From: Nemertoderma westbladi
Taxonomy: Eukaryota; Animalia; Xenacoelomorpha
Length of the DNA: 64,000 nt
Reading direction: 5' to 3'
Assembly: GCA_032718475.1 (NCBI GenBank)
Contig: JAUCBJ010005111.1
Span: 21,789-85,788, forward strand
The translations under genes were made by a program, and so were the position numbers. Below are positions 1 through 64,000 of the stretch, one piece after another (positions within the stretch are counted from its first letter, which is position 1; each line of letters begins with the position of its first letter). The notes below the pieces were generated by a model that was given only the letters and a program-made list of their open reading frames with translations, was not told the origin of the DNA and did no database searches.

Positions 1-615
1 AATACAAAATATGACAACGGTAAAAGCATTAAGACGGTAGGTTAAGATATGATATGAACAACAGTATGATATGTGATATATGACATGGACTGGACTGAAC
101 TGATAACAGTTATACGCTCTATAATCTTAAGCCTACTAATGTTTCTTCTAAAGTATGAAAACGAATTGACTCTAGAGCCGGTGTTCCTGGCCTAGATAGC
201 AACAACACAACAGTATCAAGAAAAACAGTAAGACTGAACACTCCTAGTATGATCGACCGAATATCTACACGTCGACAGAAAAAATCGCTCTGATTGGCTC
301 AAGCCAAACAAAGAACCATGCGTCCAATGGCTGTTTTCATGCCAGCAACCAGCTGCTAGATGTCGCAATCTGAATCATCAAGGCCAAGCCGTGTAAAGGT
401 ATTTGGTGCATTGCAGGTTTTTTGCCTTACCATGTCCGCTAAAGCACGTATATAGAAGAATGACTTTTATGTCCGTTAAAACACCTGTAACGGTACCTTG
501 CGGGCGAGGGGAATATATATACAGTTAGAGAACCTTTTTAGAGTATTCCAGCGCCTGGGGGGAAACTGGATTGCGAAGCAAAAGGGGCCAGTTATATCCC
601 ACAGAAGCTTTTACA
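1..615 (-). mobile_element. Partial LTR of a BEL/Pao family related to E1 (runs off the window edge), inserted into the LINE
   Basis: Shares blocks with the E1 LTR (aatcgctctgattgg; tgtccgctaaagcac; gggccagttatatccc..agcttttaca). Ends in ...TTTTACA at 615, exactly where LINE coding sequence (ADSPEERVGKW) begins. Confidence 0.75.
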
Positions 616-1630
616 GCCGATAGTCCTGAAGAACGTGTTGGGAAGTGGAAAAATCACTTCAGCAACTTGCTTGGGCAGCCACCAAACATCGAGATCAGCC
701 CTACAAGGAAAATATATGACAAGACACTACCTATAGAAACAGGGGACTTCACACCTGCCGAACTCCAAAGAAGCATTAAAAGCATGTCCAATAATAAAGC
801 GAGTGGAAATTAGATGAAATCCCAGCGGAGGTATGGAAAACCGGAGTGCTAAATAGACCATAATTGAATGTTTGCAAACGGATGTTAAAAGGGGAAAAGC
901 CACCACCAATTTGGACTAAAGGTCAACTAAAGCCTCTCCCCAAGAAAGGAGACCTCGTCATACCAACAAACTATCGTGGGATCTGTCTGCTTGTGGTAGC
1001 TGCCAAAACATACAATAAAATGATTCTATATAGGATTAGGCCTCACATAGAGAAACTACTGCGTAAGAGCCAAAACGGATTTCGACCAAGTAGATCAACA
1101 ATAGCTCAGTTACTTTCACTACGGAGACTGATTGAAGGAATTAAGTCAAAGAATCTCCCCGCAGTCATGACTTTTGTGGACTTCAAGAAGCCATTCGACT
1201 CCATCCATAGAGGTAAAATGCTTGAAATCCTAAGAGCTTATGGAATACCAGAAGTAATTGTTGCTGGCATTGGATTGTTATATTGTGACACAGAAGCGCA
1301 GGTACTCTCACCAGATGGTGAAACTGAGTTTTTCTCAATCCTGGCTGGCGTACTGCAAGGTGACACATTAGCACCATTACTATTTGTAATTGTGCTGGAT
1401 TACGCAATGAGGACGGCCACAAAGGGTGAAGATCTGGGATTCACACTTCAAGAACGCAGAAGTAGTAGATATCCGGCAACTACAGTCACAGACACCGACT
1501 TTGCGGATGACATCGCCCTGCTCTCTAATACGCTAGCAGATGCACAGCTTCTACTAAATAAAGTGGAGAGGGCTGCTAAAGAGGTTGGATTGCATGTAAA
1601 TGCTACCAAGACCGAATTCATGACCTTTAA
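616..1630 (+). pseudogene. Non-LTR retrotransposon (RTE-like) reverse transcriptase, disrupted
   Basis: Motifs QNGFRPSRST, FVDFKKPFDSI, GVLQGDTLAPLLF, DFADDIAL. Frameshift near 810 and stop near 862. Interrupted at TTAA 1627-1630. Confidence 0.92.
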
Positions 1631-2346
1631 CCCTATTAAACCCGGGGGGGTCAATATGACCCCCCCGTTGTTTTTTTATTATAATTCTGATAGAAACGCA
1701 GTTGGGAATCCGAAATTTTATGACTTTTCCTAAAAATCTATTGTCTTCCTAGTAGTGAAAACCGTTTTCAAAAATATTGGGTACTTTTCGAGTTATAGCA
1801 CCATTTTTTAACCCTACTTTTGGCACTTTTTTTGAGACGTTTTTTGAAAATTACATTTCATTAAATATGAATTGTAACATCTCTATTTTTGATTTACACC
1901 GGTTTTTTGGTGTTAGAAATTGGATGGAATTCATATAAATTGATTTAGAGATTTCAAACTTGTTTTTTCCAGTGGGTGCCAAATTTTGGTGCAAGCACCA
2001 AATTTTGAAATAAGTCAATTTTGTAAATTGATTGTTTGAAACTTGTTTTTTTACGCAATTGAGGTTTTTTGGGGTTCTGGATTCGATGAAATATATACGA
2101 GTTGCACCAAGCATATCAAACTTGTATTTTTCGGTGCTGTGTGCAAATTTTGGTGCTAGCACGAAATTTTGAAAATCCATTCAATAGATAAAATTGCTTG
2201 TGACAATTTATTTCTTGCGTTTTAGAGGTTTATGGCTGTTCTGAATTCAATCCAGCACCAAATTTTGGAAAATATGCAAATTGATAAGTAGATAGTATCA
2301 CCTTGTTTCTTGCGTTATACGGGTTTATGAGGGTCCTGAATCCGAT

Positions 2347-3576
2347 TGTTCGCGCTTTCAGACCTTTAGCAGTTTAACCTGCCAAATTTGGATGTCTTCT
2401 AGATTGTAAATCGACTTTAGCCTATGACGAGTATTTGATACACTACATTAGCCGAAGCCAGTCTATGCGCGACCATTCACCCGCTGGATATACCCGGGAG
2501 ACTGGATTCGGAAGCCTAACCTTATTGCGGTGTAGGCCTACTGTATTATTCGACCGATCGTAATATATAATCTCTGACAAATATTATTCACTTTCGGGAA
2601 ATATTAACAGTTCCTTTAGGACGTGGCGCTCTAAATGTGTAAACAGAGTTATGACTTAAACTAGACACAAAGGGATGGCTATGGATTCACGTATATAGCG
2701 CATTCTTTAGGAGATGCTTTGTTATCAGTCACAATCATACACACTACTGCACAATACTGCACACCGATCTGCCGACCTTCACTAATTTTAGTCACATATA
2801 AAGAGAACAACAACCGACTCATGTAGTGCCTATGAAATAGCATTAGATTCACTTCAAACCACTTTAATGTAAGTCGCAATTGTTATATGTAACCGGTCTC
2901 TCTTACCTTCAGTATATCAAGAAGATTGAGGGTTTTATAATTATTTATCGATATTCCAAATATAATAATATTCCATCAACTGATATAATGAATAACCGAC
3001 AGTAAATAGCAGTAAAATTGCGGTGTTTGTATTTGACAATATGATTAGGTGAGTGAGATAACAGATATACGTTTCTATGATTAAGCCTAATAATGTTGGG
3101 CTAAAGCCTGAAAAACACAGAGATTCCAAAGCCGGTCTTCTAGGCTCGGAAAAAACCAACACAACTGATCCCTCTGGGCTGTTGTAGGTATCTTTCAACA
3201 CAAAGAGAAACAGCTCTCATTGGCCGAGTTCCAGATTCTGTAGGTTCCACGAATGTCTAAATGCTGAACTATTCGGGTTTTTGCAGCCCATATTCAACAC
3301 AAGGCGAAATCGCTCTGATTGGTGGATCATTGTTCTGATTGGTTGATCGAACAGAACAAAGAGCCTATAGGCGTACAGCAAATCGGTTGGTAGATTGCGT
3401 CATTTGAGTTAGGTAGTTTAGAGTATTTGAGCGCATTGTGGGAAAACTGGCTTTTTATGTCCGCTAAAGCACACATGCAGACACAGCGGATAAATCGCCA
3501 GTTATGTCCTCTAAAAACACCTTACACAGTACATTGCGGAGAAAAGGGCCAGTTATATCCCGCAAAAGCTTTTACA
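2347..3576 (-). repeat. E1 3' LTR
   Basis: About 99% identical by eye to 12839-14069. Preceded on the minus strand by short purine tract TGGGAGCGG (3577-3585). Confidence 0.95.
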
Positions 3577-3654
3577 CCGCTCCCAGAAAATGGGATTTAA
3601 TTCTATAAAATATAAAAAATCACAGTTTCTAAAATATAAAAATACTCTAAACAG

Positions 3655-5014
3655 CTAGTCTTTCTTGCGCGGACGGCGTTTACGCAGTTTTTTGAGGCTA
3701 GCAAGAGTTCTTTTCTCTTTGGGGCGAGCCACTTTACTAGGAGGGCTGTAACTCCTGGGTGAAGGGTGCAATACAATTGCATCAGAAGGTTTAGGGTTAC
3801 GGTCGATGTCTCGTCCATTTCGATATGCTTCTCCTCGAGCTGATTTTCCTCCGCTTATCGTTGGATGCGTTCGTCCAAAACTCTTGCAGAGAATAGGGTC
3901 GTCCAAGTTCGATATCTTCTTAGAGATTCTGAATTTCCTGATCGAACTGAGATAAAATTAATTCGTTTACCGCTTGGACTTGCTGCTGCAATTTACGTTT
4001 CTCTAAACAATTGTAGGTTCATTTTCCGATCTTTTGACGAATGGTGTCCAACGCGTTTCGTACAACTCTTTCCTCCGCCTCGGTGACAGGTTGTATCGGG
4101 TTAAACAGGGACGATGATACGGTTGAATGGCGATATTAGCTGTCCGCGTCCCAATCCGACTAAGTAAGATGGGTGAATATTTAGGGAGTCCACAACCGGA
4201 GTGCCACCGACTAACTGTTCGGGTAACACTAGATCTTTGAACAGTGAGTACAGTTCGGGAGGATCCGTGATACTATTAGGATCAAGAGTCTGAGGTCTAA
4301 CTAGGGAATGAGGAGGTCTGACCGAGTATTCCGGAACTCTGATCATAGGTTTATTTAAGGATCGTTCGAATCGAGCGAGCGTAGGTGATACATCGAACAA
4401 GTTTCGCTCGAAACTCCCGTAAATATAGCGAGTAAAACTGTGTTTAAAGCAACGTCTCCGCGGATGTTTATGTCTTTCCGTTTGTTGGTTGGGTCTTGGG
4501 CATTCATCGCAATAATACCAAAGACGCACGTCTTGTAGGGGAAACACGGGTGATATTTATTCGGTTTTACAACGTTTCTCTCAAGAATTCTAAATATACG
4601 TTGGAGTTACTGCGTTTATCCGATTCTTTAACGTCTTCTCTTTCGAGTCGATTTCGAATAGAATTTTCGCATTCGATTTTCAGTTTATCGTTCCGACTCA
4701 GCTGGGTAGGATACTCAAAACAGTACCATTTCCCTTTCGGTGTCGACATCGTCCATATCGTGTAAATCGATAGAATGACTAGTAGTTAAGAAGTCCATAT
4801 ACATACCATTACGATGTGTATAGCGAGCGGTGAATTTTCTATAGTCTAATTCACGCGTAAGTTGCTCCTGGGACATTGGCGGTTCGATATAACGACCATT
4901 GTCCTCCGTAGTAGTTGGACCAGCGTCACCGCGCATCAAGCTATCAACAAACGCTTGTAAAGGTAGAGTATATCGCTCCCTGATACCAAGATCATCTTCT
5001 ATCAACTCAGTCAT
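3655..5014 (-). pseudogene. E1 accessory ORF3 remnants (Cys/His motif LWYYCDECPR...CFKH)
   Basis: Broken minus-strand ORFs 4715-5014, 4567-4749, 4101-4547, 3655-3906 between the pol remnant and 3' LTR. Motif similarity to E3 ORF 47830-49092. Confidence 0.5.
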
Positions 5015-6648
5015 ATCTGCTATATGAGTTTATCAATATTATAATGAGTTTATATTTAGGCTAGCGGGCGTCGCTGCCTACCCCTCTCGGCCCCCGGACA
5101 GCGCAAGATCCTCAGCGCTGGTGTACTTTCGCCGATGTGCCTATCGCCAACGTCGTAGCTGCACAACGACCACAACAACCAGCGCGAGTCACTCCACCGT
5201 CCGTCCCAAAGGCTTAGATTTACTTCAGGTTCTTACTGGAGAGTTAGGGCTACTTTCACAATTGCGACTCGCTACTGTAAACACACTTTAGTAGTAACAT
5301 TCACCTATAAACGCACAAATTCCACGCAACTGTCACAAATTGTACACATTCGGGCCATTTGTACGTTAGTCAGTGCCTTCCAGAATGCCACGTTATTATT
5401 GGGTATCCTGGGATACTAGCAGTGTGCTATTTATTCCTTATACTATTCAATGGGCAAGCTTTATTGTTCTTTTAACTCACTTCTAATTCTAGCGTGGTTG
5501 TTGCCATGGTGACATTATGGAAAGCTAGCTGTAGAATTAGGGTAATTCTCATGCATACAGATCTGGGATGCCATTTAATAGTAATTCTTTAATTGTCAAT
5601 ATTTCTCTTTATACATGATTTTATGAATTTTATCGGCTATTGACTATATATTGGAGATTCTCGCACACTAATATACTTAATAGGGTGAATCTCCGCTCCC
5701 ATGATCTATTAATTTACAGAATTTTGGGAATGTTATAAATTGTATAAAAATGACAATTTATCAAATTCATTAAAATATGAATTTAAATTTATTCCCGTAA
5801 ATTTTATTATTTAATATTAAATAGACACAATTTTATTCCAGAACATGTCTGGGGACTAGGATCCTTGATTCTAGGAAATTGGTCTTTTTAAGAATATCGG
5901 TAAGTGCTACGATATCTTAATAGACTAGAATTTTAAAGGATCTAAAATTTGACAGATTTTGTAAATATTAATAATTAATATTTAGGATGGGCACCAGTTT
6001 ATTCCAGAACTTGTCTGGGGACGTTAACCACTGATTCTAGAATTTTGTCTTTCAAGTATATCGGTGGGTGCCGCGATATCTTAATCGACTAGAATTGCAG
6101 ATGGTCAAAGGGTTTAACAGATTTATTTGTGTTGTACGCTACTGTTAAAGGGACATCACGCTACTATATGTATTATTTAATATACGGTATGAGAGCAATA
6201 TCGCACGAAGCAATGTCAGTGAGAAGAGGCAAGTCGTTTCCAAGGTCTACCCAGAGCTTGGTTTAGCCGAGACACGAGGATCTGAACTTTGCATTCCTAA
6301 TACTCTACTTACCAATAATACTTTAATATAGTAGGAGCTTTATTGTACTTTAATAAGTACGGATATTTCATCTTACTGTAGTTACGTATTTGTAATGTAA
6401 TACGGACAGTAAGGAAAGAGAAAAAGAATTATTTCTCGCCGTCGCACTAAATATATAATATATAAGTAATTAAGTAATAAACGCGAATATATATTGCACT
6501 AATCTACTAAATAATCGCTAAAATAACATTCTACTAAATAAAATTAAAGAAAACTATTATAATAAAATTACATAATAATACATACATAAATATAAAATAA
6601 TAAAAACAAATATAAAATAATATAGTCACACACCCACTCCAGACGCTG

Positions 6649-8637
6649 TTACGTTGGGGAGTCCCTAGATGTTTGTTGGATTAGGGAGGTGGTCGTGGGA
6701 AGAGTATCTTGCCTTCCATAGTTTCCGGACAGTTCTCGGTCTCGTTCCAGTAAACATAAACGACCAACTGGGCGATTGAGCTGCTGTGTCTCGAAGACAA
6801 TTCCAGGTTTCCTCTTCGTCCTGGAATATTGACGATAGAAACATCGCCTCAAATACACGACGGCCTTACAAAGCCGATTCCAGGATCTATAGTGGTCCAT
6901 CGCTCCCGGCAGGAGAGGTGAGAGTCCCGGCGAGACGTCTGGTGTTCCAGATCTCCAGTCTCTCTCTCTGATCTCCACAACAGATCGGTTCGCGGTGGGG
7001 GAGTTTAGATCCACAGCGTCATCCCTGGCAATGTGTAATACAGACAGATCTATCACGGGTTTAAATAACCTTGATTTACTCGTCCGGGTTTTAGGTTTGA
7101 CTTTCTCCGCTCCCTTGGCTTGTCTAATCTCAGCCGTGGTAAGATGGGGAGGCCATTCATCTTCTTTACTTAAGAAGTCGGGTCCACCTAACCAGTCTGG
7201 AGTATCTGTCAGTTCTTGAGGAGTTGCTCCTCTGGAAGCGATGTCGGCTAGATTAATCGTCTCGGGGCAATATCTCCATTGATCTACATTAGAGTTAATA
7301 TCGTCATTATCTGAGGAGTATGGTGTTCCCTCAGTTGGGTCGTCAACTTCACTGCTCTCCACTTCCCATTCACTTAATTGATATACTCGTTCTTTTGGTA
7401 ATCTTTCCATAAGAGTTCTACGGGAAGGGCCAGTAAAGTACCAACCTACTCTAGTTCTTCCCGCATAGGCTTGTAGTGGTTGCGGTTGAGCAGGCCGTTT
7501 CTCCAATGTCTCAAGCGCCTCATGCGCATTTTGGCCGATGAGTATTTGCACTCCAGGGTAGTCTGTGTTGAATCTAGGTATATTAAGCTGCTGGGTGGAA
7601 TCGTCCTCATCCCAGTTATAAGGTTCTACTTGGCTGGTAGCGAAGTTCTTTATCGCCACCATTTTTACTGACCTTATGCTGTGTTCTCCTAGTTCATCCT
7701 GGGGGGTGGACAACGCACCTACATAATAATCCGCTATTACTGTAGATTTCCAAACCTGCATAATTCCTGACATGTTTAACTTAGTTCGGAACTTGGGTTG
7801 TCCAGCAAAGATGTCTTCGGCTAGTTCTTTGACGATGAATGTTCCTGTGCTACCGGAGTCAAGGAGGGCGTTCACTGTATAACTCCTTTTAGGTCCGTGG
7901 ACCCTTAACTGCACTACGGGAAATTCTCGGATTCCTACATTGGAAGTTGGTGCTTTCCAAGATGGTTGTCGGTCAGAAGTAGTTAGGGGGAGCTCGCTGT
8001 CGGTGTCCTTTTCATACGTAAGTGCTCGATACACTGCGGTATTTATCAGGTAACAGGATTCGTTTTCGTCGGAGAATTCGTCCGTATAGAATCCTTCCAT
8101 CTCAGAACTTTGGTCAGTGTCGTTCACATCACTGAATTGGACATGTAGTTCGGACTCACTTACCTGACTCGGGCTGTTTCGATCGAATTCAGTGTGCAAC
8201 AAGATATGATGTTTTGCGCCGCACTTTGCACACCTTGCGTCGGAGTAACAGGTTTGCCGTTGGTGTCCTCGTCTGAGGCAATTATAACACAACCGCTTAT
8301 CCCACATGACTTCACGTCTATCCTTTAATGATTTCCTCATGAATTCATCACACGCACTTAAACGGTGGGGCCCGTCGCGCAGCACACATTTTGGTTTGAT
8401 GTTACTTACCTTACTCTGGGTAACGTTGTGCACACTCGTTCTTTCCTCGGGCTTTCTTACATGAATTCTCTTAGGAGACATAGGAGGAGTTTTTCTTACC
8501 TGTTCTCTCCTGTCATTGGTTCGAGACTTGAATTTACTTACGTCCTTAGGCGCTTTGTTGTCATAGTAAGATCTTTCAGTGTCTTTCCCGCTGTCTTCCT
8601 CTTGAGAAGCCTGGCTTTCGCCGTCGTCTGTAAACAC
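6649..8637 (-). CDS. E1 nucleocapsid knuckles + aspartic protease fused in frame to short RNaseH-end and integrase-end remnants
   Basis: CYNCLRRGHQRQTC, CAKCGAKHHILLH, ALLDSGST; then WRYCPETINLADIASRG...WLGGPDFL and RPVGRLCLLE. No YVDD and no integrase core. Confidence 0.85.
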   Translation of the reverse strand: MFTDDGESQASQEEDSGKDTERSYYDNKAPKDVSKFKSRTNDRREQVRKTPPMSPKRIHVRKPEERTSVHNVTQSKVSNIKPKCVLRDGPHRLSACDEFMRKSLKDRREVMWDKRLCYNCLRRGHQRQTCYSDARCAKCGAKHHILLHTEFDRNSPSQVSESELHVQFSDVNDTDQSSEMEGFYTDEFSDENESCYLINTAVYRALTYEKDTDSELPLTTSDRQPSWKAPTSNVGIREFPVVQLRVHGPKRSYTVNALLDSGSTGTFIVKELAEDIFAGQPKFRTKLNMSGIMQVWKSTVIADYYVGALSTPQDELGEHSIRSVKMVAIKNFATSQVEPYNWDEDDSTQQLNIPRFNTDYPGVQILIGQNAHEALETLEKRPAQPQPLQAYAGRTRVGWYFTGPSRRTLMERLPKERVYQLSEWEVESSEVDDPTEGTPYSSDNDDINSNVDQWRYCPETINLADIASRGATPQELTDTPDWLGGPDFLSKEDEWPPHLTTAEIRQAKGAEKVKPKTRTSKSRLFKPVIDLSVLHIARDDAVDLNSPTANRSVVEIRERDWRSGTPDVSPGLSPLLPGAMDHYRSWNRLCKAVVYLRRCFYRQYSRTKRKPGIVFETQQLNRPVGRLCLLERDRELSGNYGRQDTLPTTTSLIQQTSRDSPT

Positions 8638-10577
8638 ACTGGTATTACCCTTCTCCTAGAAATGGGTTTCTCACTTACCTTATTTTCCGGTGTCTTCTCT
8701 CTGGACTGCTTTAGGAGCTGTAATTTTACTTCTCCATCTAAGAATGACATGAGATCAGCCATGGTAGGGTCTCGTCTTTGATGTTCCATCATATATAACA
8801 CTTTCTTATCCCAGCATGTACCTACTCCACCCTTAGGTAAAGTAGACGCCACGGCTCCAATAACCATAGAACTCTGATATTCATGAGACTTACCTAGCCA
8901 ATCTAATTGTCTACAGATCTCCTGAATCTCATCGGAAAACTCTATAATCCCGCTGCTAATGAATTTTCGGGGCGCTACCAATTTTGCATACAAATACCTA
9001 GCTATGTTATTCCTATTACCATACCTGATGTTTAGGGTATCCCAAACTTGTCTTAATCCATCTGGATGTCCAATAAACTTTAACGCCATTAACTTGGGAG
9101 ATCCTTCCAAGCACTCGATGAGGAATCTAAGTTTCTCTCCGTTAGATAGCACAGAGTTCTGTATGTTATCTTTGTAATATTCATTAAAAGGTAACCATTT
9201 CATCTCATCTCCATTGAACTTGACGATCTCTCCCACCTTTACCGCTTGACGGGCTTCGGTTCTAGCCATTTGACGTGTAAAACTTTCTTGGGCCATCGTG
9301 TTATTTAATATCGAGTTATCGGTATATAAATTTCTCGGATTATGATCAGGTCTATATGGAATATCATTGTCAACAGGTTTATAATTACCCTTAATAGGGT
9401 TCACTTTAGGAGTTTCTACTTCACTAGCAGTATAGATGCGTGTAGGCTCCACACCTTGCGCATGAAATACTTCAGACCTAACAGGTTGACACATTGTTAC
9501 CGGGGTTGGTGGTATACCCCTTTGGATATTTACTAATTTGTCGCGTTCTAATGCGATACTCTGCTGCACCTCTTGCAACTCTAACCTACTTTCCCTCACT
9601 GTGCCATTGAACTGCTGAACAGTTCCTTCCATCTCCCGGACCTGCTGAGAGGAGCACTTGCGGTGTTCCCTCAACTGCCCGAGCAGGAGACCCATCTCCC
9701 GTCGTCCCTCATCTACCCACTCGACCGCCGAAGCGGGAGGCGCCAACGTAGTAGCGGGCGGACGAGGGACAACGGGCGACAAATCATTAATATTTCGCTC
9801 GGAGTCCAGGACATGAACATTTTCTGGGGTGGTTCTGTTGGGCACAGGTAGTTTCGTGCTGTGCAAAGGGAATTTAGAGGTAGGTTCTGGGAGTACAGGT
9901 GTCTCTATCACCGAAGGGGTGGCTTCGAGAACAGGCCTAATTATTTCAGGTTCATCTACTATAGTAGGGAGTCTTTCTAATCCAATAATTTGGTCTGTGG
10001 GTTCTGTACTACCTAAGTCTACACTATCCAGTTGCATTCTCGCCTCAGGAGGTAACGTCCGCTTGAGCATCCGTCTACGTCCGCTTGAACGAGATTTATT
10101 ACCTCTACCTTCGGGATCTCTCATATCACCTTCATCAGAGGAAGCAAATCCCTGTCTTCTGGAAGTATATCGACTCAGTAACCGCATCTGAGCTGCAACC
10201 ATAGCTGTCCTTTGTTTCTTCAAGTATTCTTGTTCCGCCTGAAGTTTTTCCAGCTCTAATTGGGTGGTCTCTTCAGATTCTCTTAGTTCTGCTTCTGCCA
10301 CTGCCGCTTTTCTTTCCGCTTCTATTGCTGCAGCTGCCGCTTTTCTTTCCACTTCTACTTGCTGTTGCTTTAATTGTCTATCCTTAACTAGCCTAGGGTC
10401 GTCTGACACTACTACTGAAGGGATGACCTTTCCTACAGTAGGGGACTTGGACTTTGGTCTGGGATGTTCTATACTTTGATCTTGGTCACAGATCCTTTCA
10501 AGACACTGTCCAAGTCTAAGACTCATTCTAACGCCTTCCAAAAGACTATCTGACAGTGCCCGTTTTGTGTCAGACAT
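8538..10577 (-). CDS. E1 Gag (coiled coil + BEL DUF1759-like region)
   Basis: 679-aa ORF with KFNGDEMKWLPF...EKLRFLIECLEG...W..L..RYG, typical of BEL/Pao Gag. Confidence 0.85.
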   Translation of the reverse strand: MSDTKRALSDSLLEGVRMSLRLGQCLERICDQDQSIEHPRPKSKSPTVGKVIPSVVVSDDPRLVKDRQLKQQQVEVERKAAAAAIEAERKAAVAEAELRESEETTQLELEKLQAEQEYLKKQRTAMVAAQMRLLSRYTSRRQGFASSDEGDMRDPEGRGNKSRSSGRRRMLKRTLPPEARMQLDSVDLGSTEPTDQIIGLERLPTIVDEPEIIRPVLEATPSVIETPVLPEPTSKFPLHSTKLPVPNRTTPENVHVLDSERNINDLSPVVPRPPATTLAPPASAVEWVDEGRREMGLLLGQLREHRKCSSQQVREMEGTVQQFNGTVRESRLELQEVQQSIALERDKLVNIQRGIPPTPVTMCQPVRSEVFHAQGVEPTRIYTASEVETPKVNPIKGNYKPVDNDIPYRPDHNPRNLYTDNSILNNTMAQESFTRQMARTEARQAVKVGEIVKFNGDEMKWLPFNEYYKDNIQNSVLSNGEKLRFLIECLEGSPKLMALKFIGHPDGLRQVWDTLNIRYGNRNNIARYLYAKLVAPRKFISSGIIEFSDEIQEICRQLDWLGKSHEYQSSMVIGAVASTLPKGGVGTCWDKKVLYMMEHQRRDPTMADLMSFLDGEVKLQLLKQSREKTPENKVSEKPISRRRVIPVCLQTTAKARLLKRKTAGKTLKDLTMTTKRLRT

Positions 10578-11908
10578 GTTTGTTTGTACAGTTGAATGCC
10601 TACTGCTATATTACAGTTAAAGCAAGTCTAGTAATTCAGTATCACCGTTAGCCTAGTAATTAATTACCGATACTGTTACTCAGTGTAACGTGATATATAT
10701 ATATAATATATTAGAATACCGGTATACACTTATAGTATATATATAAGTATTATTACAGACTAGGTTTGTCACAGAATACCGGTATATAATTTCAGCACAA
10801 CTATATATATTATATATAATAGGCCTATCGTGAATACCGGTATACAGCTTACACTTATAGTACATATAAGTATAATTATGGACTAGAATTAATTACAGAA
10901 TACCGGTATATAATTTCAGCGCAAATTTATAGAAATAAATATAATGAGCCTATCGTAAATACCGGTATGTCAATTATTTTAGAATAATTGAATTTCTGAA
11001 TTTTAGGGGTTACTTGGTTACTTTACTTTACTTGATTACCGTTATTTAAGCAGTAGTCCAACTGATATTAAGACCTAATGGTTGTAAGACAGGCCTACTA
11101 TTTTATAAATCGGTTTGAGTTGATTTATAATATATATACCCGTTTAATGGGTTTTTGTCAATATTTGAAATAAATGTTATTATTTCTGGGAAGAAGTCAC
11201 TGCACAGAAGCTGTATGCTCTCAGTGAAGTGCTACTTGTTGGACACTAAAACAAATAATTCTAATTTACCTAAGTTACTTAATACTACAAATTACTTACA
11301 ATTCGGGGTGAGATTACAATCTCTAAATAAACACAAAAATTACACGTACGAATTTTTAGGGTAATTTTACAAGAAGTCTACAAACCAGCCTAACAAAGGG
11401 TTAGAATATCTGGTTATTACAGACAGGATACTACGGTATTTGAAAATAACAAGCAGTAGTAAATATACTGCGTTGTCCAGATAGGAAAAAATACCACCGT
11501 CTGACGACTTATAGCCGTATCGCTATAAGTACTACGTTATGTATCACGGAGTGTTCCTACCTAGAAGTTAATTACCGCGGTCTACCAGAACCAACGTGCC
11601 TATTAACCACTTTACAACACAAATATACTGCCTACACACTAATTACTTTCGGAAAGCACTGTACACTAAACCCTAAATTAGGTACAAGTACTTATACAAC
11701 AAATAATCAGCAGTTAGAAATACTTGTACAGCTAAAAGAACCACGGTATCTGCTGGAGTGACTGGGGCACAAAATCACCAGTCTTTACCTACGCCAAGCA
11801 GCCCTGATGTAGTACCGGGGTTAATTTAACTATAACGTTATGTATAACAAGCACAATTACTGTAGGAATAAACTTGGGGATATGAATGTTGCGAATAAGC
11901 GCATAAAC

Positions 11909-12491
11909 TCTGAATAATAAATATTACGCTACGCGTACAGACTACTCAAACAAAATACAGACCAAACGCTGGCAGACTACTATCAAGCCCAAACAAACTA
12001 CAGTATATGCAGACTCCGAAATGGTTAGTTAGTATGCGTTCTAACCGAGTAGTATGACTTATTCTTTCGAGGGGATTTACCTCACAGCACTGGAAGCCCC
12101 TACGTTCCTAACTAGTATTTTATCGGACATACACTCTACACACACCGCAATCTCTTCAGACCTAACAACAGCCAGACAACAATCCAGCCTACAAATTATC
12201 TGAATAAGAAATATTACACTACCCGTACAGACTACACAAATAAATACAGACCAAATGCTGGCAGACTACTATCAAGCCCAAACAAACTACAGTATATGCA
12301 GACTCCGAAATGGTTAGTTAGTAAGCGTTCTAACCGAGTAGTACGACTTATTCTTTCGAGGGGATTTACCTCACAGCACTGGAAGCCCCTACGTTCCTAA
12401 CTGGTATTTTATCGGACATACACTCTACACACACTACAGTCTCTTCAGACTTAACAACAGTCAGACAACAGTCCAGCCTACAAATTATCTG
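11909..12491. repeat. Two tandem ~290-bp copies in the E1 5' leader
   Basis: tctgaataa.aaatattac at 11909 and 12199, with near-identical sequence following. Confidence 0.85.
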
Positions 12492-12825
12492 TACAATCTG
12501 GGCAGGCTTACACGTCTTCTGCTCAATATTAACCTACAAGTAAATAAAACTGACAGAAATAAGTAAAATCTCAATAAAAAACCAGGGCTGCAGTCCCTGA
12601 TTAATTATTAAGGCCTACCGGTATATAATCATCAAAATCGAATAATACTGCTGTACCTGTACTGCTGTAAGTACCGGTCCGGGTGGTTAGGTAGTCAGGC
12701 CTACTGGGTACCGGTTGACCGGTACTTCAGCTTTATTGCCTACTGCAATACAGAAGCAATAACTGTTATTGTTCTTACCAGAACAATATTAAACTGTATT
12801 TATTGCCTACACTGCAATCAGAATT

Positions 12826-12838
12826 GTATATCTGTTAT
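12826..12838 (-). promoter_or_regulatory. E1 primer-binding position, non-tRNA, complementary to its own LTR (13551-13563)
   Basis: Minus-strand ATAACAGATATAC abuts the LTR end. Its exact complement GTATATCTGTTAT lies in the LTR on the same strand. Confidence 0.65.
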
Positions 12839-14069
12839 TGTTCGCGCTTTCAGACCTTTAGCAGTTTAACCTGCCAAATTTGGATGTCTTCTAGATTGTA
12901 AATCGACTTTAGCCTATGACGAGTATTTGATACACTACATTAGCCGAAGCCAGTCTATGCGCGACCATTCACCCGCTGGATATACCCGGGAGACTGGATT
13001 CGGAAGCCTAACCTTATTGCGGTGTAGGCCTACTGTATTATTCGACTGATCGTAATATATAATCTCTGACAAATATTATTCACTTTCGGGAAATATTAAC
13101 AGTTCCTTTAGGACGTGGCGCTCTAAATATGTAAACAGAGTTATGACTTAAACTAGACACAACGGGATGGCTATGGATTCACGTATATAGCGCATTCTTT
13201 AGGAGATGCTTTGTTATCAGGCACAATCATACACACTACTGCACAATACTGCACACCGATCTGCCGACCTTCACTAATTTTAGTCACATATAAAGAGAAC
13301 AACAACCGACTGATGTAGTGCCTATGAAATAGCATTAGATTCACTCCAAAACCACTTTAATGTAAGTCGCAATTGTTATATGTAACCGGTCTCTCTTACC
13401 TTCAGTATATCAAGAAGATTGAGGGTTTTATAATTATTTATCGATATTCCAAATATAATAATATTCCATCAACTGATATAATGAATAACCGACAGTAAAT
13501 AGCAGTAAAATTGCGGTGTTTGTATTTGACAATATGATTAGGTGAGTGAGATAACAGATATACGTTTCTATGATTAAGCCTACTAATGTTGGGCTAAAGC
13601 CTGAAAAACACAGAGATTCCAAAGCCGGTCTTCTAGGCTCGGAAAAAACCAACACAACTGATCCCTCTGGGCTGTTGTAGGTATCTTTCAACTCAAAGAG
13701 AAACAGCTCTCATTGGCCGAGTTCCAGATTCTGTAGGTTCCACGAATGTCTAAATGCCGAACTATTCGGGTTTTTGCAGCCCATATTCAACACAAGGCGA
13801 AATCGCTCTGATTGGTGGATCATTGTTCTGATTGGTTGATCGAACAGAACAAAGAGCCTATAGGCGTACAGCAAATCGGTTGGCAGATTGCGTCATTTGA
13901 GTTAGGTAGTTTAGAGTATTTGAGCGCATTGTGGGAAAACTGGCTTTTTATGTCCGCTAAAGCACACATGCAGACACAGCGGATAAATCGCTAGTTATGT
14001 CCTCTAAAAACACCTTACACAGTACATTGCGGAGAAAAGGGCCAGTTATATCCCGCAAAAGCTTTTACA
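12839..14069 (-). repeat. E1 5' LTR
   Basis: Direct repeat of 2347-3576, TG...CA ends, flanked by TSD CCGAT. Confidence 0.95.
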
Positions 14070-14686
14070 CCGATGAAATCAATAAAAACAGCACTGGACA
14101 TCGCAAACTTGTACTTTTTGGTGATGGGTACGAAATTTGGTGCTAGCACCAAAATTTGCCAAATTACGCCGAAAAATACAAGTAGCAATGATCTGGCAGA
14201 TTAGAAATGTATTCCATTAGAATCAGCGCCCTCGAAAACCTGAAAATGTGAATTTATAGCATCGTATAAGTGAATTAAAAATTTTGTGTTCTAACTGAAA
14301 AGTGCTGGTTACTTGTTTTTTTCATTTTTTTCCTACACAAAGAGGACTAAACAGCCATTTATAGTAATCATATCATTTTTAAATATTTTCCAGTGTATTT
14401 TGCACCCCAGAAAACCTGTATTGAAAAATAATTAGCCGAAAATGTAACTTTCAAATTTTGTGAAAATTGTGCACTACTTCTAATTTTGGTGCTGCAATAT
14501 AACCACCCCAGTACATTTTTTCGAAAATTTTTTTTTTCGGTCGGATCCAGACAAGTGATACCTACGTACAAACAAAAAATCAGACGTTTTCGTAACTATT
14601 TGTAGATTTTAGAGCGGGGGGGTCAATATGACCCCCCCCCCCCGGTATTTGTACAACATTTTATAGCCCGGTACTAATAGGGTTAA

Positions 14687-14777
14687 TGTTGATGGAAACT
14701 TGACAACCATTGATAATAATCAACTAAGGAAGGTCGATGACTTCCAGTACCTTGGATCATGGATAGAGAGTAGCTCG
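14687..14777 (+). pseudogene. Continuation of the RTE-like LINE RT
   Basis: Translates VDGNLTTIDNNQLRKVDDFQYLGSWIESS, in frame with the 864-1630 part (YLG motif). Confidence 0.9.
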
Positions 14778-15829
14778 ACGTAGTAGTAGTAGTACAGTAA
14801 GAGTGCAATTAGAAAAGTGATTGATCATGTTTTGAGTGTTTTTGAATAGAAATTATGATGTGATCTTGAGGAGGAGACAAGAGTTGAATATGAATGAGCA
14901 CAATTCTTGTTGCCGTTTAAATCTACAGTACTGAACAGTAATTAATACAGCACATATTTTCTGTAAGTCTTTCTTATGATATATTTTTAAGATTACAGTG
15001 TAAAGCCATTCTCTAGAATCCGTAATTGATGCGGGGGTGGTGCAGGAGATTTATTTACGCCGTTACGTCTACGTCGGCTCTCACTACCTTAGTAGGTACC
15101 GCTTTCAAATTCTATAGAATGGCTAACTTCTACTGTTGGCCTATTCATTAATTACTCGGGTTACATTATAATAGTGATATAGTTTTCAGTACAGTATACT
15201 GACTGCTCTATGTAGGCCTACTATAGAATGAAACGAGTACTGTTTAATTGAGTTATTGTTCAGAGAGGTTAAAGGTACAGTAATTATTAAATGCCTGGTG
15301 TAATAATATAAAGTTGGCTATATTACATTTTGTTAAGAAAGAAAAATATACTGTAAACCATATACAGTTTATGATGATCAAAATCAATTACTGTGTGTAA
15401 TATAATATTGTAATATTAACCTTTAGTTGTTGACCTTGAAGTAATAATGCACTGATCGCATGTATCCGTGATACAGTATTTACTATCTGAACCCTGTGGT
15501 TCTCATTAATTATACAGTATAATCTGCTGTGTGATACTACACTGTTTATACCACTCTATGATGATATATTGTTACACTGAGAAATATTATGATTTCCTAA
15601 GGCTAATGTGTAACCGAAGTTATCCCGAAATGCACAGTGAGTAAAGCAAAATTAGTTATTTTAAAACTGCTTTTCTATCCCGCTCGCTCTTTACCGAGAG
15701 ACTTATTTTTCTTTAAATTGTCTCACAATGCTCCCTACAGTAGCCCAGAGTAGGTCAAGTTTCATAATTTGAGATCCCGGGAAAGAAAAATAAATTTTAT
15801 ATTTGATGTTTTTGGAAAAAGTACAGTAT

Positions 15830-17842
15830 GTGCCCACGAGACATTAGTTCCACGTGAAATTAGTGCCCACGTGATATTAGTGCCCGCTAGACATTAGTGC
15901 CCATGTAAAGTTAGTGCCCACGTGACATTAGTACCCGTTAGACATTAGTGCCCATGTAAAGTTAGTGCCCACGAGACATTAGTGCCCACGTGACATTAGT
16001 GCCCACGTGACATTTGGACCCACGTGACATTAGTGCCCTAGTGAAATTAGTGCCCACGTGACATTAGTGCCCGCGAGACATTAGTGCCCAAGTGATATTA
16101 TTGCCCGCGAGACATTAGTGCCCACGTGACAGTAGTGCCCACGTGACATTTGTACCCACGTGACATTAGTGCCCTAGTGAAATTAGTGCCCACGTGACAT
16201 TAGTGCCCGCGAGACATTAGTGCCCAAATGACATTAGTGCCAGCTAGACATTAGTGCCCGCTAGACAATAGTGCCCGCTGGACATTAGTACCCGCTAGAC
16301 ATTAGTGCCCACGTGGCATTAGTGCCCACGTGACATTAGTGCCCGCTAGACATTAGTGCCCGCGAGACATTAGTGCCTGCTAGACATTAGTGCCCGCTAG
16401 ACATTATTGCCCACCTGATGCTAGACATTAGTGCCCGCTAGACATTATTGCCCACGTGACATTAGTGCCCACATGTTATTAGTGCCCGCTAGACATTTGT
16501 GCCCGCGAGACATTAGTGCCCGCGAGACATTAGTGCCCACGTGACATTAGTGCCCACGTGAAATTAGTGCCCACGTGACATTAGTGCCCGCTAGACATTA
16601 ATGCCCGCGAGACATTAGTGCCCACGAGACATTAGTGCCACGTGAAATTAGTGCCCACGTGACATTGGTGCCCGCTAGACATTAGTGCCCACGTGAAGTT
16701 AGTGCCCAAGTGACATTAGTGCTCGCTAGACATTAGTGCACGCTAGATATTCTTGCCCACGAGACATTAGTGCCCACGTGAAATTAGTGCTCACGTGACA
16801 TTAGTGCCCGCTAGACATTAGTGCCCGCTATAGACATTAGTGCCCATGAGACATTAGTGCCCACGTGAAATTAGTGCCCACATGACATTAGTGCCCGCTA
16901 GACATTAGTGCCCGCTAAATATTAGTGCCCACGAGACATTAGTGCCCACGTGAAATTAGTGCTCACGTGGCATTAGTGCCCGCTAGACTTTAGTGCCCGC
17001 TAGACATTCGTGCCCACGTCAAATTAGTGCCCACGTGACATTAGTGCCCTCTAGACATTAGTGCCCGCGAGACATTAGTGCCAACGAGACATTAGTGCCC
17101 ACGTGAAATTAGTGCCCACGTGACATTAGTGCTCACTACACATTAGTGCCCACGTTAAATTAGTGCCCATGTGACATTGGTGCCCGCTAGCTAGACATTA
17201 GTGCCCGCTAGCTAGACATTAGTGCCCGCTAGCTAGACATTAGTGCCCGCTACACATTAGTGCCCACGTGAAATTAATGCCCACGTGACATTAGTGCCCG
17301 TTAGATAGACATTAGTGCCCGCTAGACATTAGTGCCCGCGAGACATTAGTGCCCGCGAGACATTAGTGCCCACGAGGCATTAGTGCCCACGTGAAATTAG
17401 TGCCCACGTGACATTAGTGCCCGCTAGGCATTAGTGCCCACGTGAAGTTAGTGCCCACGTGACATTAGTGCCTGCTAGGCATTAGCGCCCGCTAGATATT
17501 AGTGCCCACGAGACATTAGTGCCCACGTGAAATTAGTGCTCACGTGACGTTAGTGCCCGCTAGACATTAGTGCCCATGAGACATTAGTGCCCACGTGTCA
17601 TTAGTGCCCGCTAGACATTAGTGCCCGCTAGACATTAGTGCCCATGAGACATTAGTGCCCACGTGAAATTAGTGCCCACTCGACATTAGTGCCCGCTAGA
17701 CATTAGTGCCCATGTGAAATTAGTGCCCACTAGACATTAGTGCCCGCTAGACATTAGTGCCTGCTAGATATTAATGCCCACGAGACATTAGTGCCCACGT
17801 GAAATTAGTGCCCACGTGACATTAGTGCCCGCTAGACATTAG
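15830..17842. repeat. 15-bp satellite (GACATTAGTGCCC-acgt/gcta variants), left part
   Basis: Contiguous 15-mer array, interrupted by E2. Confidence 0.97.
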
Positions 17843-18493
17843 TGTAAGCGGATTCAATTCCGTTCATCTCCACCATAAAGTGGGACCAGTGGCATTTTAC
17901 CAACTAGTTGGCGATGCGAGATTACCAATAAATAATCTCTTCTCATAACCAACTCGGGGGGGGGGGGGGGGCGACACACGCCCTAAGCCACAGAGAGAGG
18001 TGAGAGGTCAAACCACCTCAGAGGGAAAACCCAGCTAGCGAGGCTAGCATTAGGGAGTAACACCTACAGGGAGTGCCGAAGTGACAATTAGTATATAAGC
18101 CAATAGCGGGCAGGGAAGCACGTGGGGGAGGATAGAAGGGCATCCAATGGGTATCAAAGGCCACAGTAATGTAGAGGTGAAACTAATATGTATCAATCAT
18201 ATATTTACTCTGATTACTGATTTACTGGTCAGTTCATTATTATGCAATAGTTTTGACCGTCATTTTATAGTCTTTGTAACTTATACTACGATTACTGTAT
18301 TGTTGCTGTGATCATTTATATTACAATCTATGTTGTTCATTAATCCGACTGTGCTATTATCGTTGAGATTAATACTCCCTATCCGATATTTTTCCCGACG
18401 GCCTTCGGCCAAAGATACCAGCCCAGCAGACCAGCAACTAAGTGATGCGTACAGCCTTACCCGGTCGGGATCATAGAACTCAATCCCGTCACA
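17843..18493 (+). repeat. E2 5' LTR
   Basis: Direct repeat of 28127-28767 with several indels. Confidence 0.93.
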
Positions 18494-18504
18494 GTCAAAA
18501 CTAT
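18494..18504 (+). promoter_or_regulatory. E2 primer-binding position, non-tRNA, complementary to its own LTR (18247-18257)
   Basis: GTCAAAACTAT directly after the LTR. ATAGTTTTGAC present in both LTRs. Confidence 0.6.
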
Positions 18505-18521
18505 CAACTCAACAACTGTGA

Positions 18522-20366
18522 TTGCAACCAAGAGAGAACGAGATGAGCGAACAGACGCCCCGAGAACCGGAGGGAGAAAGAACGCCACCGCAGACCCCGG
18601 ACGACACCAACCAAACGATCCGAGAGGCAGTGACGAGACGATACCGGCCCGCCACCCCGGATTCGCCAACGAGGGATGAACCGGATACCCAAGCGGAGGG
18701 TGGCCGACGACAACAGCGAGGGAAAGTCAACGACGATTCGATGCGGGATGACGACGGCGTCGGAGTACCGAAGTCGCTGGCCAGCCACAGGCCGAGGGCG
18801 ACGGATGGCCCACCGGAACGGCAACAGTGGGGCCGCCGGTACAACGCCGGACGAGGAGGGAAGGTAGAGTCAACGGGGAGGACGTCGGGACGAATGATCG
18901 CCTGCGACGGGCATACAACGCCATAAAGAAGCTACTAAAAGAGGCTAAGGAGGGGAGAAAGATAGAGCAGCCTATACTATACCAGAGGCTAGGTGAGTCT
19001 AACAAACATTTTCGTTATTTAGTCCGTTTTGGACAGGGAGAACTGGCAAGTGAGAGAGCGAGGGTCGCCACAGAACTGCTTGATTTGTGGCGGTCCAAGG
19101 TAATGGAACCAGACATAGTGTACATAGGGCCTTACTTAGTGGATGCCAGGGGAATTAAGTTAGTGGGATGGGCAGACGCACACGACGGCGAATCCGAGGT
19201 TAACCCCGAGGATTCGGTGTCGTCGGTTAGTAGGAACCCCAGTAAACGGGGGAAAATACGCCAGAGGGAGTTAATATTAATAGTACCGTAATAGATAACC
19301 GTAATCAAACCTTTCTTGCAGGAGATAATGTTTTACCCGGTAATAATAATTCTAATTTAAATGTGCATAATAATTTCAATAATTTGAAAGATAATGTAGG
19401 TAATAATAATACAATAAATAGTCCCGAAGAAATTAATCAGAATAATATCATTATTAACGGTGCAATTAATACAAACATAGGGGGAACAAGTGAGCCTGCC
19501 AATGAGAGCCTGCGAGGCTACACAGTTACGCAGGGAGGAGCAGGGGTGAATGGACCCAGTAACGAGAGCCTGCAAGGCTACGCAGTTGCGCAGGGAGGAG
19601 CGGGGGTGAATGAACCCACCGAGGGTAGAGATAATGCGTCGACTAGAGGGGGGCGTAGGGGCGAAGTATGAGGTGATGGATGGGGGGGGGGGGGCTACGG
19701 GCACGGGCACCCCACCAAGAGCGATTAGTGGCGAGGGGGGGGCTACGGGCACTCCACCAAGAGCGATTAGTGGCGAGAGGGGGGGGGGGGGCAGAGAATG
19801 TCCCACACGCGTCGGCAGATAGTACGCACAGTGAGTTGAGTGAACCGCGGCACCCGGCGATGGAGAATAGTAGGGGGATTGCGAATATCCCGAAGACATT
19901 ACAACCGGGCGGAGAGAGAGACGTTGACGCCGTGAGCGGGCGAGCGAGAAAACGTTGAGCCCATTCGGAAGATGGAAAAAGAAGAGTGGAGTTTATCCGG
20001 GAGGTCGAAGCGAGGTCCTCCCGGGAGAAGAAATGTGCGGAGCCAGGGCTAGAGGAGATGTCGAACTTCCTTAACTACGACGTGGAATTGATTACAGACC
20101 CAGTCTACAGCGAGGACAGTTTGGGAAGGGCGCTGAAAGCTGAATACAACAGGCCTAAACCCGAACACAGGGCGGCGAATGCACTACCAAAATTAAGACA
20201 GTCACTACCGTACGCAGCGACACAAGGGACTACAAGTCCACAGACAGCTGGGAGTAGGACCACACCATGGCAAGGGCAGAAACAAAACAACAACATGAAC
20301 AAATACAATCCCAACACGCCCAGTAGGCCGACTCTAAACAACCAAAACACTAAGCGTGATACGTGA
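18522..20366 (+). pseudogene. E2 gag region, frameshifted and partly deleted
   Basis: Series of plus-strand ORF fragments between the 5' LTR and the knuckle/protease ORF, including VNPEDSVSSV and DPVYS motifs and short tandem repeats. Confidence 0.6.
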
Positions 20367-23300
20367 AGGGCTATACAAGGAGGGCTGCAATCCAAAATAC
20401 AAATGCCAATTACACAAAAACGCGTTCCACAAGACCATGAACTGCAAGCATTGGCAGGCATTGCTTAAACAAGATAGGGTAGCCTACGCGGGTGCAAATG
20501 GACTATGTCAACGGTGCGTGGTAGGAGGACACAGAATCGAAGAATGTAGAGAAACACCAACAAAACAGGTAGATGGAAGTAGGGGCCAGACAATGGCGAC
20601 AAGCACCACAGGAGCGAAGAGAAGGGGAACGGTACTACTTGGGGTGGTGCCAGTGAGGATAATAGGAGAGAGCGGGCGGTCGGTCATGACGTTAATGTTG
20701 GTCGACAGCAGGGCGGCCTTCATGCTAGTGAAAAATTGGGTGGCCAAGGAGATAGGGTTGCAGACGAGGCCAAGCAAGATGGCGGTAACTACTACCTCGA
20801 GTAAGGACGAGGTCTTGGAGATGAGAACGGGACGTTGTGAAATATCAGCGATAGCACCAGGGTGCGATTATGGGGCGACTATCGACCCCATCCACATAAT
20901 AGAATCGATTAATATAAACGCCAGGCAACCCACAAGGATCGAGGTCGAGCAATACCGGTTCCTGGACGAAATCAATTTCTCAGTACCTGAATTGGATGTC
21001 TCAAAGGTATCTCTCATAGTCGGCATGGACTGCCCGACGGCGCCCGAGAGACTACAGACCCTATTCGGAGGGGATAGAGAACGAGATCCGATGGCGATTC
21101 TTACGCCATTCAGATGGACACTTAGCGGCCCAATCAAGACCAAAATCCCATTCAGCATGTCAGAATCCTCAGGGTGCATGTTCACGGGCACAATTAGGGA
21201 GATGGAGGATGAAAGAACAGAGGAGCAACTTAAGCGGCTGCTGCGGCAGGACTTCGAGGGATTAAAGGAGACTGGGGTCGGGACCTCGGTGGAGGACAAA
21301 CAGGCGCTGGAGAGCGTGAAGAACTCGATGAAGTGTGAAGGGGGGCGGTATACGATAGGGATGGTGTGGAAACAACCAAAGTTACCGCTACCGGACAATA
21401 AAGGGATGGTCCTGACGAGGCTTCGAAAACTGAAGCAGACGCTCAGACGGAGCCCCGAGAAGGATGAGTACATCCATAGAACGATTAAGAAATACAAGTA
21501 TAAAGGGTGGGCCGTGGAGTTACCGGTCGACGAACCAAACATGGACAGGACCTACTATTTGCCATTGCATGTGGCTTTCAACCCTAAAAGGGTAAACTGC
21601 GGATGGTGGTCGATGCATCGACCAAAATGAACGGCAAGAGTTTGAATGATTATCTGCTGGAAGGCCCCAACATCTACAACTCGGCGATAGAGGTCCTGTT
21701 GAGATTCAGAAATGGAAGGCACGCCTTCACGTGCGACATTGAAGGCATGTTCAACCAAGTCCGTGTGACGGAGGAAGACAGCGATAGTCAGCGCTTCCTA
21801 TGGTACAATGGAAAAGGTGCTAGGGATCATGTGGAACCGAGAGACAGACGAGCTGGAGTATCAACTAAGTCAGGAGGGCGCCGAAATTCATACCAAACGA
21901 GGCTATGTATCGTACATAGCAAGGATATATGATCCCCTAGGCCTAGCATCCCCATTGTTAGTTACGGGGAAGCAAATACTGTAGTAAGTGTATAAGTTGA
22001 AGGATGATTGGGATTCGGAGGTCCTGGAGGAAATAAGTAGACAGTGGAACAAGTGGACGGGGAGCCTTGAGCTGATGGGGATGTACAGCATGCCACGCGT
22101 GTACTTCCCGGATGGAGACATGACCGATCTGGACCTTCATATGTTTTCCGATGCATCCTTGGAAGCATATGGAGCGGTACTTTATTTGGTACAGCGGAAG
22201 GGGGCTCATAAGCCCAGGCTTGCGTTTAGTAAAGCGAAGTCAACACCACCAGATTCAGCATCAGTGCCGAAACTCGAACTAACGGCTGCGAGGTTAGTAG
22301 TAAGGGCGACAGCATACATGATGGACACCATACCCAACATAGTGGAGACATACTACTGGACGGACTCCATGGTAGTGTTAGGATGGCTACACAATAAGAA
22401 GACTCGATACCCTATATTTGTCGCGAACAGGGTAGACGAGATAAGAGCAACGACCGAGCTGGAAAAGTGGCACTACTGCCCAACTGACGACAACCCAGCA
22501 GATCTGTTATCGAGGGGCGTTGTACGCCATGCTTTCTCGAGAATGCAGGAGTTGTGGCAGCATGGGCCACATTTTCGGCCTGGCCACTAATGAGGAAGGT
22601 GGACCCAGGTACGGAGGAAGTAGCAGTAGAAGAGGAGGGAGAGGATTCGGAAGGGGAAGATATATACAGCCAATTGGCGAGGGAGATTAAGGAGGTGCCA
22701 CCGAAACCGAGAGAACCATGCGATAATCCAACGGATAGGCTGCTCAGTTACAGCTCCAGCTGGTACAAGACCAAGAAGTTGGTAGCATATTTGAGGGCCT
22801 ACGTGGATTTCCTCAGGGGAGTTGGTAAGGATACCAAAACGAGACCCATTATCGATCTGGAAGGGGTGGCCAAAGCCGTGATACGATACGAGCAAAGGAA
22901 GGGGTACGCGGATGAAGTGAACAGAGTCAGCAAGCAACAGCGCCTTTGTCAAGACAGCGAACTCAACCCGCTCTCTCCGCAACTGAACGATGATGGGATC
23001 CTGGTGATGAATTCCAGAGTGGTAAACAACAATAGCCCAGTCATTCCACCCAAACCCATATTAATCCCCAATAAATCACCAATAGTCTACCATATCATAT
23101 GGGATTCCCATAAATCGATACTACATGGAGGTACCAATCAGACCCTGACGGAGATACGAAAGACGTTCTGGGTTATCCAACTCAGGAAGATGGTAAAGGC
23201 GGTAGTGGGGCAGTGCCAGACCTGCCGACGGACGAGGAAGGAGAGGGCCATACAGGAGATGGCGCCATTACCGGCCAACAGGGTGAGGCATCACAGCCTG

Positions 23301-24219
23301 CCATTTACACACTGCGGCGTGGACATGTTCGGGCCGATAAAGATAAAAGTAATGCGGCATACAGAGAAACGCTACGGCATTATCTTTGTCTGCAATAACA
23401 CGAGAGCGGTGGGAATAGAACATGCACAGGACGCTACGGAGTCGGCATTTATCAATGCCTTTAGAGAGGTTTGTATCCCGCAGGGGAGGGATGGTAAAGG
23501 TGTTATATTCAGACAACGAGGCCAACTTAATGGGCGCGGAGAACGAGTTGGCCAAGGCTCTCGACATCCTAGAAGGTGAGGATATCAGGGCAGCGATGAG
23601 GAAGCATCTCATAAAGTGGGAGAGGAGAATGCTGTACACGCCACATACATTAGGGTGTGTGGAGTGGCTTGTGGGAAGCTCAAAACGCCTGATGACCATA
23701 CTGATGAACAACCATATGGTCACTGAAGACGTATTTTGAACAGTGTTAGCCAAGTGTGAGGGGATCATTAACAGCCGACCGTTATATCCCGAGAACGACG
23801 ACCCAGAATCGCTGGAAGTCCTAACACCGGCTCATTTACTCATGGAGAGGCCGGTGACGATTGACATGCGGAGCGTAGATCCAGACGACATACATTCACG
23901 TCAAAGCTGGAAAGTTGCCAAGGCAATAAGTGCGGAGTATTGGACGAGATGGATAGAAGAGTATCTTCCAACACTACATAGGAGGAGCAAATGGAGGAAT
24001 ACTAGCAGAGAACTGAAGAAGGGTGACTTGGTGATTGTCACAGACGACACAATTATCAATAACCAATGGAGACTAGCCAGGGTAGTAGACACCTACCCCG
24101 ACGAGGACGGAAGTATTAGGTCGGTGGAAGTGAGGATTGGAGGAAAGATAGGGGCCAAAGATGGGAAGACCTACAGGAGGGTGGTAGGAAAGTGTTGCCT
24201 ATTGGAAGGGTCGCCTTAG
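20356..24219 (+). pseudogene. E2 pol: knuckles, protease, truncated RT, RNase H, integrase
   Basis: CQRCVVGGHRIEEC; LVDSRA; CDIEGMFNQV...RFLW (YVDD region deleted); FSDAS, YWTDS, WHYCPTDDNPAD; H..H..CQTC, GVDMFGP, SDN, INSRPL. Multiple stops and frameshifts. Confidence 0.93.
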
Positions 24220-24319
24220 AGTTTAGTTGTCCAATATATTGGACTGAATGAGGGCGAGACACCCTTCCCACACATAAAACATAAGAAATAAATAAACAAA
24301 TTAATAAAAAATAAGTAGT

Positions 24320-24760
24320 AATAGTAGTAGTAGGTAGTACATAGTAGTAAGGTACATAGCGAGTACCATAGAACCTGTGGGCACTGAGGGCGCCACGTAG
24401 TGAGTGGAATTGAAGGGTATGTACCCTATGCATACTATAGTAGTAGTAGTAGGGTACATAGTACCGTAGAAGTTGTGGGCACTGATGGCGCCATGTAAGG
24501 AAGTAACGGGTATGTACGCATACCATAGTAGTAGTAGTAGGGTACATAGTACCGTAGAAGTTGTGGGCACTGATGGCGCCACGTAAGTAGTAAAGGGTAT
24601 GTACACATACCATAGTAGTAGTAGTAGGGTACATAGTACTGTAGAAGTTGTGGGCACTGATGGTGCCACGTAAGGAAGTAAAGGGTATGTACACATACCA
24701 TAGTAGTAGTAGTAGGGTACATAGTACCATAAAAGTTGTGGGCACTGAGGGCGCCACGAA
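24320..24760. repeat. ~88-bp tandem repeat (about 5 copies) between E2 pol and ORF3
   Basis: Unit catagtagtagtagtagggtacatagtaccgtagaagttgtgggcactgatggcgccacgtaag... repeated. Confidence 0.9.
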
Positions 24761-25090
24761 GGGAAGAGGGGGGCACATGGGTACAGCAGGACAGACCGTG
24801 TAGGCCGCATGAAACAGTTGTTAATAGCACAGGGAGAGGGAATATAAATAATATTAGAAATTAAAATTAATAAATTATAGCAACTAGAGGGAGGGAGTTC
24901 TAGAATCATAATTAAAGTAACTGACAAAATTTGCAATTTAGGAAAAAATTGGCACTTTGGGGAGTATATTATTTGGAAAATATACAAAGAAATTATAATC
25001 TAGGACGTAGGCCATTACTGAACGGAACATAGAACATCTTGTTTAACGGCACTCACTCAAATTGAGCCTTTGTAAGGCCCCAACAATTAG

Positions 25091-27390
25091 GTGAGCACGG
25101 GAAAGTTTGTGATGGCGGAGAGGTTAGTAAAGAAGAGAAAGGCGGAGAAGACTGGAAAGGAGTTACTAGTGGACTTCACGCAGAGGCATCCGGAGGAGAA
25201 GACGAGAGGATACTACAAACTGCAACAAAGGGTCACAAAGCGCACACACTACAGGACCAGTTTAGGGAGATGCACGAGAGATGACTGGTCAGGACCTACG
25301 GGACGCCGTCGTTAGACAACACGATCCTCGAGCATTTCTGCTATGTAGTAAAGGGAGACGAGGCGAAGTTTGGGATACCGAAGTATCCGAGGGAACCACC
25401 GAGGAAGGAGTGGAGGAGGTTTGTGGAGTCCGTGAGCAGGGGCAGGTACATTGTCCTAGATGATGAAGGGACTGTGGAGGACGATGAGGGCTCGAGAAGA
25501 GGGTCGGCGGGATCGTCCAGAACTATACTACTGCATTTGGCAGCGCCAAACGGAGATATTTTTCTATTCGATCTGGGGACCTACGGGAAGAAGAGCGGGC
25601 CGAAGTTGAACCGGTTGCCGAGGGCGGTGCAGGACCTAGTGAGACAGAAGACTACAGTTAAGGTGGGATCGGCGATCCGCGACGATGCGGACAGGATAAT
25701 CGGACCGGAGACCCCAATCTCCTGGACATGCAAGTGGTCTATATGGCTATGATGGGGCCAGAGAAATTGGGATTAGTAGAGAACCCGGGACATTGTGGAG
25801 CCGTGGCGATGGGCCAACTGATGGGGCTCGTCTGCCACAAGCCGATGGACTGGGGCAAGTTCCGAGAGGAGTACGGAGCAGAACTTGCGAACTTGCTGAA
25901 ATGGGGAGCGAGGCCAGGGAAGCAGGAGATATATCAGTTCCTAAGGGGAGCGATAAAGATATATCAGAAGAGATATATCTTACAGGAGGATTGGATAATG
26001 ATAGGTTTATTAAACCTATTCATGGCCGTGGTTTTCGGAAGAGAGCCAACGGCGTTTCTACTATCAGGAGCACCTCTAAATCACAGGAGAGCAATCATCA
26101 GGATTGCAAGCGATGCCCATACCATGGGGCTCCGAGGGCGATTTTGGAAGGAAGAGATGGAGGGAGCTGGAAGGGTGGCAAGTCATGGGTGGAAACCAAG
26201 GTGGAAAGGGACATAGTGGATCTACCGGGCTACTGGGTTCGGGTCCACTCCCGGCGAGAGAGGAGGATGATGACGAGTTCGGGGTGATGCCACTGATTGA
26301 GAGAATTGCGGCCCCAGCGGGGGACGAGGGGGAGGACAAGTTCGGCGTAATGCCGCCGATTGCGAGGATCGGCCACTCAGATACGGACTGGGGTGGCGGG
26401 AGAGTGGTGAGCGGGGCAAGAGCCTTCTGGGACAAACCCGGTAAGCGGACCTGGGAGCACAGGGAGCCAGCGATGGATTTCGCGGCAAGTTCGATCAGGT
26501 TGGGCGAGCTACCGGGAACGGCACCACGAGTAGTGTTTGGGGAGACGATGCCGAGGGTGGAGGAAGACGTCGACATGGGTAGGGACCACAGCATCCAGAT
26601 GTTTGCTTATCAGCGGCTCCATAGACCCAGGAGACCACACGGGGCCAAGGATGACTTGGGGCGGGACGCACTGATACACGGCTGTGATTACTGTGGGAGG
26701 CTAACCCACCAGGAAAGGAGCTGCCTGTATCGATTCCAGAAGGGGACGAGCTGTCTCTACTGCCGTGAGTCGACCCATAGGATGGGTGCATGTCCAAGGC
26801 TGCACAACCGATGCTCAAAGTGTAACTTTCGAGGGCACTTTGGGCGCCAGTGCGATTGGATGGACGACGAAGAGAAGTTTAGGATCTTCGAGGAGTGGGC
26901 CGACGTCGGTGTCATGACAGGGCAGAGGATAAAGGCCCAGGAGTTCCGGTGGGGCTTCTTTAATATCAACCTGGGAGCCGACCAGGATATTATTAAGAGG
27001 AGACTGCCATTCACATATCAGGAGGTAGCGACAGCGGCATCATATGGAGGAGTCATTAACACTCAGATATACTTAGATAGATGGTCGCCAGAAAATAGGG
27101 TCGAGTTCAGGGACTTTCTCGCAGAGCATGTGCCGCGGGCGATGAAAATGATCCTGTGGGACGCTACCAGGGGGAAACAGGAGGGACACTCGGAGGGACC
27201 ACCCGCAAAGCGATACAGGGAGTTGATAACACCTGCGCCCAAAGAACCAACGACGGGGCTTAGCAAAACGGTATCGGCAAGGATGAGGAGTCTGCAGGAG
27301 GATAAGCCGGAGGGAAGGAAACGGCCCAGACAAGATGACGATTGGGGCAAAGATCTCAGATGGTTCCCGAAGGCGGGAGGAGCGAACTAG
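25091..27390 (+). pseudogene. E2 accessory ORF3: DEDDy-type 3'-5' exonuclease + three CCHC zinc knuckles (frameshifted)
   Basis: YIVLDDEG; LHLAAPNGDIFLFDL; LPRAVQDLVRQKTTVKVGSAIRDD; YQKRYILQE; CDYCGRLTHQERSC, CLYCRESTHRMGAC, CSKCNFRGHFGRQC. Confidence 0.8.
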
Positions 27391-28126
27391 AACTCAGGGA
27401 CATAGGTGTGGGTGTGCCTGGAAGGCACCACATGTAGGAAAGAGTATGAACTCCAAAGTGCAAATAATCAAGTGCAATTGGTGTGTATGTATGTAAAATA
27501 ATTTATCAATAACCAAATATATATATATAATCAATGTAAGTACTATAGTCATATATTACCTTTTTCCAACTAGCTACTGGGACTGGGGACCAATTAACTA
27601 TGACAGGAGGACGAGACATTAGACGGATCACGCTTCCTGAGTGCGACGGCACAAAAGAGAACGTGAGGCTTGTCAGGGGCGAGTGAAGTAAAAATGGGTT
27701 GAGTACAGGGGAATCGGGGGAAGTACAGAGAGGGTGCGTAGAGGTGTGAGGAAGTGAAAGGAGTGCAATTCAAGTGTGGGGAGCGAGCAGTGAGGGAGGA
27801 TGAGTCCCAAGGGACTGGAGAGAGAAGAAGGGACAGCAAGGTCCGTGAGGAAGATTTGAGTAAGGTTAAAGGAAAATTGTGTGGAGAGTGAGCACAATGG
27901 TCTCAAATAGAGACACCAGATACTTCGGTGCAACATAGCTCGCGATTGCACCAAGGATGGGTGGTAATAACACACCCAGGGGGGGTGGGGGGGGGGGGTC
28001 TGGAAAGCCGACCCCGAGAAAAGAACTCCACCCCACACCCAATATTAGATTGGGTTCCAGCGGAATTGAAGCACACTTAAGGTTGATGCTATCTTCTCAC
28101 CGGGAAGATAGCATGGGGGGGGGGAG

Positions 28127-28767
28127 TGTAAGCGGATTCAATTCCCTTCATCTCCACCCTAAAGTGGGACAAGTGGCATTTTACCAACATGGCGTTGGCG
28201 ATGCGAGATTACCAATAAATAATCTCGCCTCATAACCAACTCGGGGGGGGGGGGGGCGACACACGCCCTGCCCTAAGCCACAGAGAGAGGTGAGAGGTCA
28301 AACCACCTCAGAGGGAAAACCCAGCTAGCGAGGCTAGCATCAGGGAGTAACACCTACAGGGAGTGCCGAAGTGACAATTAGTATATAAGCCAATAGCGGG
28401 CAGGGAAGCACGTGGGGAAAGATAGGAAAGCATCCATTGGGTATCACAAAGGCCACAGTAATGTAGAGGTGAAACTAATATGTATCAATCATATAGTTAA
28501 TCTGATTACTGATTTACCGGTCAGTTGATTATCACATAGTTGCGGACTGGCATAGTTTTGACCGTCATTTTATATGGTAAATTACAATTACTGTACTGTT
28601 GCTGTGATTATTTATATTACAATCTATGTTGTTCATTAATCCGACTGTGCTATTATCGCTGAGATTAATACCGAGAAATCGGCCAAAGATACCAGCCCAG
28701 CAGACCAGCAACTAAGTGACGCGTACAGCCTTACCCGGTCGGGATCATAGAACTCAATCCCATCACA
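28127..28767 (+). repeat. E2 3' LTR
   Basis: Follows the poly-G PPT and ends ...TCACA before TSD ATTAG. Confidence 0.93.
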
Positions 28768-31700
28768 ATTAGTGCCCGCTAGATATTAGTGCCCACGAGA
28801 CATTAGTGCCCACGTGAAATTAGTGCTCACGTGACATTAGTGCCCACTATACATTAGTGCCTGCTAGACATTAGTGCCCATGAGACATTAGTGCCCACGT
28901 GAAATTAGTGCCCACATGACATTAGTGCCCGCTAGACATTAGTGCCCGCTAGACATTAGTGCCCACGTGAAATTAGTGCCCACATGACATTAGTGCCCGC
29001 GAGACATTAGTGCCAACGCGACATTAGTGCCCACGTGAAATTAGTGCCCACGTGACATTAGTGCCCACTACACATTAGTGCCCACGTGAAATTAGTGCCC
29101 ACGTGACATTAGTGCCCGCTAACTAGACATTAGTGCCCGCTACACATTAGTGCCCACGTGAAATTAATGCCCACGTGACATTAGTGCCCGTTAGATAGAC
29201 ATTAGTGCCCGCTACACATTAGTGCCCACGAGACATTAGTGCCGGCGAGACATAAGTGCCCACGAGGCATTAGTGCCCAAGTGAAATCAGAGCCCACGTG
29301 ACATTAGTGCCCGCTAGACATTAGTGGCCGCTAGAAATTAGTGCCCATGAGACATTAGTGCCCATGTGTCATTAGTGCCCGCTAGACATTAGTGCCCACT
29401 AGACATTAGTGCCCATTCGACATTAGTGCCCAGGTGAAATTAAGTGCCCACGTTACATTAGTGCCCGCTAGACATTAGTGCCCGCTAGATATTAGTGCCC
29501 ACGAGACATTAGTGCCCACGTGAAATTAGTGCCCACGTGACATTAGTGCCCGCTAGACATTAGTGCCCGCGATACATTAGTGCCAACGAGACATTAGTGC
29601 CCACGTGAAATTAGTGCCCACGTGACATTAGTGCCCGCTACACATTAGTGCCCACGTGAAATTAGTGCCCACGTGACATTAGTGCCCGATAGCTAGACAT
29701 TAGTGCCCGCTAGATATTAGTGCCCACGAGACATTAGTGCCCACGTGAAATTAGTGCTCACGTGACATTAGTGCCCGCTAGACATTAGTGGCCGCCAGAC
29801 ATTAGTGCCCATGAGACATTCGTGCCCATGTGTCGTTAGTGCCCGCTAGACATTAGTGCCCATTAGACAATAGTGCCCACGTGAAATTAGTGCTCACGTG
29901 ACATTAGTGCCAGCTAGACATTAGTGCCCGCTAGACATGAGTGCCCATGAGACATTAGTGCCCACGTGTCATTAGTTCGCGCTAGACATTACTGCCCATT
30001 AGACATTAGTGCCCATGTGTCATGAGTGCCCGCTAGACATTAGTGCCCACGAAACATTAGTGCCCATGAGACTTTAGTCCCCACGTGTCATTAGTGCCCG
30101 CTAGGCATTAGTGCCCATGAGGCATTAGTGCTAGTGCCCACGTGTCATTAGTGCCCGCTAGACATTAGTGCCCATGAGTCATTAGTTCCCACGTGTCATT
30201 TGTGCCCACCAGACATTAGTGCCCGCGAGACATAGGTGCCCATGAGACTTTAATGCCCACATGACATTAGTGCCCGTAGACATTAGTGCCCGTTAGACAT
30301 TAGTGCCCATGAGACATTAGTGCCCACGTGTCATTCGTGCCCGTAGACATTAGTGCCCGTTAGACATTAGTGCCCATGAGACATTAGTGCCCACGTGTCA
30401 TTCGTGCCCACTTGAAATTAGTGCTCACGTGACATTAGTGCCCGCTATACATTAGTGCCTGCTAGACATTAGTGCCCATGAGACATTAGTGCCCACGTGA
30501 AATTAGTGCCCACATGACATTAGTGCCCGCTAGACATTAGTGCCCGCTAGACATTAGTGCCCACGTGAAATTAGTGCCCACGTGACATTAGTGCCCGCTA
30601 GACATTAGTGCCCGCGAGACATTAGTGCCAACGCGACATTAGTGCCCACGTGAAATTAGTGCCCACGTGACATTAGTGCCCGCTACACATTAGTGCCCAC
30701 GTGAAATTAGTGCCCGCTAACTAGACATTAGTGCCCGCTACACATTAGTGCCCACGTGAAATTAATGCCCACGTGACATTAGTGCCCGTTAGATAGACAT
30801 TAGTGCCCGCTACACATTAGTGCCCACGAGACATTAGTGCCCGCGAGACATTAGTGCCCACGAGGCATTAGTGCCCAAGTGAAATCAGAGCCCACGTGAC
30901 ATTAGTGCCCGCTAGACATTAGTGGCCGCTAGAAATTAGTGCCCATGAGACATTAGTGCCCATGTGTCATTAGTGCCCGCTAGACATTAGTGCCCACTAG
31001 ACATTAGTGCCCATTCGACATTAGTGCCCACGTGAAATTAAGTGCCCACGTTACATTAGTGCCCGCTAGACATTAGTGCCCGCTAGATATTACTGCCCAC
31101 GAGACATTAGTGCCCACGTGAAATTAGTGCCCACGTGACATTAGTGCCCGCTAGACATTAGTGCCCGCGATACATTAGTGCCAACGAGACATTAGTGCCC
31201 ACGTGAAATTAGTGCCCACGTGACATTAGCGCCCGCTACACATTAGTGCCCACGTGAAATTAGTGCCCACGTGACATTAGTGCCCGATAGCTAGACATTA
31301 GTGCCCGCTAGATATTAGTGCCCACGAGACATTAGTGCCCACGTGAAATTAGTGCTCACGTGACATTAGTGCCCGCTAGACATTAGTGGCCGCCAGACAT
31401 TAGTGCCCATGAGACATTCGTGCCCATGTGTCGTTAGTGCCCGCTAGTCATTAGTGCCCGCTAGACATTAGTGCCCATTAGACAATAGTGCCCACGTGAA
31501 ATTAGTGCTCACGTGACATTAGTGCCAGCTAGACATTAGTGCCCGCTAGACATGAGTGCCCATGAGATATTAGTGCCCACGTGTCATTAGTTCGCGCTAG
31601 ACATTAGTGCCCATGAGACATTAGTGCCCATGTGTCATTAGTGCCCGCTAGACATTAGTGCCCACGAAACATTAGTGCCCATGAGACTTTAGTCCCCACG

Positions 31701-32473
31701 TGTCATTAGTGCCCGCTAGACATTAGTGCCCATGAGGCATTAGTGCTAGTGCCCACGTGTCATTAGTGCCCGCTAGACATTAGTGCCCATGAGACATTAG
31801 TGCCCACGTGTCATTAGTGCCCACCAGACATTAGTGCCCGCGAGACATAGGTGCCCATGAGACTTTAATGCCCACGTGACATTAGTGCCCGTAGACATTA
31901 GTGCCCGTTAGACATTAGTGCCCATGAGACATTAGTGCCCACGTGTCATTCGTGCCCACTTGAAATTAGTGCTCACGTGACATTGGTGCCCGCTAGACAT
32001 TAGTGCCCTCTAGACATTAGTGCCCATGAGACATTAGTGCCCACGTGTCATTAGTGCCCGCTCGCTAGACATTAGTGCCCGCTAGACATTAGTGCCCACG
32101 TGTCATTATTGCCCGCTAGACATTAGTGTCCATGAGACATCCGTGCCCACGTGTCATTAGTGCCCGCTAGACATTAGTGCCCGCGAGACATTAGTGCCCA
32201 TGAGACTTTAGTGCCCACGTGTCATTAGTGCCCGCTAGACATTAGTGCCCATGAGACATTAGTGCCCACGTGTCATTAGTGCCCGCTAGACATTAGTGCC
32301 CATGAGACATTAGTGCCCATGAGACTTTAGTGCCTACGTGTCATTAGTGCCCGCTAGACATTAGTGCCCGCTAGACATTAGAGCCCATGAGACATTAGTG
32401 CCCACGTGTCATAAGTGCCCGCTAGACATTAGTGCCCATGAGACATTAGTGCCCACGTGAAATTAGTGCCCAC
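28768..32473. repeat. 15-bp satellite, right part, with ~1.6-kb internal duplication
   Basis: Same 15-mer. Rare variant gtgaaatcagagccc recurs at 29281 and 30879. Confidence 0.97.
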
Positions 32474-34105
32474 CTAGCGAATTATTATATGTCATTCAAC
32501 AGGGCCAGGAATACATCTCCCGCTTCTTTATTTCCTGCTCGAACGCAAACTATCTTCAAACGTCAAAAGGACAACTTTCCAATTCAAGCTTTATCCCCCC
32601 CCCCCCCCCCCCCCCATACCTCTGGTTAAATTTAACCTTTTTACTTTCTACTCGAATCAATTATGATTGAAAAATTAATTAACCTCGGTTAGGAGCGGTG
32701 GCATTTATATTATTTGGTTTTGCGGCCAATTCTTCAAGGAGTGATGTTCAAGCGACGGCGTTTGATTATTTATACATAAACTATTTTTAACTGAGTATGT
32801 TTAAATTGTTTTTTTTAACTTTGCTTTGAGACAAGATTTAATATTAAAACAAGGTGTAGGTAGTACTTATAATTATTGTCCGAGGACACACTAACTATTT
32901 ATATTATTGCAATGGAGGAGACCGTTGTCGACGACTTTGGTGTAGTTGAATGGGATATATGTAAGAAGAAAAATCGGATATTCCGCTGTGTTATTGCTGG
33001 TGTAGTGGTGATCATATTATATTTATGTTTACTTGGAAACCGTTTAAAACTGTTGGGAACAAACTTTTTGGGACGCCACTAATATGAGTGGTTCGTTGAA
33101 AGTCGACAATCCTGGTTATCGAACAACCTACCTGTACATATTATAAAGAGCTCGTCTGACTTACTGCCTTTACACAATTTACCAATACCGATGTATCTTT
33201 TTGTCATTAATCTGTATATTTGAGTCAGGTTTGTTAACTCAATGATGTGTAACTGGTGTAATATTGCTGGAGACACTTTTTTTTAAACGCATGTAGCTAA
33301 AGATTGAAAGCAAAAATAAAAATTCTGGCTCACCCAGTCAGTGGTCGGGAGGTGAAACTATCTCTGTTTCAAATTTCATGCAATCTCATTATGATTTGTA
33401 AAAAAATTAGGGGGGGGGGGGGGGGGGGGGGGGCGTGTCACTGAATTACGACACTATATTCTGGGACATGGTGTATGGATGTTTCAATACCGGTATAAAA
33501 TGCAAGGTGGCGTTCAATAACGATATGTGCTGTATTAAGCAGAGACGGTTTACACACTCCCATATACACCATAACCCTTTAATACAACAACCATTTTTAG
33601 GATGTCGGAGCTCCCCCCCCCCCCCCCCCCCCCACCCCCCACCCCCTAATTTTTTTCAAATTTCAATAAAATGCTACGAAATTTGGTATGATGATAGATC
33701 GACACCTTTTCTTACTGGTGGCCTGGCCGGATTTTTTAATTTATCATTAGATCATTAGAGCCCTCATCTGCGGATTCTGAATCTGAAATCCGTTGAAAAT
33801 TTCACCAAGAACTTCCGGAGATATTATCAAAATACTAAGGTGTAAATCTTTGTGACATAAATCGCTATAATTCTAATGTTTTTTTTACTCAATTCTAGAA
33901 TATTAATTATACAAAAGAATAACATAGCTAAAGTGTGGTTTGTAATTGTAATTGTAAGTGTGGTTTGTAATGTAATTTATTGTTACTACGGCAACAATAA
34001 ATTTATATACCTATTGTAGATAATTTTGTTAATATTTGCTTGTTATTACCAATGTAACCTCCAGTGAGTAATTAAATCAATAAAATTTACAACATTATTG
34101 ATGTT

Positions 34106-34861
34106 TTGAGTATGACAACATTGAGTTCAGGTTTGGAAGGTTGTGACTATTGTGAATTGTCACCATGTCAACGGTGTGTGGATACCCAGCGGATATGCAA
34201 AGTTTGTCGAACGCTGGCTTTCTACAAAGGCGACAAAGAACTGAAAAAGGGCGAATTCTGGAACAAGATGATTCGAATGTTTGAACCGATAAAACCAGGT
34301 GAATTATTTGCGAATGGCTCAGACAGACATCGATATTTGTTCAAAGGGTTGCCTTCTATCAGTGTGTATCGAAGCGATTACGTTAATTTAATGAATAAGT
34401 TAGATTGGTCGACAACGACTCGATGGAAAGAACCCAAGTTCACAGCGAAACTTCAAGTGGAAGAATGCGAGCAGTCCTTGCTTCGAAAACTGCCAATAGT
34501 TAATCAGAAACCCAGCGACATTGACTTGGATAAACGTGGGGGGGAGATAGATGAAGTTAATGGTAGAGGAACAGCGAATCTTGGGAGTGGACAACTCGAT
34601 TATAAACCAATAGTGGAGAGAATCCGGGTGACTGTTCCAAAAGTAACACATGATGATGGGGGAATGTGGTTGAAGCCCGCAACTACGAAACAAAGAGTTA
34701 TGTTGCGGGATCTAATGAGGTCGGTAGATAACCCGAAGGAAACAGTTCTGAAAGATGGATTATCTGAATGGGTGAAAAATACTTCACAATCAGATCGATC
34801 GGTAATCTCAGAGTTCCTAGACAAAATAGACAAATATGTTGAGAATGAAGATAGTCAATGA
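34106..34861 (+). CDS. Unknown 251-aa protein with Cys-rich N-terminus
   Basis: Uninterrupted ORF, less AT-rich than its flanks, CDYCELSPCQRC...CKVC. No transposase motif recognised. Confidence 0.55.
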   Translation: MSMTTLSSGLEGCDYCELSPCQRCVDTQRICKVCRTLAFYKGDKELKKGEFWNKMIRMFEPIKPGELFANGSDRHRYLFKGLPSISVYRSDYVNLMNKLDWSTTTRWKEPKFTAKLQVEECEQSLLRKLPIVNQKPSDIDLDKRGGEIDEVNGRGTANLGSGQLDYKPIVERIRVTVPKVTHDDGGMWLKPATTKQRVMLRDLMRSVDNPKETVLKDGLSEWVKNTSQSDRSVISEFLDKIDKYVENEDSQ

Positions 34862-35284
34862 GGAAGTGCAAAAAATACTGAATATTATACAAAGAGTTTA
34901 ATGTCAGAACAGCACATTTGCTTTTATTATTCTGTAAAAAAATTAATGAATATAATTATAATATTATATATATATTTATTAAGACTTATTGTGATACTAA
35001 TTATGGGTAATGAAAAAACAAGATGGAGAGTTTTAAACGCTCAGCTAAATAATAATTAATATTCTAGAATAAAGACAACAAAACATCAGAATTATAGCGA
35101 TTTACGTCCCTGAATTTCCACATTAGTATTTTGATAATATCTTTACCAATTTTTGGTTAAATTTAAAACGGCTTTCAGATTCTGAATCTACAGACGAAGG
35201 CGCTTCGAATGATATCTAGACTACATTTCAAAGACGTAAAATAAAGTCTACCGAGGTGGTTAAACATTGCTAAATAGACATTTT

Positions 35285-36154
35285 GGCTCTCTTACAGTTT
35301 GCCGTGCCACCTATATATTCAATATAATTCAAAAAATATATAATTGTTATAATTATATAATATATATTTACGCAAGTGATACCGTAATTTACTCTACGTA
35401 CAATTACATTTTGTTACGTCTTGTGTAGCTAATGTTTTTATTGTTTGTTACTAAACCGGGTACACTTCCTTCACTTCCTTCTAGTTTCCCTAATTATGAA
35501 ATGATAGATTAAAAACTATCATTTTATTATATCAAAAAATGGCCAGCTACAGTAGCTAGTTTTTTTTTCTTGTTTTTAATGTTCTCGAACATTATCAATC
35601 CATTTCATATAAAAATGTTGTTTTAGAAAAAATATTTTTTTGTTCTAGAACAAAAAATCTAAAGTACTAGCTAATTTGTTAATTTTTGCGGTACACTATA
35701 GAGCGTGCGCCGGCGTACCTCCAGCTATATCAGCGTTACGTACGGCAATGTTCCTTGTAGACCTGCCCACCGACCCCTCCTCCTCTAATGATTAACGAAC
35801 TCTTTTTATTAAATAATTTTATTAATTTATTGCAGCGATATATTAATTGATTTTAAATCTTTACTCCATATGTTGGAATTAATACAATTAAATGTCAATC
35901 TGTTAATTTTTTATTGTATGTTATCTTTGTATAAATTCTTTATACTAGCTAGTTTTTGTTTCTTTTTTTAATGTTATAGAACATATTATCTGTACATTTA
36001 ATATAAAAATTTTGTTCTAGAACAAATATTTTTTGTTATAGAACAAATATTTTTTGTTATAGAACAAATATTTTTTGTTATAGAACAAATATTTTAAGAT
36101 CATTTTATTATATCAAAATATGGCTATAATGGCACGGTAAAGTGTAAGAGTCCC
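35285..36154. mobile_element. MITE with ~25-bp TIRs and 8-bp TSD, nested in the TIR element
   Basis: GG..CTCTTACAGTTTGCCGTGCCA vs TGGCACGGTAAAGTGTAAGAG..CC. TSD GACATTTT at 35277-35284 and 36155-36162. Confidence 0.8.
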
Positions 36155-37469
36155 GACATTTTTAAGGGATTGTTATATGGAAATAACTGAGAAATTGAAA
36201 AATCCGGCCCGGACACCGCACCAGTAAGAAAAGGTGTCGATCTATCATCATACCAAATTTCGTAGCATTTTATTAATATTTGAAAAAAATTAGGAGGGGG
36301 GGGGGGGGGGGGGGGGGGCTCCGACCCCCTAAAAATGGTTGTTGTATTACGGGTTATGGTGTAGAGACAGGGGGGAAACTGGACGCAAATCCCAACTTGG
36401 CGAATTAATATCCCGCCTCAATATTAAATTCTCAATTTAGGGAAAGGAGCAGGTTACAGTGGCACGATATTTTAACCAAAACAATAAACTAAACACAATA
36501 GAACATGTTACAGTTTTATTTTTGAATGTAATCAGCTGTTATTCGCGTCCAAATTCCCCTGGAGAGGGATGAATTTTTATTGCGTCCCCTATCTGCCAAT
36601 ATAATGTAAATTTCCGTGTAATTGCTATTAGATGAATTGAAAAAAATTAAGGTAATCTTGGATAAATTCTTAATCGCGATCCACAGTAGTAGGCCCCTAC
36701 ACAATGGCATTTCGCGTAGGAACAACTCTATGGCCATAGTGTGCATGGGCTGGCGTTGTATAACCGGCGTTGTCGAGGTAGCCTGACCTAAAATTAAAAC
36801 AATAAATACTGTAAGTTAACTTTGTACAACATATACTAACTAATAGTATTTTAACGGAGAGTTAAAACTTATAATTTATATTATTTACACAACAAAATGT
36901 TATCAAACATGGTGTATTTATTATTTTTATAAATATAATAAATGGTAGGCCTATGTATCTGTCAAGGCTTTTACGGGAGGCTAACCCCACATCCGCCGCA
37001 AGTGAGTTCGTTTGTAACTCTTATGAGTGCTATCAAGTGCCTTGGGGTACTTGCCGCATAGCAGGAACACTCATGAAAGTTTATGTATATATATATTATA
37101 TAATATATATATCTCGTCTGAATGTACAATCAATCATTGTAAGTATATAGCTTCGGCACTATAAACTGCTTCAAGGGAATAAAGTAACTGTTGTTGTTGG
37201 CGGATAAATGTACGTGTGACTTATATATATTACAGTATTTCACATTTATTCATTTCATTTCACTTCACATTTCATTTCACATTCATTTTCACAGTATTTT
37301 ATATTATAGTATTTCACTTATATATATATACTGATGAATTATTTCACTATAAGATAGCATTTGTAGTTTAACTTTAACGTAAAAACTTTCGAAAATCCGA
37401 CGCATTTTGATTAAGTTACAGTAATGTAATATGCCTAGTCATATCAGTACACATAAAACCCCTGGTTAA

Positions 37470-37544
37470 TCTCGTGGCGTAGTGGTCAGATGGTTAAGGC
37501 GTTGTTTGCATTACATAGGTTACGAGTTCGAATCCCAGTCGGGA
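37470..37544 (+). promoter_or_regulatory. tRNA-like Pol III A/B-box cassette in the E3 LTR (second copy 52294-52368)
   Basis: TGGCGTAGTGG (A box) and GAGTTCGAATCCC (B box) at tRNA-like spacing, followed by TTTT. No clean cloverleaf. Confidence 0.6.
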
Positions 37545-37721
37545 AATTTGCATTTTGGGGCAATTTATTTTCATTTCATACAATTTGACAAACCAATGAG
37601 GTGCGTACAACACATGGAACGATGAGTTGGGCCAATCATAGGGCATGGAATATCTTATTGCTCCAATGTGAGGCCATGGAATACTCTAGAAAGTTCTAGT
37701 AGATTCTATGTCCCAGATTTA

Positions 37722-37760
37722 GTATATAAAGGGCTGGTTTGCCTTCGGTTATCACTTATC
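37722..37760 (+). promoter_or_regulatory. Probable E3 LTR Pol II promoter (CCAAT boxes, TATA, Inr)
   Basis: CCAAT repeats 37593-37668, GTATATAAA at 37722, TCACTT about 30 bp downstream. Confidence 0.55.
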
Positions 37761-39385
37761 TCTTCTCTTGTAAAACTTCTTCAGTACCCTTATCTCTTGC
37801 ATTAGTGCTTCACTCTCTTGCTTAGTTATTTGTTTCTTGTTGAAACTATGTTAATCTGTTTGATAATTCTTTGCTAAACTGTAAGTACATTTGTAAACTT
37901 CTGAACATGTTTTTCTGCATTTGTCCAACTTTGGGACAGCAAAGCATCAGGGAGATGGCCGCCTAGACCGATAGGCCGTCAGCAACGCAGGGAAAGGATG
38001 TCCACAACACGCTAGCGCCCACATTAGCTTAGACCGCGCACCCCTTCGCCCTTCGAAATGCTCCACTTGCCATGCGGCGCCCGCTTTATGAGGAAGGTAA
38101 GACTTTGTTTGATGCCCTTGCCCGACGTAAGACCTATAGATCAGGGTAAGCGTGACGCCGTCCTGGGACGCCGCAAATTTAGGATCAAATAACTATATTT
38201 TGGCAGAACCCCCCCCCCCCATCAGTAGTACGAACCCCTGGGTTACCTGTATACCTCACAGGTGCGAATTATTGCCGTTCATCAGTACGCGAGTACACAT
38301 TAGGTACGGACAGCATATGTTCCATAATTTAGTGATTCGCAGTACTGACCGTTTGGTACCGGTTCGCTTTGTAGACTATACATTAGTACCCTACCCCCTC
38401 CTGAAGTTAGTTATTTGATCAGGCAAGGAGTATTTCTGCTACCGGCATACCGCTTGGCCTAGGGAGGTTTTATTAATATCCTACCGCGCCTTGCCACGTA
38501 CTGATAGGTATTGCTGCTAACTACCGCAGCAACAAAGTTCTAGAATCAAATTTGTATACCAGATCAGCTAACGTACGGTAGCGATTAACCCCTATTTCTT
38601 GTCTTACAACCAGAATCTGGTATTTGTGCAGATCACGGGTGTAGTTACTAACACCGTGGTTGCCCAGTTGAGTTGTGGATAGGAAGGAGAGAGTTTTGAT
38701 GTCATTTGTAAGTATAAAGTTCTACAAAACGCGACTAGCTTATTTTAGTAGCTAGCGCACGGTATCGTTTTGGTCAGAGAATTACTAAAACCTAGTAAAT
38801 GATATACACCAAAATTGTTTTATTGTAACACACCCACGCACACACGCCCTAAAACATATTTACCCTTAGAGTTCCTACTAGATAGCGCAATTTAGATTTT
38901 AGGCAGAATTTATCTGTATTTGTAAATTAGGGTCAGATATTTAGTTACGGCAAAGGAGTATTTCATTTTCGTTATTAAACTGTTGTTTGCCTAGAGCAGC
39001 AGTATTGTTACATTAGGTCCGACCCTTTTAGACTGATTTCGGACAGGGGGATCAGTTATCGTTACATTTAGGCACGACCTCTTTTAGGCTGATTCAGACA
39101 GGGGGATCAGTATTGTTACGCTAGGGCTGTAACCCACCTAGCTCGTATATAAACCATATAAATCACACCGCGGCAAGTTACTGTATTTAGGACTGTCAGC
39201 GATAGTTAGGATTCGCTGCGTGGGGATTGTTTTCCCGTGAGTTTGGTCTGTTACTGTAACTGTACATCTGCCATACCGGTTAGAGGACAGGTATCCTTTT
39301 GTCTAGTTCGTAGGCATTAGACCCGCCCACGTACATGGAATAGACACCAGGCTCTGCTCCTCGCCAGTAGTAGTTTGTGTATTGT

Positions 39386-42300
39386 ACAGAGTTAGCGGCA
39401 CAACAACAAGTAGCGGATCGACGCGAAAGGGAGATGCAACTACAGTTCGAACTGAATCGTAGATCGCGCGAGGCAGCGAACGCGCAAGCGGACCTTGAAC
39501 TTGACGCGAGAGATAGATCTATAAGATCGCGAGCTGGACACGACTTGTCTGCCCTGGATCGCATGGAAGCTCGATATCGCAGAATTCAGAAGCGAATCGA
39601 GGAAGGAAGTGTGGGAGCGATAGATCGAGGAGAGGAGTTCGTCGAGGATTACTGTAAACGTTTTCCCCAAGTTATTCCTATGCTCAAACCCACGACTCCG
39701 ATAAAACCGGTCTTTGTTACGAAACCTAAGGAAATAACACCTGTGCGCTCGACGCAAGGTAGCAGGTTTGTTGTGACGGAAATACCGCAACCTAGGGCGA
39801 CTTCATCGCCAATTTTAGCAGGTAACGTAACTAGTCCACCTACAGTAAGTCGTAGTCTACTTGTAGGAAGAGAGGAACCTGTGTTTATGACAATTAAACA
39901 GGTAAGTAAGCCGTTAGTAGTTAAACCTGTGACGTGCTGTGCGAACATAGTTATTTATAGACCGACTACGAAACCCGACTACTTTACTCGACCTTTGACA
40001 CAATGTTCGACGCAACCTACGACTTCGTGGAAGGCTTGCGAGCCTGCCGAACAATGGAGGAGGATGGATGTGGGTAGTACCCACGGGATCGAACAACGTT
40101 TAACGAGACCTACGACTTCGTGGAAGGCTTGTGAGCCTACCGAACGACGGAGAACCATAGATTCTGGACCCCAACGAGTGAGACAAAAGGTTATACGCCG
40201 GACGCGAACCTGCCAGCCACCTTATCCGGACGACAGCGACTCATCCAGTGACTCGGAGTCGACGGAACGGGAAATATTCCGTACTGGAGCGGCAGCGGCA
40301 GCGGATAACAAACGAGAGGAACGATCGACGAACCCCTACATCGATAATCCTCCACGAGAAACACCCCAAAAGAAACCCACGTTGCAACCAGTGGAAACGA
40401 TCAGTGCCAAACAGTTCACCGAGATGACGGACCGACTAGCTCAACTCGAAGAACGACTTGAAGCGCAACTGTCGGATCGATCACGAACCAGCGTGGAGTT
40501 AGAACAACCTAGACAACATCGACTACCAAGGCGAGAACAGGAGACTAGACAGACTCCGACACATCGAGAAGAAGATCCCGTTAATAATTCCTACCGACGA
40601 ACAACACGCGGAAGGGAACGACTGGACGACGCCACCGAACAGGGACGCGGACAGTTGGATTTGGTTAGCGAGATTGCGAAATTCGCGGCTAGACACGGAT
40701 TACTGGCACAGCAACCGCCGAAGTTCTCTGGCAACGCGAAACACTGGCGCACACTGGTAGACTACGTAGAGTCCCAGATCGCTAAGTGTGCTTTCACCTC
40801 GACGGAGAAGTTTAATTACTTGCTCCTAGTCCTGTCTGGTGAGCCGAAACGATTAGCGGAAACCTTTATTGGTGTTCCAGATGCCTTTGAGTTGGCGTAC
40901 GACCGTTTGTATTCGATCTACGGAGGTAACGTTGCCATGGCTAAATCCATTATCGAAGACCTCTGTAGAGGAGGCAGCATTTCGAAACCGATCGATCTTC
41001 TATGACTCGCGGACGAAATAAAAAACGCTACAGGGACTTTACGGTCCATTGGACAACTCGAGTATGCTAACACACCGACGGTTCTCATCAGGATAATCGG
41101 TCGACTTCATCATCGACTCCGAAGAGAATGGCGACTCATCGAGTACCAGCGTGAAGAAGCCGGCGGGCTATTAAAACTCACCGACGTCTATCAACTGATT
41201 TCATGGGAGGCCATTATCTAGACTCGATCGAATTATACTGATCATCATATCGCGGCAGAAGGGATAGCTATTTCTGCGCCGACTCGGACAAAACCGTTTC
41301 CGACTAAAGTGAAAGCCGTTACCTACGCCACCCCTACTGAGACTTCTAAAGTTCTGACGCCTATCGGCACCACGCAGCCACGACAACAGTTGCCGGCGGA
41401 CTTTGTGGGATGCTCATACTGCGAACGGAACGGCAGAAACCATAGCGGACATAAACTTCGTGGATGTCGCGCTTTTAAAGAGTTAGGAATCGAGGAGAGG
41501 AGACTCCAAATCCGATCTTTAGATTCTTGCTGGAGATGTACGAAGCCAGGACACGTCCGGAAGGATTGCCCGAGCGACGATACATGTCCTCTGTGTGGAC
41601 GAAACCATGATGCGCTACTTCACACTACTAGTCATACTCCGACCAAACGCTTTCAACGAGAGCATCCAGATAAAGCGGCTAGATGCGACGCACTATACAA
41701 GGAGCGTGCGCCGCGCGAGATCCGTACGTTTTATACGGACTGTATGGATCAGTCAGGATCATCGGACGAGGACGAGGAGGAAGACAACACTTTCTACGTG
41801 CATGCAGGTGAGGAACAACCATCGGTAATGCTCCTCACACAGAACCAATTGAAAGGGTTTAGCGTGATTCCTATAAAGATTACCGGAACCCGAGGGAGCA
41901 AGCGTATATACGCTATCTTAGACTCTGCGTCATAACACAGTTATGTTGACGAACAAGTAGCCGACGTGGTTATGGACATGAGTCAAGGTAAGACTGCTCA
42001 GTATACTGTAAGCAGCATGCATGGTAAGCGAGCGATTCCTGTGACAAGAGTAAAACTAACCTTAGACACTCTTCTTTCCAAAGCGGAACACAGCCAGGAA
42101 GAGCGCTCATTACTTCCGGTAAGAAATTTGACCTTTGCAGCTATGAAGGACTTTAGTAACTTGCTCGGCCCTGTGCCAGAGCAATCACCGGAAGATCGTA
42201 AGTATTTCCGACACCTTGGAATACCGGAATGTCCTGTTAATTATCGTTCTATTGCGATGTTAATTGGGACAGACCAGTTTAACTTACATCAGGTATGGGA

Positions 42301-45300
42301 GACACGCCCATCTGTTATTACAGCGGGCAACCCCTACGCATGTAGAACTCCCATAGGTTGGTATACTAGAGCACCAATACGTTCACTAGAGGTAAGTGAC
42401 CAGGAGGACGATGTTTTGAGTACGTGTAGTTTATTGACTACTACGATAGATAACTCTCCTTCACACTCCTGTGGTCCAATTGTACGGACGGCACTACGAC
42501 AGACTTGCGTCGCTAACGCAGATGCCACCGATACTGACGTAACTGGTCTGGACACGACCACACGGACCTCTGACTTACAACTACTTGCAGTAAACCAGGT
42601 TGTATTGACCACCGAAGACCAAAGGGTTGTTGCTGTGGATGACTCGATGAACGAGGATTTTGGAAGGCTTGCGAGCCTACCGAAAAATCCAAAGGTCATT
42701 GACCCCACCCACCAGGCTTCGACACCGGTCGTTGATCTTGGAAGGCTTGCGAGCCTACCGATAGATCAAGAAGTTGTCAAACCGCCGCACGACGATTCGA
42801 TGACGACTAGTGACACCAGAAGGCTTGCGAGCTTACCAGACGCATTGACACTAGCCACCGCAGCGGACGAAGACGTGGACGAGGACCATGGCGCAGTGCA
42901 AGCAGCGCTAGACCGACTGCTGACTGAACGGACCATTCAATGGTTGGAACAGGACTCAGCAGAACCCGGTAGTTACGAGACCGCTATGTCAGAACAGGAA
43001 AAACGGTCATTAAATATTATGAGAGATGCCATTCGCCAGACCGCAAATAGCCACTATGAGGTTGGTATGTTGTGGCGCAATGGACAACCTAAGCTCGTTA
43101 ACAATTACCCGCTTGCTTTGAGGCGACTCAAATCAATAAGGCAGCGATTGTTGCGAGACGAGACAGCCCATATGCAATAGAATGCGCAACTTCAGACGTA
43201 TCTTCAAAAGGGATACGCCATTAGGATGTTAAATCCCGAGGTAACCACAGACCAGACATATTACCTGCCACATCATTTTGTTCGACACCCGGACAAACCT
43301 GGCAAGGTGCGTGTACTCACCGACTGCGCCGCGCTTTACCAAGGGATGTCTATGAACAGCGAACTGATGGATGGGCCGAATATGAACAATTACCTCATGG
43401 GAATCCTAATGCGTTTTAGACAACGCAAAGTGGCTTTCACCTGCGACATAGAGGCCATGTTTCACCAGGTTAAGGCTTTGGAGCGGGACAGGGACAGCTT
43501 GAGGTTTCTTTGGTATCCGGACGGAAACTTAGAACTTCCGCCAGAAACTTACCAAATGCAGGTAAGAGTATTCAGAGCCAGGGACAGCCCCAACTGCACC
43601 ATGTACGCCTTAAAGCAGACCGCATTGGACAGATGAGACCAATTTGACCCAGAAGTAGTTCGGACAGTGGAACGAGATTTCTACGTGGATGACGGCCTCA
43701 AAAGTGGTGACACTTTGGAGCGCGCTACAACCGTAGCACACCAACTCCAGGATTGTCTCGCTGAGGGCGGATTCCACCTGACGAAGTTCGCTTCCAACGA
43801 ACCCGAACTGGTGAACTCATTTGACCCGATGGATCGTAGCGAAGGTGACTTGGACTTAGACCTAGAACCTCTGCCGACGACCAAAGTATTAGGACTTAGT
43901 TGGGACCCTAACACCGACAATTTTAGGGTACATGTAAGGTCCAACGACCAGACTAGACCTCTCACTAAGAGGACTTGCTTATCGACCATGAGTCGATTGT
44001 ATGACCCATTGTGTTTCATTAGTCCAGTGATCCTACATGCTAGGATCATACTCCGCAGCATTTGGCAAGCCGGACTGGAATGGGACGATCCCATCTCAGA
44101 AAAGTTAGCTGAGCGATGGAGGGACTGGGAAGCCCAACTGACGTTCCTACAAGACTATACCATACCGAGGGTATACTTTCCTTTGCAGACCACCTTTCCT
44201 GCCGATTTAGAGCTTCACAGCTTTAGTGACGCTAGCAAGGATGGATTGGGGGTTACTTTATACCTTAGACGACAAGTGACATCGGACAGCTACGATGTGT
44301 CTCTCGTTACTTCTAGGGCTAGAACAATGCCGTTGAAGTATATGACTGTACCTCGTGGAGAGCTGCAAGCCGGGACGATATCCACCGATATTGTCAGTCT
44401 AGTTTAACGCGAGCTGGAGGCTAATTTGAAGGTCACATATTGGACGGATGCGACGTTGGTACTTTGGTACATAAACAACGAAGCATTTGAGTTCAAGACT
44501 TTCGTAGCCAACAGACGGGCTGAAATATTAGACCGGTTGCTCAAACAAGATTGGCGTCACTGTCCAGGGAAGCTGAACCCAGCTGACATCGCTTCACAGG
44601 GGATGCAACCGTTTGACTTTTGTAAACCGGACAATAAATCCTTTTGGTTTAGAGGACCCGATTTCCTACAGCGACCATCAGACGAATGGCCACCGTTATT
44701 CGACGCGACAACCAATACCATACCAGAGGGTGCCGAGATAAAAATCGACAAGGTTGTCAAATCCAAAGCGAAAGCCAATGCCAAGGTCAAGAGGAAACAG
44801 GGACGGACGAAATCTGATGACCTGGACGCCAGACCTGACATTACGCCAGACATCTCACCAGACACTCGACCAGACGCTTGTACGAATCTTTCGCCGGATG
44901 TTCCGCAGGAGATTCCACCAGACGTTTCGCCGGATTGTTCACCAGATTACTCGCCAGATTATTCACCAGAAGCGACACCAGATTGTTCTCCGGATTGTTC
45001 GCCAGATTGTTTTATGGAACTCTCGACAGAATGTCTACCAGACGTCTCACCAGACTTTCCACCAGACATCTCGACAGACTGTCCACCAGACTTTGGACAA
45101 GACTTTCTGACAGAGGTTACGCTTGACTCTCTTTGGGACCGATGACAGGACATTTTGCCGGATGTTCCGCGCTATGTCTCACCAGACTGTTCACCAGACG
45201 CTTCACCAGACTGTCTACTAGACACTCCACTAGAAGACCCATTGGAGCGGACTTTTAGAGACTTACCAAATTTGACTTCTTTGGACGACAAAGGTGTGGC

Positions 45301-47092
45301 CACAGCGATCACACTCCGCTCAAAGAAGGTACTTGACTTACCACCTACAGGTAAACGTGTGACTAAGGTTAGGAAGCTTACAGGCTCACAGGAACACACT
45401 GACACTGTAGAGTTGTAACCGTTACTGCCAGTCGACTCACTAGAAGCGGATGGTAAAGGTAAGACCATAGAGATTGACATACTTGGGGACTCAGACAAAC
45501 CTACCGGAAGGCCCGTGGGCCTACCAAGTCCAGACAAGTATCCACACTATGACTATACCTTACCTGATGATGTCACTAACACTTACGTTGACAGGATAGT
45601 AAACCTAACTAGATCATGGACTGACGCGTGCCGCAAGTTAGCATGGCTCAAACGTTTGAGACAATATGCCAGAGGCAAACGCGACTTTCCTAGAAGACTT
45701 ACCTTAAGAGAAGTTGGTCATTGTGAAGTTGATATCATTCGCCATTATCAATTGCGATATTTCGCACGAGAGTTCACAGCGATCAATCAAGGTAAACAGA
45801 TTAAGTCTTCACCGATTTTGAGTTGGAGTCCGATTATTTACCGGGGCTTACTTTGCCACAAGTCCAGACTCCAAAACATCGACTTTGCACTAGACTTTAG
45901 GTATCCTATCATCATACCGCAACACCATGAATTACAGCGCGCTATGATACTGGACGCACATGTACAACTCAAACACGTGGGTAGACACCACTGTCTATCA
46001 CACTTACGATCGAGGTTTGTACTGATTAGACCTAGTAAGGCACTGAGTTCGGTAACACGGAATTGTATGATTTGTAAGAAGGTGCACGCGAGAATAGGAC
46101 ACCAAGAAATGAGTGAACTACCACTAGCGAGATTACAGGCATTTAGACCCCCTTTCACTGAGACAGGGATAGACTGTTTTGGACCCATAATCGCGAGACG
46201 CGGAAGGGTACAGGTAAAACGTTGGGGATTGATCTTCACTTGCATGGCCAGCAGAACTGTCCATATAGAGCGCATGACAGATTTGACCACCAATGCCTTT
46301 ATCCTAGCCTTACGGCGATTTGTCGCTAGACGTGGATTGGTCAAATCCATTTATTGCGACCAAGGGACAAACTTTGTGGGTGCACGGAACGAAATAACCA
46401 GAGCTTTGAAGAAGTTGGACCAAAACCAGTTTTACGAGGAACTACGCCCTCACCGTATTGTTTGGTATTTCAATACTCCAGACAGTCCGTGGAGAGGCGG
46501 CGTTTGGGAAAGGCTGATTGGCTCAATAAAAACAGCTATGGCTAAAGTAATACCGACGCAACACATTTTGACAGACGACCAACTGACGACGTTGTTAATA
46601 GAAATCGAAGCGATTTTGAACACTAGACCGATCGCCTTGATCCCAGACAATAACGACGCACAGTTTGCCTTGACACCAGCGCACCTGCTTATGCAGGCGC
46701 CGACGACATTGTTGCCCATTTCGGTACCCGTTAATAGCGACGGATACGGCAACAAAGCTTGGAAAATCACTCAATTGCTTGCAAATAAATTCTGGGAAAT
46801 ATGGCAGAAATATTATTTGCCCTCTATTTCAACCAGAACCTCTTGGTATCTTAATACCCGATGTTTGAGACGAGGAGACCACGTTTTATTGGCTGAAGCC
46901 AATCTGAAAAGACGATTTTGGCTGACTGGAGTCATTTTGACCACGCACCCTACATCCGGTGTAGTGAGAACAGTTACTGTAAGGACTATCGACGGTCGTA
47001 CCGTAGACAGACCTGTACAACGTCTCGTGCTCCTTGAGGAGACTAGAAACGAGACAGGAGACTACAAATCTCCACCCAATATTAGTAAATAG
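39386..47092 (+). pseudogene. E3 gag-pol polyprotein, single frame with premature stops
   Basis: All ORF pieces share one frame: PPKFSGN (gag), CWRCTKPGHVRKDC, AILDSAS, CDIEAMFHQV, FYVDD, FSDAS, YWTDA, H..H..CMIC, GIDCFGP, CDQGTNF, WERLI, RPVQRLVLLE. Confidence 0.95.
44830..45220 (+). repeat. 12-bp coding tandem repeat (xSPD) between RNase H and integrase of E3
   Basis: Repeated tc(a/g)ccaga(c/t), giving PDCSPDYSPD... Confidence 0.85.
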
Positions 47093-47829
47093 AAATGTGG
47101 GACCTTTGTTGGCCGCCACATAGACTTACCGTATATTAGTAATTTAGTATTTTGTATTACTGTATGTGCATTTGTAATCCTCTTCACTGTAGATAGAGAC
47201 AGCGGTGGAATTCTATTGTCTTTATATGTGAACATGGAGGGTAGTACCCTTATGTATCATATAGGAGCGGGATTGTGTGTACAGTAGGAATGGAATTCCA
47301 CTTGGAACCCACAAGTGAGACAATTTTCAAAAATTATTAGACAAATCCATTTAGTTGGAATTAAATTTAAGAAAAATGATTCTCCAGTGAATGCGAATTC
47401 TAGAATACAGCTAGATAAAATTAAAATTGGGGAGGACAAGAGCGGATGGAAGGCTTGCGAGCCTACCGATAAAATTTTTTTTTGGAAAAGAAAATCGGCC
47501 TTGTTCTACATAGTCGTGTCTACTATTATTTAGACCGAATTAATTCTCGACTGCATTATTTCTTTGGGAATGTAGTTTGGGAAATTAAAAGGTGAGTATT
47601 TTAGACTCGCGGCTAGTTTACCCGGAATTCGTTTTTTATCGGCACATTTTTTTTTGGATTAGGAGCCCGTGCGAAATCACGCGAACCCGAAGTCATTAGG
47701 CAAATGGGTTGGGGTTTTAGAACAAAGTTGAGCCAAAAGCCGACAAACTCTAAGTCACCTCACATCTAACCTCTATTTTGTGCTTCATCTAGTAGAAACG
47801 TAACGATATGTAACCATATATACGCATAT

Positions 47830-49092
47830 ATGATGGGGGAGAAGATTTATAAGGAGTTACGTCAGGGGTTTACGCAGGAACAAGAGCACCAGGCGCCGTT
47901 TAATCATTATGGAGCTAAAAACTTTAGTGTGTTTGGAGTGGAGAGTATGGCTAGGAGTACAGCCAAGCTCGCTAAATCCAAGGCGGACCCGAATGTTACG
48001 CGACAGCGATTGGATGCTTATAACAAAAGAACGGAGGAATTACGCGCGGAGTTCAATGCGTTATATCCTTACGAAGCGTTATGCGACGCTAGCGACATCT
48101 GCGAGGATCCAGACACCGAAATACGCCGATTATATCATATGCTGCAATATTTGACGGCAAATGAACCCTTACCTGCAGCCAGAGACGAATTTGGAGGAAT
48201 GCATCTTTATAGACGCGCTCGAGGAGCGGATCCAGAGACAAAGGACGCGTTCTCAATATACAAACTGTTTTATAAATGTGGAGTATGTATGCGCGAGCAA
48301 GACAACGCAATTCCTATGCGGTTGAACTCGGAGAACCCCGAGCCGATATTAGCGCAATGCTCATACCACCAAAGTCTACGTTACCAAGAAGGCGGATACC
48401 CTTTGACGAATCCGTATCATTCATTTAAAATGAGTGGACCGAACGCGGGTGAGATCGTTATTTACGAACCTAAATTAGTCGAACCAGACGTCTACAGCAT
48501 GGTAGTGGACGAATCTAACAAGTCGACGCAAGAGAAACGGGAAGCTTTGAGCCTCTACAGGGCGTACAAGGCGTACGAGAAAGGCGAGATCGAGGAGTTC
48601 GGCGGAAGGCTCGCGAGCCTACCATTCTATTGGATATCCCACGATCAAACCGAACCTAAGGAGATGACACCCGAGCTCTTCGATAGTATCACCTTTGCTC
48701 AGCGTTTGTCGCAGAGACTACAGATACCTCATGTCGAGATGACGCGAGAACCTCAACCCCATTCTGCTGGAACGATAGTACCGGTTGCGAGACCAACTAG
48801 TTTTCCTATTAGTATACCGACCCGGAAGGAGACAACTTACGAGATTCCTATAGTTGAACACCCGGAGATCTTTTCGAACCTGGATTTCCTCCCATCGGTT
48901 ACCTATGGTGATGTGTTAGAGTCAGCCGAGTTGTGTAGAACAATAGTTCAGAAAATCGTACGCAACGTGCCTCCACATATTACGGACTTTAAGGAAGTGG
49001 ATCGCGCGGGGACGGATATCGCACCTTGTATCTTGCGAGGATATCTGACGAGAACGAACGATTCGATTATGGATCGGAGTTGGAACATTTGA
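47830..49092 (+). CDS. E3 accessory ORF3, N-terminal part (CxxC...CxxH motif, unknown function)
   Basis: 420-aa ORF after pol, LFYKCGVCMR...CSYHQSLRY. Probably joined to 49205-51514 through frameshifts. Confidence 0.65.
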   Translation: MMGEKIYKELRQGFTQEQEHQAPFNHYGAKNFSVFGVESMARSTAKLAKSKADPNVTRQRLDAYNKRTEELRAEFNALYPYEALCDASDICEDPDTEIRRLYHMLQYLTANEPLPAARDEFGGMHLYRRARGADPETKDAFSIYKLFYKCGVCMREQDNAIPMRLNSENPEPILAQCSYHQSLRYQEGGYPLTNPYHSFKMSGPNAGEIVIYEPKLVEPDVYSMVVDESNKSTQEKREALSLYRAYKAYEKGEIEEFGGRLASLPFYWISHDQTEPKEMTPELFDSITFAQRLSQRLQIPHVEMTREPQPHSAGTIVPVARPTSFPISIPTRKETTYEIPIVEHPEIFSNLDFLPSVTYGDVLESAELCRTIVQKIVRNVPPHITDFKEVDRAGTDIAPCILRGYLTRTNDSIMDRSWNI

Positions 49093-49204
49093 GACCGACA
49101 CCAACATCACGACCAATTGGACCAGAAAACCTATTAGTTTCGATGATGAAAAGTCGATTGGGAGAATTTGGAACCCTACCGACAATTTACTCGACGATTG
49201 GGAC

Positions 49205-51514
49205 GTGACTAGCCGATCTCTGAAGGAGAATGGTTACATGTTTTACGATAATGAAGGAGGAAGCCACCAGCAAAGCCTCACTTCGAAGACTATACAGATT
49301 AGAGCACCAGATGGCGTGTTACATGTCTTCAGCCGACAAAGAAGCGATAGAAAGATGCCTATGCCGGAAGGAACGACGCAAAGACACGCGATGATAAAAC
49401 GGATAGTTAAATCCGTGGACCTGGCTTGTAGCATAGAAGCTAGGATGTTGCCAAAGGCCGTGCGAGACATTGTGTTAGACAAAAGCATCGTCAAGATCGG
49501 ATCCGGTGTACGGGATGACCTTATTAGCGACTTTGCAGGGATGCCCACAGAAGAGGATCGATTGCCTACGCCGTATGTGGATACTAGACCATTGTTGCTT
49601 TGGGCTATCGAGCAAGGATACTTTAGGGAGTATAACACGCTAAAAACTGGGACGGGTTATATCTCATATCTAATGTTCAGTTGGGATTATAAGGAGAGTA
49701 AGAGGAGCAAATACACGGACGTATACGGAGAGGGAGACACTCCCGACGTAAATGAGTTCGAGTCACAGCTAAAGTGGCGAGGTTGCGTGTACTGGGCGAT
49801 TACTTCACCTCCGCGAATAATCTTACAATACTACTTGGCGATAGAATCTTCGGTCAACGTCTGCTTCATCGCCGATGTTATGTCTAGGACTTTAAAGCGA
49901 CATCCGTTATGTCTCGGTGAAGGACATACCTTTTACGACAGAGGAAGGACGCATACTGATGTATTCCGACGATTTCTCCAACCCTTTTATAACACCGATG
50001 CGCACTGCGAAGTTTTCACGCGAGCGGGACTTAGCGTTTTCAGGGACGTCTATCTCACTCACTCGGGAAGCCTAGTCGACAGACCATCAATGTTAACGTT
50101 AGTACCCTATGACGGGGAACGCCACGCGGAATTCAAAGGCCCGGAAGGATCCTGGAAGGCTTGCGAGCCTACCGCCCATCACGACGATGTGGATCCGACC
50201 GAGTTGGCGCTAATAGACGAACCGTTGCGGCAACTCATAGAAATAGAGGAGAATCTTCAGAGGAAGACGCGAACTGAGATACGCGAGTTGGAGAAAAGCG
50301 AGGCCATGGTTTGTGTACAACCCACGGAGACGAACATACCGACTGACCCGGATGATGAGAATTATCACGTGGACGGTAGCACTCGCCCCATCGGAGATCT
50401 TATCTATGAGCGAGTTTGGTACCCTGCCAACACTATTTGTGGCAGATGCGGGGCAACTGGCCACCACGCAAAGAAATGCGGAGCGAAACACATATCTCTA
50501 CCGGACTTGGTATGCAACTGGTGCGGGGATCAGCGTTCGCACACTTTCTACACTTGCTGGCGTTTCGTGGCGCAGTGCACATATTGCAATATTAAAGGCC
50601 ATAGGGCGTCCGAATGTCAACTTAGAGACGTTCCCTATGAGCATATGTCAGTTAAAATCGTTCGACAGCTATTCGACCATTGGGAGAATCTAGCAGACGA
50701 GCATGTATCAACGCAGCGACGCCGTTTCCCTATGAGAGCACACTTAGGATTTTGGGCCGTAAACCCTCTCATAATGTCGAAGGAAGGATACGTGTCGGCT
50801 ATGCCTCAGTACGACGAACTTCTGGAAGTGCTGGATATATTGCCACTGGATAGCGGATTTAAAGTTGTGCGGGACTACTTTCTACAGGTACACCCCGACA
50901 ACAAGAATACTTGGAACTTTCAAACTGTGGTGAACAAGATTACCGCCGGGGAATTCGACAAATTGCGAGTTGAACAGCGGAATCGAGGAGCCTGGCATTC
51001 GATAGCTTGGGCATACAGGAGCGCATTTTATCACAAACGCGTAACCTCGTGCATTCTAGACGAGACCGACGTTTTGCGTGAGATTGGCTTCAAGGCCACG
51101 CCGTTAGCTGAAAAGACGCGTCACCCACAGGATGATCCGCAACTTCGTATACTTAGAGCCCAAAAGGCCGGACAAGAGATAAAGAAAGTAGTAAATGTCG
51201 CCGAGAGGACGACATCGAAGTCGCAAATCCGGATGAGTCGGGGCACGGTTTCCCTTGCTAGAGAACCACGCGGAGGGACAGGATACGCTTTGCCGGAACC
51301 CATTAGGAATCAAACGACGTCAGAGAGCGAGGTGTCAATGGACGGAACGGTCCTACCCTTTCGACTTCCTCCCAGCGTTGTAGAAACTCGATCCGATGTT
51401 AAGCCGACAGTTGGAATCGGACGAGGATTTAGAGGACTGAGCGCACGACGGATGTGCGAGACTCCCGTCGTCCCCTTTCCTAGCGTTTTGGAACCACCGA
51501 CAACTCGACACTGA
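49205..51514 (+). CDS. E3 accessory ORF3: DEDDy-type 3'-5' exonuclease + three CCHC zinc knuckles
   Basis: FYDNEG; IQIRAPDG; LPKAVRDIVLDKSIVKIGSGVRDD; YVDT; QYYLAIE; CGRCGATGHHAKKC, CNWCGDQRSHTFYTC, CTYCNIKGHRASEC. Confidence 0.85.
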   Translation: MTSRSLKENGYMFYDNEGGSHQQSLTSKTIQIRAPDGVLHVFSRQRSDRKMPMPEGTTQRHAMIKRIVKSVDLACSIEARMLPKAVRDIVLDKSIVKIGSGVRDDLISDFAGMPTEEDRLPTPYVDTRPLLLWAIEQGYFREYNTLKTGTGYISYLMFSWDYKESKRSKYTDVYGEGDTPDVNEFESQLKWRGCVYWAITSPPRIILQYYLAIESSVNVCFIADVMSRTLKRHPLCLGEGHTFYDRGRTHTDVFRRFLQPFYNTDAHCEVFTRAGLSVFRDVYLTHSGSLVDRPSMLTLVPYDGERHAEFKGPEGSWKACEPTAHHDDVDPTELALIDEPLRQLIEIEENLQRKTRTEIRELEKSEAMVCVQPTETNIPTDPDDENYHVDGSTRPIGDLIYERVWYPANTICGRCGATGHHAKKCGAKHISLPDLVCNWCGDQRSHTFYTCWRFVAQCTYCNIKGHRASECQLRDVPYEHMSVKIVRQLFDHWENLADEHVSTQRRRFPMRAHLGFWAVNPLIMSKEGYVSAMPQYDELLEVLDILPLDSGFKVVRDYFLQVHPDNKNTWNFQTVVNKITAGEFDKLRVEQRNRGAWHSIAWAYRSAFYHKRVTSCILDETDVLREIGFKATPLAEKTRHPQDDPQLRILRAQKAGQEIKKVVNVAERTTSKSQIRMSRGTVSLAREPRGGTGYALPEPIRNQTTSESEVSMDGTVLPFRLPPSVVETRSDVKPTVGIGRGFRGLSARRMCETPVVPFPSVLEPPTTRH

Positions 51515-52155
51515 AGTCCGAGTCCTGTTCGATCTCGACCACCACCCAGTCGTACTAGAGGACGTGGACGAGCCCGCTCGGCCAAGGAATAGGAAAGCGA
51601 AAGAAAGGAAGGCTTGCGAGGCTACCGATTTGGATGTTTGTATTGGACATTTGTGTTTGGGATATTATATTTGGGATTTATATTGGGATTTATATATTGG
51701 GATTTATATATTGGGATACTATATCGAACGTTGAGTTTGGAGGAGCGAGATAGAGAAGGAAGGCTTGCGAGCCTACCGTTAGCAATTAGTGCTCAGGAGA
51801 AGACATCCAGACCAGCAGGACGAACTTTTCAGATCGTCAGGAGGACACTTTAAGACTTATTTGAAAGATTTTAGCGCATTATGTTTATTTTATATTTGGA
51901 CTGATTTAATTTGGTGGAAGTTTATTATGTATATTTACAATATAAAGATTTATTGAAAGATTGAAATTATTTGTTTGATTTGTTCTAATTTGTATGATGG
52001 ATTGTATTTACGCCGTACCTGCAATATTAAGTATGCAATAATTAGATAGTGATTATTTTATATTTTAGGCCCTACCAGTAGATTTAGAAGTATTTGTAAA
52101 TAGTTTTGTATTTCGATTGGTGAAAACAGTCTTACTTACTGTTTTCATGGAGCGG

Positions 52156-54908
52156 TGATGAATTATTTCACTATAAGATAGCATTTGTAGTTTAACTTTA
52201 ACGTAAAAACTTTCGAAAATCCGACGCATTTTGATTATGTTACAGTAATGTAATATGCCTACTCATATCAGTACACATAAAACCCCTGGTTAATCTCGTG
52301 GCGTAGTGGTCAGATGGTTAAGGCGTTGGTTGCATTACATAGGTTACGAGTTCGAATCCCAGTCGGGAAATTTGCATTTTGGGGCAATTTATTTTCATTT
52401 CATACAATTTGACAAACCAATGAGGTGCGTACAACACATGGAACGATGAGTTGGGCCAATCATAGGGCATGGAATATCTTATTGCTCCAATGTGAGGCCA
52501 TGGAATACTCTAGAAAGTTCTACTAGATTCTATGTCCCAGATTTAGTATATAAAGGGCTGGTTTGCCTTCGGTTATCACTTATCTCTTCACTTGTAAAAC
52601 TTCTTCTGTACCCTTATCTCTTGCATTAGTGCTTCACTCTCTTGCTTAGTTATTTGTTTCTTGTTGAAACTATGTTAATCTGTTTGATAATTCTTTGCTA
52701 AACTGTAAATACATTTGTAAACTTCTGAACATGTTTTTCTGCATTTGTCCAACTTTGGGACAGCAAAGCATCAGGAAGATGGCCGCCTAGACCGTTAGGC
52801 CGTCAGCAACGCAGGGAAAGGATGTCCACAACACGCTAGCGCCCACATTAGCTTAGACCGCGCACCCCTTCGCCCTTCGAAATGCTCCACTTGCCATGCA
52901 GCGCCCGCTTTATGAGGAAGGTAAGACTTTGTTTGACGCCCTTGCCCGACGTAAGACCTATAGATCAGGGTAAGCGTGACGCCGTCCTGGGACGCCGCAA
53001 ATTTAGGATCAAATAACTATATTTTGGCAGAACCCCCCCCCCCCCCCCCCGTCAGTAGTACGAACCCCTGGGTTACCTGTGTACCTCACAGGTGCAAATT
53101 ATTGCCGTTCGTCAGTACGCGAGTACACATTAGGTACGGACAGCATATGTTCCATAATTTAGTGATTCGCAGTACTGACCGTTTGGTACCGGTTCGCTTT
53201 GTAGACTATACATTAGTACCCTCTACCTACGCACCTCTACCCTCTACCCCCTCCTGAAGTTAGTTATTTGATCAGGCAAGGAGTATTTCTGCTACCGGCA
53301 CACCGCTTGGCCTAGGGAGGTTTTATTAATATCCTACCGCGCCTTTCCACGTACTGAGGTGGCGGTTTTTTTTTTTTTGAGGTGGCGGTTTTTTTAACAT
53401 TTAACATTTATTTATTTCTTTCATAATACATCAATACATCAACATTTATAATAACTTTATAATTACTATAAATTTATACTATATTATTAATATCAGATAA
53501 ATAATATTATTGTTGCAACTGCATCCGAGCAATAGCATTGCTAGTGTAGCTCGAGTGCTTAGCTGCTTGAAGTATTATGGAGGGAGAGGGGGGACTGATA
53601 GGTATTGCTGCTAACTACCGCAGCAACAAAGTTCTAGAATCAAATTTGTATACCAGATCAGCTAACGTACGGTAGCGATTAACCCCTATTTCTTGTCTTA
53701 CAACCAGCATCTGGTATTTGTGCCGATCACAGGTGTAGTTACTAACACCGTGGTTGCCCAGTTGAGTTGTGGATAGGAAGGAGAGAGCTTTGACGTCATT
53801 TGTAAGTATAAAGTTCTACAAAACGCGACTAGCTTATTTTAGTAGCTAGCGCACGGTATCGTTTTGGTCAGAGAATTACTAAAACCTAGTAAATGATATA
53901 CACCAAAATTGTTTTATTGTAACACACCCACGCACACACGCCCTAAAACATATTTACCCTTAGAGTTCCTACTAGATAGCGCAATTTAGATTTTAGGCAG
54001 AATTTATCTGTATTTGTAAAATAGGATCAGATATTTAGTTACGGCAAAGGAGTATTTCATTTTCGTTATTAAACTGTTGTTTGCCTAGAGCAGCAGTATT
54101 ATTACATTAGGTCCGACCCTTTTAGACTGATTTCGGACAGGGGGATCAGTTATCGTTACATTTAGGCACGACCTCTTTTAGGCTGATTCAGACCAGACAG
54201 GGGGATCAGTATTGTTACGCTAGGGCTGTAACCCACCTAGCTCGTATATAAACCATATAAATCACACCGCGGCAAGTTACTGTATTTAGGACTGTCAGCG
54301 ATAGTTAGGATTCGCTGCGCGGGGATTGTTTTCCCGTGAGTTTGGTCTGTTACTGTAACTGAACATCTGCCATACCGGTTAGAGGACAGGTATCCTTTTG
54401 TCTAGTTCGTAGGCATTAGACCCACCCACGTACATAGAATAGACACCAGGCTCTGCTCCTCGCCAGTAGTAGTTTGTGTATTGTATCTGTTTGTTTAGAT
54501 ATCCTGGACTGGGATTTGTTGTCAGATACTGTACGAGCCCGTTTCATTACTAGAGTCTTACAGTAAGATACATCGTTACTAGGATCTTGTAAGCGGTATA
54601 CTACTGGACTTTACGGATAGAGATATTCTATAGCTTCGTATTAGTAGATTTGTAGGCTGTAGGGTAGTCCCTACCGTAGAGGACACAACATATACTATGT
54701 TGGACCTAGTGCGTGGTAAGAGCACAGTTCACTTGTGCTGCATACATAGCATCAGTAGATTATAGTTACTAGTTGGGGAATAATATTGCAGTACTATGGA
54801 CGCACACACTCGCACTAAATGAACCGAATCTATTACAGACAGGGAGTAGTCAGCACCCAACCGTGTGGAAAACGAGTTGGTGTGATCTTTGGTCTTGTAT
54901 ATTCATCA
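52156..54908 (+). repeat. E3 3' LTR (about 2.5 kb plus a 236-bp insertion)
   Basis: Starts TGATGAAT after the PPT and ends ATTCATCA. Confidence 0.85.
53358..53593 (-). mobile_element. Short poly(A)-tailed retro-insertion in the E3 3' LTR
   Basis: Absent from the 5' LTR, flanked by ACTGA duplication. Poly-T and TTTATT on plus correspond to AATAAA and an A tail on minus. Confidence 0.7.
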
Positions 54909-55337
54909 ACAAGGTAAAGTAATAATATTAACTATAACAATAAGATTTAATACGCACAGCAAATTAATGATGCAATGCAATAAGCAAGCAAGTAAGATAC
55001 AATGCTTGCAACAAGGTGAAATATCATGGGTCCTTCTAGTTACATGACTCGTAATGGGCTTAAGATGTTATGAGGTTACGCCTGAAAATAATGGGATGAA
55101 CATCGACTATATAAGCACTGTAAGAATAGAACAGCCAATAGTGCGCAAGAACATCCTATAATATGGCAACCAATAGGAGCTTTAGGATTACGGCAACCGA
55201 TGCCGGGCAACGGACAAACAATCTTACCAGTGATATACAACATGGATTTGAGACGAATATTATGCGCACAGAAGTTGAATAGTTCTCTGATAAAAATATA
55301 AGATTTCGATATGCAGTTAGCGTGTCCAGCAAAAGTA

Positions 55338-55689
55338 CCCATCATATCCATGTCGGGGACAACCTGGGGATGTCCCAGGGATATCCTCAAATGTGCCCAA
55401 AGTGGATATTAGCCACCCTCTAGCGATTGCTGGAAAAACTTTCTTTTGGAACATCTGGGGATATTCCGCGGATATCCCCATGGGAATATCCCCCAATTAA
55501 ATCGTCCATTTACGAATTCCGGGTATATCCCCAAATAATGGACAAGCTGGGGATATCGTGCAATGTAAAAACTCAAATTCGGAGGGATTTCCTGGGACAT
55601 CCCCGGGATATCCACAATTGAATTACACATGGACATCCCGGACCCGGGGCGGCGCCAGGGATGATACCCACAATGCTACAGTATCTGGG
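55338..55689. mobile_element. Small non-autonomous TIR element with GGATATCC/GGATGTCC subterminal repeats
   Basis: TA|CCCA...TGGG|TA ends with many short palindromic repeats inside. Confidence 0.55.
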
Positions 55690-56305
55690 TAGTGGAAGAA
55701 AATACATGTAACATTTGAATGCCGACCCAAACTCAGATAGTTTTACATTCGGAATCCTTGTACAGCAAGCTTTTCATTTCACTGCTACCAACAAATTACT
55801 ATCAGGTTGAAGAGAATAACTGCAGTACGAATGATGGTACAGCCAATATCGACGCCGACGGAGACACATTGTTTTAAACCACTTCATGTATTGTTATGTA
55901 TTATTCAAGGGCTTAATTACTCATGTAACTAATTATAACCGTGCAACCTTGAGTTACAACTCCTGAAATTTTCATCTGTAAACTGCTTCACATTTTTAGG
56001 TCGAAACTCGGAAACTGGTTTTTTTATTACTGTATTAGAAGACGGAAATACAGAACAACAGCAGCTCTCACACTCAGAGTGGGATGTCAACGCCGAATCC
56101 AACACACTAACGTACACTGGCTGACTGGTAGGCCTACATGCTGCCGCTACTATAAGCAATTTATAACCAACAAACCAATAACTGAATAAACTTACCGGTA
56201 CTTTTATTACCGCAACTGAAGTAGGGCACGGTAGCTTGGCTCCTATAGTGCTAGCGCTAGGATTGATTATCGGTACAGCCCTGGGCTGGGCCCGCGCTCT
56301 GTATC

Positions 56306-57121
56306 ATGTCTAACGCCGGTAACGATAAAAAACTATCGCAAGTAGCCTCAAATACACCGATAAATAAACTTGTTAACATTAACAGCAGTTTAACAAAGGG
56401 TTCCGCATTTAGAAGATGCGCTAGTTGCCTCCTCACTGACACCGCTGGTACATCAGCGGGTTCCAGCAATGTCTCCAACAAAAGATCACGCAACCAAAGT
56501 CCTAACAGACAAGGCATACCGGTAACCTATAAACCGATACCTAGTTGCACAGAACGCACACCTTCTCCCGCTATCGGCACGGCGGCTGTCTCCATTCCTC
56601 GCCTAACAACTTCTTCTCAGGAAGACTACCTGAGCTCGAGCTATAACCCGGACCCTAGCCACGCGGACATTCCTGCCTCTCCGGTTACGGGCCTCCGGTT
56701 ACTTCCTGCTCTTCCATCGCCTCTCCCGGAATTACCAGAGGCATCCCCCCTCAGTGTGGCCTGCACCTCGCGTCCTCCCATCCCCGTAGTCTGCCTCAGA
56801 TGGTGCGCTGAAGGCCTACGAGTCAGATGGTATATGGCGGCGAAGTGTAGTGATGTGACCCACTACGAGATGTGGTTACACTCAAACTCGAGTTTCTCAG
56901 CCCGTCGTAAGAGCTACCATAAATGGACCCAAATTGCATCCCTCGGCGCCCTTGCGTTGCCTATGGCTTGCACTTTGGTGTATGACTTCGACGTGAAGAC
57001 ATTTTATTATATTATTATTAGAGGTGTGACTGGGGACAACATTGAAGGACCATTTTCTCATCCTGTATGTAGCGGTGAGGCTTTTAAGCCTTGCTTAGGG
57101 TTAGGGGAATACTGCCCATAA
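56306..57121 (+). CDS. Intronless ORF: Ser/Pro-rich region + ATF7IP/MCAF1/Windei-type C-terminal fibronectin III domain
   Basis: GLRVRW...VTHYEMW...WTQIASLGALALPMACTL...YYIIIRG....EGPFSHP fits the ATF7IP FN3 signature W.KIG.V.ALPLPMACTL...YYF.VR.....GPF..P. Confidence 0.8.
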   Translation: MSNAGNDKKLSQVASNTPINKLVNINSSLTKGSAFRRCASCLLTDTAGTSAGSSNVSNKRSRNQSPNRQGIPVTYKPIPSCTERTPSPAIGTAAVSIPRLTTSSQEDYLSSSYNPDPSHADIPASPVTGLRLLPALPSPLPELPEASPLSVACTSRPPIPVVCLRWCAEGLRVRWYMAAKCSDVTHYEMWLHSNSSFSARRKSYHKWTQIASLGALALPMACTLVYDFDVKTFYYIIIRGVTGDNIEGPFSHPVCSGEAFKPCLGLGEYCP

Positions 57122-57586
57122 AAAATTACGATGTTTTTCACTCAGTTGGTTTTATGTAAAGTATCATTATAGATTGCTAAATGCTTTATGTGATGACAAA
57201 AGTATTGTTTAATATTTACTTATATTATATTATATATTTTGACTCATATTCATTAGGAATTAATACATCTCCAGTGGTTGGTATAGTTATTGCCGGAGGC
57301 CTAATTGTTTCACTGGTAATGCAGTTCAGTGACATATAACAGGTAAAGTTATCTGGCTTCTCTCTTTTGTCTTTTATCTTATGTATTATATTTTTGGTAA
57401 AGCGACTCTATAGTATCCCGAACATAACCCAATTTACTGTAATTTTCTGGTACATTACAAGAATGCCTGCCTAATTAAAGGGCAATACAACAATATGAAT
57501 TTTTACACACACTTTCACACGCAACAATAACTTACACTTTATGGTGTGAAAGGATATTCTTAAGTGTATTTATCGACTGAATTGAA

Positions 57587-57748
57587 CTGAATGGGCTTTC
57601 CAGTATTTTGAAGTCCCATAGAATAAAACAGAACCTCAAGGTTCGACTATTTAGAGCAGCAGTAGAACCAGTACTCTTATATGAGAGTCCATGTTGGGCT
57701 CTAACTGCAGAGGATACCAAATCTCTGGATGGCACTTATATAGGGATG
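57587..57748 (+). pseudogene. RTE-like LINE post-RT fragment
   Basis: Translates LNGLSSILKSHRIKQNLKVRLFRAAVEPVLLYESPCWALTAEDTKSLDGTYIGM, the segment that normally follows the YLGS motif. Confidence 0.8.
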
Positions 57749-60014
57749 TGAGTCAGGAAATGTAAGTTTCAAGTTGTAAATTTAATTATTTCTATGTTTT
57801 ATATTAAACGCAATTTCAGAAATTAATACATTTTCTATTTTAACTCTTTGACAATTTAATAGATCCTGCTATTTTGCCAGTTTAAGCACATTCTGAAAAC
57901 ACAAGTAGAGTAAACACAAGGAACAAGTGATTACTGCGTAGTTGGGTTGAGGTTGTTCGTTGTTCTGGCTCTTGTGGTCGTAACTTCGGGTGAAGTATAC
58001 GTCGTGCAATGTATTTCTTGAGACGCATCTTAGAGGACTCTGGCCTTGAAGATGCAGATAATCTCGCGAAAGTCAAGGGGATAGGGATTTGTGACGGCTT
58101 ATATTGTCGATAATTTTGCCGGCATTGTATTCTTAATGCAGGAAAAATTTCATTCCGAGATAATTGCCTTCAAAGTTCAAACCTTCCCGCGCAAAACTAC
58201 CTGTATGGGGTCTGGTTGGTTAATAGTGCTGAAAGGAAGCACACCACCGAGCTAAAATTATATTTACTGGGGTTTTCGGGGTCGCTGATTTCATTTCCGA
58301 TGTCAGTTTTAATATTTGGTGGCATCTAGTCTGTCCGTCGGTCAGTTGTCTGTCTGTCTTAAATTTTGACAGACAAATATCAATGGGATCTTTCTTAGCG
58401 GTTTTCAGATTTTTGAAATCCCCATTAAATTATTCTCTGGATGCAATAAAAAACAAATTTATGAAATTTTTTCCGATGGGACCCCCCCCCCCCCCCCTTA
58501 ACAGGAATTTTACAGTGACATTGTCAGTATTACATTATATGCAAGGCTTCTTGTACTGTAGGTTCCGTAAATTATAATAATTAATTATTAATTTATTTGG
58601 GCAGTGACGCGTTTCTATAATTTGACGCGCTACTAATTAGTTTTTACCAAAAATAACCTACATTTAATTAGGTTTTTAGGACTTCATTTGATGGCCAGAA
58701 TTTTCAGCTATAACCCGATCAGTTGACATCAATCCAATCGTACTCGTGCGTGGGGCCTTCTCGCAGCACGAGACTGCATACATACCAAGTTTGGATTAAT
58801 TTCACAAATGAATGACTGACTTATTTAGGTTTTTATCAAAAGTCTTAAACTACCAGAGTACCGACTGACAGACTGTTTGATTTTTGACCAATCTTCAGAT
58901 TCAGTCTAAACTTTTTACTAAGTACATACGTAGGCCTACTGTACCAAGTCTGGTTTAATTTCATCAAAGAATGAGTGAGTTATTAGTGATCGAAAATTAG
59001 ACGACGACGTCGACACAGACAACTCGTTAATGGTACCCATATGCCACGGCATCGCTCACTTCGTGGCTCGCCCCACATATTGAATGAGCAATTGCCAAGT
59101 TGGTCTGCGTTACGGACTTACTCTCTAAAAGAGAAAAAATCAATTATAAAAATCTAAATTAAATAAATATAGGGTGAGTCCCTAACACATAATAGACCGT
59201 AACGCCATTTTACTCAGTTTGAGCTACAGTACTTTCCTTTAAAAGGTACCTTAAATGTATAATTTCGAAATTAAATATTCGCGAAATTAATTTGATATGT
59301 TAAAATAGGCTAAAACGACACCTCAATTGGTAATATGCGTTCCGTAGACAGTCAGTCACTCTCTCTAATTTTAAGGGTCTTCTTCTCGTGGCTATTATTA
59401 CCGTAGGCCCTACTGTTATTTCGTGGCTATTATTACCAGTGCCATGATCGGACAGTTGGGTCATGACCTACTATACTGTAGATATCTATAGTAGGTCATG
59501 GTTGGGTCAACCACATTTGCGCCAAATTTAACCCAATCGTCGTGATCAGACAGTTGGGCCAACCACCCGGTGGCGTATACCGTTACCGGACTGTACTTGT
59601 GTGATAGTAGAAAGATACGTTCGTGGGGGCGTCGCGCAGCACGCCCACTTAAGCAAGTTCGAAACAAATTTGATTTGATCTGGAGTCAAAAGTTCGAGAG
59701 GTATTTGCCCGTAAATCTCAAAAATATTGGAACTTTTTCTCTAGTATGCCCATACAAATTTTGTTGAAAATGGTTAAAATCTTCAAAAGTTATTCACGAA
59801 TGAATTTTTCATTACAGACGGACATGAAATTTCGCCCTATTTACTAATTATAATTGTACGCTAAGGCTCGCCCTGACTGCGTGGCTCGCCCCACAATTCT
59901 CTACTTTTTTTAGAATGGAATATAGGTGTGGAATAGAAGAATATAGATATGGGTGTGGAATATAGTCATTGAATTAAAAAATGTAGGCCTAATTCACTTC
60001 GTATAGATTTATGA

Positions 60015-60296
60015 AATCAGCCGGTCCTTTTCCCAGTGTGCTAAAAAAGTAATGTAAATTTTCTTCGGCCGTTAGGCCAGGGATAGTGCACAGTGCGGTC
60101 CCCTCAGAACTTTACTCCCCAGAGGAAACTCCAGTACTCATTTAGCTACCACTTAAGGATGCAAGGCAGAGATGCGCCCTGGCTGGTCCCTTTAAAGCAT
60201 TCGTGCCGAAACGAAAACTGCCCTGGCCCATGTGAGGATCGAACCCACGACCTACGGGAGATGTGAATTCAATGCAACCACTACACCAAGGTGGAA
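60015..60296 (-). mobile_element. tRNA-derived SINE
   Basis: Minus-strand A box TGGTGTAGTGG, B box GGTTCGATCC, central CTGCCTTGCATCCTT...AAATGAGTAC core. Second copy at 62650-62805. Confidence 0.75.
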
Positions 60297-60542
60297 CCTT
60301 GGTGTAGTGGTCGGTGTTTAGGTTTGTTTAAAGACAAGCAGTACACAGCTTTTTTACATTGTCTCTATACTGTATTTGCCTTTTAGTCATCGATATGTCG
60401 TTCTAGAAATAATATTACAGTATGAATATACTAAAATTGGATCTGGGATATATTCCACTAACTACACCATAGAACTACACTGTATATTAGTTCATACTAT
60501 ACCATGACCGTGGGCCTTTTACGGCACCCGAGACACTATTTA

Positions 60543-60852
60543 GGGCTTCCTGGAAAACACGCAACATCAATAACTGTTCACTCTTCTATAACAACATTTT
60601 ATGTTTTATTTTATATTTTATTTTATTTTATTTATGGTTTATGATTTAAAGTTTATGCATACTGAGTAGAAACTGTTGCGGCATCGGCGCAACAGAAATG
60701 GAATGTCATAGAACGCAACAGAATGTACAAGCCAATGGAATTAGAGTGGAATGTATAAACCAATCTTAGGTTGTTGCGCTGTTGCGCCAATGTTGTTCAT
60801 TGGTTATTGGGCTGTTGCGCCGTTGCGCTGTTGCGTGTTTTCCAGGAAGCCC
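60543..60852. mobile_element. MITE with 24-bp perfect TIRs
   Basis: GGGCTTCCTGGAAAACACGCAACA ... TGTTGCGTGTTTTCCAGGAAGCCC, with TATTTA on both flanks. Confidence 0.85.
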
Positions 60853-61676
60853 TATTTAGTATGGTAATACAATTGAATAAAAAATGAAGGTCTATTGCAG
60901 TTCACTTTAATTTTGATATCGTATAGGCATAGCACATGTGCATTACAGTTATTATTATAAGGATAATACAGTGTATACACGATGTGGTGTAAATTTTTCA
61001 TATCATTAGAAAATTTGCGTTGCAAGGATTCGAAATATGTAACGATGTTTGAACCGAATTTACCTAGCACAGGCACTACTCACCTGACAGCAAATACTGT
61101 AGAATCAATTCCTCTTCACCACTTGGTTTACCTGTCATCTATCTGCCTATTAATTGTTATATAAGTTATATATGTTCTGTATATGTTATGTATATGTTCT
61201 ATATGTTATATATATGTTCTGGACTGGAATGAGTATTCATGACCATGGCGATGGCCATGAACCATGACCACTTATTTATTGACTACTATACATATACAGT
61301 TCTCCCCCCTTCACCCTCGACGGCCCTCTGTTAGTTAAGTTAAGTTACTGTTAGTTAAGCCAACTTGCCCCCCCCCCCCCCCCCCCCCCCAACCCCCACC
61401 CTCGACGGCCTTCTCTGGTTACTGTTAGTTAAGTCAACTTGTTCCACCACGCACCAAGCCAGCAAGCCCTCTTACACGAACGTTCCAGTACTGCAGTAGG
61501 CCTATCAGTCAGTAGCTGCCTACTGTTGTGCTGAGCTGGCCTATTCCACTCATATTAATTATATTACTGTTGTACCAATTTTTATATTTCTGCCACTCAA
61601 TATTTTACTATTTATGAAAGTTGAAGTTGAAAAGACCCATTGTTGTAATCTCTAACTATATACCGTTATATATATA

Positions 61677-62378
61677 ATGGATTTGTCGCCATCCCAAGGT
61701 TCAAGTCGCCAAGCGCAAGGTGGAAGTGGAAGGCGCAACTCTATCAATACAACCGGGACCGGAAAAATCGATAAACAAAAAAAGACAACCCTTAATCCCT
61801 CGGCTGCTCCCAAGAAGTTTGTAAGGACCAGTGTTGAGTGCACTTTCTGCACATCTGTTTGGACAGAAATCTCTGTACCAGTCGAGATCTCCAAACAAAA
61901 CGATTTCGCTACCAAAAAATTTGCTTGTGGGTTCTGTGCAGCTAATCATATTGTTACCTTGGAGGATGACAACCTGCTACTCAACCAAGAAGTAGAATCA
62001 ACAAAGAATACCGTCAAAGATAACATTTGTTCACTAACTGAAATAGAAGGTGAGGAAAAGCTAGTTGTGGGACGTGAATTGTCGGTGTTTCGTTGTGAAA
62101 TTGAGACACTTTTGAATGAGGTAGACGCAAACTATGTTAAACTACAATCGAAAGTGGACAACATTGAGTCCATTGCATCATTTCCTCCCCCTTCTACCGG
62201 GAATGATGGTGATGAAGATAGTGGGGGTACATGGGTGGAAATTGTAAAACGCAACGCAAAACATTTGGAAGACTTAAATAAGAAAATTGTGCAACAAAAG
62301 GTGGAACCCTCTAGTAACAGTATAGAGAAGGTAATCCGACTTAATGACCAACGGAAACGGAATGTCATTATACATGGA
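61677..62378 (+). pseudogene. CR1/L2-type LINE ORF1 (PHD-like Cys motif, coiled coil), interrupted
   Basis: CTFC...FACGFC, coiled coil, WVEIV, RKRNVIIHG. Cut by an insertion at 62379. Confidence 0.7.
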
Positions 62379-62649
62379 TAGGGATGTCCCGGAATTCCGT
62401 TCCGGCCGGAATTCCGGCGGTTTTTGCCCGATTCCGGTTCCGGCCGGAATTGCCGGAATGGGGTCAATTCCGGCCGGAATTTTACCGGAATTACCAGGTT
62501 CCTAACTAGTTTGATAGTTGCAATTAGTTTGTTAAATTATTATCAACATTTATATATTTTTTAAACATTATTACCAATTAGTTTAAAATACTTTTCAACA
62601 CTTGTAAAAAAGTATAGAAATGAAGTTTTCTTCGACCGTTAGAGCTAAC

Positions 62650-62805
62650 ATTTAAGGATGCAAGGCATAGATGCCCCATGGTTAGCCCCTTCAAACCATT
62701 CGTGCTAAATATAAAACTGCATTGGCCCACATGGTGGGATCGAACCCACGACCTCCAGATAGATTGGAAATCAATGCAACCACTATTACCATGCACCAAG
62801 GTGGA
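62650..62805 (-). mobile_element. Partial tRNA-derived SINE, second copy
   Basis: Clear similarity to 60152-60296, including the B box. Confidence 0.7.
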
Positions 62806-63025
62806 ATCTAACTAACCTATCTAACGAGGGAAAATTCTCAGCCACCCTGTTTAGTTTATTAAAGTGAATGCAGTCCTGATGGGTATATGTAACACATTTC
62901 CAAAAAAAATTCACCTGGTAATGAAACTAAAATGGTCCCACCATATGTTACACCACCTACTGTAGTATTCCTATACAATTCACAAAAACCATCGTAATTT
63001 ACATTAACTAATGAAATGCATCAAT

Positions 63026-63350
63026 AGGCCCGTGCCCCACTGGCCAGAATGTCAAAATGAATGCCTCCTTGCTCAATAGGTAACACGAGTCTTAAGTCAT
63101 TTGATAAAAAATATAAGATGCGTCTCACATTTACTGCATATTTATACCCAAAGTAACCAATCACAGGCCTCTTGCCGGATATAACACATGTTTCATATGT
63201 CAAAAGATGGAACATGGGACATAATCACTTACGACTCATAGGTCGTAATTTACGACTTACCAGTGGAGACGCTCCCATTGAACCAATGTGTTCCATAATT
63301 TATTCTGACTAAGACTACCTACATAAGACTTACCAGTGGAGCACGGGCCT
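63026..63350. mobile_element. Small MITE (Harbinger-like ends)
   Basis: AGGCCCGTGCCCCACTGG vs CCAGTGGAGCACGGGCCT inverted termini. TSD unclear. Confidence 0.6.
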
Positions 63351-64000
63351 TAAAGTGGTTTTTCCAATTTGCTTTTTAAAATTTGTTTATAAAATGGCGT
63401 TTTTAGATAATATTATGATTGGTATTATATCGTCCAATGTGCGTCGTAGGTGCTGCATAATATACTAGTTTTAATTATATTTACAATAAAGCTATTTCTT
63501 ATCATAAATCTATTTATTCCCAGCAATAATTAAACTGTAACAAGTACTATTGGCCTCGTTCATTGTTTTGGTTCGAATAACATGTCACAGTAACATGCTC
63601 CTTTCCCTTAAAGACACCAGGATATTGCACCAAAGGACCTAATGACGCGAAACCAAAGGTTTTTGGTTAACGTGGGTTTTTAGGTATGAGTCTAAAAAGT
63701 TACAGATTTTAGAAAAAAATTATATTGAATTCCCTGTCGTTCAATGCCGAAGTACCATCCCGTCCCCATAAGGGCCCAGGCCATTCTCCACTCCACCCAC
63801 CTTAATTCCCCCCAAGGTTCTGATTCATCTCATTATCAAACTTAGCTGTAGAAATTAAAAAAAATCATTTGTTTCACAAAAAATTTACAAAGTGTCATGG
63901 GTCATTTAGTGTATTTCACTAATTATAGAAAATTCCGGTTCCGGCCGGAATTCCGGCCGGAATATTCCGGCATGTTGAATTCCGGTTCCGGTTCCGGCCG

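Follow-up and report, generated by a model that had tools for sequence, protein, structure and literature searches.

BEL/Pao replication is poorly understood and has so far been described as tRNA-primed; a self-encoded primer has reportedly been proposed for a nematode BEL element. In the literature neither self-priming nor an exonuclease ORF3 was found described for BEL/Pao. In the ICTV profile of Belpaoviridae the primer site is 18 nt long and is served by host tRNA-Arg or tRNA-Gly, with env as the sole third gene (PMC8742986). In Tf1 the primer cut is made by RNase H, according to the available text of PMC7175516. In rotifers, Juno and Vesta LTR elements and Athena/Terminons carry a DEDDy ORF3 for which processing of element-RNA 3' ends has been proposed; the available part of that paper mentions no BEL case, triple CCHC module or link to priming (PMC5408684).

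The window, a stretch of 64,000 nucleotides from Nemertoderma westbladi, contains three distinct BEL/Pao elements, E1, E2 and E3 (Table 1). This number had been proposed in the initial annotation and is borne out by Pfam domains (Peptidase_A17, DUF1759 and DUF5641) and by a 5-bp target duplication for each element. The end of E3, previously set at 54908, was corrected to 54690, where the target duplication lies and where E3-family contigs cease to fit. BEL-type gag and pol domains (PF03564, PF05380, PF18701) are present in the order PR-RT-RH-IN, 886 BEL polyprotein matches were obtained, and the other hallmarks of BEL/Pao (TG..CA LTRs, polypurine tract) are found as well. All three copies are defective, with stops, frameshifts or deletions. 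Their membership of BEL/Pao rests on pol, not on the type of primer site: in place of the 18-nt host-tRNA site of the ICTV description, the window families have self-complementary sites without TGG, at which host tRNA fragments could still act.

Table 1. Features of the three BEL/Pao elements, in window coordinates
Feature	Position	Strand	Remarks
E1 element	2347-14069	minus	5-bp target duplication
E1 3' LTR	2347..3577	-	polypurine tract just before LTR
E1 post-pol region, 3 kb	3578..6648	-	short ORF pieces; homology to ORF3 unsupported
E1 gag, protease, RNase H end	6649..10610	-	RT and integrase deleted; non-autonomous copy
E1 primer-binding site	12826..12838	-	13 nt, immediately 3' of 5' LTR, without TGG
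E1 5' LTR	12839..14069	-	1231 bp; 99% identity with E1 3' LTR; 5-bp target duplication
E1 LTR segment complementary to primer site	13551..13563	-	LTR position 507-519
E2 element	17843-28767	plus	5-bp target duplication
E2 5' LTR	17843..18493	+	651 bp; 87% identity with E2 3' LTR
E2 LTR segment complementary to primer site	18247..18257	+	LTR position 405-415; second copy 28552-28562
E2 primer-binding site	18494..18504	+	11 nt, immediately 3' of 5' LTR, without TGG
E2 gag-pol (knuckles, protease, RT, RNase H, integrase)	20338..24207	+	frameshifts and stops interrupt frame
E2 ORF3, frameshifted	25285..27390	+	ExoI 25450-25470, ExoII 25669-25686, ExoIII 25971-25991, CCHC knuckles 26683-26853
E2 3' LTR	28127..28767	+	
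E3 element	37332-54690	plus	5-bp target duplication
E3 5' LTR	37332..39386	+	shortened by deletion extending into gag; primer site lost
E3 gag-pol	39374..47092	+	in-frame stops
E3 ORF upstream of exonuclease	47770..49092	+	440 aa, without Pfam match
E3 ORF3, 821 stop-free codons	49049..51514	+	ExoI 49241-49258, ExoII 49505-49522, ExoIII 49829-49849, three CCHC knuckles 50438-50617
E3 3' LTR	52156..54690	+	2535 bp; LTR end = true element end
E3 3' LTR region with segment pairing to E3-family leader start	53060..53110	+	about 920-930 nt into LTR

E1 and E2 had been described as lacking a TGG site and as carrying instead an exact complement to a stretch of their own LTR, and this description holds. 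Neither has a TGG within the 60 nt that follow the 5' LTR, and the exact pairing begins at the first post-LTR base. Dinucleotide-shuffled LTRs equalled the observed pairing in 4 of 5000 cases for E1 and 7 of 5000 for E2 (offsets of 0-5 allowed), while cross-element controls paired over 4-8 nt only. The E2 segment forms the opening bases of a block identical between both E2 LTRs, and a divergent E1-family LTR retains 12 of the 13 segment bases. The primer duplex closes both the minimum-energy and the centroid fold in E2 (z -3.1) and in E1 (z -2.0). For the E3 family, contigs from three runs (two samples) extend beyond the E3 LTR end into one common leader start. This start lacks TGG, and a by-eye comparison shows 10-11 nt of pairing to the LTR of E3 itself; the window 10-mer was present in 10 of 3000 LTR shuffles. 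The counterpart of the pairing region in the E3 5' LTR lies near 38250. In each of the three window families the paired LTR segment is unspliced, and splice junctions gave no gain over contiguous pairing in E1 or E2.

Primer sites were also surveyed in 47 BEL loci from metagenomes, of which 27 were unclassified and 20 classifiable. Self-complementary sites were found at 14 of the 47 (14 of the 20 classifiable), representing 11 families. Thirteen of these 14 loci pair across a predicted splice junction inside the LTR, and the spliced pairings draw a constant 7-8 nt from the second exon. The remaining locus, L052, pairs with a contiguous LTR segment; contiguous matches occurred at 11 loci and only L052 was retained, because an LTR pair fixes the boundary there. 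In the splice-pairing controls 56 of 2142 cross-family pairs matched, as did 0/47 complement-only and 0/47 reverse-only comparisons. Compensatory changes, which the initial annotation had suggested looking for, were found between the sister families L036 and L060: two exon bases differ, and the primer site differs at the two positions that match them. On another branch, relatives have TGG primer sites of the ordinary type. A splice match at L001 was rejected since the site is upstream of the junction, and a relaxed splice search of the 16 unresolved loci found none. The self-complement scan was noisy when run without an anchor. A zero spacer is not peculiar to E1-E3, as L030, L062 and L073 may share it.

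The best reading of these sequences is that Tf1-like self-priming is widespread in BEL/Pao. The elements would probably prime with their own RNA, its 3' end likely cut by RNase H, and ORF3 would be a gain of one lineage that is likely unneeded for priming. The LTR segment would fold onto the primer site within the genomic RNA, and cleavage just past the final paired base would yield the primer 3'-OH; the nuclease, as in Tf1, is likely the RNase H encoded by pol. Plus-strand synthesis would then copy the primer back into the primer site, so that each family's site would stay matched to its own LTR. TATA-like motifs are found upstream of the segments, at 155 nt in E2 and about 530 nt in E3. Transcription directed by these motifs would place the primer inside the transcript, unlike the 5'-terminal 11-mer of Tf1; the promoter-like motifs of the window elements favour neither transcript start clearly, with evidence both ways.

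E2 and E3 were originally noted to share a post-pol DEDDy-like exonuclease with three CCHC knuckles, and both motifs and homology bear this out. ExoI D-x-E and the ExoII D are found in both. ExoIII reads Y-x3-E in both, as against Y-x3-D in homologue P0121, and the fourth acidic residue in both is Glu instead of Asp. The window ORF3 proteins have no direct Pfam match; homologue P0122 matches PF01612 at 6e-5 and lacks two catalytic acids. AlphaFold models reached pLDDT 32 and 36, and PF01612 proteins align with the Atlas model of P0121 at TM 0.70-0.73 by the shorter row, below the naming bar. The best PDB match of the ORF3 profile is Trypanosoma brucei RNase D (TbRND, 7C42; E 1.3e-6), the score coming from the knuckles and the exonuclease part scoring below 0. 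A word-index search with E3 ORF3 returned no relatives, and a profile search found P0121 alone. Three scans of viral contigs gave no matches. Two of four matches, P0123 and P0124, were dropped as knuckle-only or spurious. The 440-aa ORF upstream of the E3 exonuclease is likely the N-terminal part of ORF3. An N-terminal remnant of ORF3 had also been claimed for E1, and it is unsupported. None of 10 stop-free E1 stretches beat shuffles against the E3 N-terminal ORF (27 of 500 shuffles for the best stretch), blastp and phmmer found nothing, and exonuclease and knuckle profiles had no match in E1.

ORF3 is likely an accessory protein of one lineage, a predicted single-strand RNA 3'-5' exonuclease separate from priming. 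Its knuckles would grip single-stranded RNA while the exonuclease trims 3' ends, the targets most likely being element RNAs or small RNAs aimed at the element. The initial annotation had coupled the exonuclease to the primer. Self-priming itself is supported and is broader than was thought; the coupling does not hold. ORF3 profiles matched 0/74 loci, although they do recover left-out members, and in at least eight of the 11 self-complementary families ORF3 would not fit, so the site does not require it. The primer site begins with GT in 10 of the 11 families, as in E2, and with AT in one, as in E1, which makes this primer-end signature common to families with and without ORF3. With so many self-pairing relatives lacking it, ORF3 is likely not the primer-maker. 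Independent assortment of the two traits is found in one direction only: the primer trait occurs without the exonuclease, but neither of the two exonuclease families (E2 and E3) lacks a self-complementary site. The pol tree groups E2 with E3 as sisters, on long branches, and the co-occurrence is thus probably one event. Their position relative to the tRNA-type group gave an AU p of 0.496, and a gag-protease tree yielded no placement for E1. A nuclease borrowed in trans could serve elements that lack ORF3, a point against the preferred explanation.

One alternative keeps self-priming as the ancestral state and has ORF3, in the E1-E3 group, trim the 3' end of an LTR-derived RNA to the duplex edge in place of the RNase H cut. 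A related version, equally unlikely in our judgement, has one lineage switch to an unspliced internal primer and capture an RNase D-like knuckle exonuclease for the same trimming; it would be a retrotransposon with a dedicated primer-maturation enzyme of its own, amid mostly splice-built self-primers. The trimming idea fits the self-complementary sites of both exonuclease families and the position of unspliced segments well downstream of TATA-like motifs, unspliced pairing being found in one of the 11 families without ORF3 versus all three window families. The E3 segment also ends 2 nt ahead of an acceptor-like AG, and TbRND, the closest solved architecture, trims single-stranded tails adjoining a duplex (available text of PMC7797062). 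However, ORF3 was probably gained once, families without it have the identical end signature, L052 is unspliced yet lacks ORF3, and no AG is found 2 nt downstream of the segment in E1 or E2. Partner RNA, moreover, merely slowed TbRND and did not stop it, as far as the same text goes (PMC7797062).

It is improbable that the primer, though derived from an LTR, arrives in trans, as a sense small RNA or as a processing product of solo-LTR transcripts or of excised introns; host nucleases would then form its ends, and ORF3 would be unrelated. The segments can be transcript-internal, E3 LTR copies are very numerous in host sequencing runs, and in E1 weaker pairing fades across about 10 nt further 5' beyond the 13-nt match, as if longer primers had once been copied. 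However, a defined cis primer accounts better for splice-junction pairing with its fixed second-exon share and for the folds in cis by which the duplex is closed.

More doubtful still is that ORF3 acts on DNA, in proofreading or cDNA end polishing, independently of priming. The best PDB matches of the exonuclease domain alone are indeed EXD2 and WRN, but these are weak (E 0.03-0.2), and the triple CCHC knuckles resemble the RNA-binding modules of TbRND, Air2 and Lin28. Finally, a regulatory or packaging duplex with priming by an unrecognised tRNA or tRNA fragment is very improbable: copia elements do have half-tRNA primers without TGG (available text of PMC6317226), but fourteen families have differing sites that each exactly match their own LTR at the LTR boundary, and ordinary TGG sites occur in the relatives on another branch. 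Searches of the window with ARAGORN and Rfam gave no tRNA-like primer gene.

Self-priming is indicated for all three window families and, among the 20 classifiable metagenomic loci, for 14. A primer that mostly exists only after splicing would link replication to host RNA processing, and such elements would be overlooked or wrongly labelled by annotation tools that demand a tRNA site. Separating self-priming from the exonuclease removes an attractive but unneeded coupling. The exonuclease-knuckle protein would extend nuclease capture to BEL/Pao, and E3 supplies a natural stop-free exonuclease-knuckle domain suited to assay.

The window elements share with Belpaoviridae the gag-PR-RT-RH-IN order, BEL-type Pfam domains, TG..CA LTRs and polypurine tract, but differ from the profile in their self-complementary sites, exonuclease ORF3, an LTR reaching 2.5 kb and element lengths of 11-17 kb (PMC8742986). 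ORF3 recalls the RNase D-like 3'-5' exonuclease that is the third ORF after pol in Juno/Vesta and Athena/Terminons; those elements are gypsy-type and Penelope-like, respectively, and the ORF3 sets are likened by description (available part of PMC5408684). TbRND likewise has an N-terminal DEDD exonuclease and C-terminal CCHC fingers, but is a mitochondrial enzyme of the cell that acts on the U-tails of guide RNAs (available text of PMC7797062), and the likeness may be a convergence of architecture. In priming, the available texts on the self-primed Ty3/gypsy elements Tf1, Tf2 and Tj1 of the Tf1/sushi group describe the same arrangement, with no tRNA site and about 11 nt that pair with the own LTR, and likewise a self-complementary site without a tRNA site for plant Tcn1 and the copia TAR elements Houba and Osr-1 (PMC7175516, PMC4600332, PMC6317226). 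As in Tf1-type elements, the site of the window families adjoins the LTR end. Their pol, however, is BEL-type and not that of a Ty3/gypsy chromovirus, and the BEL segment, which may lie inside the transcript where Tf1 uses the 5'-terminal 11 nt, spans an LTR splice junction in most BEL relatives.

Three BEL/Pao LTR retrotransposons (E1, E2 and E3) are present in the window, as initially annotated, and are supported by their LTRs, polypurine tracts, target duplications and Pfam domains (DUF1759, Peptidase_A17, DUF5641 and integrase zinc-binding). The end of E3 had been placed at 54908, which is 218 nt inside the flanking repeat; contigs of other E3 copies cease to fit at 54690. None of the three copies is intact: RT and integrase are missing from E1, E2 carries frameshifts, and in E3 there are in-frame stops as well as a deletion running from the 5' LTR into gag.

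Features located in the window
Feature	Coordinates	Strand	Characteristics
E1	2347-14069	minus	BEL/Pao; TG..CA LTRs, polypurine tract, 5-bp target duplication
E2	17843-28767	plus	BEL/Pao; TG..CA LTRs, polypurine tract, 5-bp target duplication
E3	37332-54690	plus	BEL/Pao; TG..CA LTRs, polypurine tract, 5-bp target duplication
Non-LTR RT fragment	864-1733		PF00078
fn3_4-domain ORF	56267-57121		PF16794
ORF without clear family	34076-34861
ORF without clear family	61656-62381

The two LTRs of E2 (17843-18493 and 28127-28767) show 13% divergence that lies mainly in indel patches, a pattern that suggests subfamily recombination and not age alone. E2 is surrounded by a 17-bp satellite (15830-17844, 28768-32473), and its internal 88-bp repeat (24362-24766) contains the satellite core in reverse-complement form, which could be either a capture from the target or a clue to targeting. 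The target of E3 is another repeat with an LTR-like beginning (36960-37331; 54691 onward), other copies of which are uninterrupted. In one contig of sequencing run X4 an E3-family LTR contains an inserted E1-like LTR start, at 52465. Pol III A-box- and B-box-like motifs were detected in the E3 LTR (52299-52359 and its 5' LTR copy), where neither ARAGORN nor Rfam called a tRNA.

The primer sites of E1 and E2 (the leader bases after the 5' LTR) lack TGG and are exactly complementary to their own LTR, in agreement with the initial annotation. The site is 13 nt long in E1 (reverse complement of LTR 507-519) and 11 nt in E2 (LTR 405-415), and in both pairing begins at the first base past the terminal CA. 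These lengths were reached in 4/5000 (E1) and 7/5000 (E2) shuffled LTRs, and the LTRs of other elements match the sites over only 4-8 nt. Few other internal positions match over an equal length (1 of 9231 in E1, 2 of 9603 in E2), so the weight rests on the boundary position. The duplex of primer site and LTR segment closes the predicted fold in both elements. The E2 segment begins a block identical in both LTRs, which are otherwise 87% alike. A divergent E1-family LTR (1-615, minus strand, cut by the window start) kept 12 of the 13 segment bases and about 20 nt before them, while the remainder drifted.

For the E3 family, contigs of runs X1, X2 and X3 (6, 4 and 4; two samples) continue beyond the LTR end with one common leader start, also present within a single contig and absent from the two contigs of run X4. 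Judged by eye, it lacks TGG and pairs from its first base with an own-LTR segment about 920-930 nt in, forming 10 Watson-Crick pairs and one G-U with the 5' LTR copy and one further G-U with the 3' copy. The 10-mer of that pairing in the window was present in 10/3000 shuffles. A putative self-complementary primer site is thus found in all three window families (3/3), each with a different sequence.

Scanning metagenome contigs with BEL pol motifs gave 607 matching stretches from 17 of 64 parts, 526 of them confirmed; the best 80 of the confirmed stretches yielded 74 loci. The primer scan, in which pairing across GT..AG junctions was included, covered the 47 loci with DNA on the gag side. In 13 of these, an 11-15-nt site located 0-3 nt past CA or TA pairs across a junction in the own LTR; they represent 10 families (L034/35, L043/60 and L045/47 were merged). 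In L052 the site pairs with a contiguous own-LTR segment. A TGG site was found in six loci (five by pattern, L072 by eye), and 27/47 were unclassified for primer type. Cross-family pairs matched in 56 of 2142 cases and complement-only or reverse-only matching gave 0/47, so about one of the 13 junction-pairing loci could be due to chance. Compensatory changes are seen between the sister families L036 and L060, where two exon bases differ together with the two matching site bases. L031, L044 and L061, whose LTRs are complete, show no TGG site and no self-complement; their junctions may be damaged, or they may represent a third type of primer. In L045 (85-95), L047 and L052 (905-915) TA, not CA, closes the shared LTR sequence before the primer site. 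The E2 segment (18247-18257) consists of AG plus 7 nt, like the acceptor and part of the second exon in spliced-primer families, a form that may survive from a spliced primer or have arisen by chance (about 1 in 16).

The annotated post-pol exonuclease with three CCHC knuckles (ORF3) in E2 and E3 is backed by motifs and homologues. In E3, 821 stop-free codons lie downstream of pol and contain ExoI, ExoII and ExoIII-like motifs and the three knuckles; E2 has the same parts spread over three frames. When 1.84 billion representatives were searched exhaustively, 4 matched. Two unnamed homologues, P0121 and P0122, have the whole layout in common with ORF3, including a conserved tail past the knuckles. 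P0122 matches PF01612 (E 6e-5, just short of the curated cut-off), and in the Atlas P0121 has PF01612 clusters in its vicinity, which is a lead only (top score 0.87). The best PDB match of the ORF3 profile is trypanosome RNase D (E 1.3e-6), with the score driven by the knuckles; EXD2 and WRN match the exonuclease domain weakly, and their motifs align with ExoI and ExoII. E2 and E3 carry Glu as the fourth acidic residue and P0121 carries Asp, and P0122 lacks two of the acids. By motif and homologues ORF3 is a predicted exonuclease, and analogy with TbRND, as described in PMC7797062, points to single-stranded RNA ends as what it most likely binds and trims. The N-terminal ORF3 remnant reported in E1 lacks statistical support.

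Eight of the 11 self-complementary families have no room for ORF3. In six families the 3' LTR begins 51-440 nt past pol (the start in L030 is a candidate); in L045 it begins about 190 nt past pol (by eye); and the whole L071 unit is 5.4 kb. Outside these eight, L036 has no ORF >85 codons in 1010 nt, and L062 and L073 were not counted. The post-pol space is 3.9 kb in E2 and 5.1 kb in E3. Exonuclease and knuckle profiles, which recovered left-out members (E3 at 5e-10, E2 at 6e-9), matched 0/74 metagenomic loci, many of whose contigs end near pol. Exonuclease and self-primer, proposed as a coupled system, therefore form no obligatory one. Ten families have a primer site beginning with GT and one has AT, the same starts as in E2 (GT) and E1 (AT), so the primer end looks alike with or without ORF3.

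The pol tree was built from 1066 RT-RH-IN columns and 32 rows, including 29 of the 74 loci; E1 was excluded because these domains are missing. The six tRNA-type loci all lie to one side of a branch (support 96), and one change suffices to explain primer-type states. E2 and E3 are sisters (support 97, both on long branches), and their shared traits probably count as one event. Placement of E2/E3 with the tRNA-type group was not rejected (AU p 0.496), so they may lie either inside or outside the self-priming group. Among the elements examined, the predicted exonuclease-knuckle ORF3 is seen in one lineage.

The complementarity, register, spread and covariation of the primer sites are established, and Tf1-like self-priming in BEL/Pao is well supported by the sequences. 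In LTR elements the primer is copied into the primer site during plus-strand synthesis, which is why each family would match itself. The LTR segment would anneal to the primer site and be cut past its last paired base; RNase H is the simplest candidate for the cut, as in Tf1, where RNase H is described as releasing the RNA's first 11 bases (PMC7175516). The initial proposal that the exonuclease trims an LTR-derived RNA to the duplex edge, creating the primer 3'-OH, is improbable and could apply only as a lineage-specific option. On the segment as a possible RNA 5' end the signals point opposite ways: in several spliced families pairing begins at an A directly after C, the pattern expected of an initiator; in E2 and E3, on the other hand, TATA-like motifs lie far upstream of the segments.

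The ICTV Belpaoviridae profile describes the family as primed by host tRNA (PMC8742986), whereas the E1, E2 and E3-family sites are self-complementary and lack TGG. In the searchable text of a BEL/Pao survey the terms primer, PBS, tRNA and exonuclease are not mentioned. In the accessible open-access literature, neither self-priming nor an exonuclease ORF3 was found to be reported for BEL/Pao; subscription papers, Repbase or supplements could contain such a report. Published accounts cover self-priming in Tf1/sushi, Tcn1 and copia TAR (PMC7175516, PMC4600332, PMC6317226) and DEDDy ORF3s in rotifer gypsy-type and Athena elements (PMC5408684). The N. westbladi elements thus present known kinds in a new form: probable Tf1-like self-priming in BEL/Pao, with a predicted exonuclease-knuckle ORF3 in one lineage.

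Follow-up and report, generated by a model that had tools for sequence, protein, structure and literature searches.

Self-priming of reverse transcription is reported for the Tf1/sushi group and predicted for Tcn1 and the copia elements TAR and Houba (PMC6317226, PMC4600332). Tf1 and Tf2 of Schizosaccharomyces pombe, Tj1 and Tf1/sushi elements have no tRNA site and carry an LTR segment of ~11 nt that complements the site behind the 5' LTR (PMC7175516, PMC4600332). The Tf1 leader is described as a three-duplex 'pretzel' structure with two flanking side stems (bioRxiv 2022.12.06.519325). BEL/Pao, the least studied LTR superfamily, is described as tRNA-primed, and in the ICTV account of Belpaoviridae a host tRNA is the primer, bound at an 18-nt site for tRNA-Arg or tRNA-Gly (PMC8742986). 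Literature searches over mainly open-access papers found none on a self-priming BEL/Pao element, including in connection with introns or splicing. The passages covered of PMC3601003, PMC5341516, PMC8220671 and PMC554778 hold no such case. In the main text of De la Chaux and Wagner (PMC3118150) the words PBS, primer, priming, intron and tRNA are absent, and neither PBS nor tRNA occurs in the main text of the Sinbad paper (PMC554778).

The window analysed here, a stretch of 64,000 nucleotides from Nemertoderma westbladi, holds the elements E1, E2 and E3. As in Tf1 and its relatives, E1 has no tRNA site and an LTR segment complements the site behind its 5' LTR. Unlike those Ty3/gypsy chromoviruses, the elements described below carry BEL/Pao domains only (DUF1759, Peptidase_A17, DUF5641).

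Element E1 and the complementarity behind its LTR

E1 is a minus-strand LTR element running from 14069 to 2347. Its 5' LTR (12839..14069, minus strand, 1231 nt) reads TG...CA on the minus strand and is 99% identical to the 3' LTR (2347..3576, minus strand, 1230 nt), the pair differing by 11 substitutions and one indel, none inside the pairing segments. Because the LTRs differ by so little and a 5-bp target duplication, CCGAT, flanks both sides (2342-2346 and 14070-14074), the insertion is young. A purine tract ending GGGAGCGG (3577..3590, minus strand) adjoins the 3' LTR. The gag ORF (8538..10610, minus strand; ATG at 10577) matches DUF1759 (E 1.6e-11), and a second ORF in a different frame (6649..8655, minus strand) carries zinc knuckles and the protease motif LLDSGS (7866), after which only the RNase H end (from about 7281) and both integrase ends follow. 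E1 thus has no reverse transcriptase (RT), has lost the greater part of RNase H and is without the core of integrase; lacking RT, it is non-autonomous and depends on the RT of a helper. The 2.2-kb leader contains a tandem duplication of ~290 nt at 11953-12496.

In tblastn searches, E1 proteins match E2 and BEL/Pao loci. The type of Gag and protease, the LTR pair, the purine tract and the target duplication are those of BEL/Pao; within pol, only the RNase H and integrase remnants match that superfamily, and E1 is absent from the tree described below. E1 resembles Belpaoviridae (PMC8742986) by homology in Gag, in protease and in what it keeps of RNase H and integrase, by its TG...CA LTRs and purine tract, and by its domain order. 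Since it is without the 18-nt tRNA-Arg/tRNA-Gly site, we label it BEL/Pao-type by protein homology and not an ICTV semotivirus. A search for E1 Gag homologues returned nothing inside its length window, an exact-pattern metagenome scan found no E1-family copies, and the viral contigs searched held 0 relatives. Contig depth over the E1 LTR drops about tenfold near 13515, depth not being copy number. No variants fell in the pairing arms among 40 of the 485 variant rows, those listed.

The original prediction held that the E1 leader begins with a 13-nt exact complement of its own LTR, and this was confirmed. The sequence GTATATCTGTTAT occurs once on the plus strand, at 12826-12838, adjoining the LTR end at 12839, and its reverse complement is found only at 13551-13563 and, as a second copy in the 3' LTR, at 3058-3070. 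The predicted primer-binding site (PBS; 12826..12838, minus strand) therefore lies at offset 0 from the LTR end, and the predicted self-primer (13551..13563, minus strand, 13 nt) lies 506 nt from the start of the LTR and 712 nt from its end, with AT as its last bases and C as the next. On one side the pairing ends precisely at the LTR edge; on the other it extends imperfectly, with duplex energies of -14.5 kcal/mol for the 13 nt and -22.0 kcal/mol with the extension; TGG is missing from the site, the first leader TGG being at base 59. Speculatively, the extension beyond 13 nt could be left over from plus-strand synthesis that overran the primer. E1 has the complementarity of at least 10 nt starting 0-5 nt behind the LTR from which self-priming was predicted for plant copia TAR, Houba and Osr-1 and gypsy Tcn1 (PMC6317226). 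Unlike E1, those elements belong to other superfamilies and hosts, and the passages covered there mention no BEL/Pao case and no spliced primer.

Complementarity of this kind might arise by chance in an AT-rich repeat. When the E1 LTR was shuffled with dinucleotides preserved, at least 13 nt at offset 0 was reached in 2/20,000 shuffles and at offsets 0-5 in 12/20,000. Among 9,231 interior start positions, 13 nt is reached at two: the E1 site itself and a single other position. The duplex energy is ordinary for the AU-rich composition, 52 of 836 interior windows being equally good. The E1 duplex is exceptional by its length, position and recurrence, not by energy alone. The pattern recurs in E3, in the E2 family and at 18 metagenome loci, and this recurrence effectively refutes chance, to which we assign negligible probability.

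A host tRNA half or another small RNA could also prime E1, the LTR match then being incidental. Half-tRNA priming has been described for copia lineages (PMC6317226), and E1 itself offers neither a TGG nor, in 12500-14100, any Rfam match at E up to 1; ARAGORN called no tRNA genes in the window. Such a reading would need a different RNA for each of 20 families together with a chance LTR match every time, and we regard it as very improbable. Two other candidates were set aside. The E1 primer resembles a tRNA-Asn anticodon loop over only ~6 bases, and a spliced primer for E1 reaches 7 nt only.

In RNA folding, the E1 U5 plus leader gives a z of -4.7, with 0/200 shuffles equally good, and two side stems are predicted. 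In one, a U5 arm (13013..13029, minus strand) is predicted to pair over 15/17 positions with a leader arm directly behind the PBS (12805..12821, minus strand). In the other (U5 stem, 12839..12970, minus strand), the LTR end at 12856-12839 is predicted to pair with about 12967-12952, so that the PBS sits between the two stems. This recalls the two side stems of the Tf1 'pretzel' (bioRxiv 2022.12.06.519325), a likeness predicted for E1. The U5-leader stem is modest against background in E1 (16/835, 3/118) and not above background in five other elements (20-104 of 118); as a predicted feature it is not group-wide. An unconstrained fold of 774 nt starting at the primer forms the primer duplex in cis, with an overall z of -0.7 that is unexceptional.

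The leader arm shares bases with the imperfect continuation of the primer duplex, so that the U5-leader stem and this continuation compete. Such alternative pairing would suit a conserved RNA switch, acting in packaging, dimerisation, translation control or PBS masking, with priming left to an unknown host RNA or protein. The E1 start site is uncertain and primer cleavage only predicted, which fits the switch as well. We consider this reading unlikely, and the evidence against it comes from the relatives described below.

Promoter-like signals in the E1 LTR call for caution. Every match to TATA[AT]A (13432, 13189, 13061) falls downstream of the primer; upstream of it there are only CCAAT boxes (13835, 13815, 13716), 150-270 nt away. 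The best TATA match, at 13432, would contradict the self-primer model if it were the sole start. With the ATTAAA at 13361, the R region after the predicted cut would be ~200 nt long. On the minus strand, a strong donor-like site (13399) follows the primer by 150 nt, and a donor/acceptor-like pair (14018-13601) precedes the primer.

Neighbouring elements in the window

E3 is a BEL/Pao element with Peptidase_A17 and DUF5641 domains, bounded by plus-strand LTRs at 17843-18493 and about 28127-28767 and a target duplication, ATTAG. Its predicted self-primer (18247..18257, plus strand, 11 nt) lies within the 5' LTR and ends in AC followed by C, and its predicted PBS (18494..18504, plus strand) starts at offset 0. 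The layout is that of E1, in 11 letters unrelated to those of E1. A TATA-like box lies ~155 nt upstream of the primer. The element sits in an array of 17-nt satellite repeats (15700-17840 and 28768-32473).

E2 likewise carries Peptidase_A17 and DUF5641 and has LTRs of about 2.5 kb (37332-39386 and 52156-54690), twice the ICTV range, with the target duplication TATAC and an insertion in the 3' LTR near 53360-53590. Its integrase homologues, where named, are mostly from echinoderms, fish, cnidarians and molluscs. Its own 5' LTR end and PBS have been lost by deletion, and the evidence comes from other copies of the family. In contigs that run past the E2 3' LTR end, the first ten letters complement a predicted primer segment at 38250..38259 (plus strand) in sequencing runs X1, X2 and X3. 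These loose ends, judged by eye, comprise 6, 4 and 4 contigs with agreement of 0.72-0.76, X1 and X2 being one sample. One single-contig row agrees, and the two contigs of X4 are without the pattern. Among control 10-mers, 112/30,800 have a complement in an E2 LTR. E2-family copies thus appear to have the self-primer layout over 10 nt. A spliced primer built from a donor-like site near 37890 was rejected, the loose ends fitting the contiguous segment. The E2 TATA-like box lies ~530 nt upstream of the primer.

The predicted E2 primer falls in a pyrimidine tract (38250-38262) right before an acceptor-like AG; splicing there would therefore remove the primer, not build one. The U3 of the E2 LTR includes a tRNA-like segment (37460-37545) that ARAGORN did not call. 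Both neighbours have extra ORFs after pol with zinc knuckles, at 47770-51514 in E2 (zf-CCHC, E 1.2e-4) and 25285-27390 in E3. A short motif common to these ORFs resembles 3'-5' exonucleases; Pfam gave no exonuclease match for it. Two further segments of the window, 864-1733 and 33580-36349, contain part of a non-LTR-type RT (RVT_1) and an element that has long terminal inverted repeats.

Predicted primer layout among metagenome relatives

Alignment of 27 BEL/Pao polyproteins led to 79 metagenome loci, of which 51 were left out: their LTR end, PBS or LTR body lay outside the contig, the end could not be placed, or the locus repeated a family. The remaining 28 loci, with E1 and E3, gave 30 LTR ends for a uniform test. 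It accepted Watson-Crick pairing that starts at an offset of 0-4 and runs either unbroken or over any GT[AG]...AG junction, and counted 10 nt as a pass. In contrast to Belpaoviridae (PMC8742986), a tRNA-type TGGT[CG]C site is present in only 5/30 ends and is found neither in E1 or E3 nor in 23 metagenome loci. None of the five reaches 10 nt of self-complementarity, and 20 of the 25 ends of non-tRNA type match their own LTR over 10-13 nt, so that self-complementarity and tRNA sites are mutually exclusive in this set. The five non-tRNA ends that fail are L006 and L014 (LTRs incomplete), L016 and L054 (a bulge needed) and L063 (no match). Within each passing element, 0-5 of about 1,480 interior positions reach the observed length. 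The LTRs of L004, L009, L051 and L063 appear to end in TA, not CA.

The passing elements fall into two forms. Seven have contiguous primers (E1, E3, L005, L009, L015, L028 and L051), and 13 have primers only across a predicted LTR intron (L004, L007, L011, L026, L032, L033, L044, L045, L061, L062, L065, L071 and L076). The predicted introns are 71-478 nt long, and the split primers take 4-7 nt from exon 2 and 4-8 nt from exon 1; in L004 the split primer is 11 nt with an order-respecting donor. Two features that were not searched for accompany the matches. Primer 3' ends are AC in 17/20 and AT in 3/20, with C as the next base in 17, and the splice donors read GTAAG in 12/13, against 19/245 background GT[AG] sites. 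The shared AC/AT end, mostly followed by C, may be an indirect sign of primer release by RNase H. RT-integrase identity among the 19 passing elements with pol has a median of 49% and a maximum of 71%.

The strength of these matches depends on how each LTR end was placed. Where an LTR pair fixes a non-tRNA end, as it does in eight cases, the end always passes; three of these eight end in TA, and for two the position was set by eye at a mismatch. For the 12 other passing ends there was no LTR pair and the placement took the match partly into account, so that they are weaker. For E1, the original prediction inferred a geometry suited to self-priming. That geometry is strongly supported, being repeated with different letters in the two window neighbours and 18 metagenome relatives, and priming from it is our reading of that sequence pattern.

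These data bear directly on the RNA switch, which has no need of a duplex starting 0-4 nt from the LTR end in 20/20 cases with a shared AC/AT end, and would not explain its absence from 5/5 tRNA-type elements. A host primer shared by the group is excluded by PBS letters that differ in every family. The spacing of primer and PBS, 712 nt in E1 versus 102-236 nt in the six other elements with contiguous primers, could point to self-priming in trans, with the primer taken from a co-packaged second RNA or a short LTR transcript. The E1 family is very abundant in host DNA runs, so LTR transcripts could be plentiful. The 774-nt fold nevertheless makes the duplex in cis, and we give priming in trans only a slim chance; it amounts to a version of the favoured reading, not a competitor, and sequence cannot tell cis from trans.

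A FastTree phylogeny of 57 RT-integrase rows, midpoint-rooted without an outgroup, includes E2 and E3, which form a long-branched pair. The five tRNA-type loci cluster with a Stomoxys protein (support 0.62), and their sister is the split-primer locus L061. The rest of the tree consists of self-type elements, contiguous and split forms being intermixed; L054, self-type in the tree by eye, fails the uniform test. From this intermixing and the replication cycle, we infer repeated intron loss in the group.

A proposed priming route and its meaning

The E1 LTR segment probably primes minus-strand DNA synthesis of its own element in place of a tRNA. The best reading is Tf1-like self-priming by an internal LTR segment, not by the first bases of the RNA. 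Unlike the Tf1 primer, the primer here seems internal, judging by promoter-like motifs and split primers. An RNA start at the first bases of the primer (13563-13575, Tf1 style) looks unlikely as a rule for the group, because TATA-like boxes lie upstream in E2 and E3 and an exon and intron precede the 3' half of the primer in 13 relatives.

In the proposed route, E1 RNA would start upstream of 13563, two U5 stems would display the PBS, and the 13551..13563 segment would anneal to it. A cut after the last base of the segment would expose a 3'-OH at the first position past the LTR; the cutter would probably be the RNase H of the helper element's RT, as in Tf1. RT would then copy 712 nt back to the cut and jump to the 3' LTR, which would supply U3, a fresh copy of the primer and, if that copy is unspliced, any intron. 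In many relatives the primer would exist only once the LTR intron had been spliced out of the 5' copy, and contiguous primers such as that of E1 would represent versions of this system that lack the intron.

For the wider group, we lean, with reservations, towards a more general proposal. Many marine BEL/Pao elements may have dropped tRNA priming independently of Tf1/sushi and adopted an internal LTR primer. In many families the spliceosome would join the primer halves across an LTR intron that persists via the unspliced 3' LTR, so that splicing would gate reverse transcription, and intron-less forms would arise repeatedly by splicing of the 3' copy.

The E1 feature is most likely a self-priming site, a variation on a known mechanism in a superfamily described as tRNA-primed; a splice-built primer is the boldest extension of this reading. 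An internal or splice-built primer raises the questions of which enzyme cuts it and how the intron persists through an RNA stage, and also of what halts plus-strand synthesis in the absence of a modified tRNA base. Annotation tools that demand a tRNA match will miss or mis-call such elements. If true, a self-primer in BEL/Pao would mean that hairpin priming either arose independently once more or was retained from an early stage, and would thereby bear on how LTR replication arose.

Follow-up and report, generated by a model that had tools for sequence, protein, structure and literature searches.

A candidate self-priming site in a BEL/Pao retrotransposon of Nemertoderma westbladi, complementary to the element's own LTR

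Priming of reverse transcription by an element's own RNA is listed, in excerpts of the literature, for the Tf1/sushi group, Tcn1 and the TAR lineage of copia elements (PMC6317226, PMC6934838, PMC3601003, PMC5443660). In Tf1 the RNA's initial 11 bases pair with the primer site, and the RNase H cut falls between bases 11 and 12 (PMC7175516, PMC5341516, both in excerpt). As far as these excerpts go, Tf1 and Tf2 of Schizosaccharomyces pombe, the Tf1/sushi elements and the Tcn1 chromoviruses resemble the element described here, termed E2, in having no tRNA site, in having 11 nt past the 5' LTR that are complementary to R, and in a pairing that stops where DNA synthesis must begin. For the TAR lineage of plant Ty1/copia elements (Houba, Osr-1) self-priming has been predicted from a complement of at least 10 nt located 0-5 nt past the LTR, and the anchored 10-nt criterion that we applied to E2 is the one used in that prediction (PMC6317226, in excerpt). 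BEL/Pao elements are described in the ICTV profile as having an 18-nt site for tRNA-Arg or tRNA-Gly, and their replication is termed poorly understood (PMC8742986). A search of titles and the first part of abstracts found no self-priming BEL/Pao element, with subscription papers, Repbase, GyDB and supplements lying outside its scope, so that an earlier remark may exist. Term look-up in the text parts obtained likewise found no discussion of the primer site in PMC554778, PMC3118150 and PMC6238403, and generic mentions only in PMC8220671. By analogy with the Tf1 group we regard the feature of E2 as real, and as a likely BEL/Pao version of the known self-priming mechanism in a group that has hitherto been tRNA-primed by description.

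The window, which is the whole 64,000-nt stretch of Nemertoderma westbladi DNA that was analyzed, contains E2 at 17843-28767 as a decayed BEL/Pao LTR retrotransposon flanked by the target duplication ATTAG (17838-17842 and 28768-28772). On the plus strand, as are all features of E2 given here, it has a 5' LTR of 651 nt (17843-18493) and a 3' LTR of 641 nt (28127-28767), both of the form TG...CA, with the CA end of the 5' LTR at 18492-18493 and a polypurine tract at 28115-28126; the 3' LTR has the longer R type that is also carried by most family copies. The two LTRs are alike at 577 of 620 ungapped columns (93%), by which measure E2 is an old, degraded copy. The gag-pol region (18752-24219) is in pieces with stops and frameshifts, and includes RT pieces near 21480-21930, a Pao RNase H region (PF05380) at 21988-22590, and the integrase PF17921 together with DUF5641 (PF18701) at 22488-24219. 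Past the integrase there is an extra ORF, also in pieces (25285-27390), with an exonuclease-like part and a Cys/His-rich part. The presence of PF05380, PF17921 and PF18701 in E2, and of PF05380 in all 26 homologues found for it, indicates that E2 is a BEL/Pao LTR retrotransposon. Specifically, E2 shares with the Belpaoviridae (genus Semotivirus) the TG...CA LTRs, the 5-bp target duplication, the polypurine tract and a Pao-type pol in the order RT-RH-IN, in which the Pao RNase H region is present and the integrase follows RT with DUF5641. In contrast to the Belpaoviridae as described, E2 lacks the 18-nt tRNA site, which is present in controls such as locus L009, and both E2 and a second BEL/Pao element of the window, E3, have an extra ORF that does not look like env. 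Since the Belpaoviridae are delimited by pol phylogeny, the tRNA site belongs to their description and is not a delimiting trait. Classification of E2 as a Tf1/sushi chromovirus was ruled out, as its domains are those of BEL/Pao and not those of a Ty3/gypsy chromovirus pol. The E2 insertion splits a 17-bp satellite found at 15830-17844 and 28768-32473.

The first-pass annotation had noted an 11-nt complement to the LTR directly past the E2 5' LTR, and this match is exact. The sequence GTCAAAACTAT, which begins with GTCAA, occupies the candidate primer-binding position 18494-18504 from the first base past the LTR end, and is the reverse complement of 11 nt at 18247-18257 and of their 3'-LTR copy at 28552-28562. 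These 11 nt, called the arm below, are the predicted 3' part of a self-primer, and their 3' base is paired to the nucleotide directly past the LTR, which is the orientation that priming needs. A complement of at least 10 nt to the element's own R directly past the LTR, as seen here, is one criterion for a Tf1-type mechanism. Primer sites of the tRNA type are expected to start with TGG, and no such start was found at 18494-18504; Rfam gave nothing credible at 17800-18700 (one match, 18.8 bits against a cut-off of 70) and ARAGORN called no tRNA anywhere in the 64-kb window. How often such a complement arises by chance had been left to shuffling, and an anchored complement of at least 11 nt was obtained in 1 of 5000 dinucleotide shuffles with either LTR, or in 4 and 1 of 5000 for the two LTRs when a spacer of 0-3 nt was allowed. 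The same anchored test slid across the window scored at 226 of 126,620 positions, many of them inside repeats.

A second case in the window is found in E1, a BEL/Pao derivative on the minus strand (2347-14069) with the target duplication ATCGG and LTRs that are 99% alike, from which E1 is judged to be young. It retains gag, protease-like and RNase H remnants, and a search for RT and integrase gave no match. The candidate primer-binding position of E1 (12826-12838, minus strand) has a 13-nt anchored complement, found in 1 of 5000 shuffles, its arm at 13551-13563 (minus strand) being complementary to 12838-12826. The geometry of E1 and E2 had been called identical. This is the case in that both sites start exactly at the LTR end, and the arm is contiguous in both elements, but the loop between arm and site is 236 nt in E2 versus 712 nt in E1 and the nearest upstream TCAGTT is 18 nt from the arm in E2 versus 98 nt in E1. 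The 712-nt loop of E1 contains donor-like and acceptor-like words.

The initiator-like word TCAGTT is present, as claimed, at 18229-18234 and again at 28521 in the 3' LTR, and the sole canonical TATA word of the LTR, TATATAA (18092-18098; 28382 in the 3' LTR), is located 137 nt upstream of it. The primer may start either at TCAGTT at 18229 or about 30 nt past the TATA word at 18092, and we give TCAGTT slightly less than an even chance of being the transcript start. The start position matters, since the predicted pairing of arm and site in E2 has a probability of 0.6-0.88 for an RNA starting at 18231, 0.19 from a start at 18120 and 0 from the LTR start; the E1 value likewise varies with the RNA start (0.81 or 0.03). 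An imperfect extension of the pairing to about 35 nt, into the leader at 18505-18528 where other copies differ, does exist with the 3'-LTR version of R, but only there, and is marginal relative to shuffles (p 0.01-0.13). Among 3000 shuffles, 131 and 88 had a duplex energy as good as its -26.8 kcal/mol, versus 2084 and 1753 of 3000 for the 5'-LTR version of R. Its alignment score was reached by 55 of 5000 shuffles in a window chosen post hoc and by 656 of 5000 in a neutral 60-nt window, and was equalled by 23 of 529 other anchors. A corresponding extension is absent from E1, where 599 and 524 of 3000 shuffles (energy) and 2814 of 5000 (alignment) did as well. Tf1-type self-priming reportedly also involves a U5 stem-loop next to the duplex, according to the title of Lin and Levin 1998. 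Folding of the last 45 nt of 19 LTR ends gave no U5 stem-loop beyond chance (z -2.0 to +1.15), a possible difference from Tf1, and a U5 hairpin predicted in E2 was no better than shuffles in this 45-nt fold.

We examined whether other copies of the family retain both arms using three DNA runs from two samples, in which contigs are short and the two arms lie on separate molecules. Read depth falls more than tenfold at 18241, from 2381-4627 to 87-218, because most E2 copies carry the long R type. The loose ends of at least three contigs, from both samples, pass through an arm that is intact, and the short R type is found unchanged in one 85-nt contig. On the site side, at least nine contigs run from the LTR end into 18500-18508 and then rejoin near the gag start, and at least four contigs keep 18494-18503 and then diverge. 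This retention of the site followed by divergence indicates, within the reach of contigs too short to link both arms, that the E2 primer site is a family trait and that the leader past it is variable; a minority of copies may carry a tRNA site. Joint conservation of the arms had been proposed as a check, and both are kept in other copies, on short separate contigs; a family tRNA site that was deleted from this particular copy, which would have spoken for the opposite, was not seen among the listed family contigs. In run X2, two contigs leave the leader after 18494-18497; their short ends, apparently complementary to a part of R further in, may be a variant site or chance flank.

Relatives of E2 were fetched with an alignment of the RNase H region, yielding 80 metagenome loci and nine loci in bacterial genome bins (L081-L089); the latter are BEL/Pao contigs that are most likely mis-binned animal host DNA. 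A search of viral contigs for E2 relatives found none. Among the 63 testable relatives, defined by at least 150 nt upstream of the gag match, we applied a strict rule in which a site right after ACA has 11 complementary nt that are contiguous or joined across a GT-AG intron. This rule was passed by 17 of the 63 loci, compared with 0-3 loci per shuffle in 20 shuffles and with 3 loci when the wrong strand was used. One pass (L085) is spurious, coming from a long inverted repeat, and there is redundancy among others (L037/39/40/48, L041/43/47 and L028/32). L018, L021, L042, L061 and L035 were missed by the rule and added by eye, and many of the 46 failing loci lack the needed part of the LTR or an identifiable end. 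A looser intron search had given false positives (L009, L033, L084, L085 and L086), among them a 13-nt match inside gag of the tRNA-primed L033, and was replaced by the strict rule with its controls. The site of L042 follows the LTR after a 4-nt spacer. In the 5' regions of L036 and L058, contiguous complements of 10-11 nt were seen by eye 3-4 nt past the apparent LTR end.

Site and arm change together across these distant relatives. Specifically, there are 12 different 11-mers, E1 and E2 included, each of which matches its own LTR, and a swap matrix gave 11 nt in 14 of 165 foreign pairs, all of them between families with the same 11-mer. Most sites begin with GT(A/C/G)AA, as does the GTCAA of E2. 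In 16 of 17 rows the duplex is not extended by the base past the arm, so that pairing ends at the boundary, and L016 differs from L018 and L082 at the 11th position on both sides. The earlier idea that the transcript folds onto its own primer site is thus strengthened as regards the arms, which are kept in the family and co-vary in relatives, but not as regards the marginal 35-nt extension. Loci L009, L010, L023, L033, L067 and L075 have sites whose patterns are of the tRNA type; they form a separate clade together with insect-derived proteins and all fail the strict rule. E2 and E3 group together (SH-aLRT 96) in a tree of a hand-picked set of 52, where their long branch falls outside both the self-complementary and the tRNA-type clades; an earlier tree had dropped 6 of 117 rows for low coverage. 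Since identity to the self-complementary group is only 32-37% and E2 sits on its own branch with E3, the mechanism of the relatives is carried over to E2 by analogy.

In 11 related families a GT-AG intron splits the arm, such that the 11-14 nt complement exists only across the splice junction. The LTR arm alone provides 5-9 nt in these relatives and is preceded by a pyrimidine-rich stretch and YAG, with the GT donor 107-426 nt upstream of the arm, and the exon upstream of the intron contributes just 3-7 nt of pairing. Only 12 of 432 GT sites give a complement of at least 11 nt. When donors were ranked from intron positions alone, the arm-completing GT came first in 7 of 11 loci and ranked 3, 3, 4 and 16 in the rest, a ranking that is not fully blind since the loci had been pre-selected by a donor-filtering search. 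The junction itself is seen in an intronless sister, L035 (from DNA or RNA), which lacks exactly the intron of L037. In L049 the 3' LTR is contiguous where the 5' LTR has the acceptor, and its relative L052 has the donor, while L042 has two identical LTRs with a target duplication and the intron in both. The small contribution of 3-7 nt from the upstream exon makes it probable that, unlike in Tf1, the RNA begins upstream of the arm. No canonical GT-AG intron was found inside the arm of E2 itself.

Taken by analogy with Tf1, these patterns make it likely that E2 primes reverse transcription with its own RNA and not with a tRNA. The R-region arm of E2 would anneal to the site past the LTR, and a cut in the RNA right past the arm, made in Tf1 by RNase H, would leave a 3' end that primes the minus strand into U5. 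During plus-strand synthesis the primer would next serve as the template for the site, cycle after cycle, which would keep arm and site complementary and explain the perfect matches, and occasional read-through could account for the longer weak match of E2. In the intron-bearing relatives, host splicing would assemble the primer from the split arm. The cut, and with it the end of the strong-stop DNA, would fall downstream of the splice junction, so that the 3' repeat could supply the intron anew as long as its own copy escapes splicing. More broadly, we somewhat favor a scenario in which a wide animal BEL/Pao branch swapped tRNA priming for self-priming, with the spliceosome of many families building the primer by removal of an LTR intron that survives because the spliced piece is the discarded primer, and with E1 and E2 as contiguous-arm members.

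Several other readings bear on the same observations. Priming in trans, the chief alternative under the self-priming idea but in our view unlikely, would use a short LTR transcript as the primer, spliced where there is an intron and ended at a poly(A) signal past the arm, and unspliced genomic RNA as the template, with the tail trimmed by RNase H or else by a 3'-5' exonuclease, for which the extra ORF found in E2 and E3 is a candidate. AATAAA or ATTAAA does occur 6-34 nt past the arm in 10 of 14 relatives, and an unspliced template simply explains the intron in both LTRs of L042; however, E2 has no poly(A) word past its arm and that of E1 is 190 nt away. The exonuclease call is a lead only, as the resemblance of the extra ORF to 3'-5' exonucleases (atlas score 0.91, 154-157 shared features) is not matched by any Pfam or PDB hit, its predicted model (pLDDT 39.6) is too poor for a fold search, and the intact L042, at about 7 kb, has little room for such an ORF past the integrase. 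Distinctly unlikely is an intron, present or past, in E2 itself, in which splicing from a GA donor at 28426 to an AG within the arm would produce a complement of 12 nt, in a transcript starting about 30 nt past the TATA word. No other GT, GC or GA in either LTR yields 10 nt or more. The word at 28426 reads GAAAGC, one letter off the GTAAGC donors of L037 and L042; GGGA precedes it, as at the exon ends in several relatives, and TATATAA is 44 nt upstream. Yet GA is a non-canonical donor, 11 nt are available without any splicing of the arm, a match of 5 nt is nothing unusual among dozens of sites (estimated at about 8%), and in the 130-nt stretch T makes up 29% and pyrimidine 45% ahead of the AG, compared with 38-51% and 55-77% in all 11 real introns. 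This donor-like word in the 3' LTR is possibly an intron relic.

That a host RNA, either a tRNA half or another small RNA, binds the site and that the LTR complement is incidental seems very improbable to us. Half-tRNA priming exists in copia lineages (PMC6317226, in excerpt) and the GT(A/C/G)AA start is common to most sites, but a host RNA is at odds with 12 different sites that each match their own and not foreign LTRs, and with the Rfam result at 17800-18700. The old and degraded state of E2, together with the loss by deletion of the site of E3 in the same window, could suggest chance or a rearrangement that removed a tRNA site from this one copy. This reading is largely refuted by the shuffle tests of E2 and E1, the family copies, and the strict rule and swap test in relatives, which leave it a nearly negligible probability. 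Self-priming of E2, as the preferred reading, would still depart from the described systems. The Tf1 group is Ty3/gypsy and E2 is BEL/Pao; the Tf1 primer consists of the initial 11 nt of the RNA, whereas the arm of E2, 16-29 nt past the candidate start, probably does not, and in relatives of E2 the arm sits downstream of a longer exon and is in many cases split by an intron. The TAR lineage belongs to another superfamily and kingdom, and the excerpt of PMC6317226 does not mention an intron in the arm. If self-priming in E2 is true, all three LTR-retrotransposon superfamilies would have self-primed members, which bears on whether tRNA priming or self-priming came first. A splice-made primer would moreover tie transposition to host RNA processing, and would explain how an intron persists in sequence that passes through RNA. 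Annotation tools that require a tRNA site would miss or down-grade such elements.

The remaining element of this class in the window, E3 (37332-54690), is a BEL/Pao element with LTRs of more than 2 kb and the target duplication TATAC, whose 5' LTR end is deleted along with the primer site. Its extra ORF past the integrase (49049-51514) is weakly similar to that of E2. The two may share an exonuclease-like domain with a D-x-E motif plus Cys/His knuckles, an assignment that is a lead only, and the layout is common to two unnamed proteins, P0027 and P0028; homologue searches gave none in one case and four weak matches in another. E3 also has a further ORF at 47770-49092, a 12-bp tandem repeat in its pol region at about 44830-45230, and a stretch of the LTR at about 37460-37545 that by eye is tRNA-like and resembles a SINE head, with no ARAGORN call. 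Elsewhere in the window, an ORF with an fn3_4 domain (PF16794) is located at 56267-57121, for which a homologue search found none, and an RT ORF (PF00078) lies upstream of E1 at 864-1733. Finally, an element with long terminal inverted repeats at 33565-36363, containing an ORF at 34076-34861, is probably a DNA transposon.
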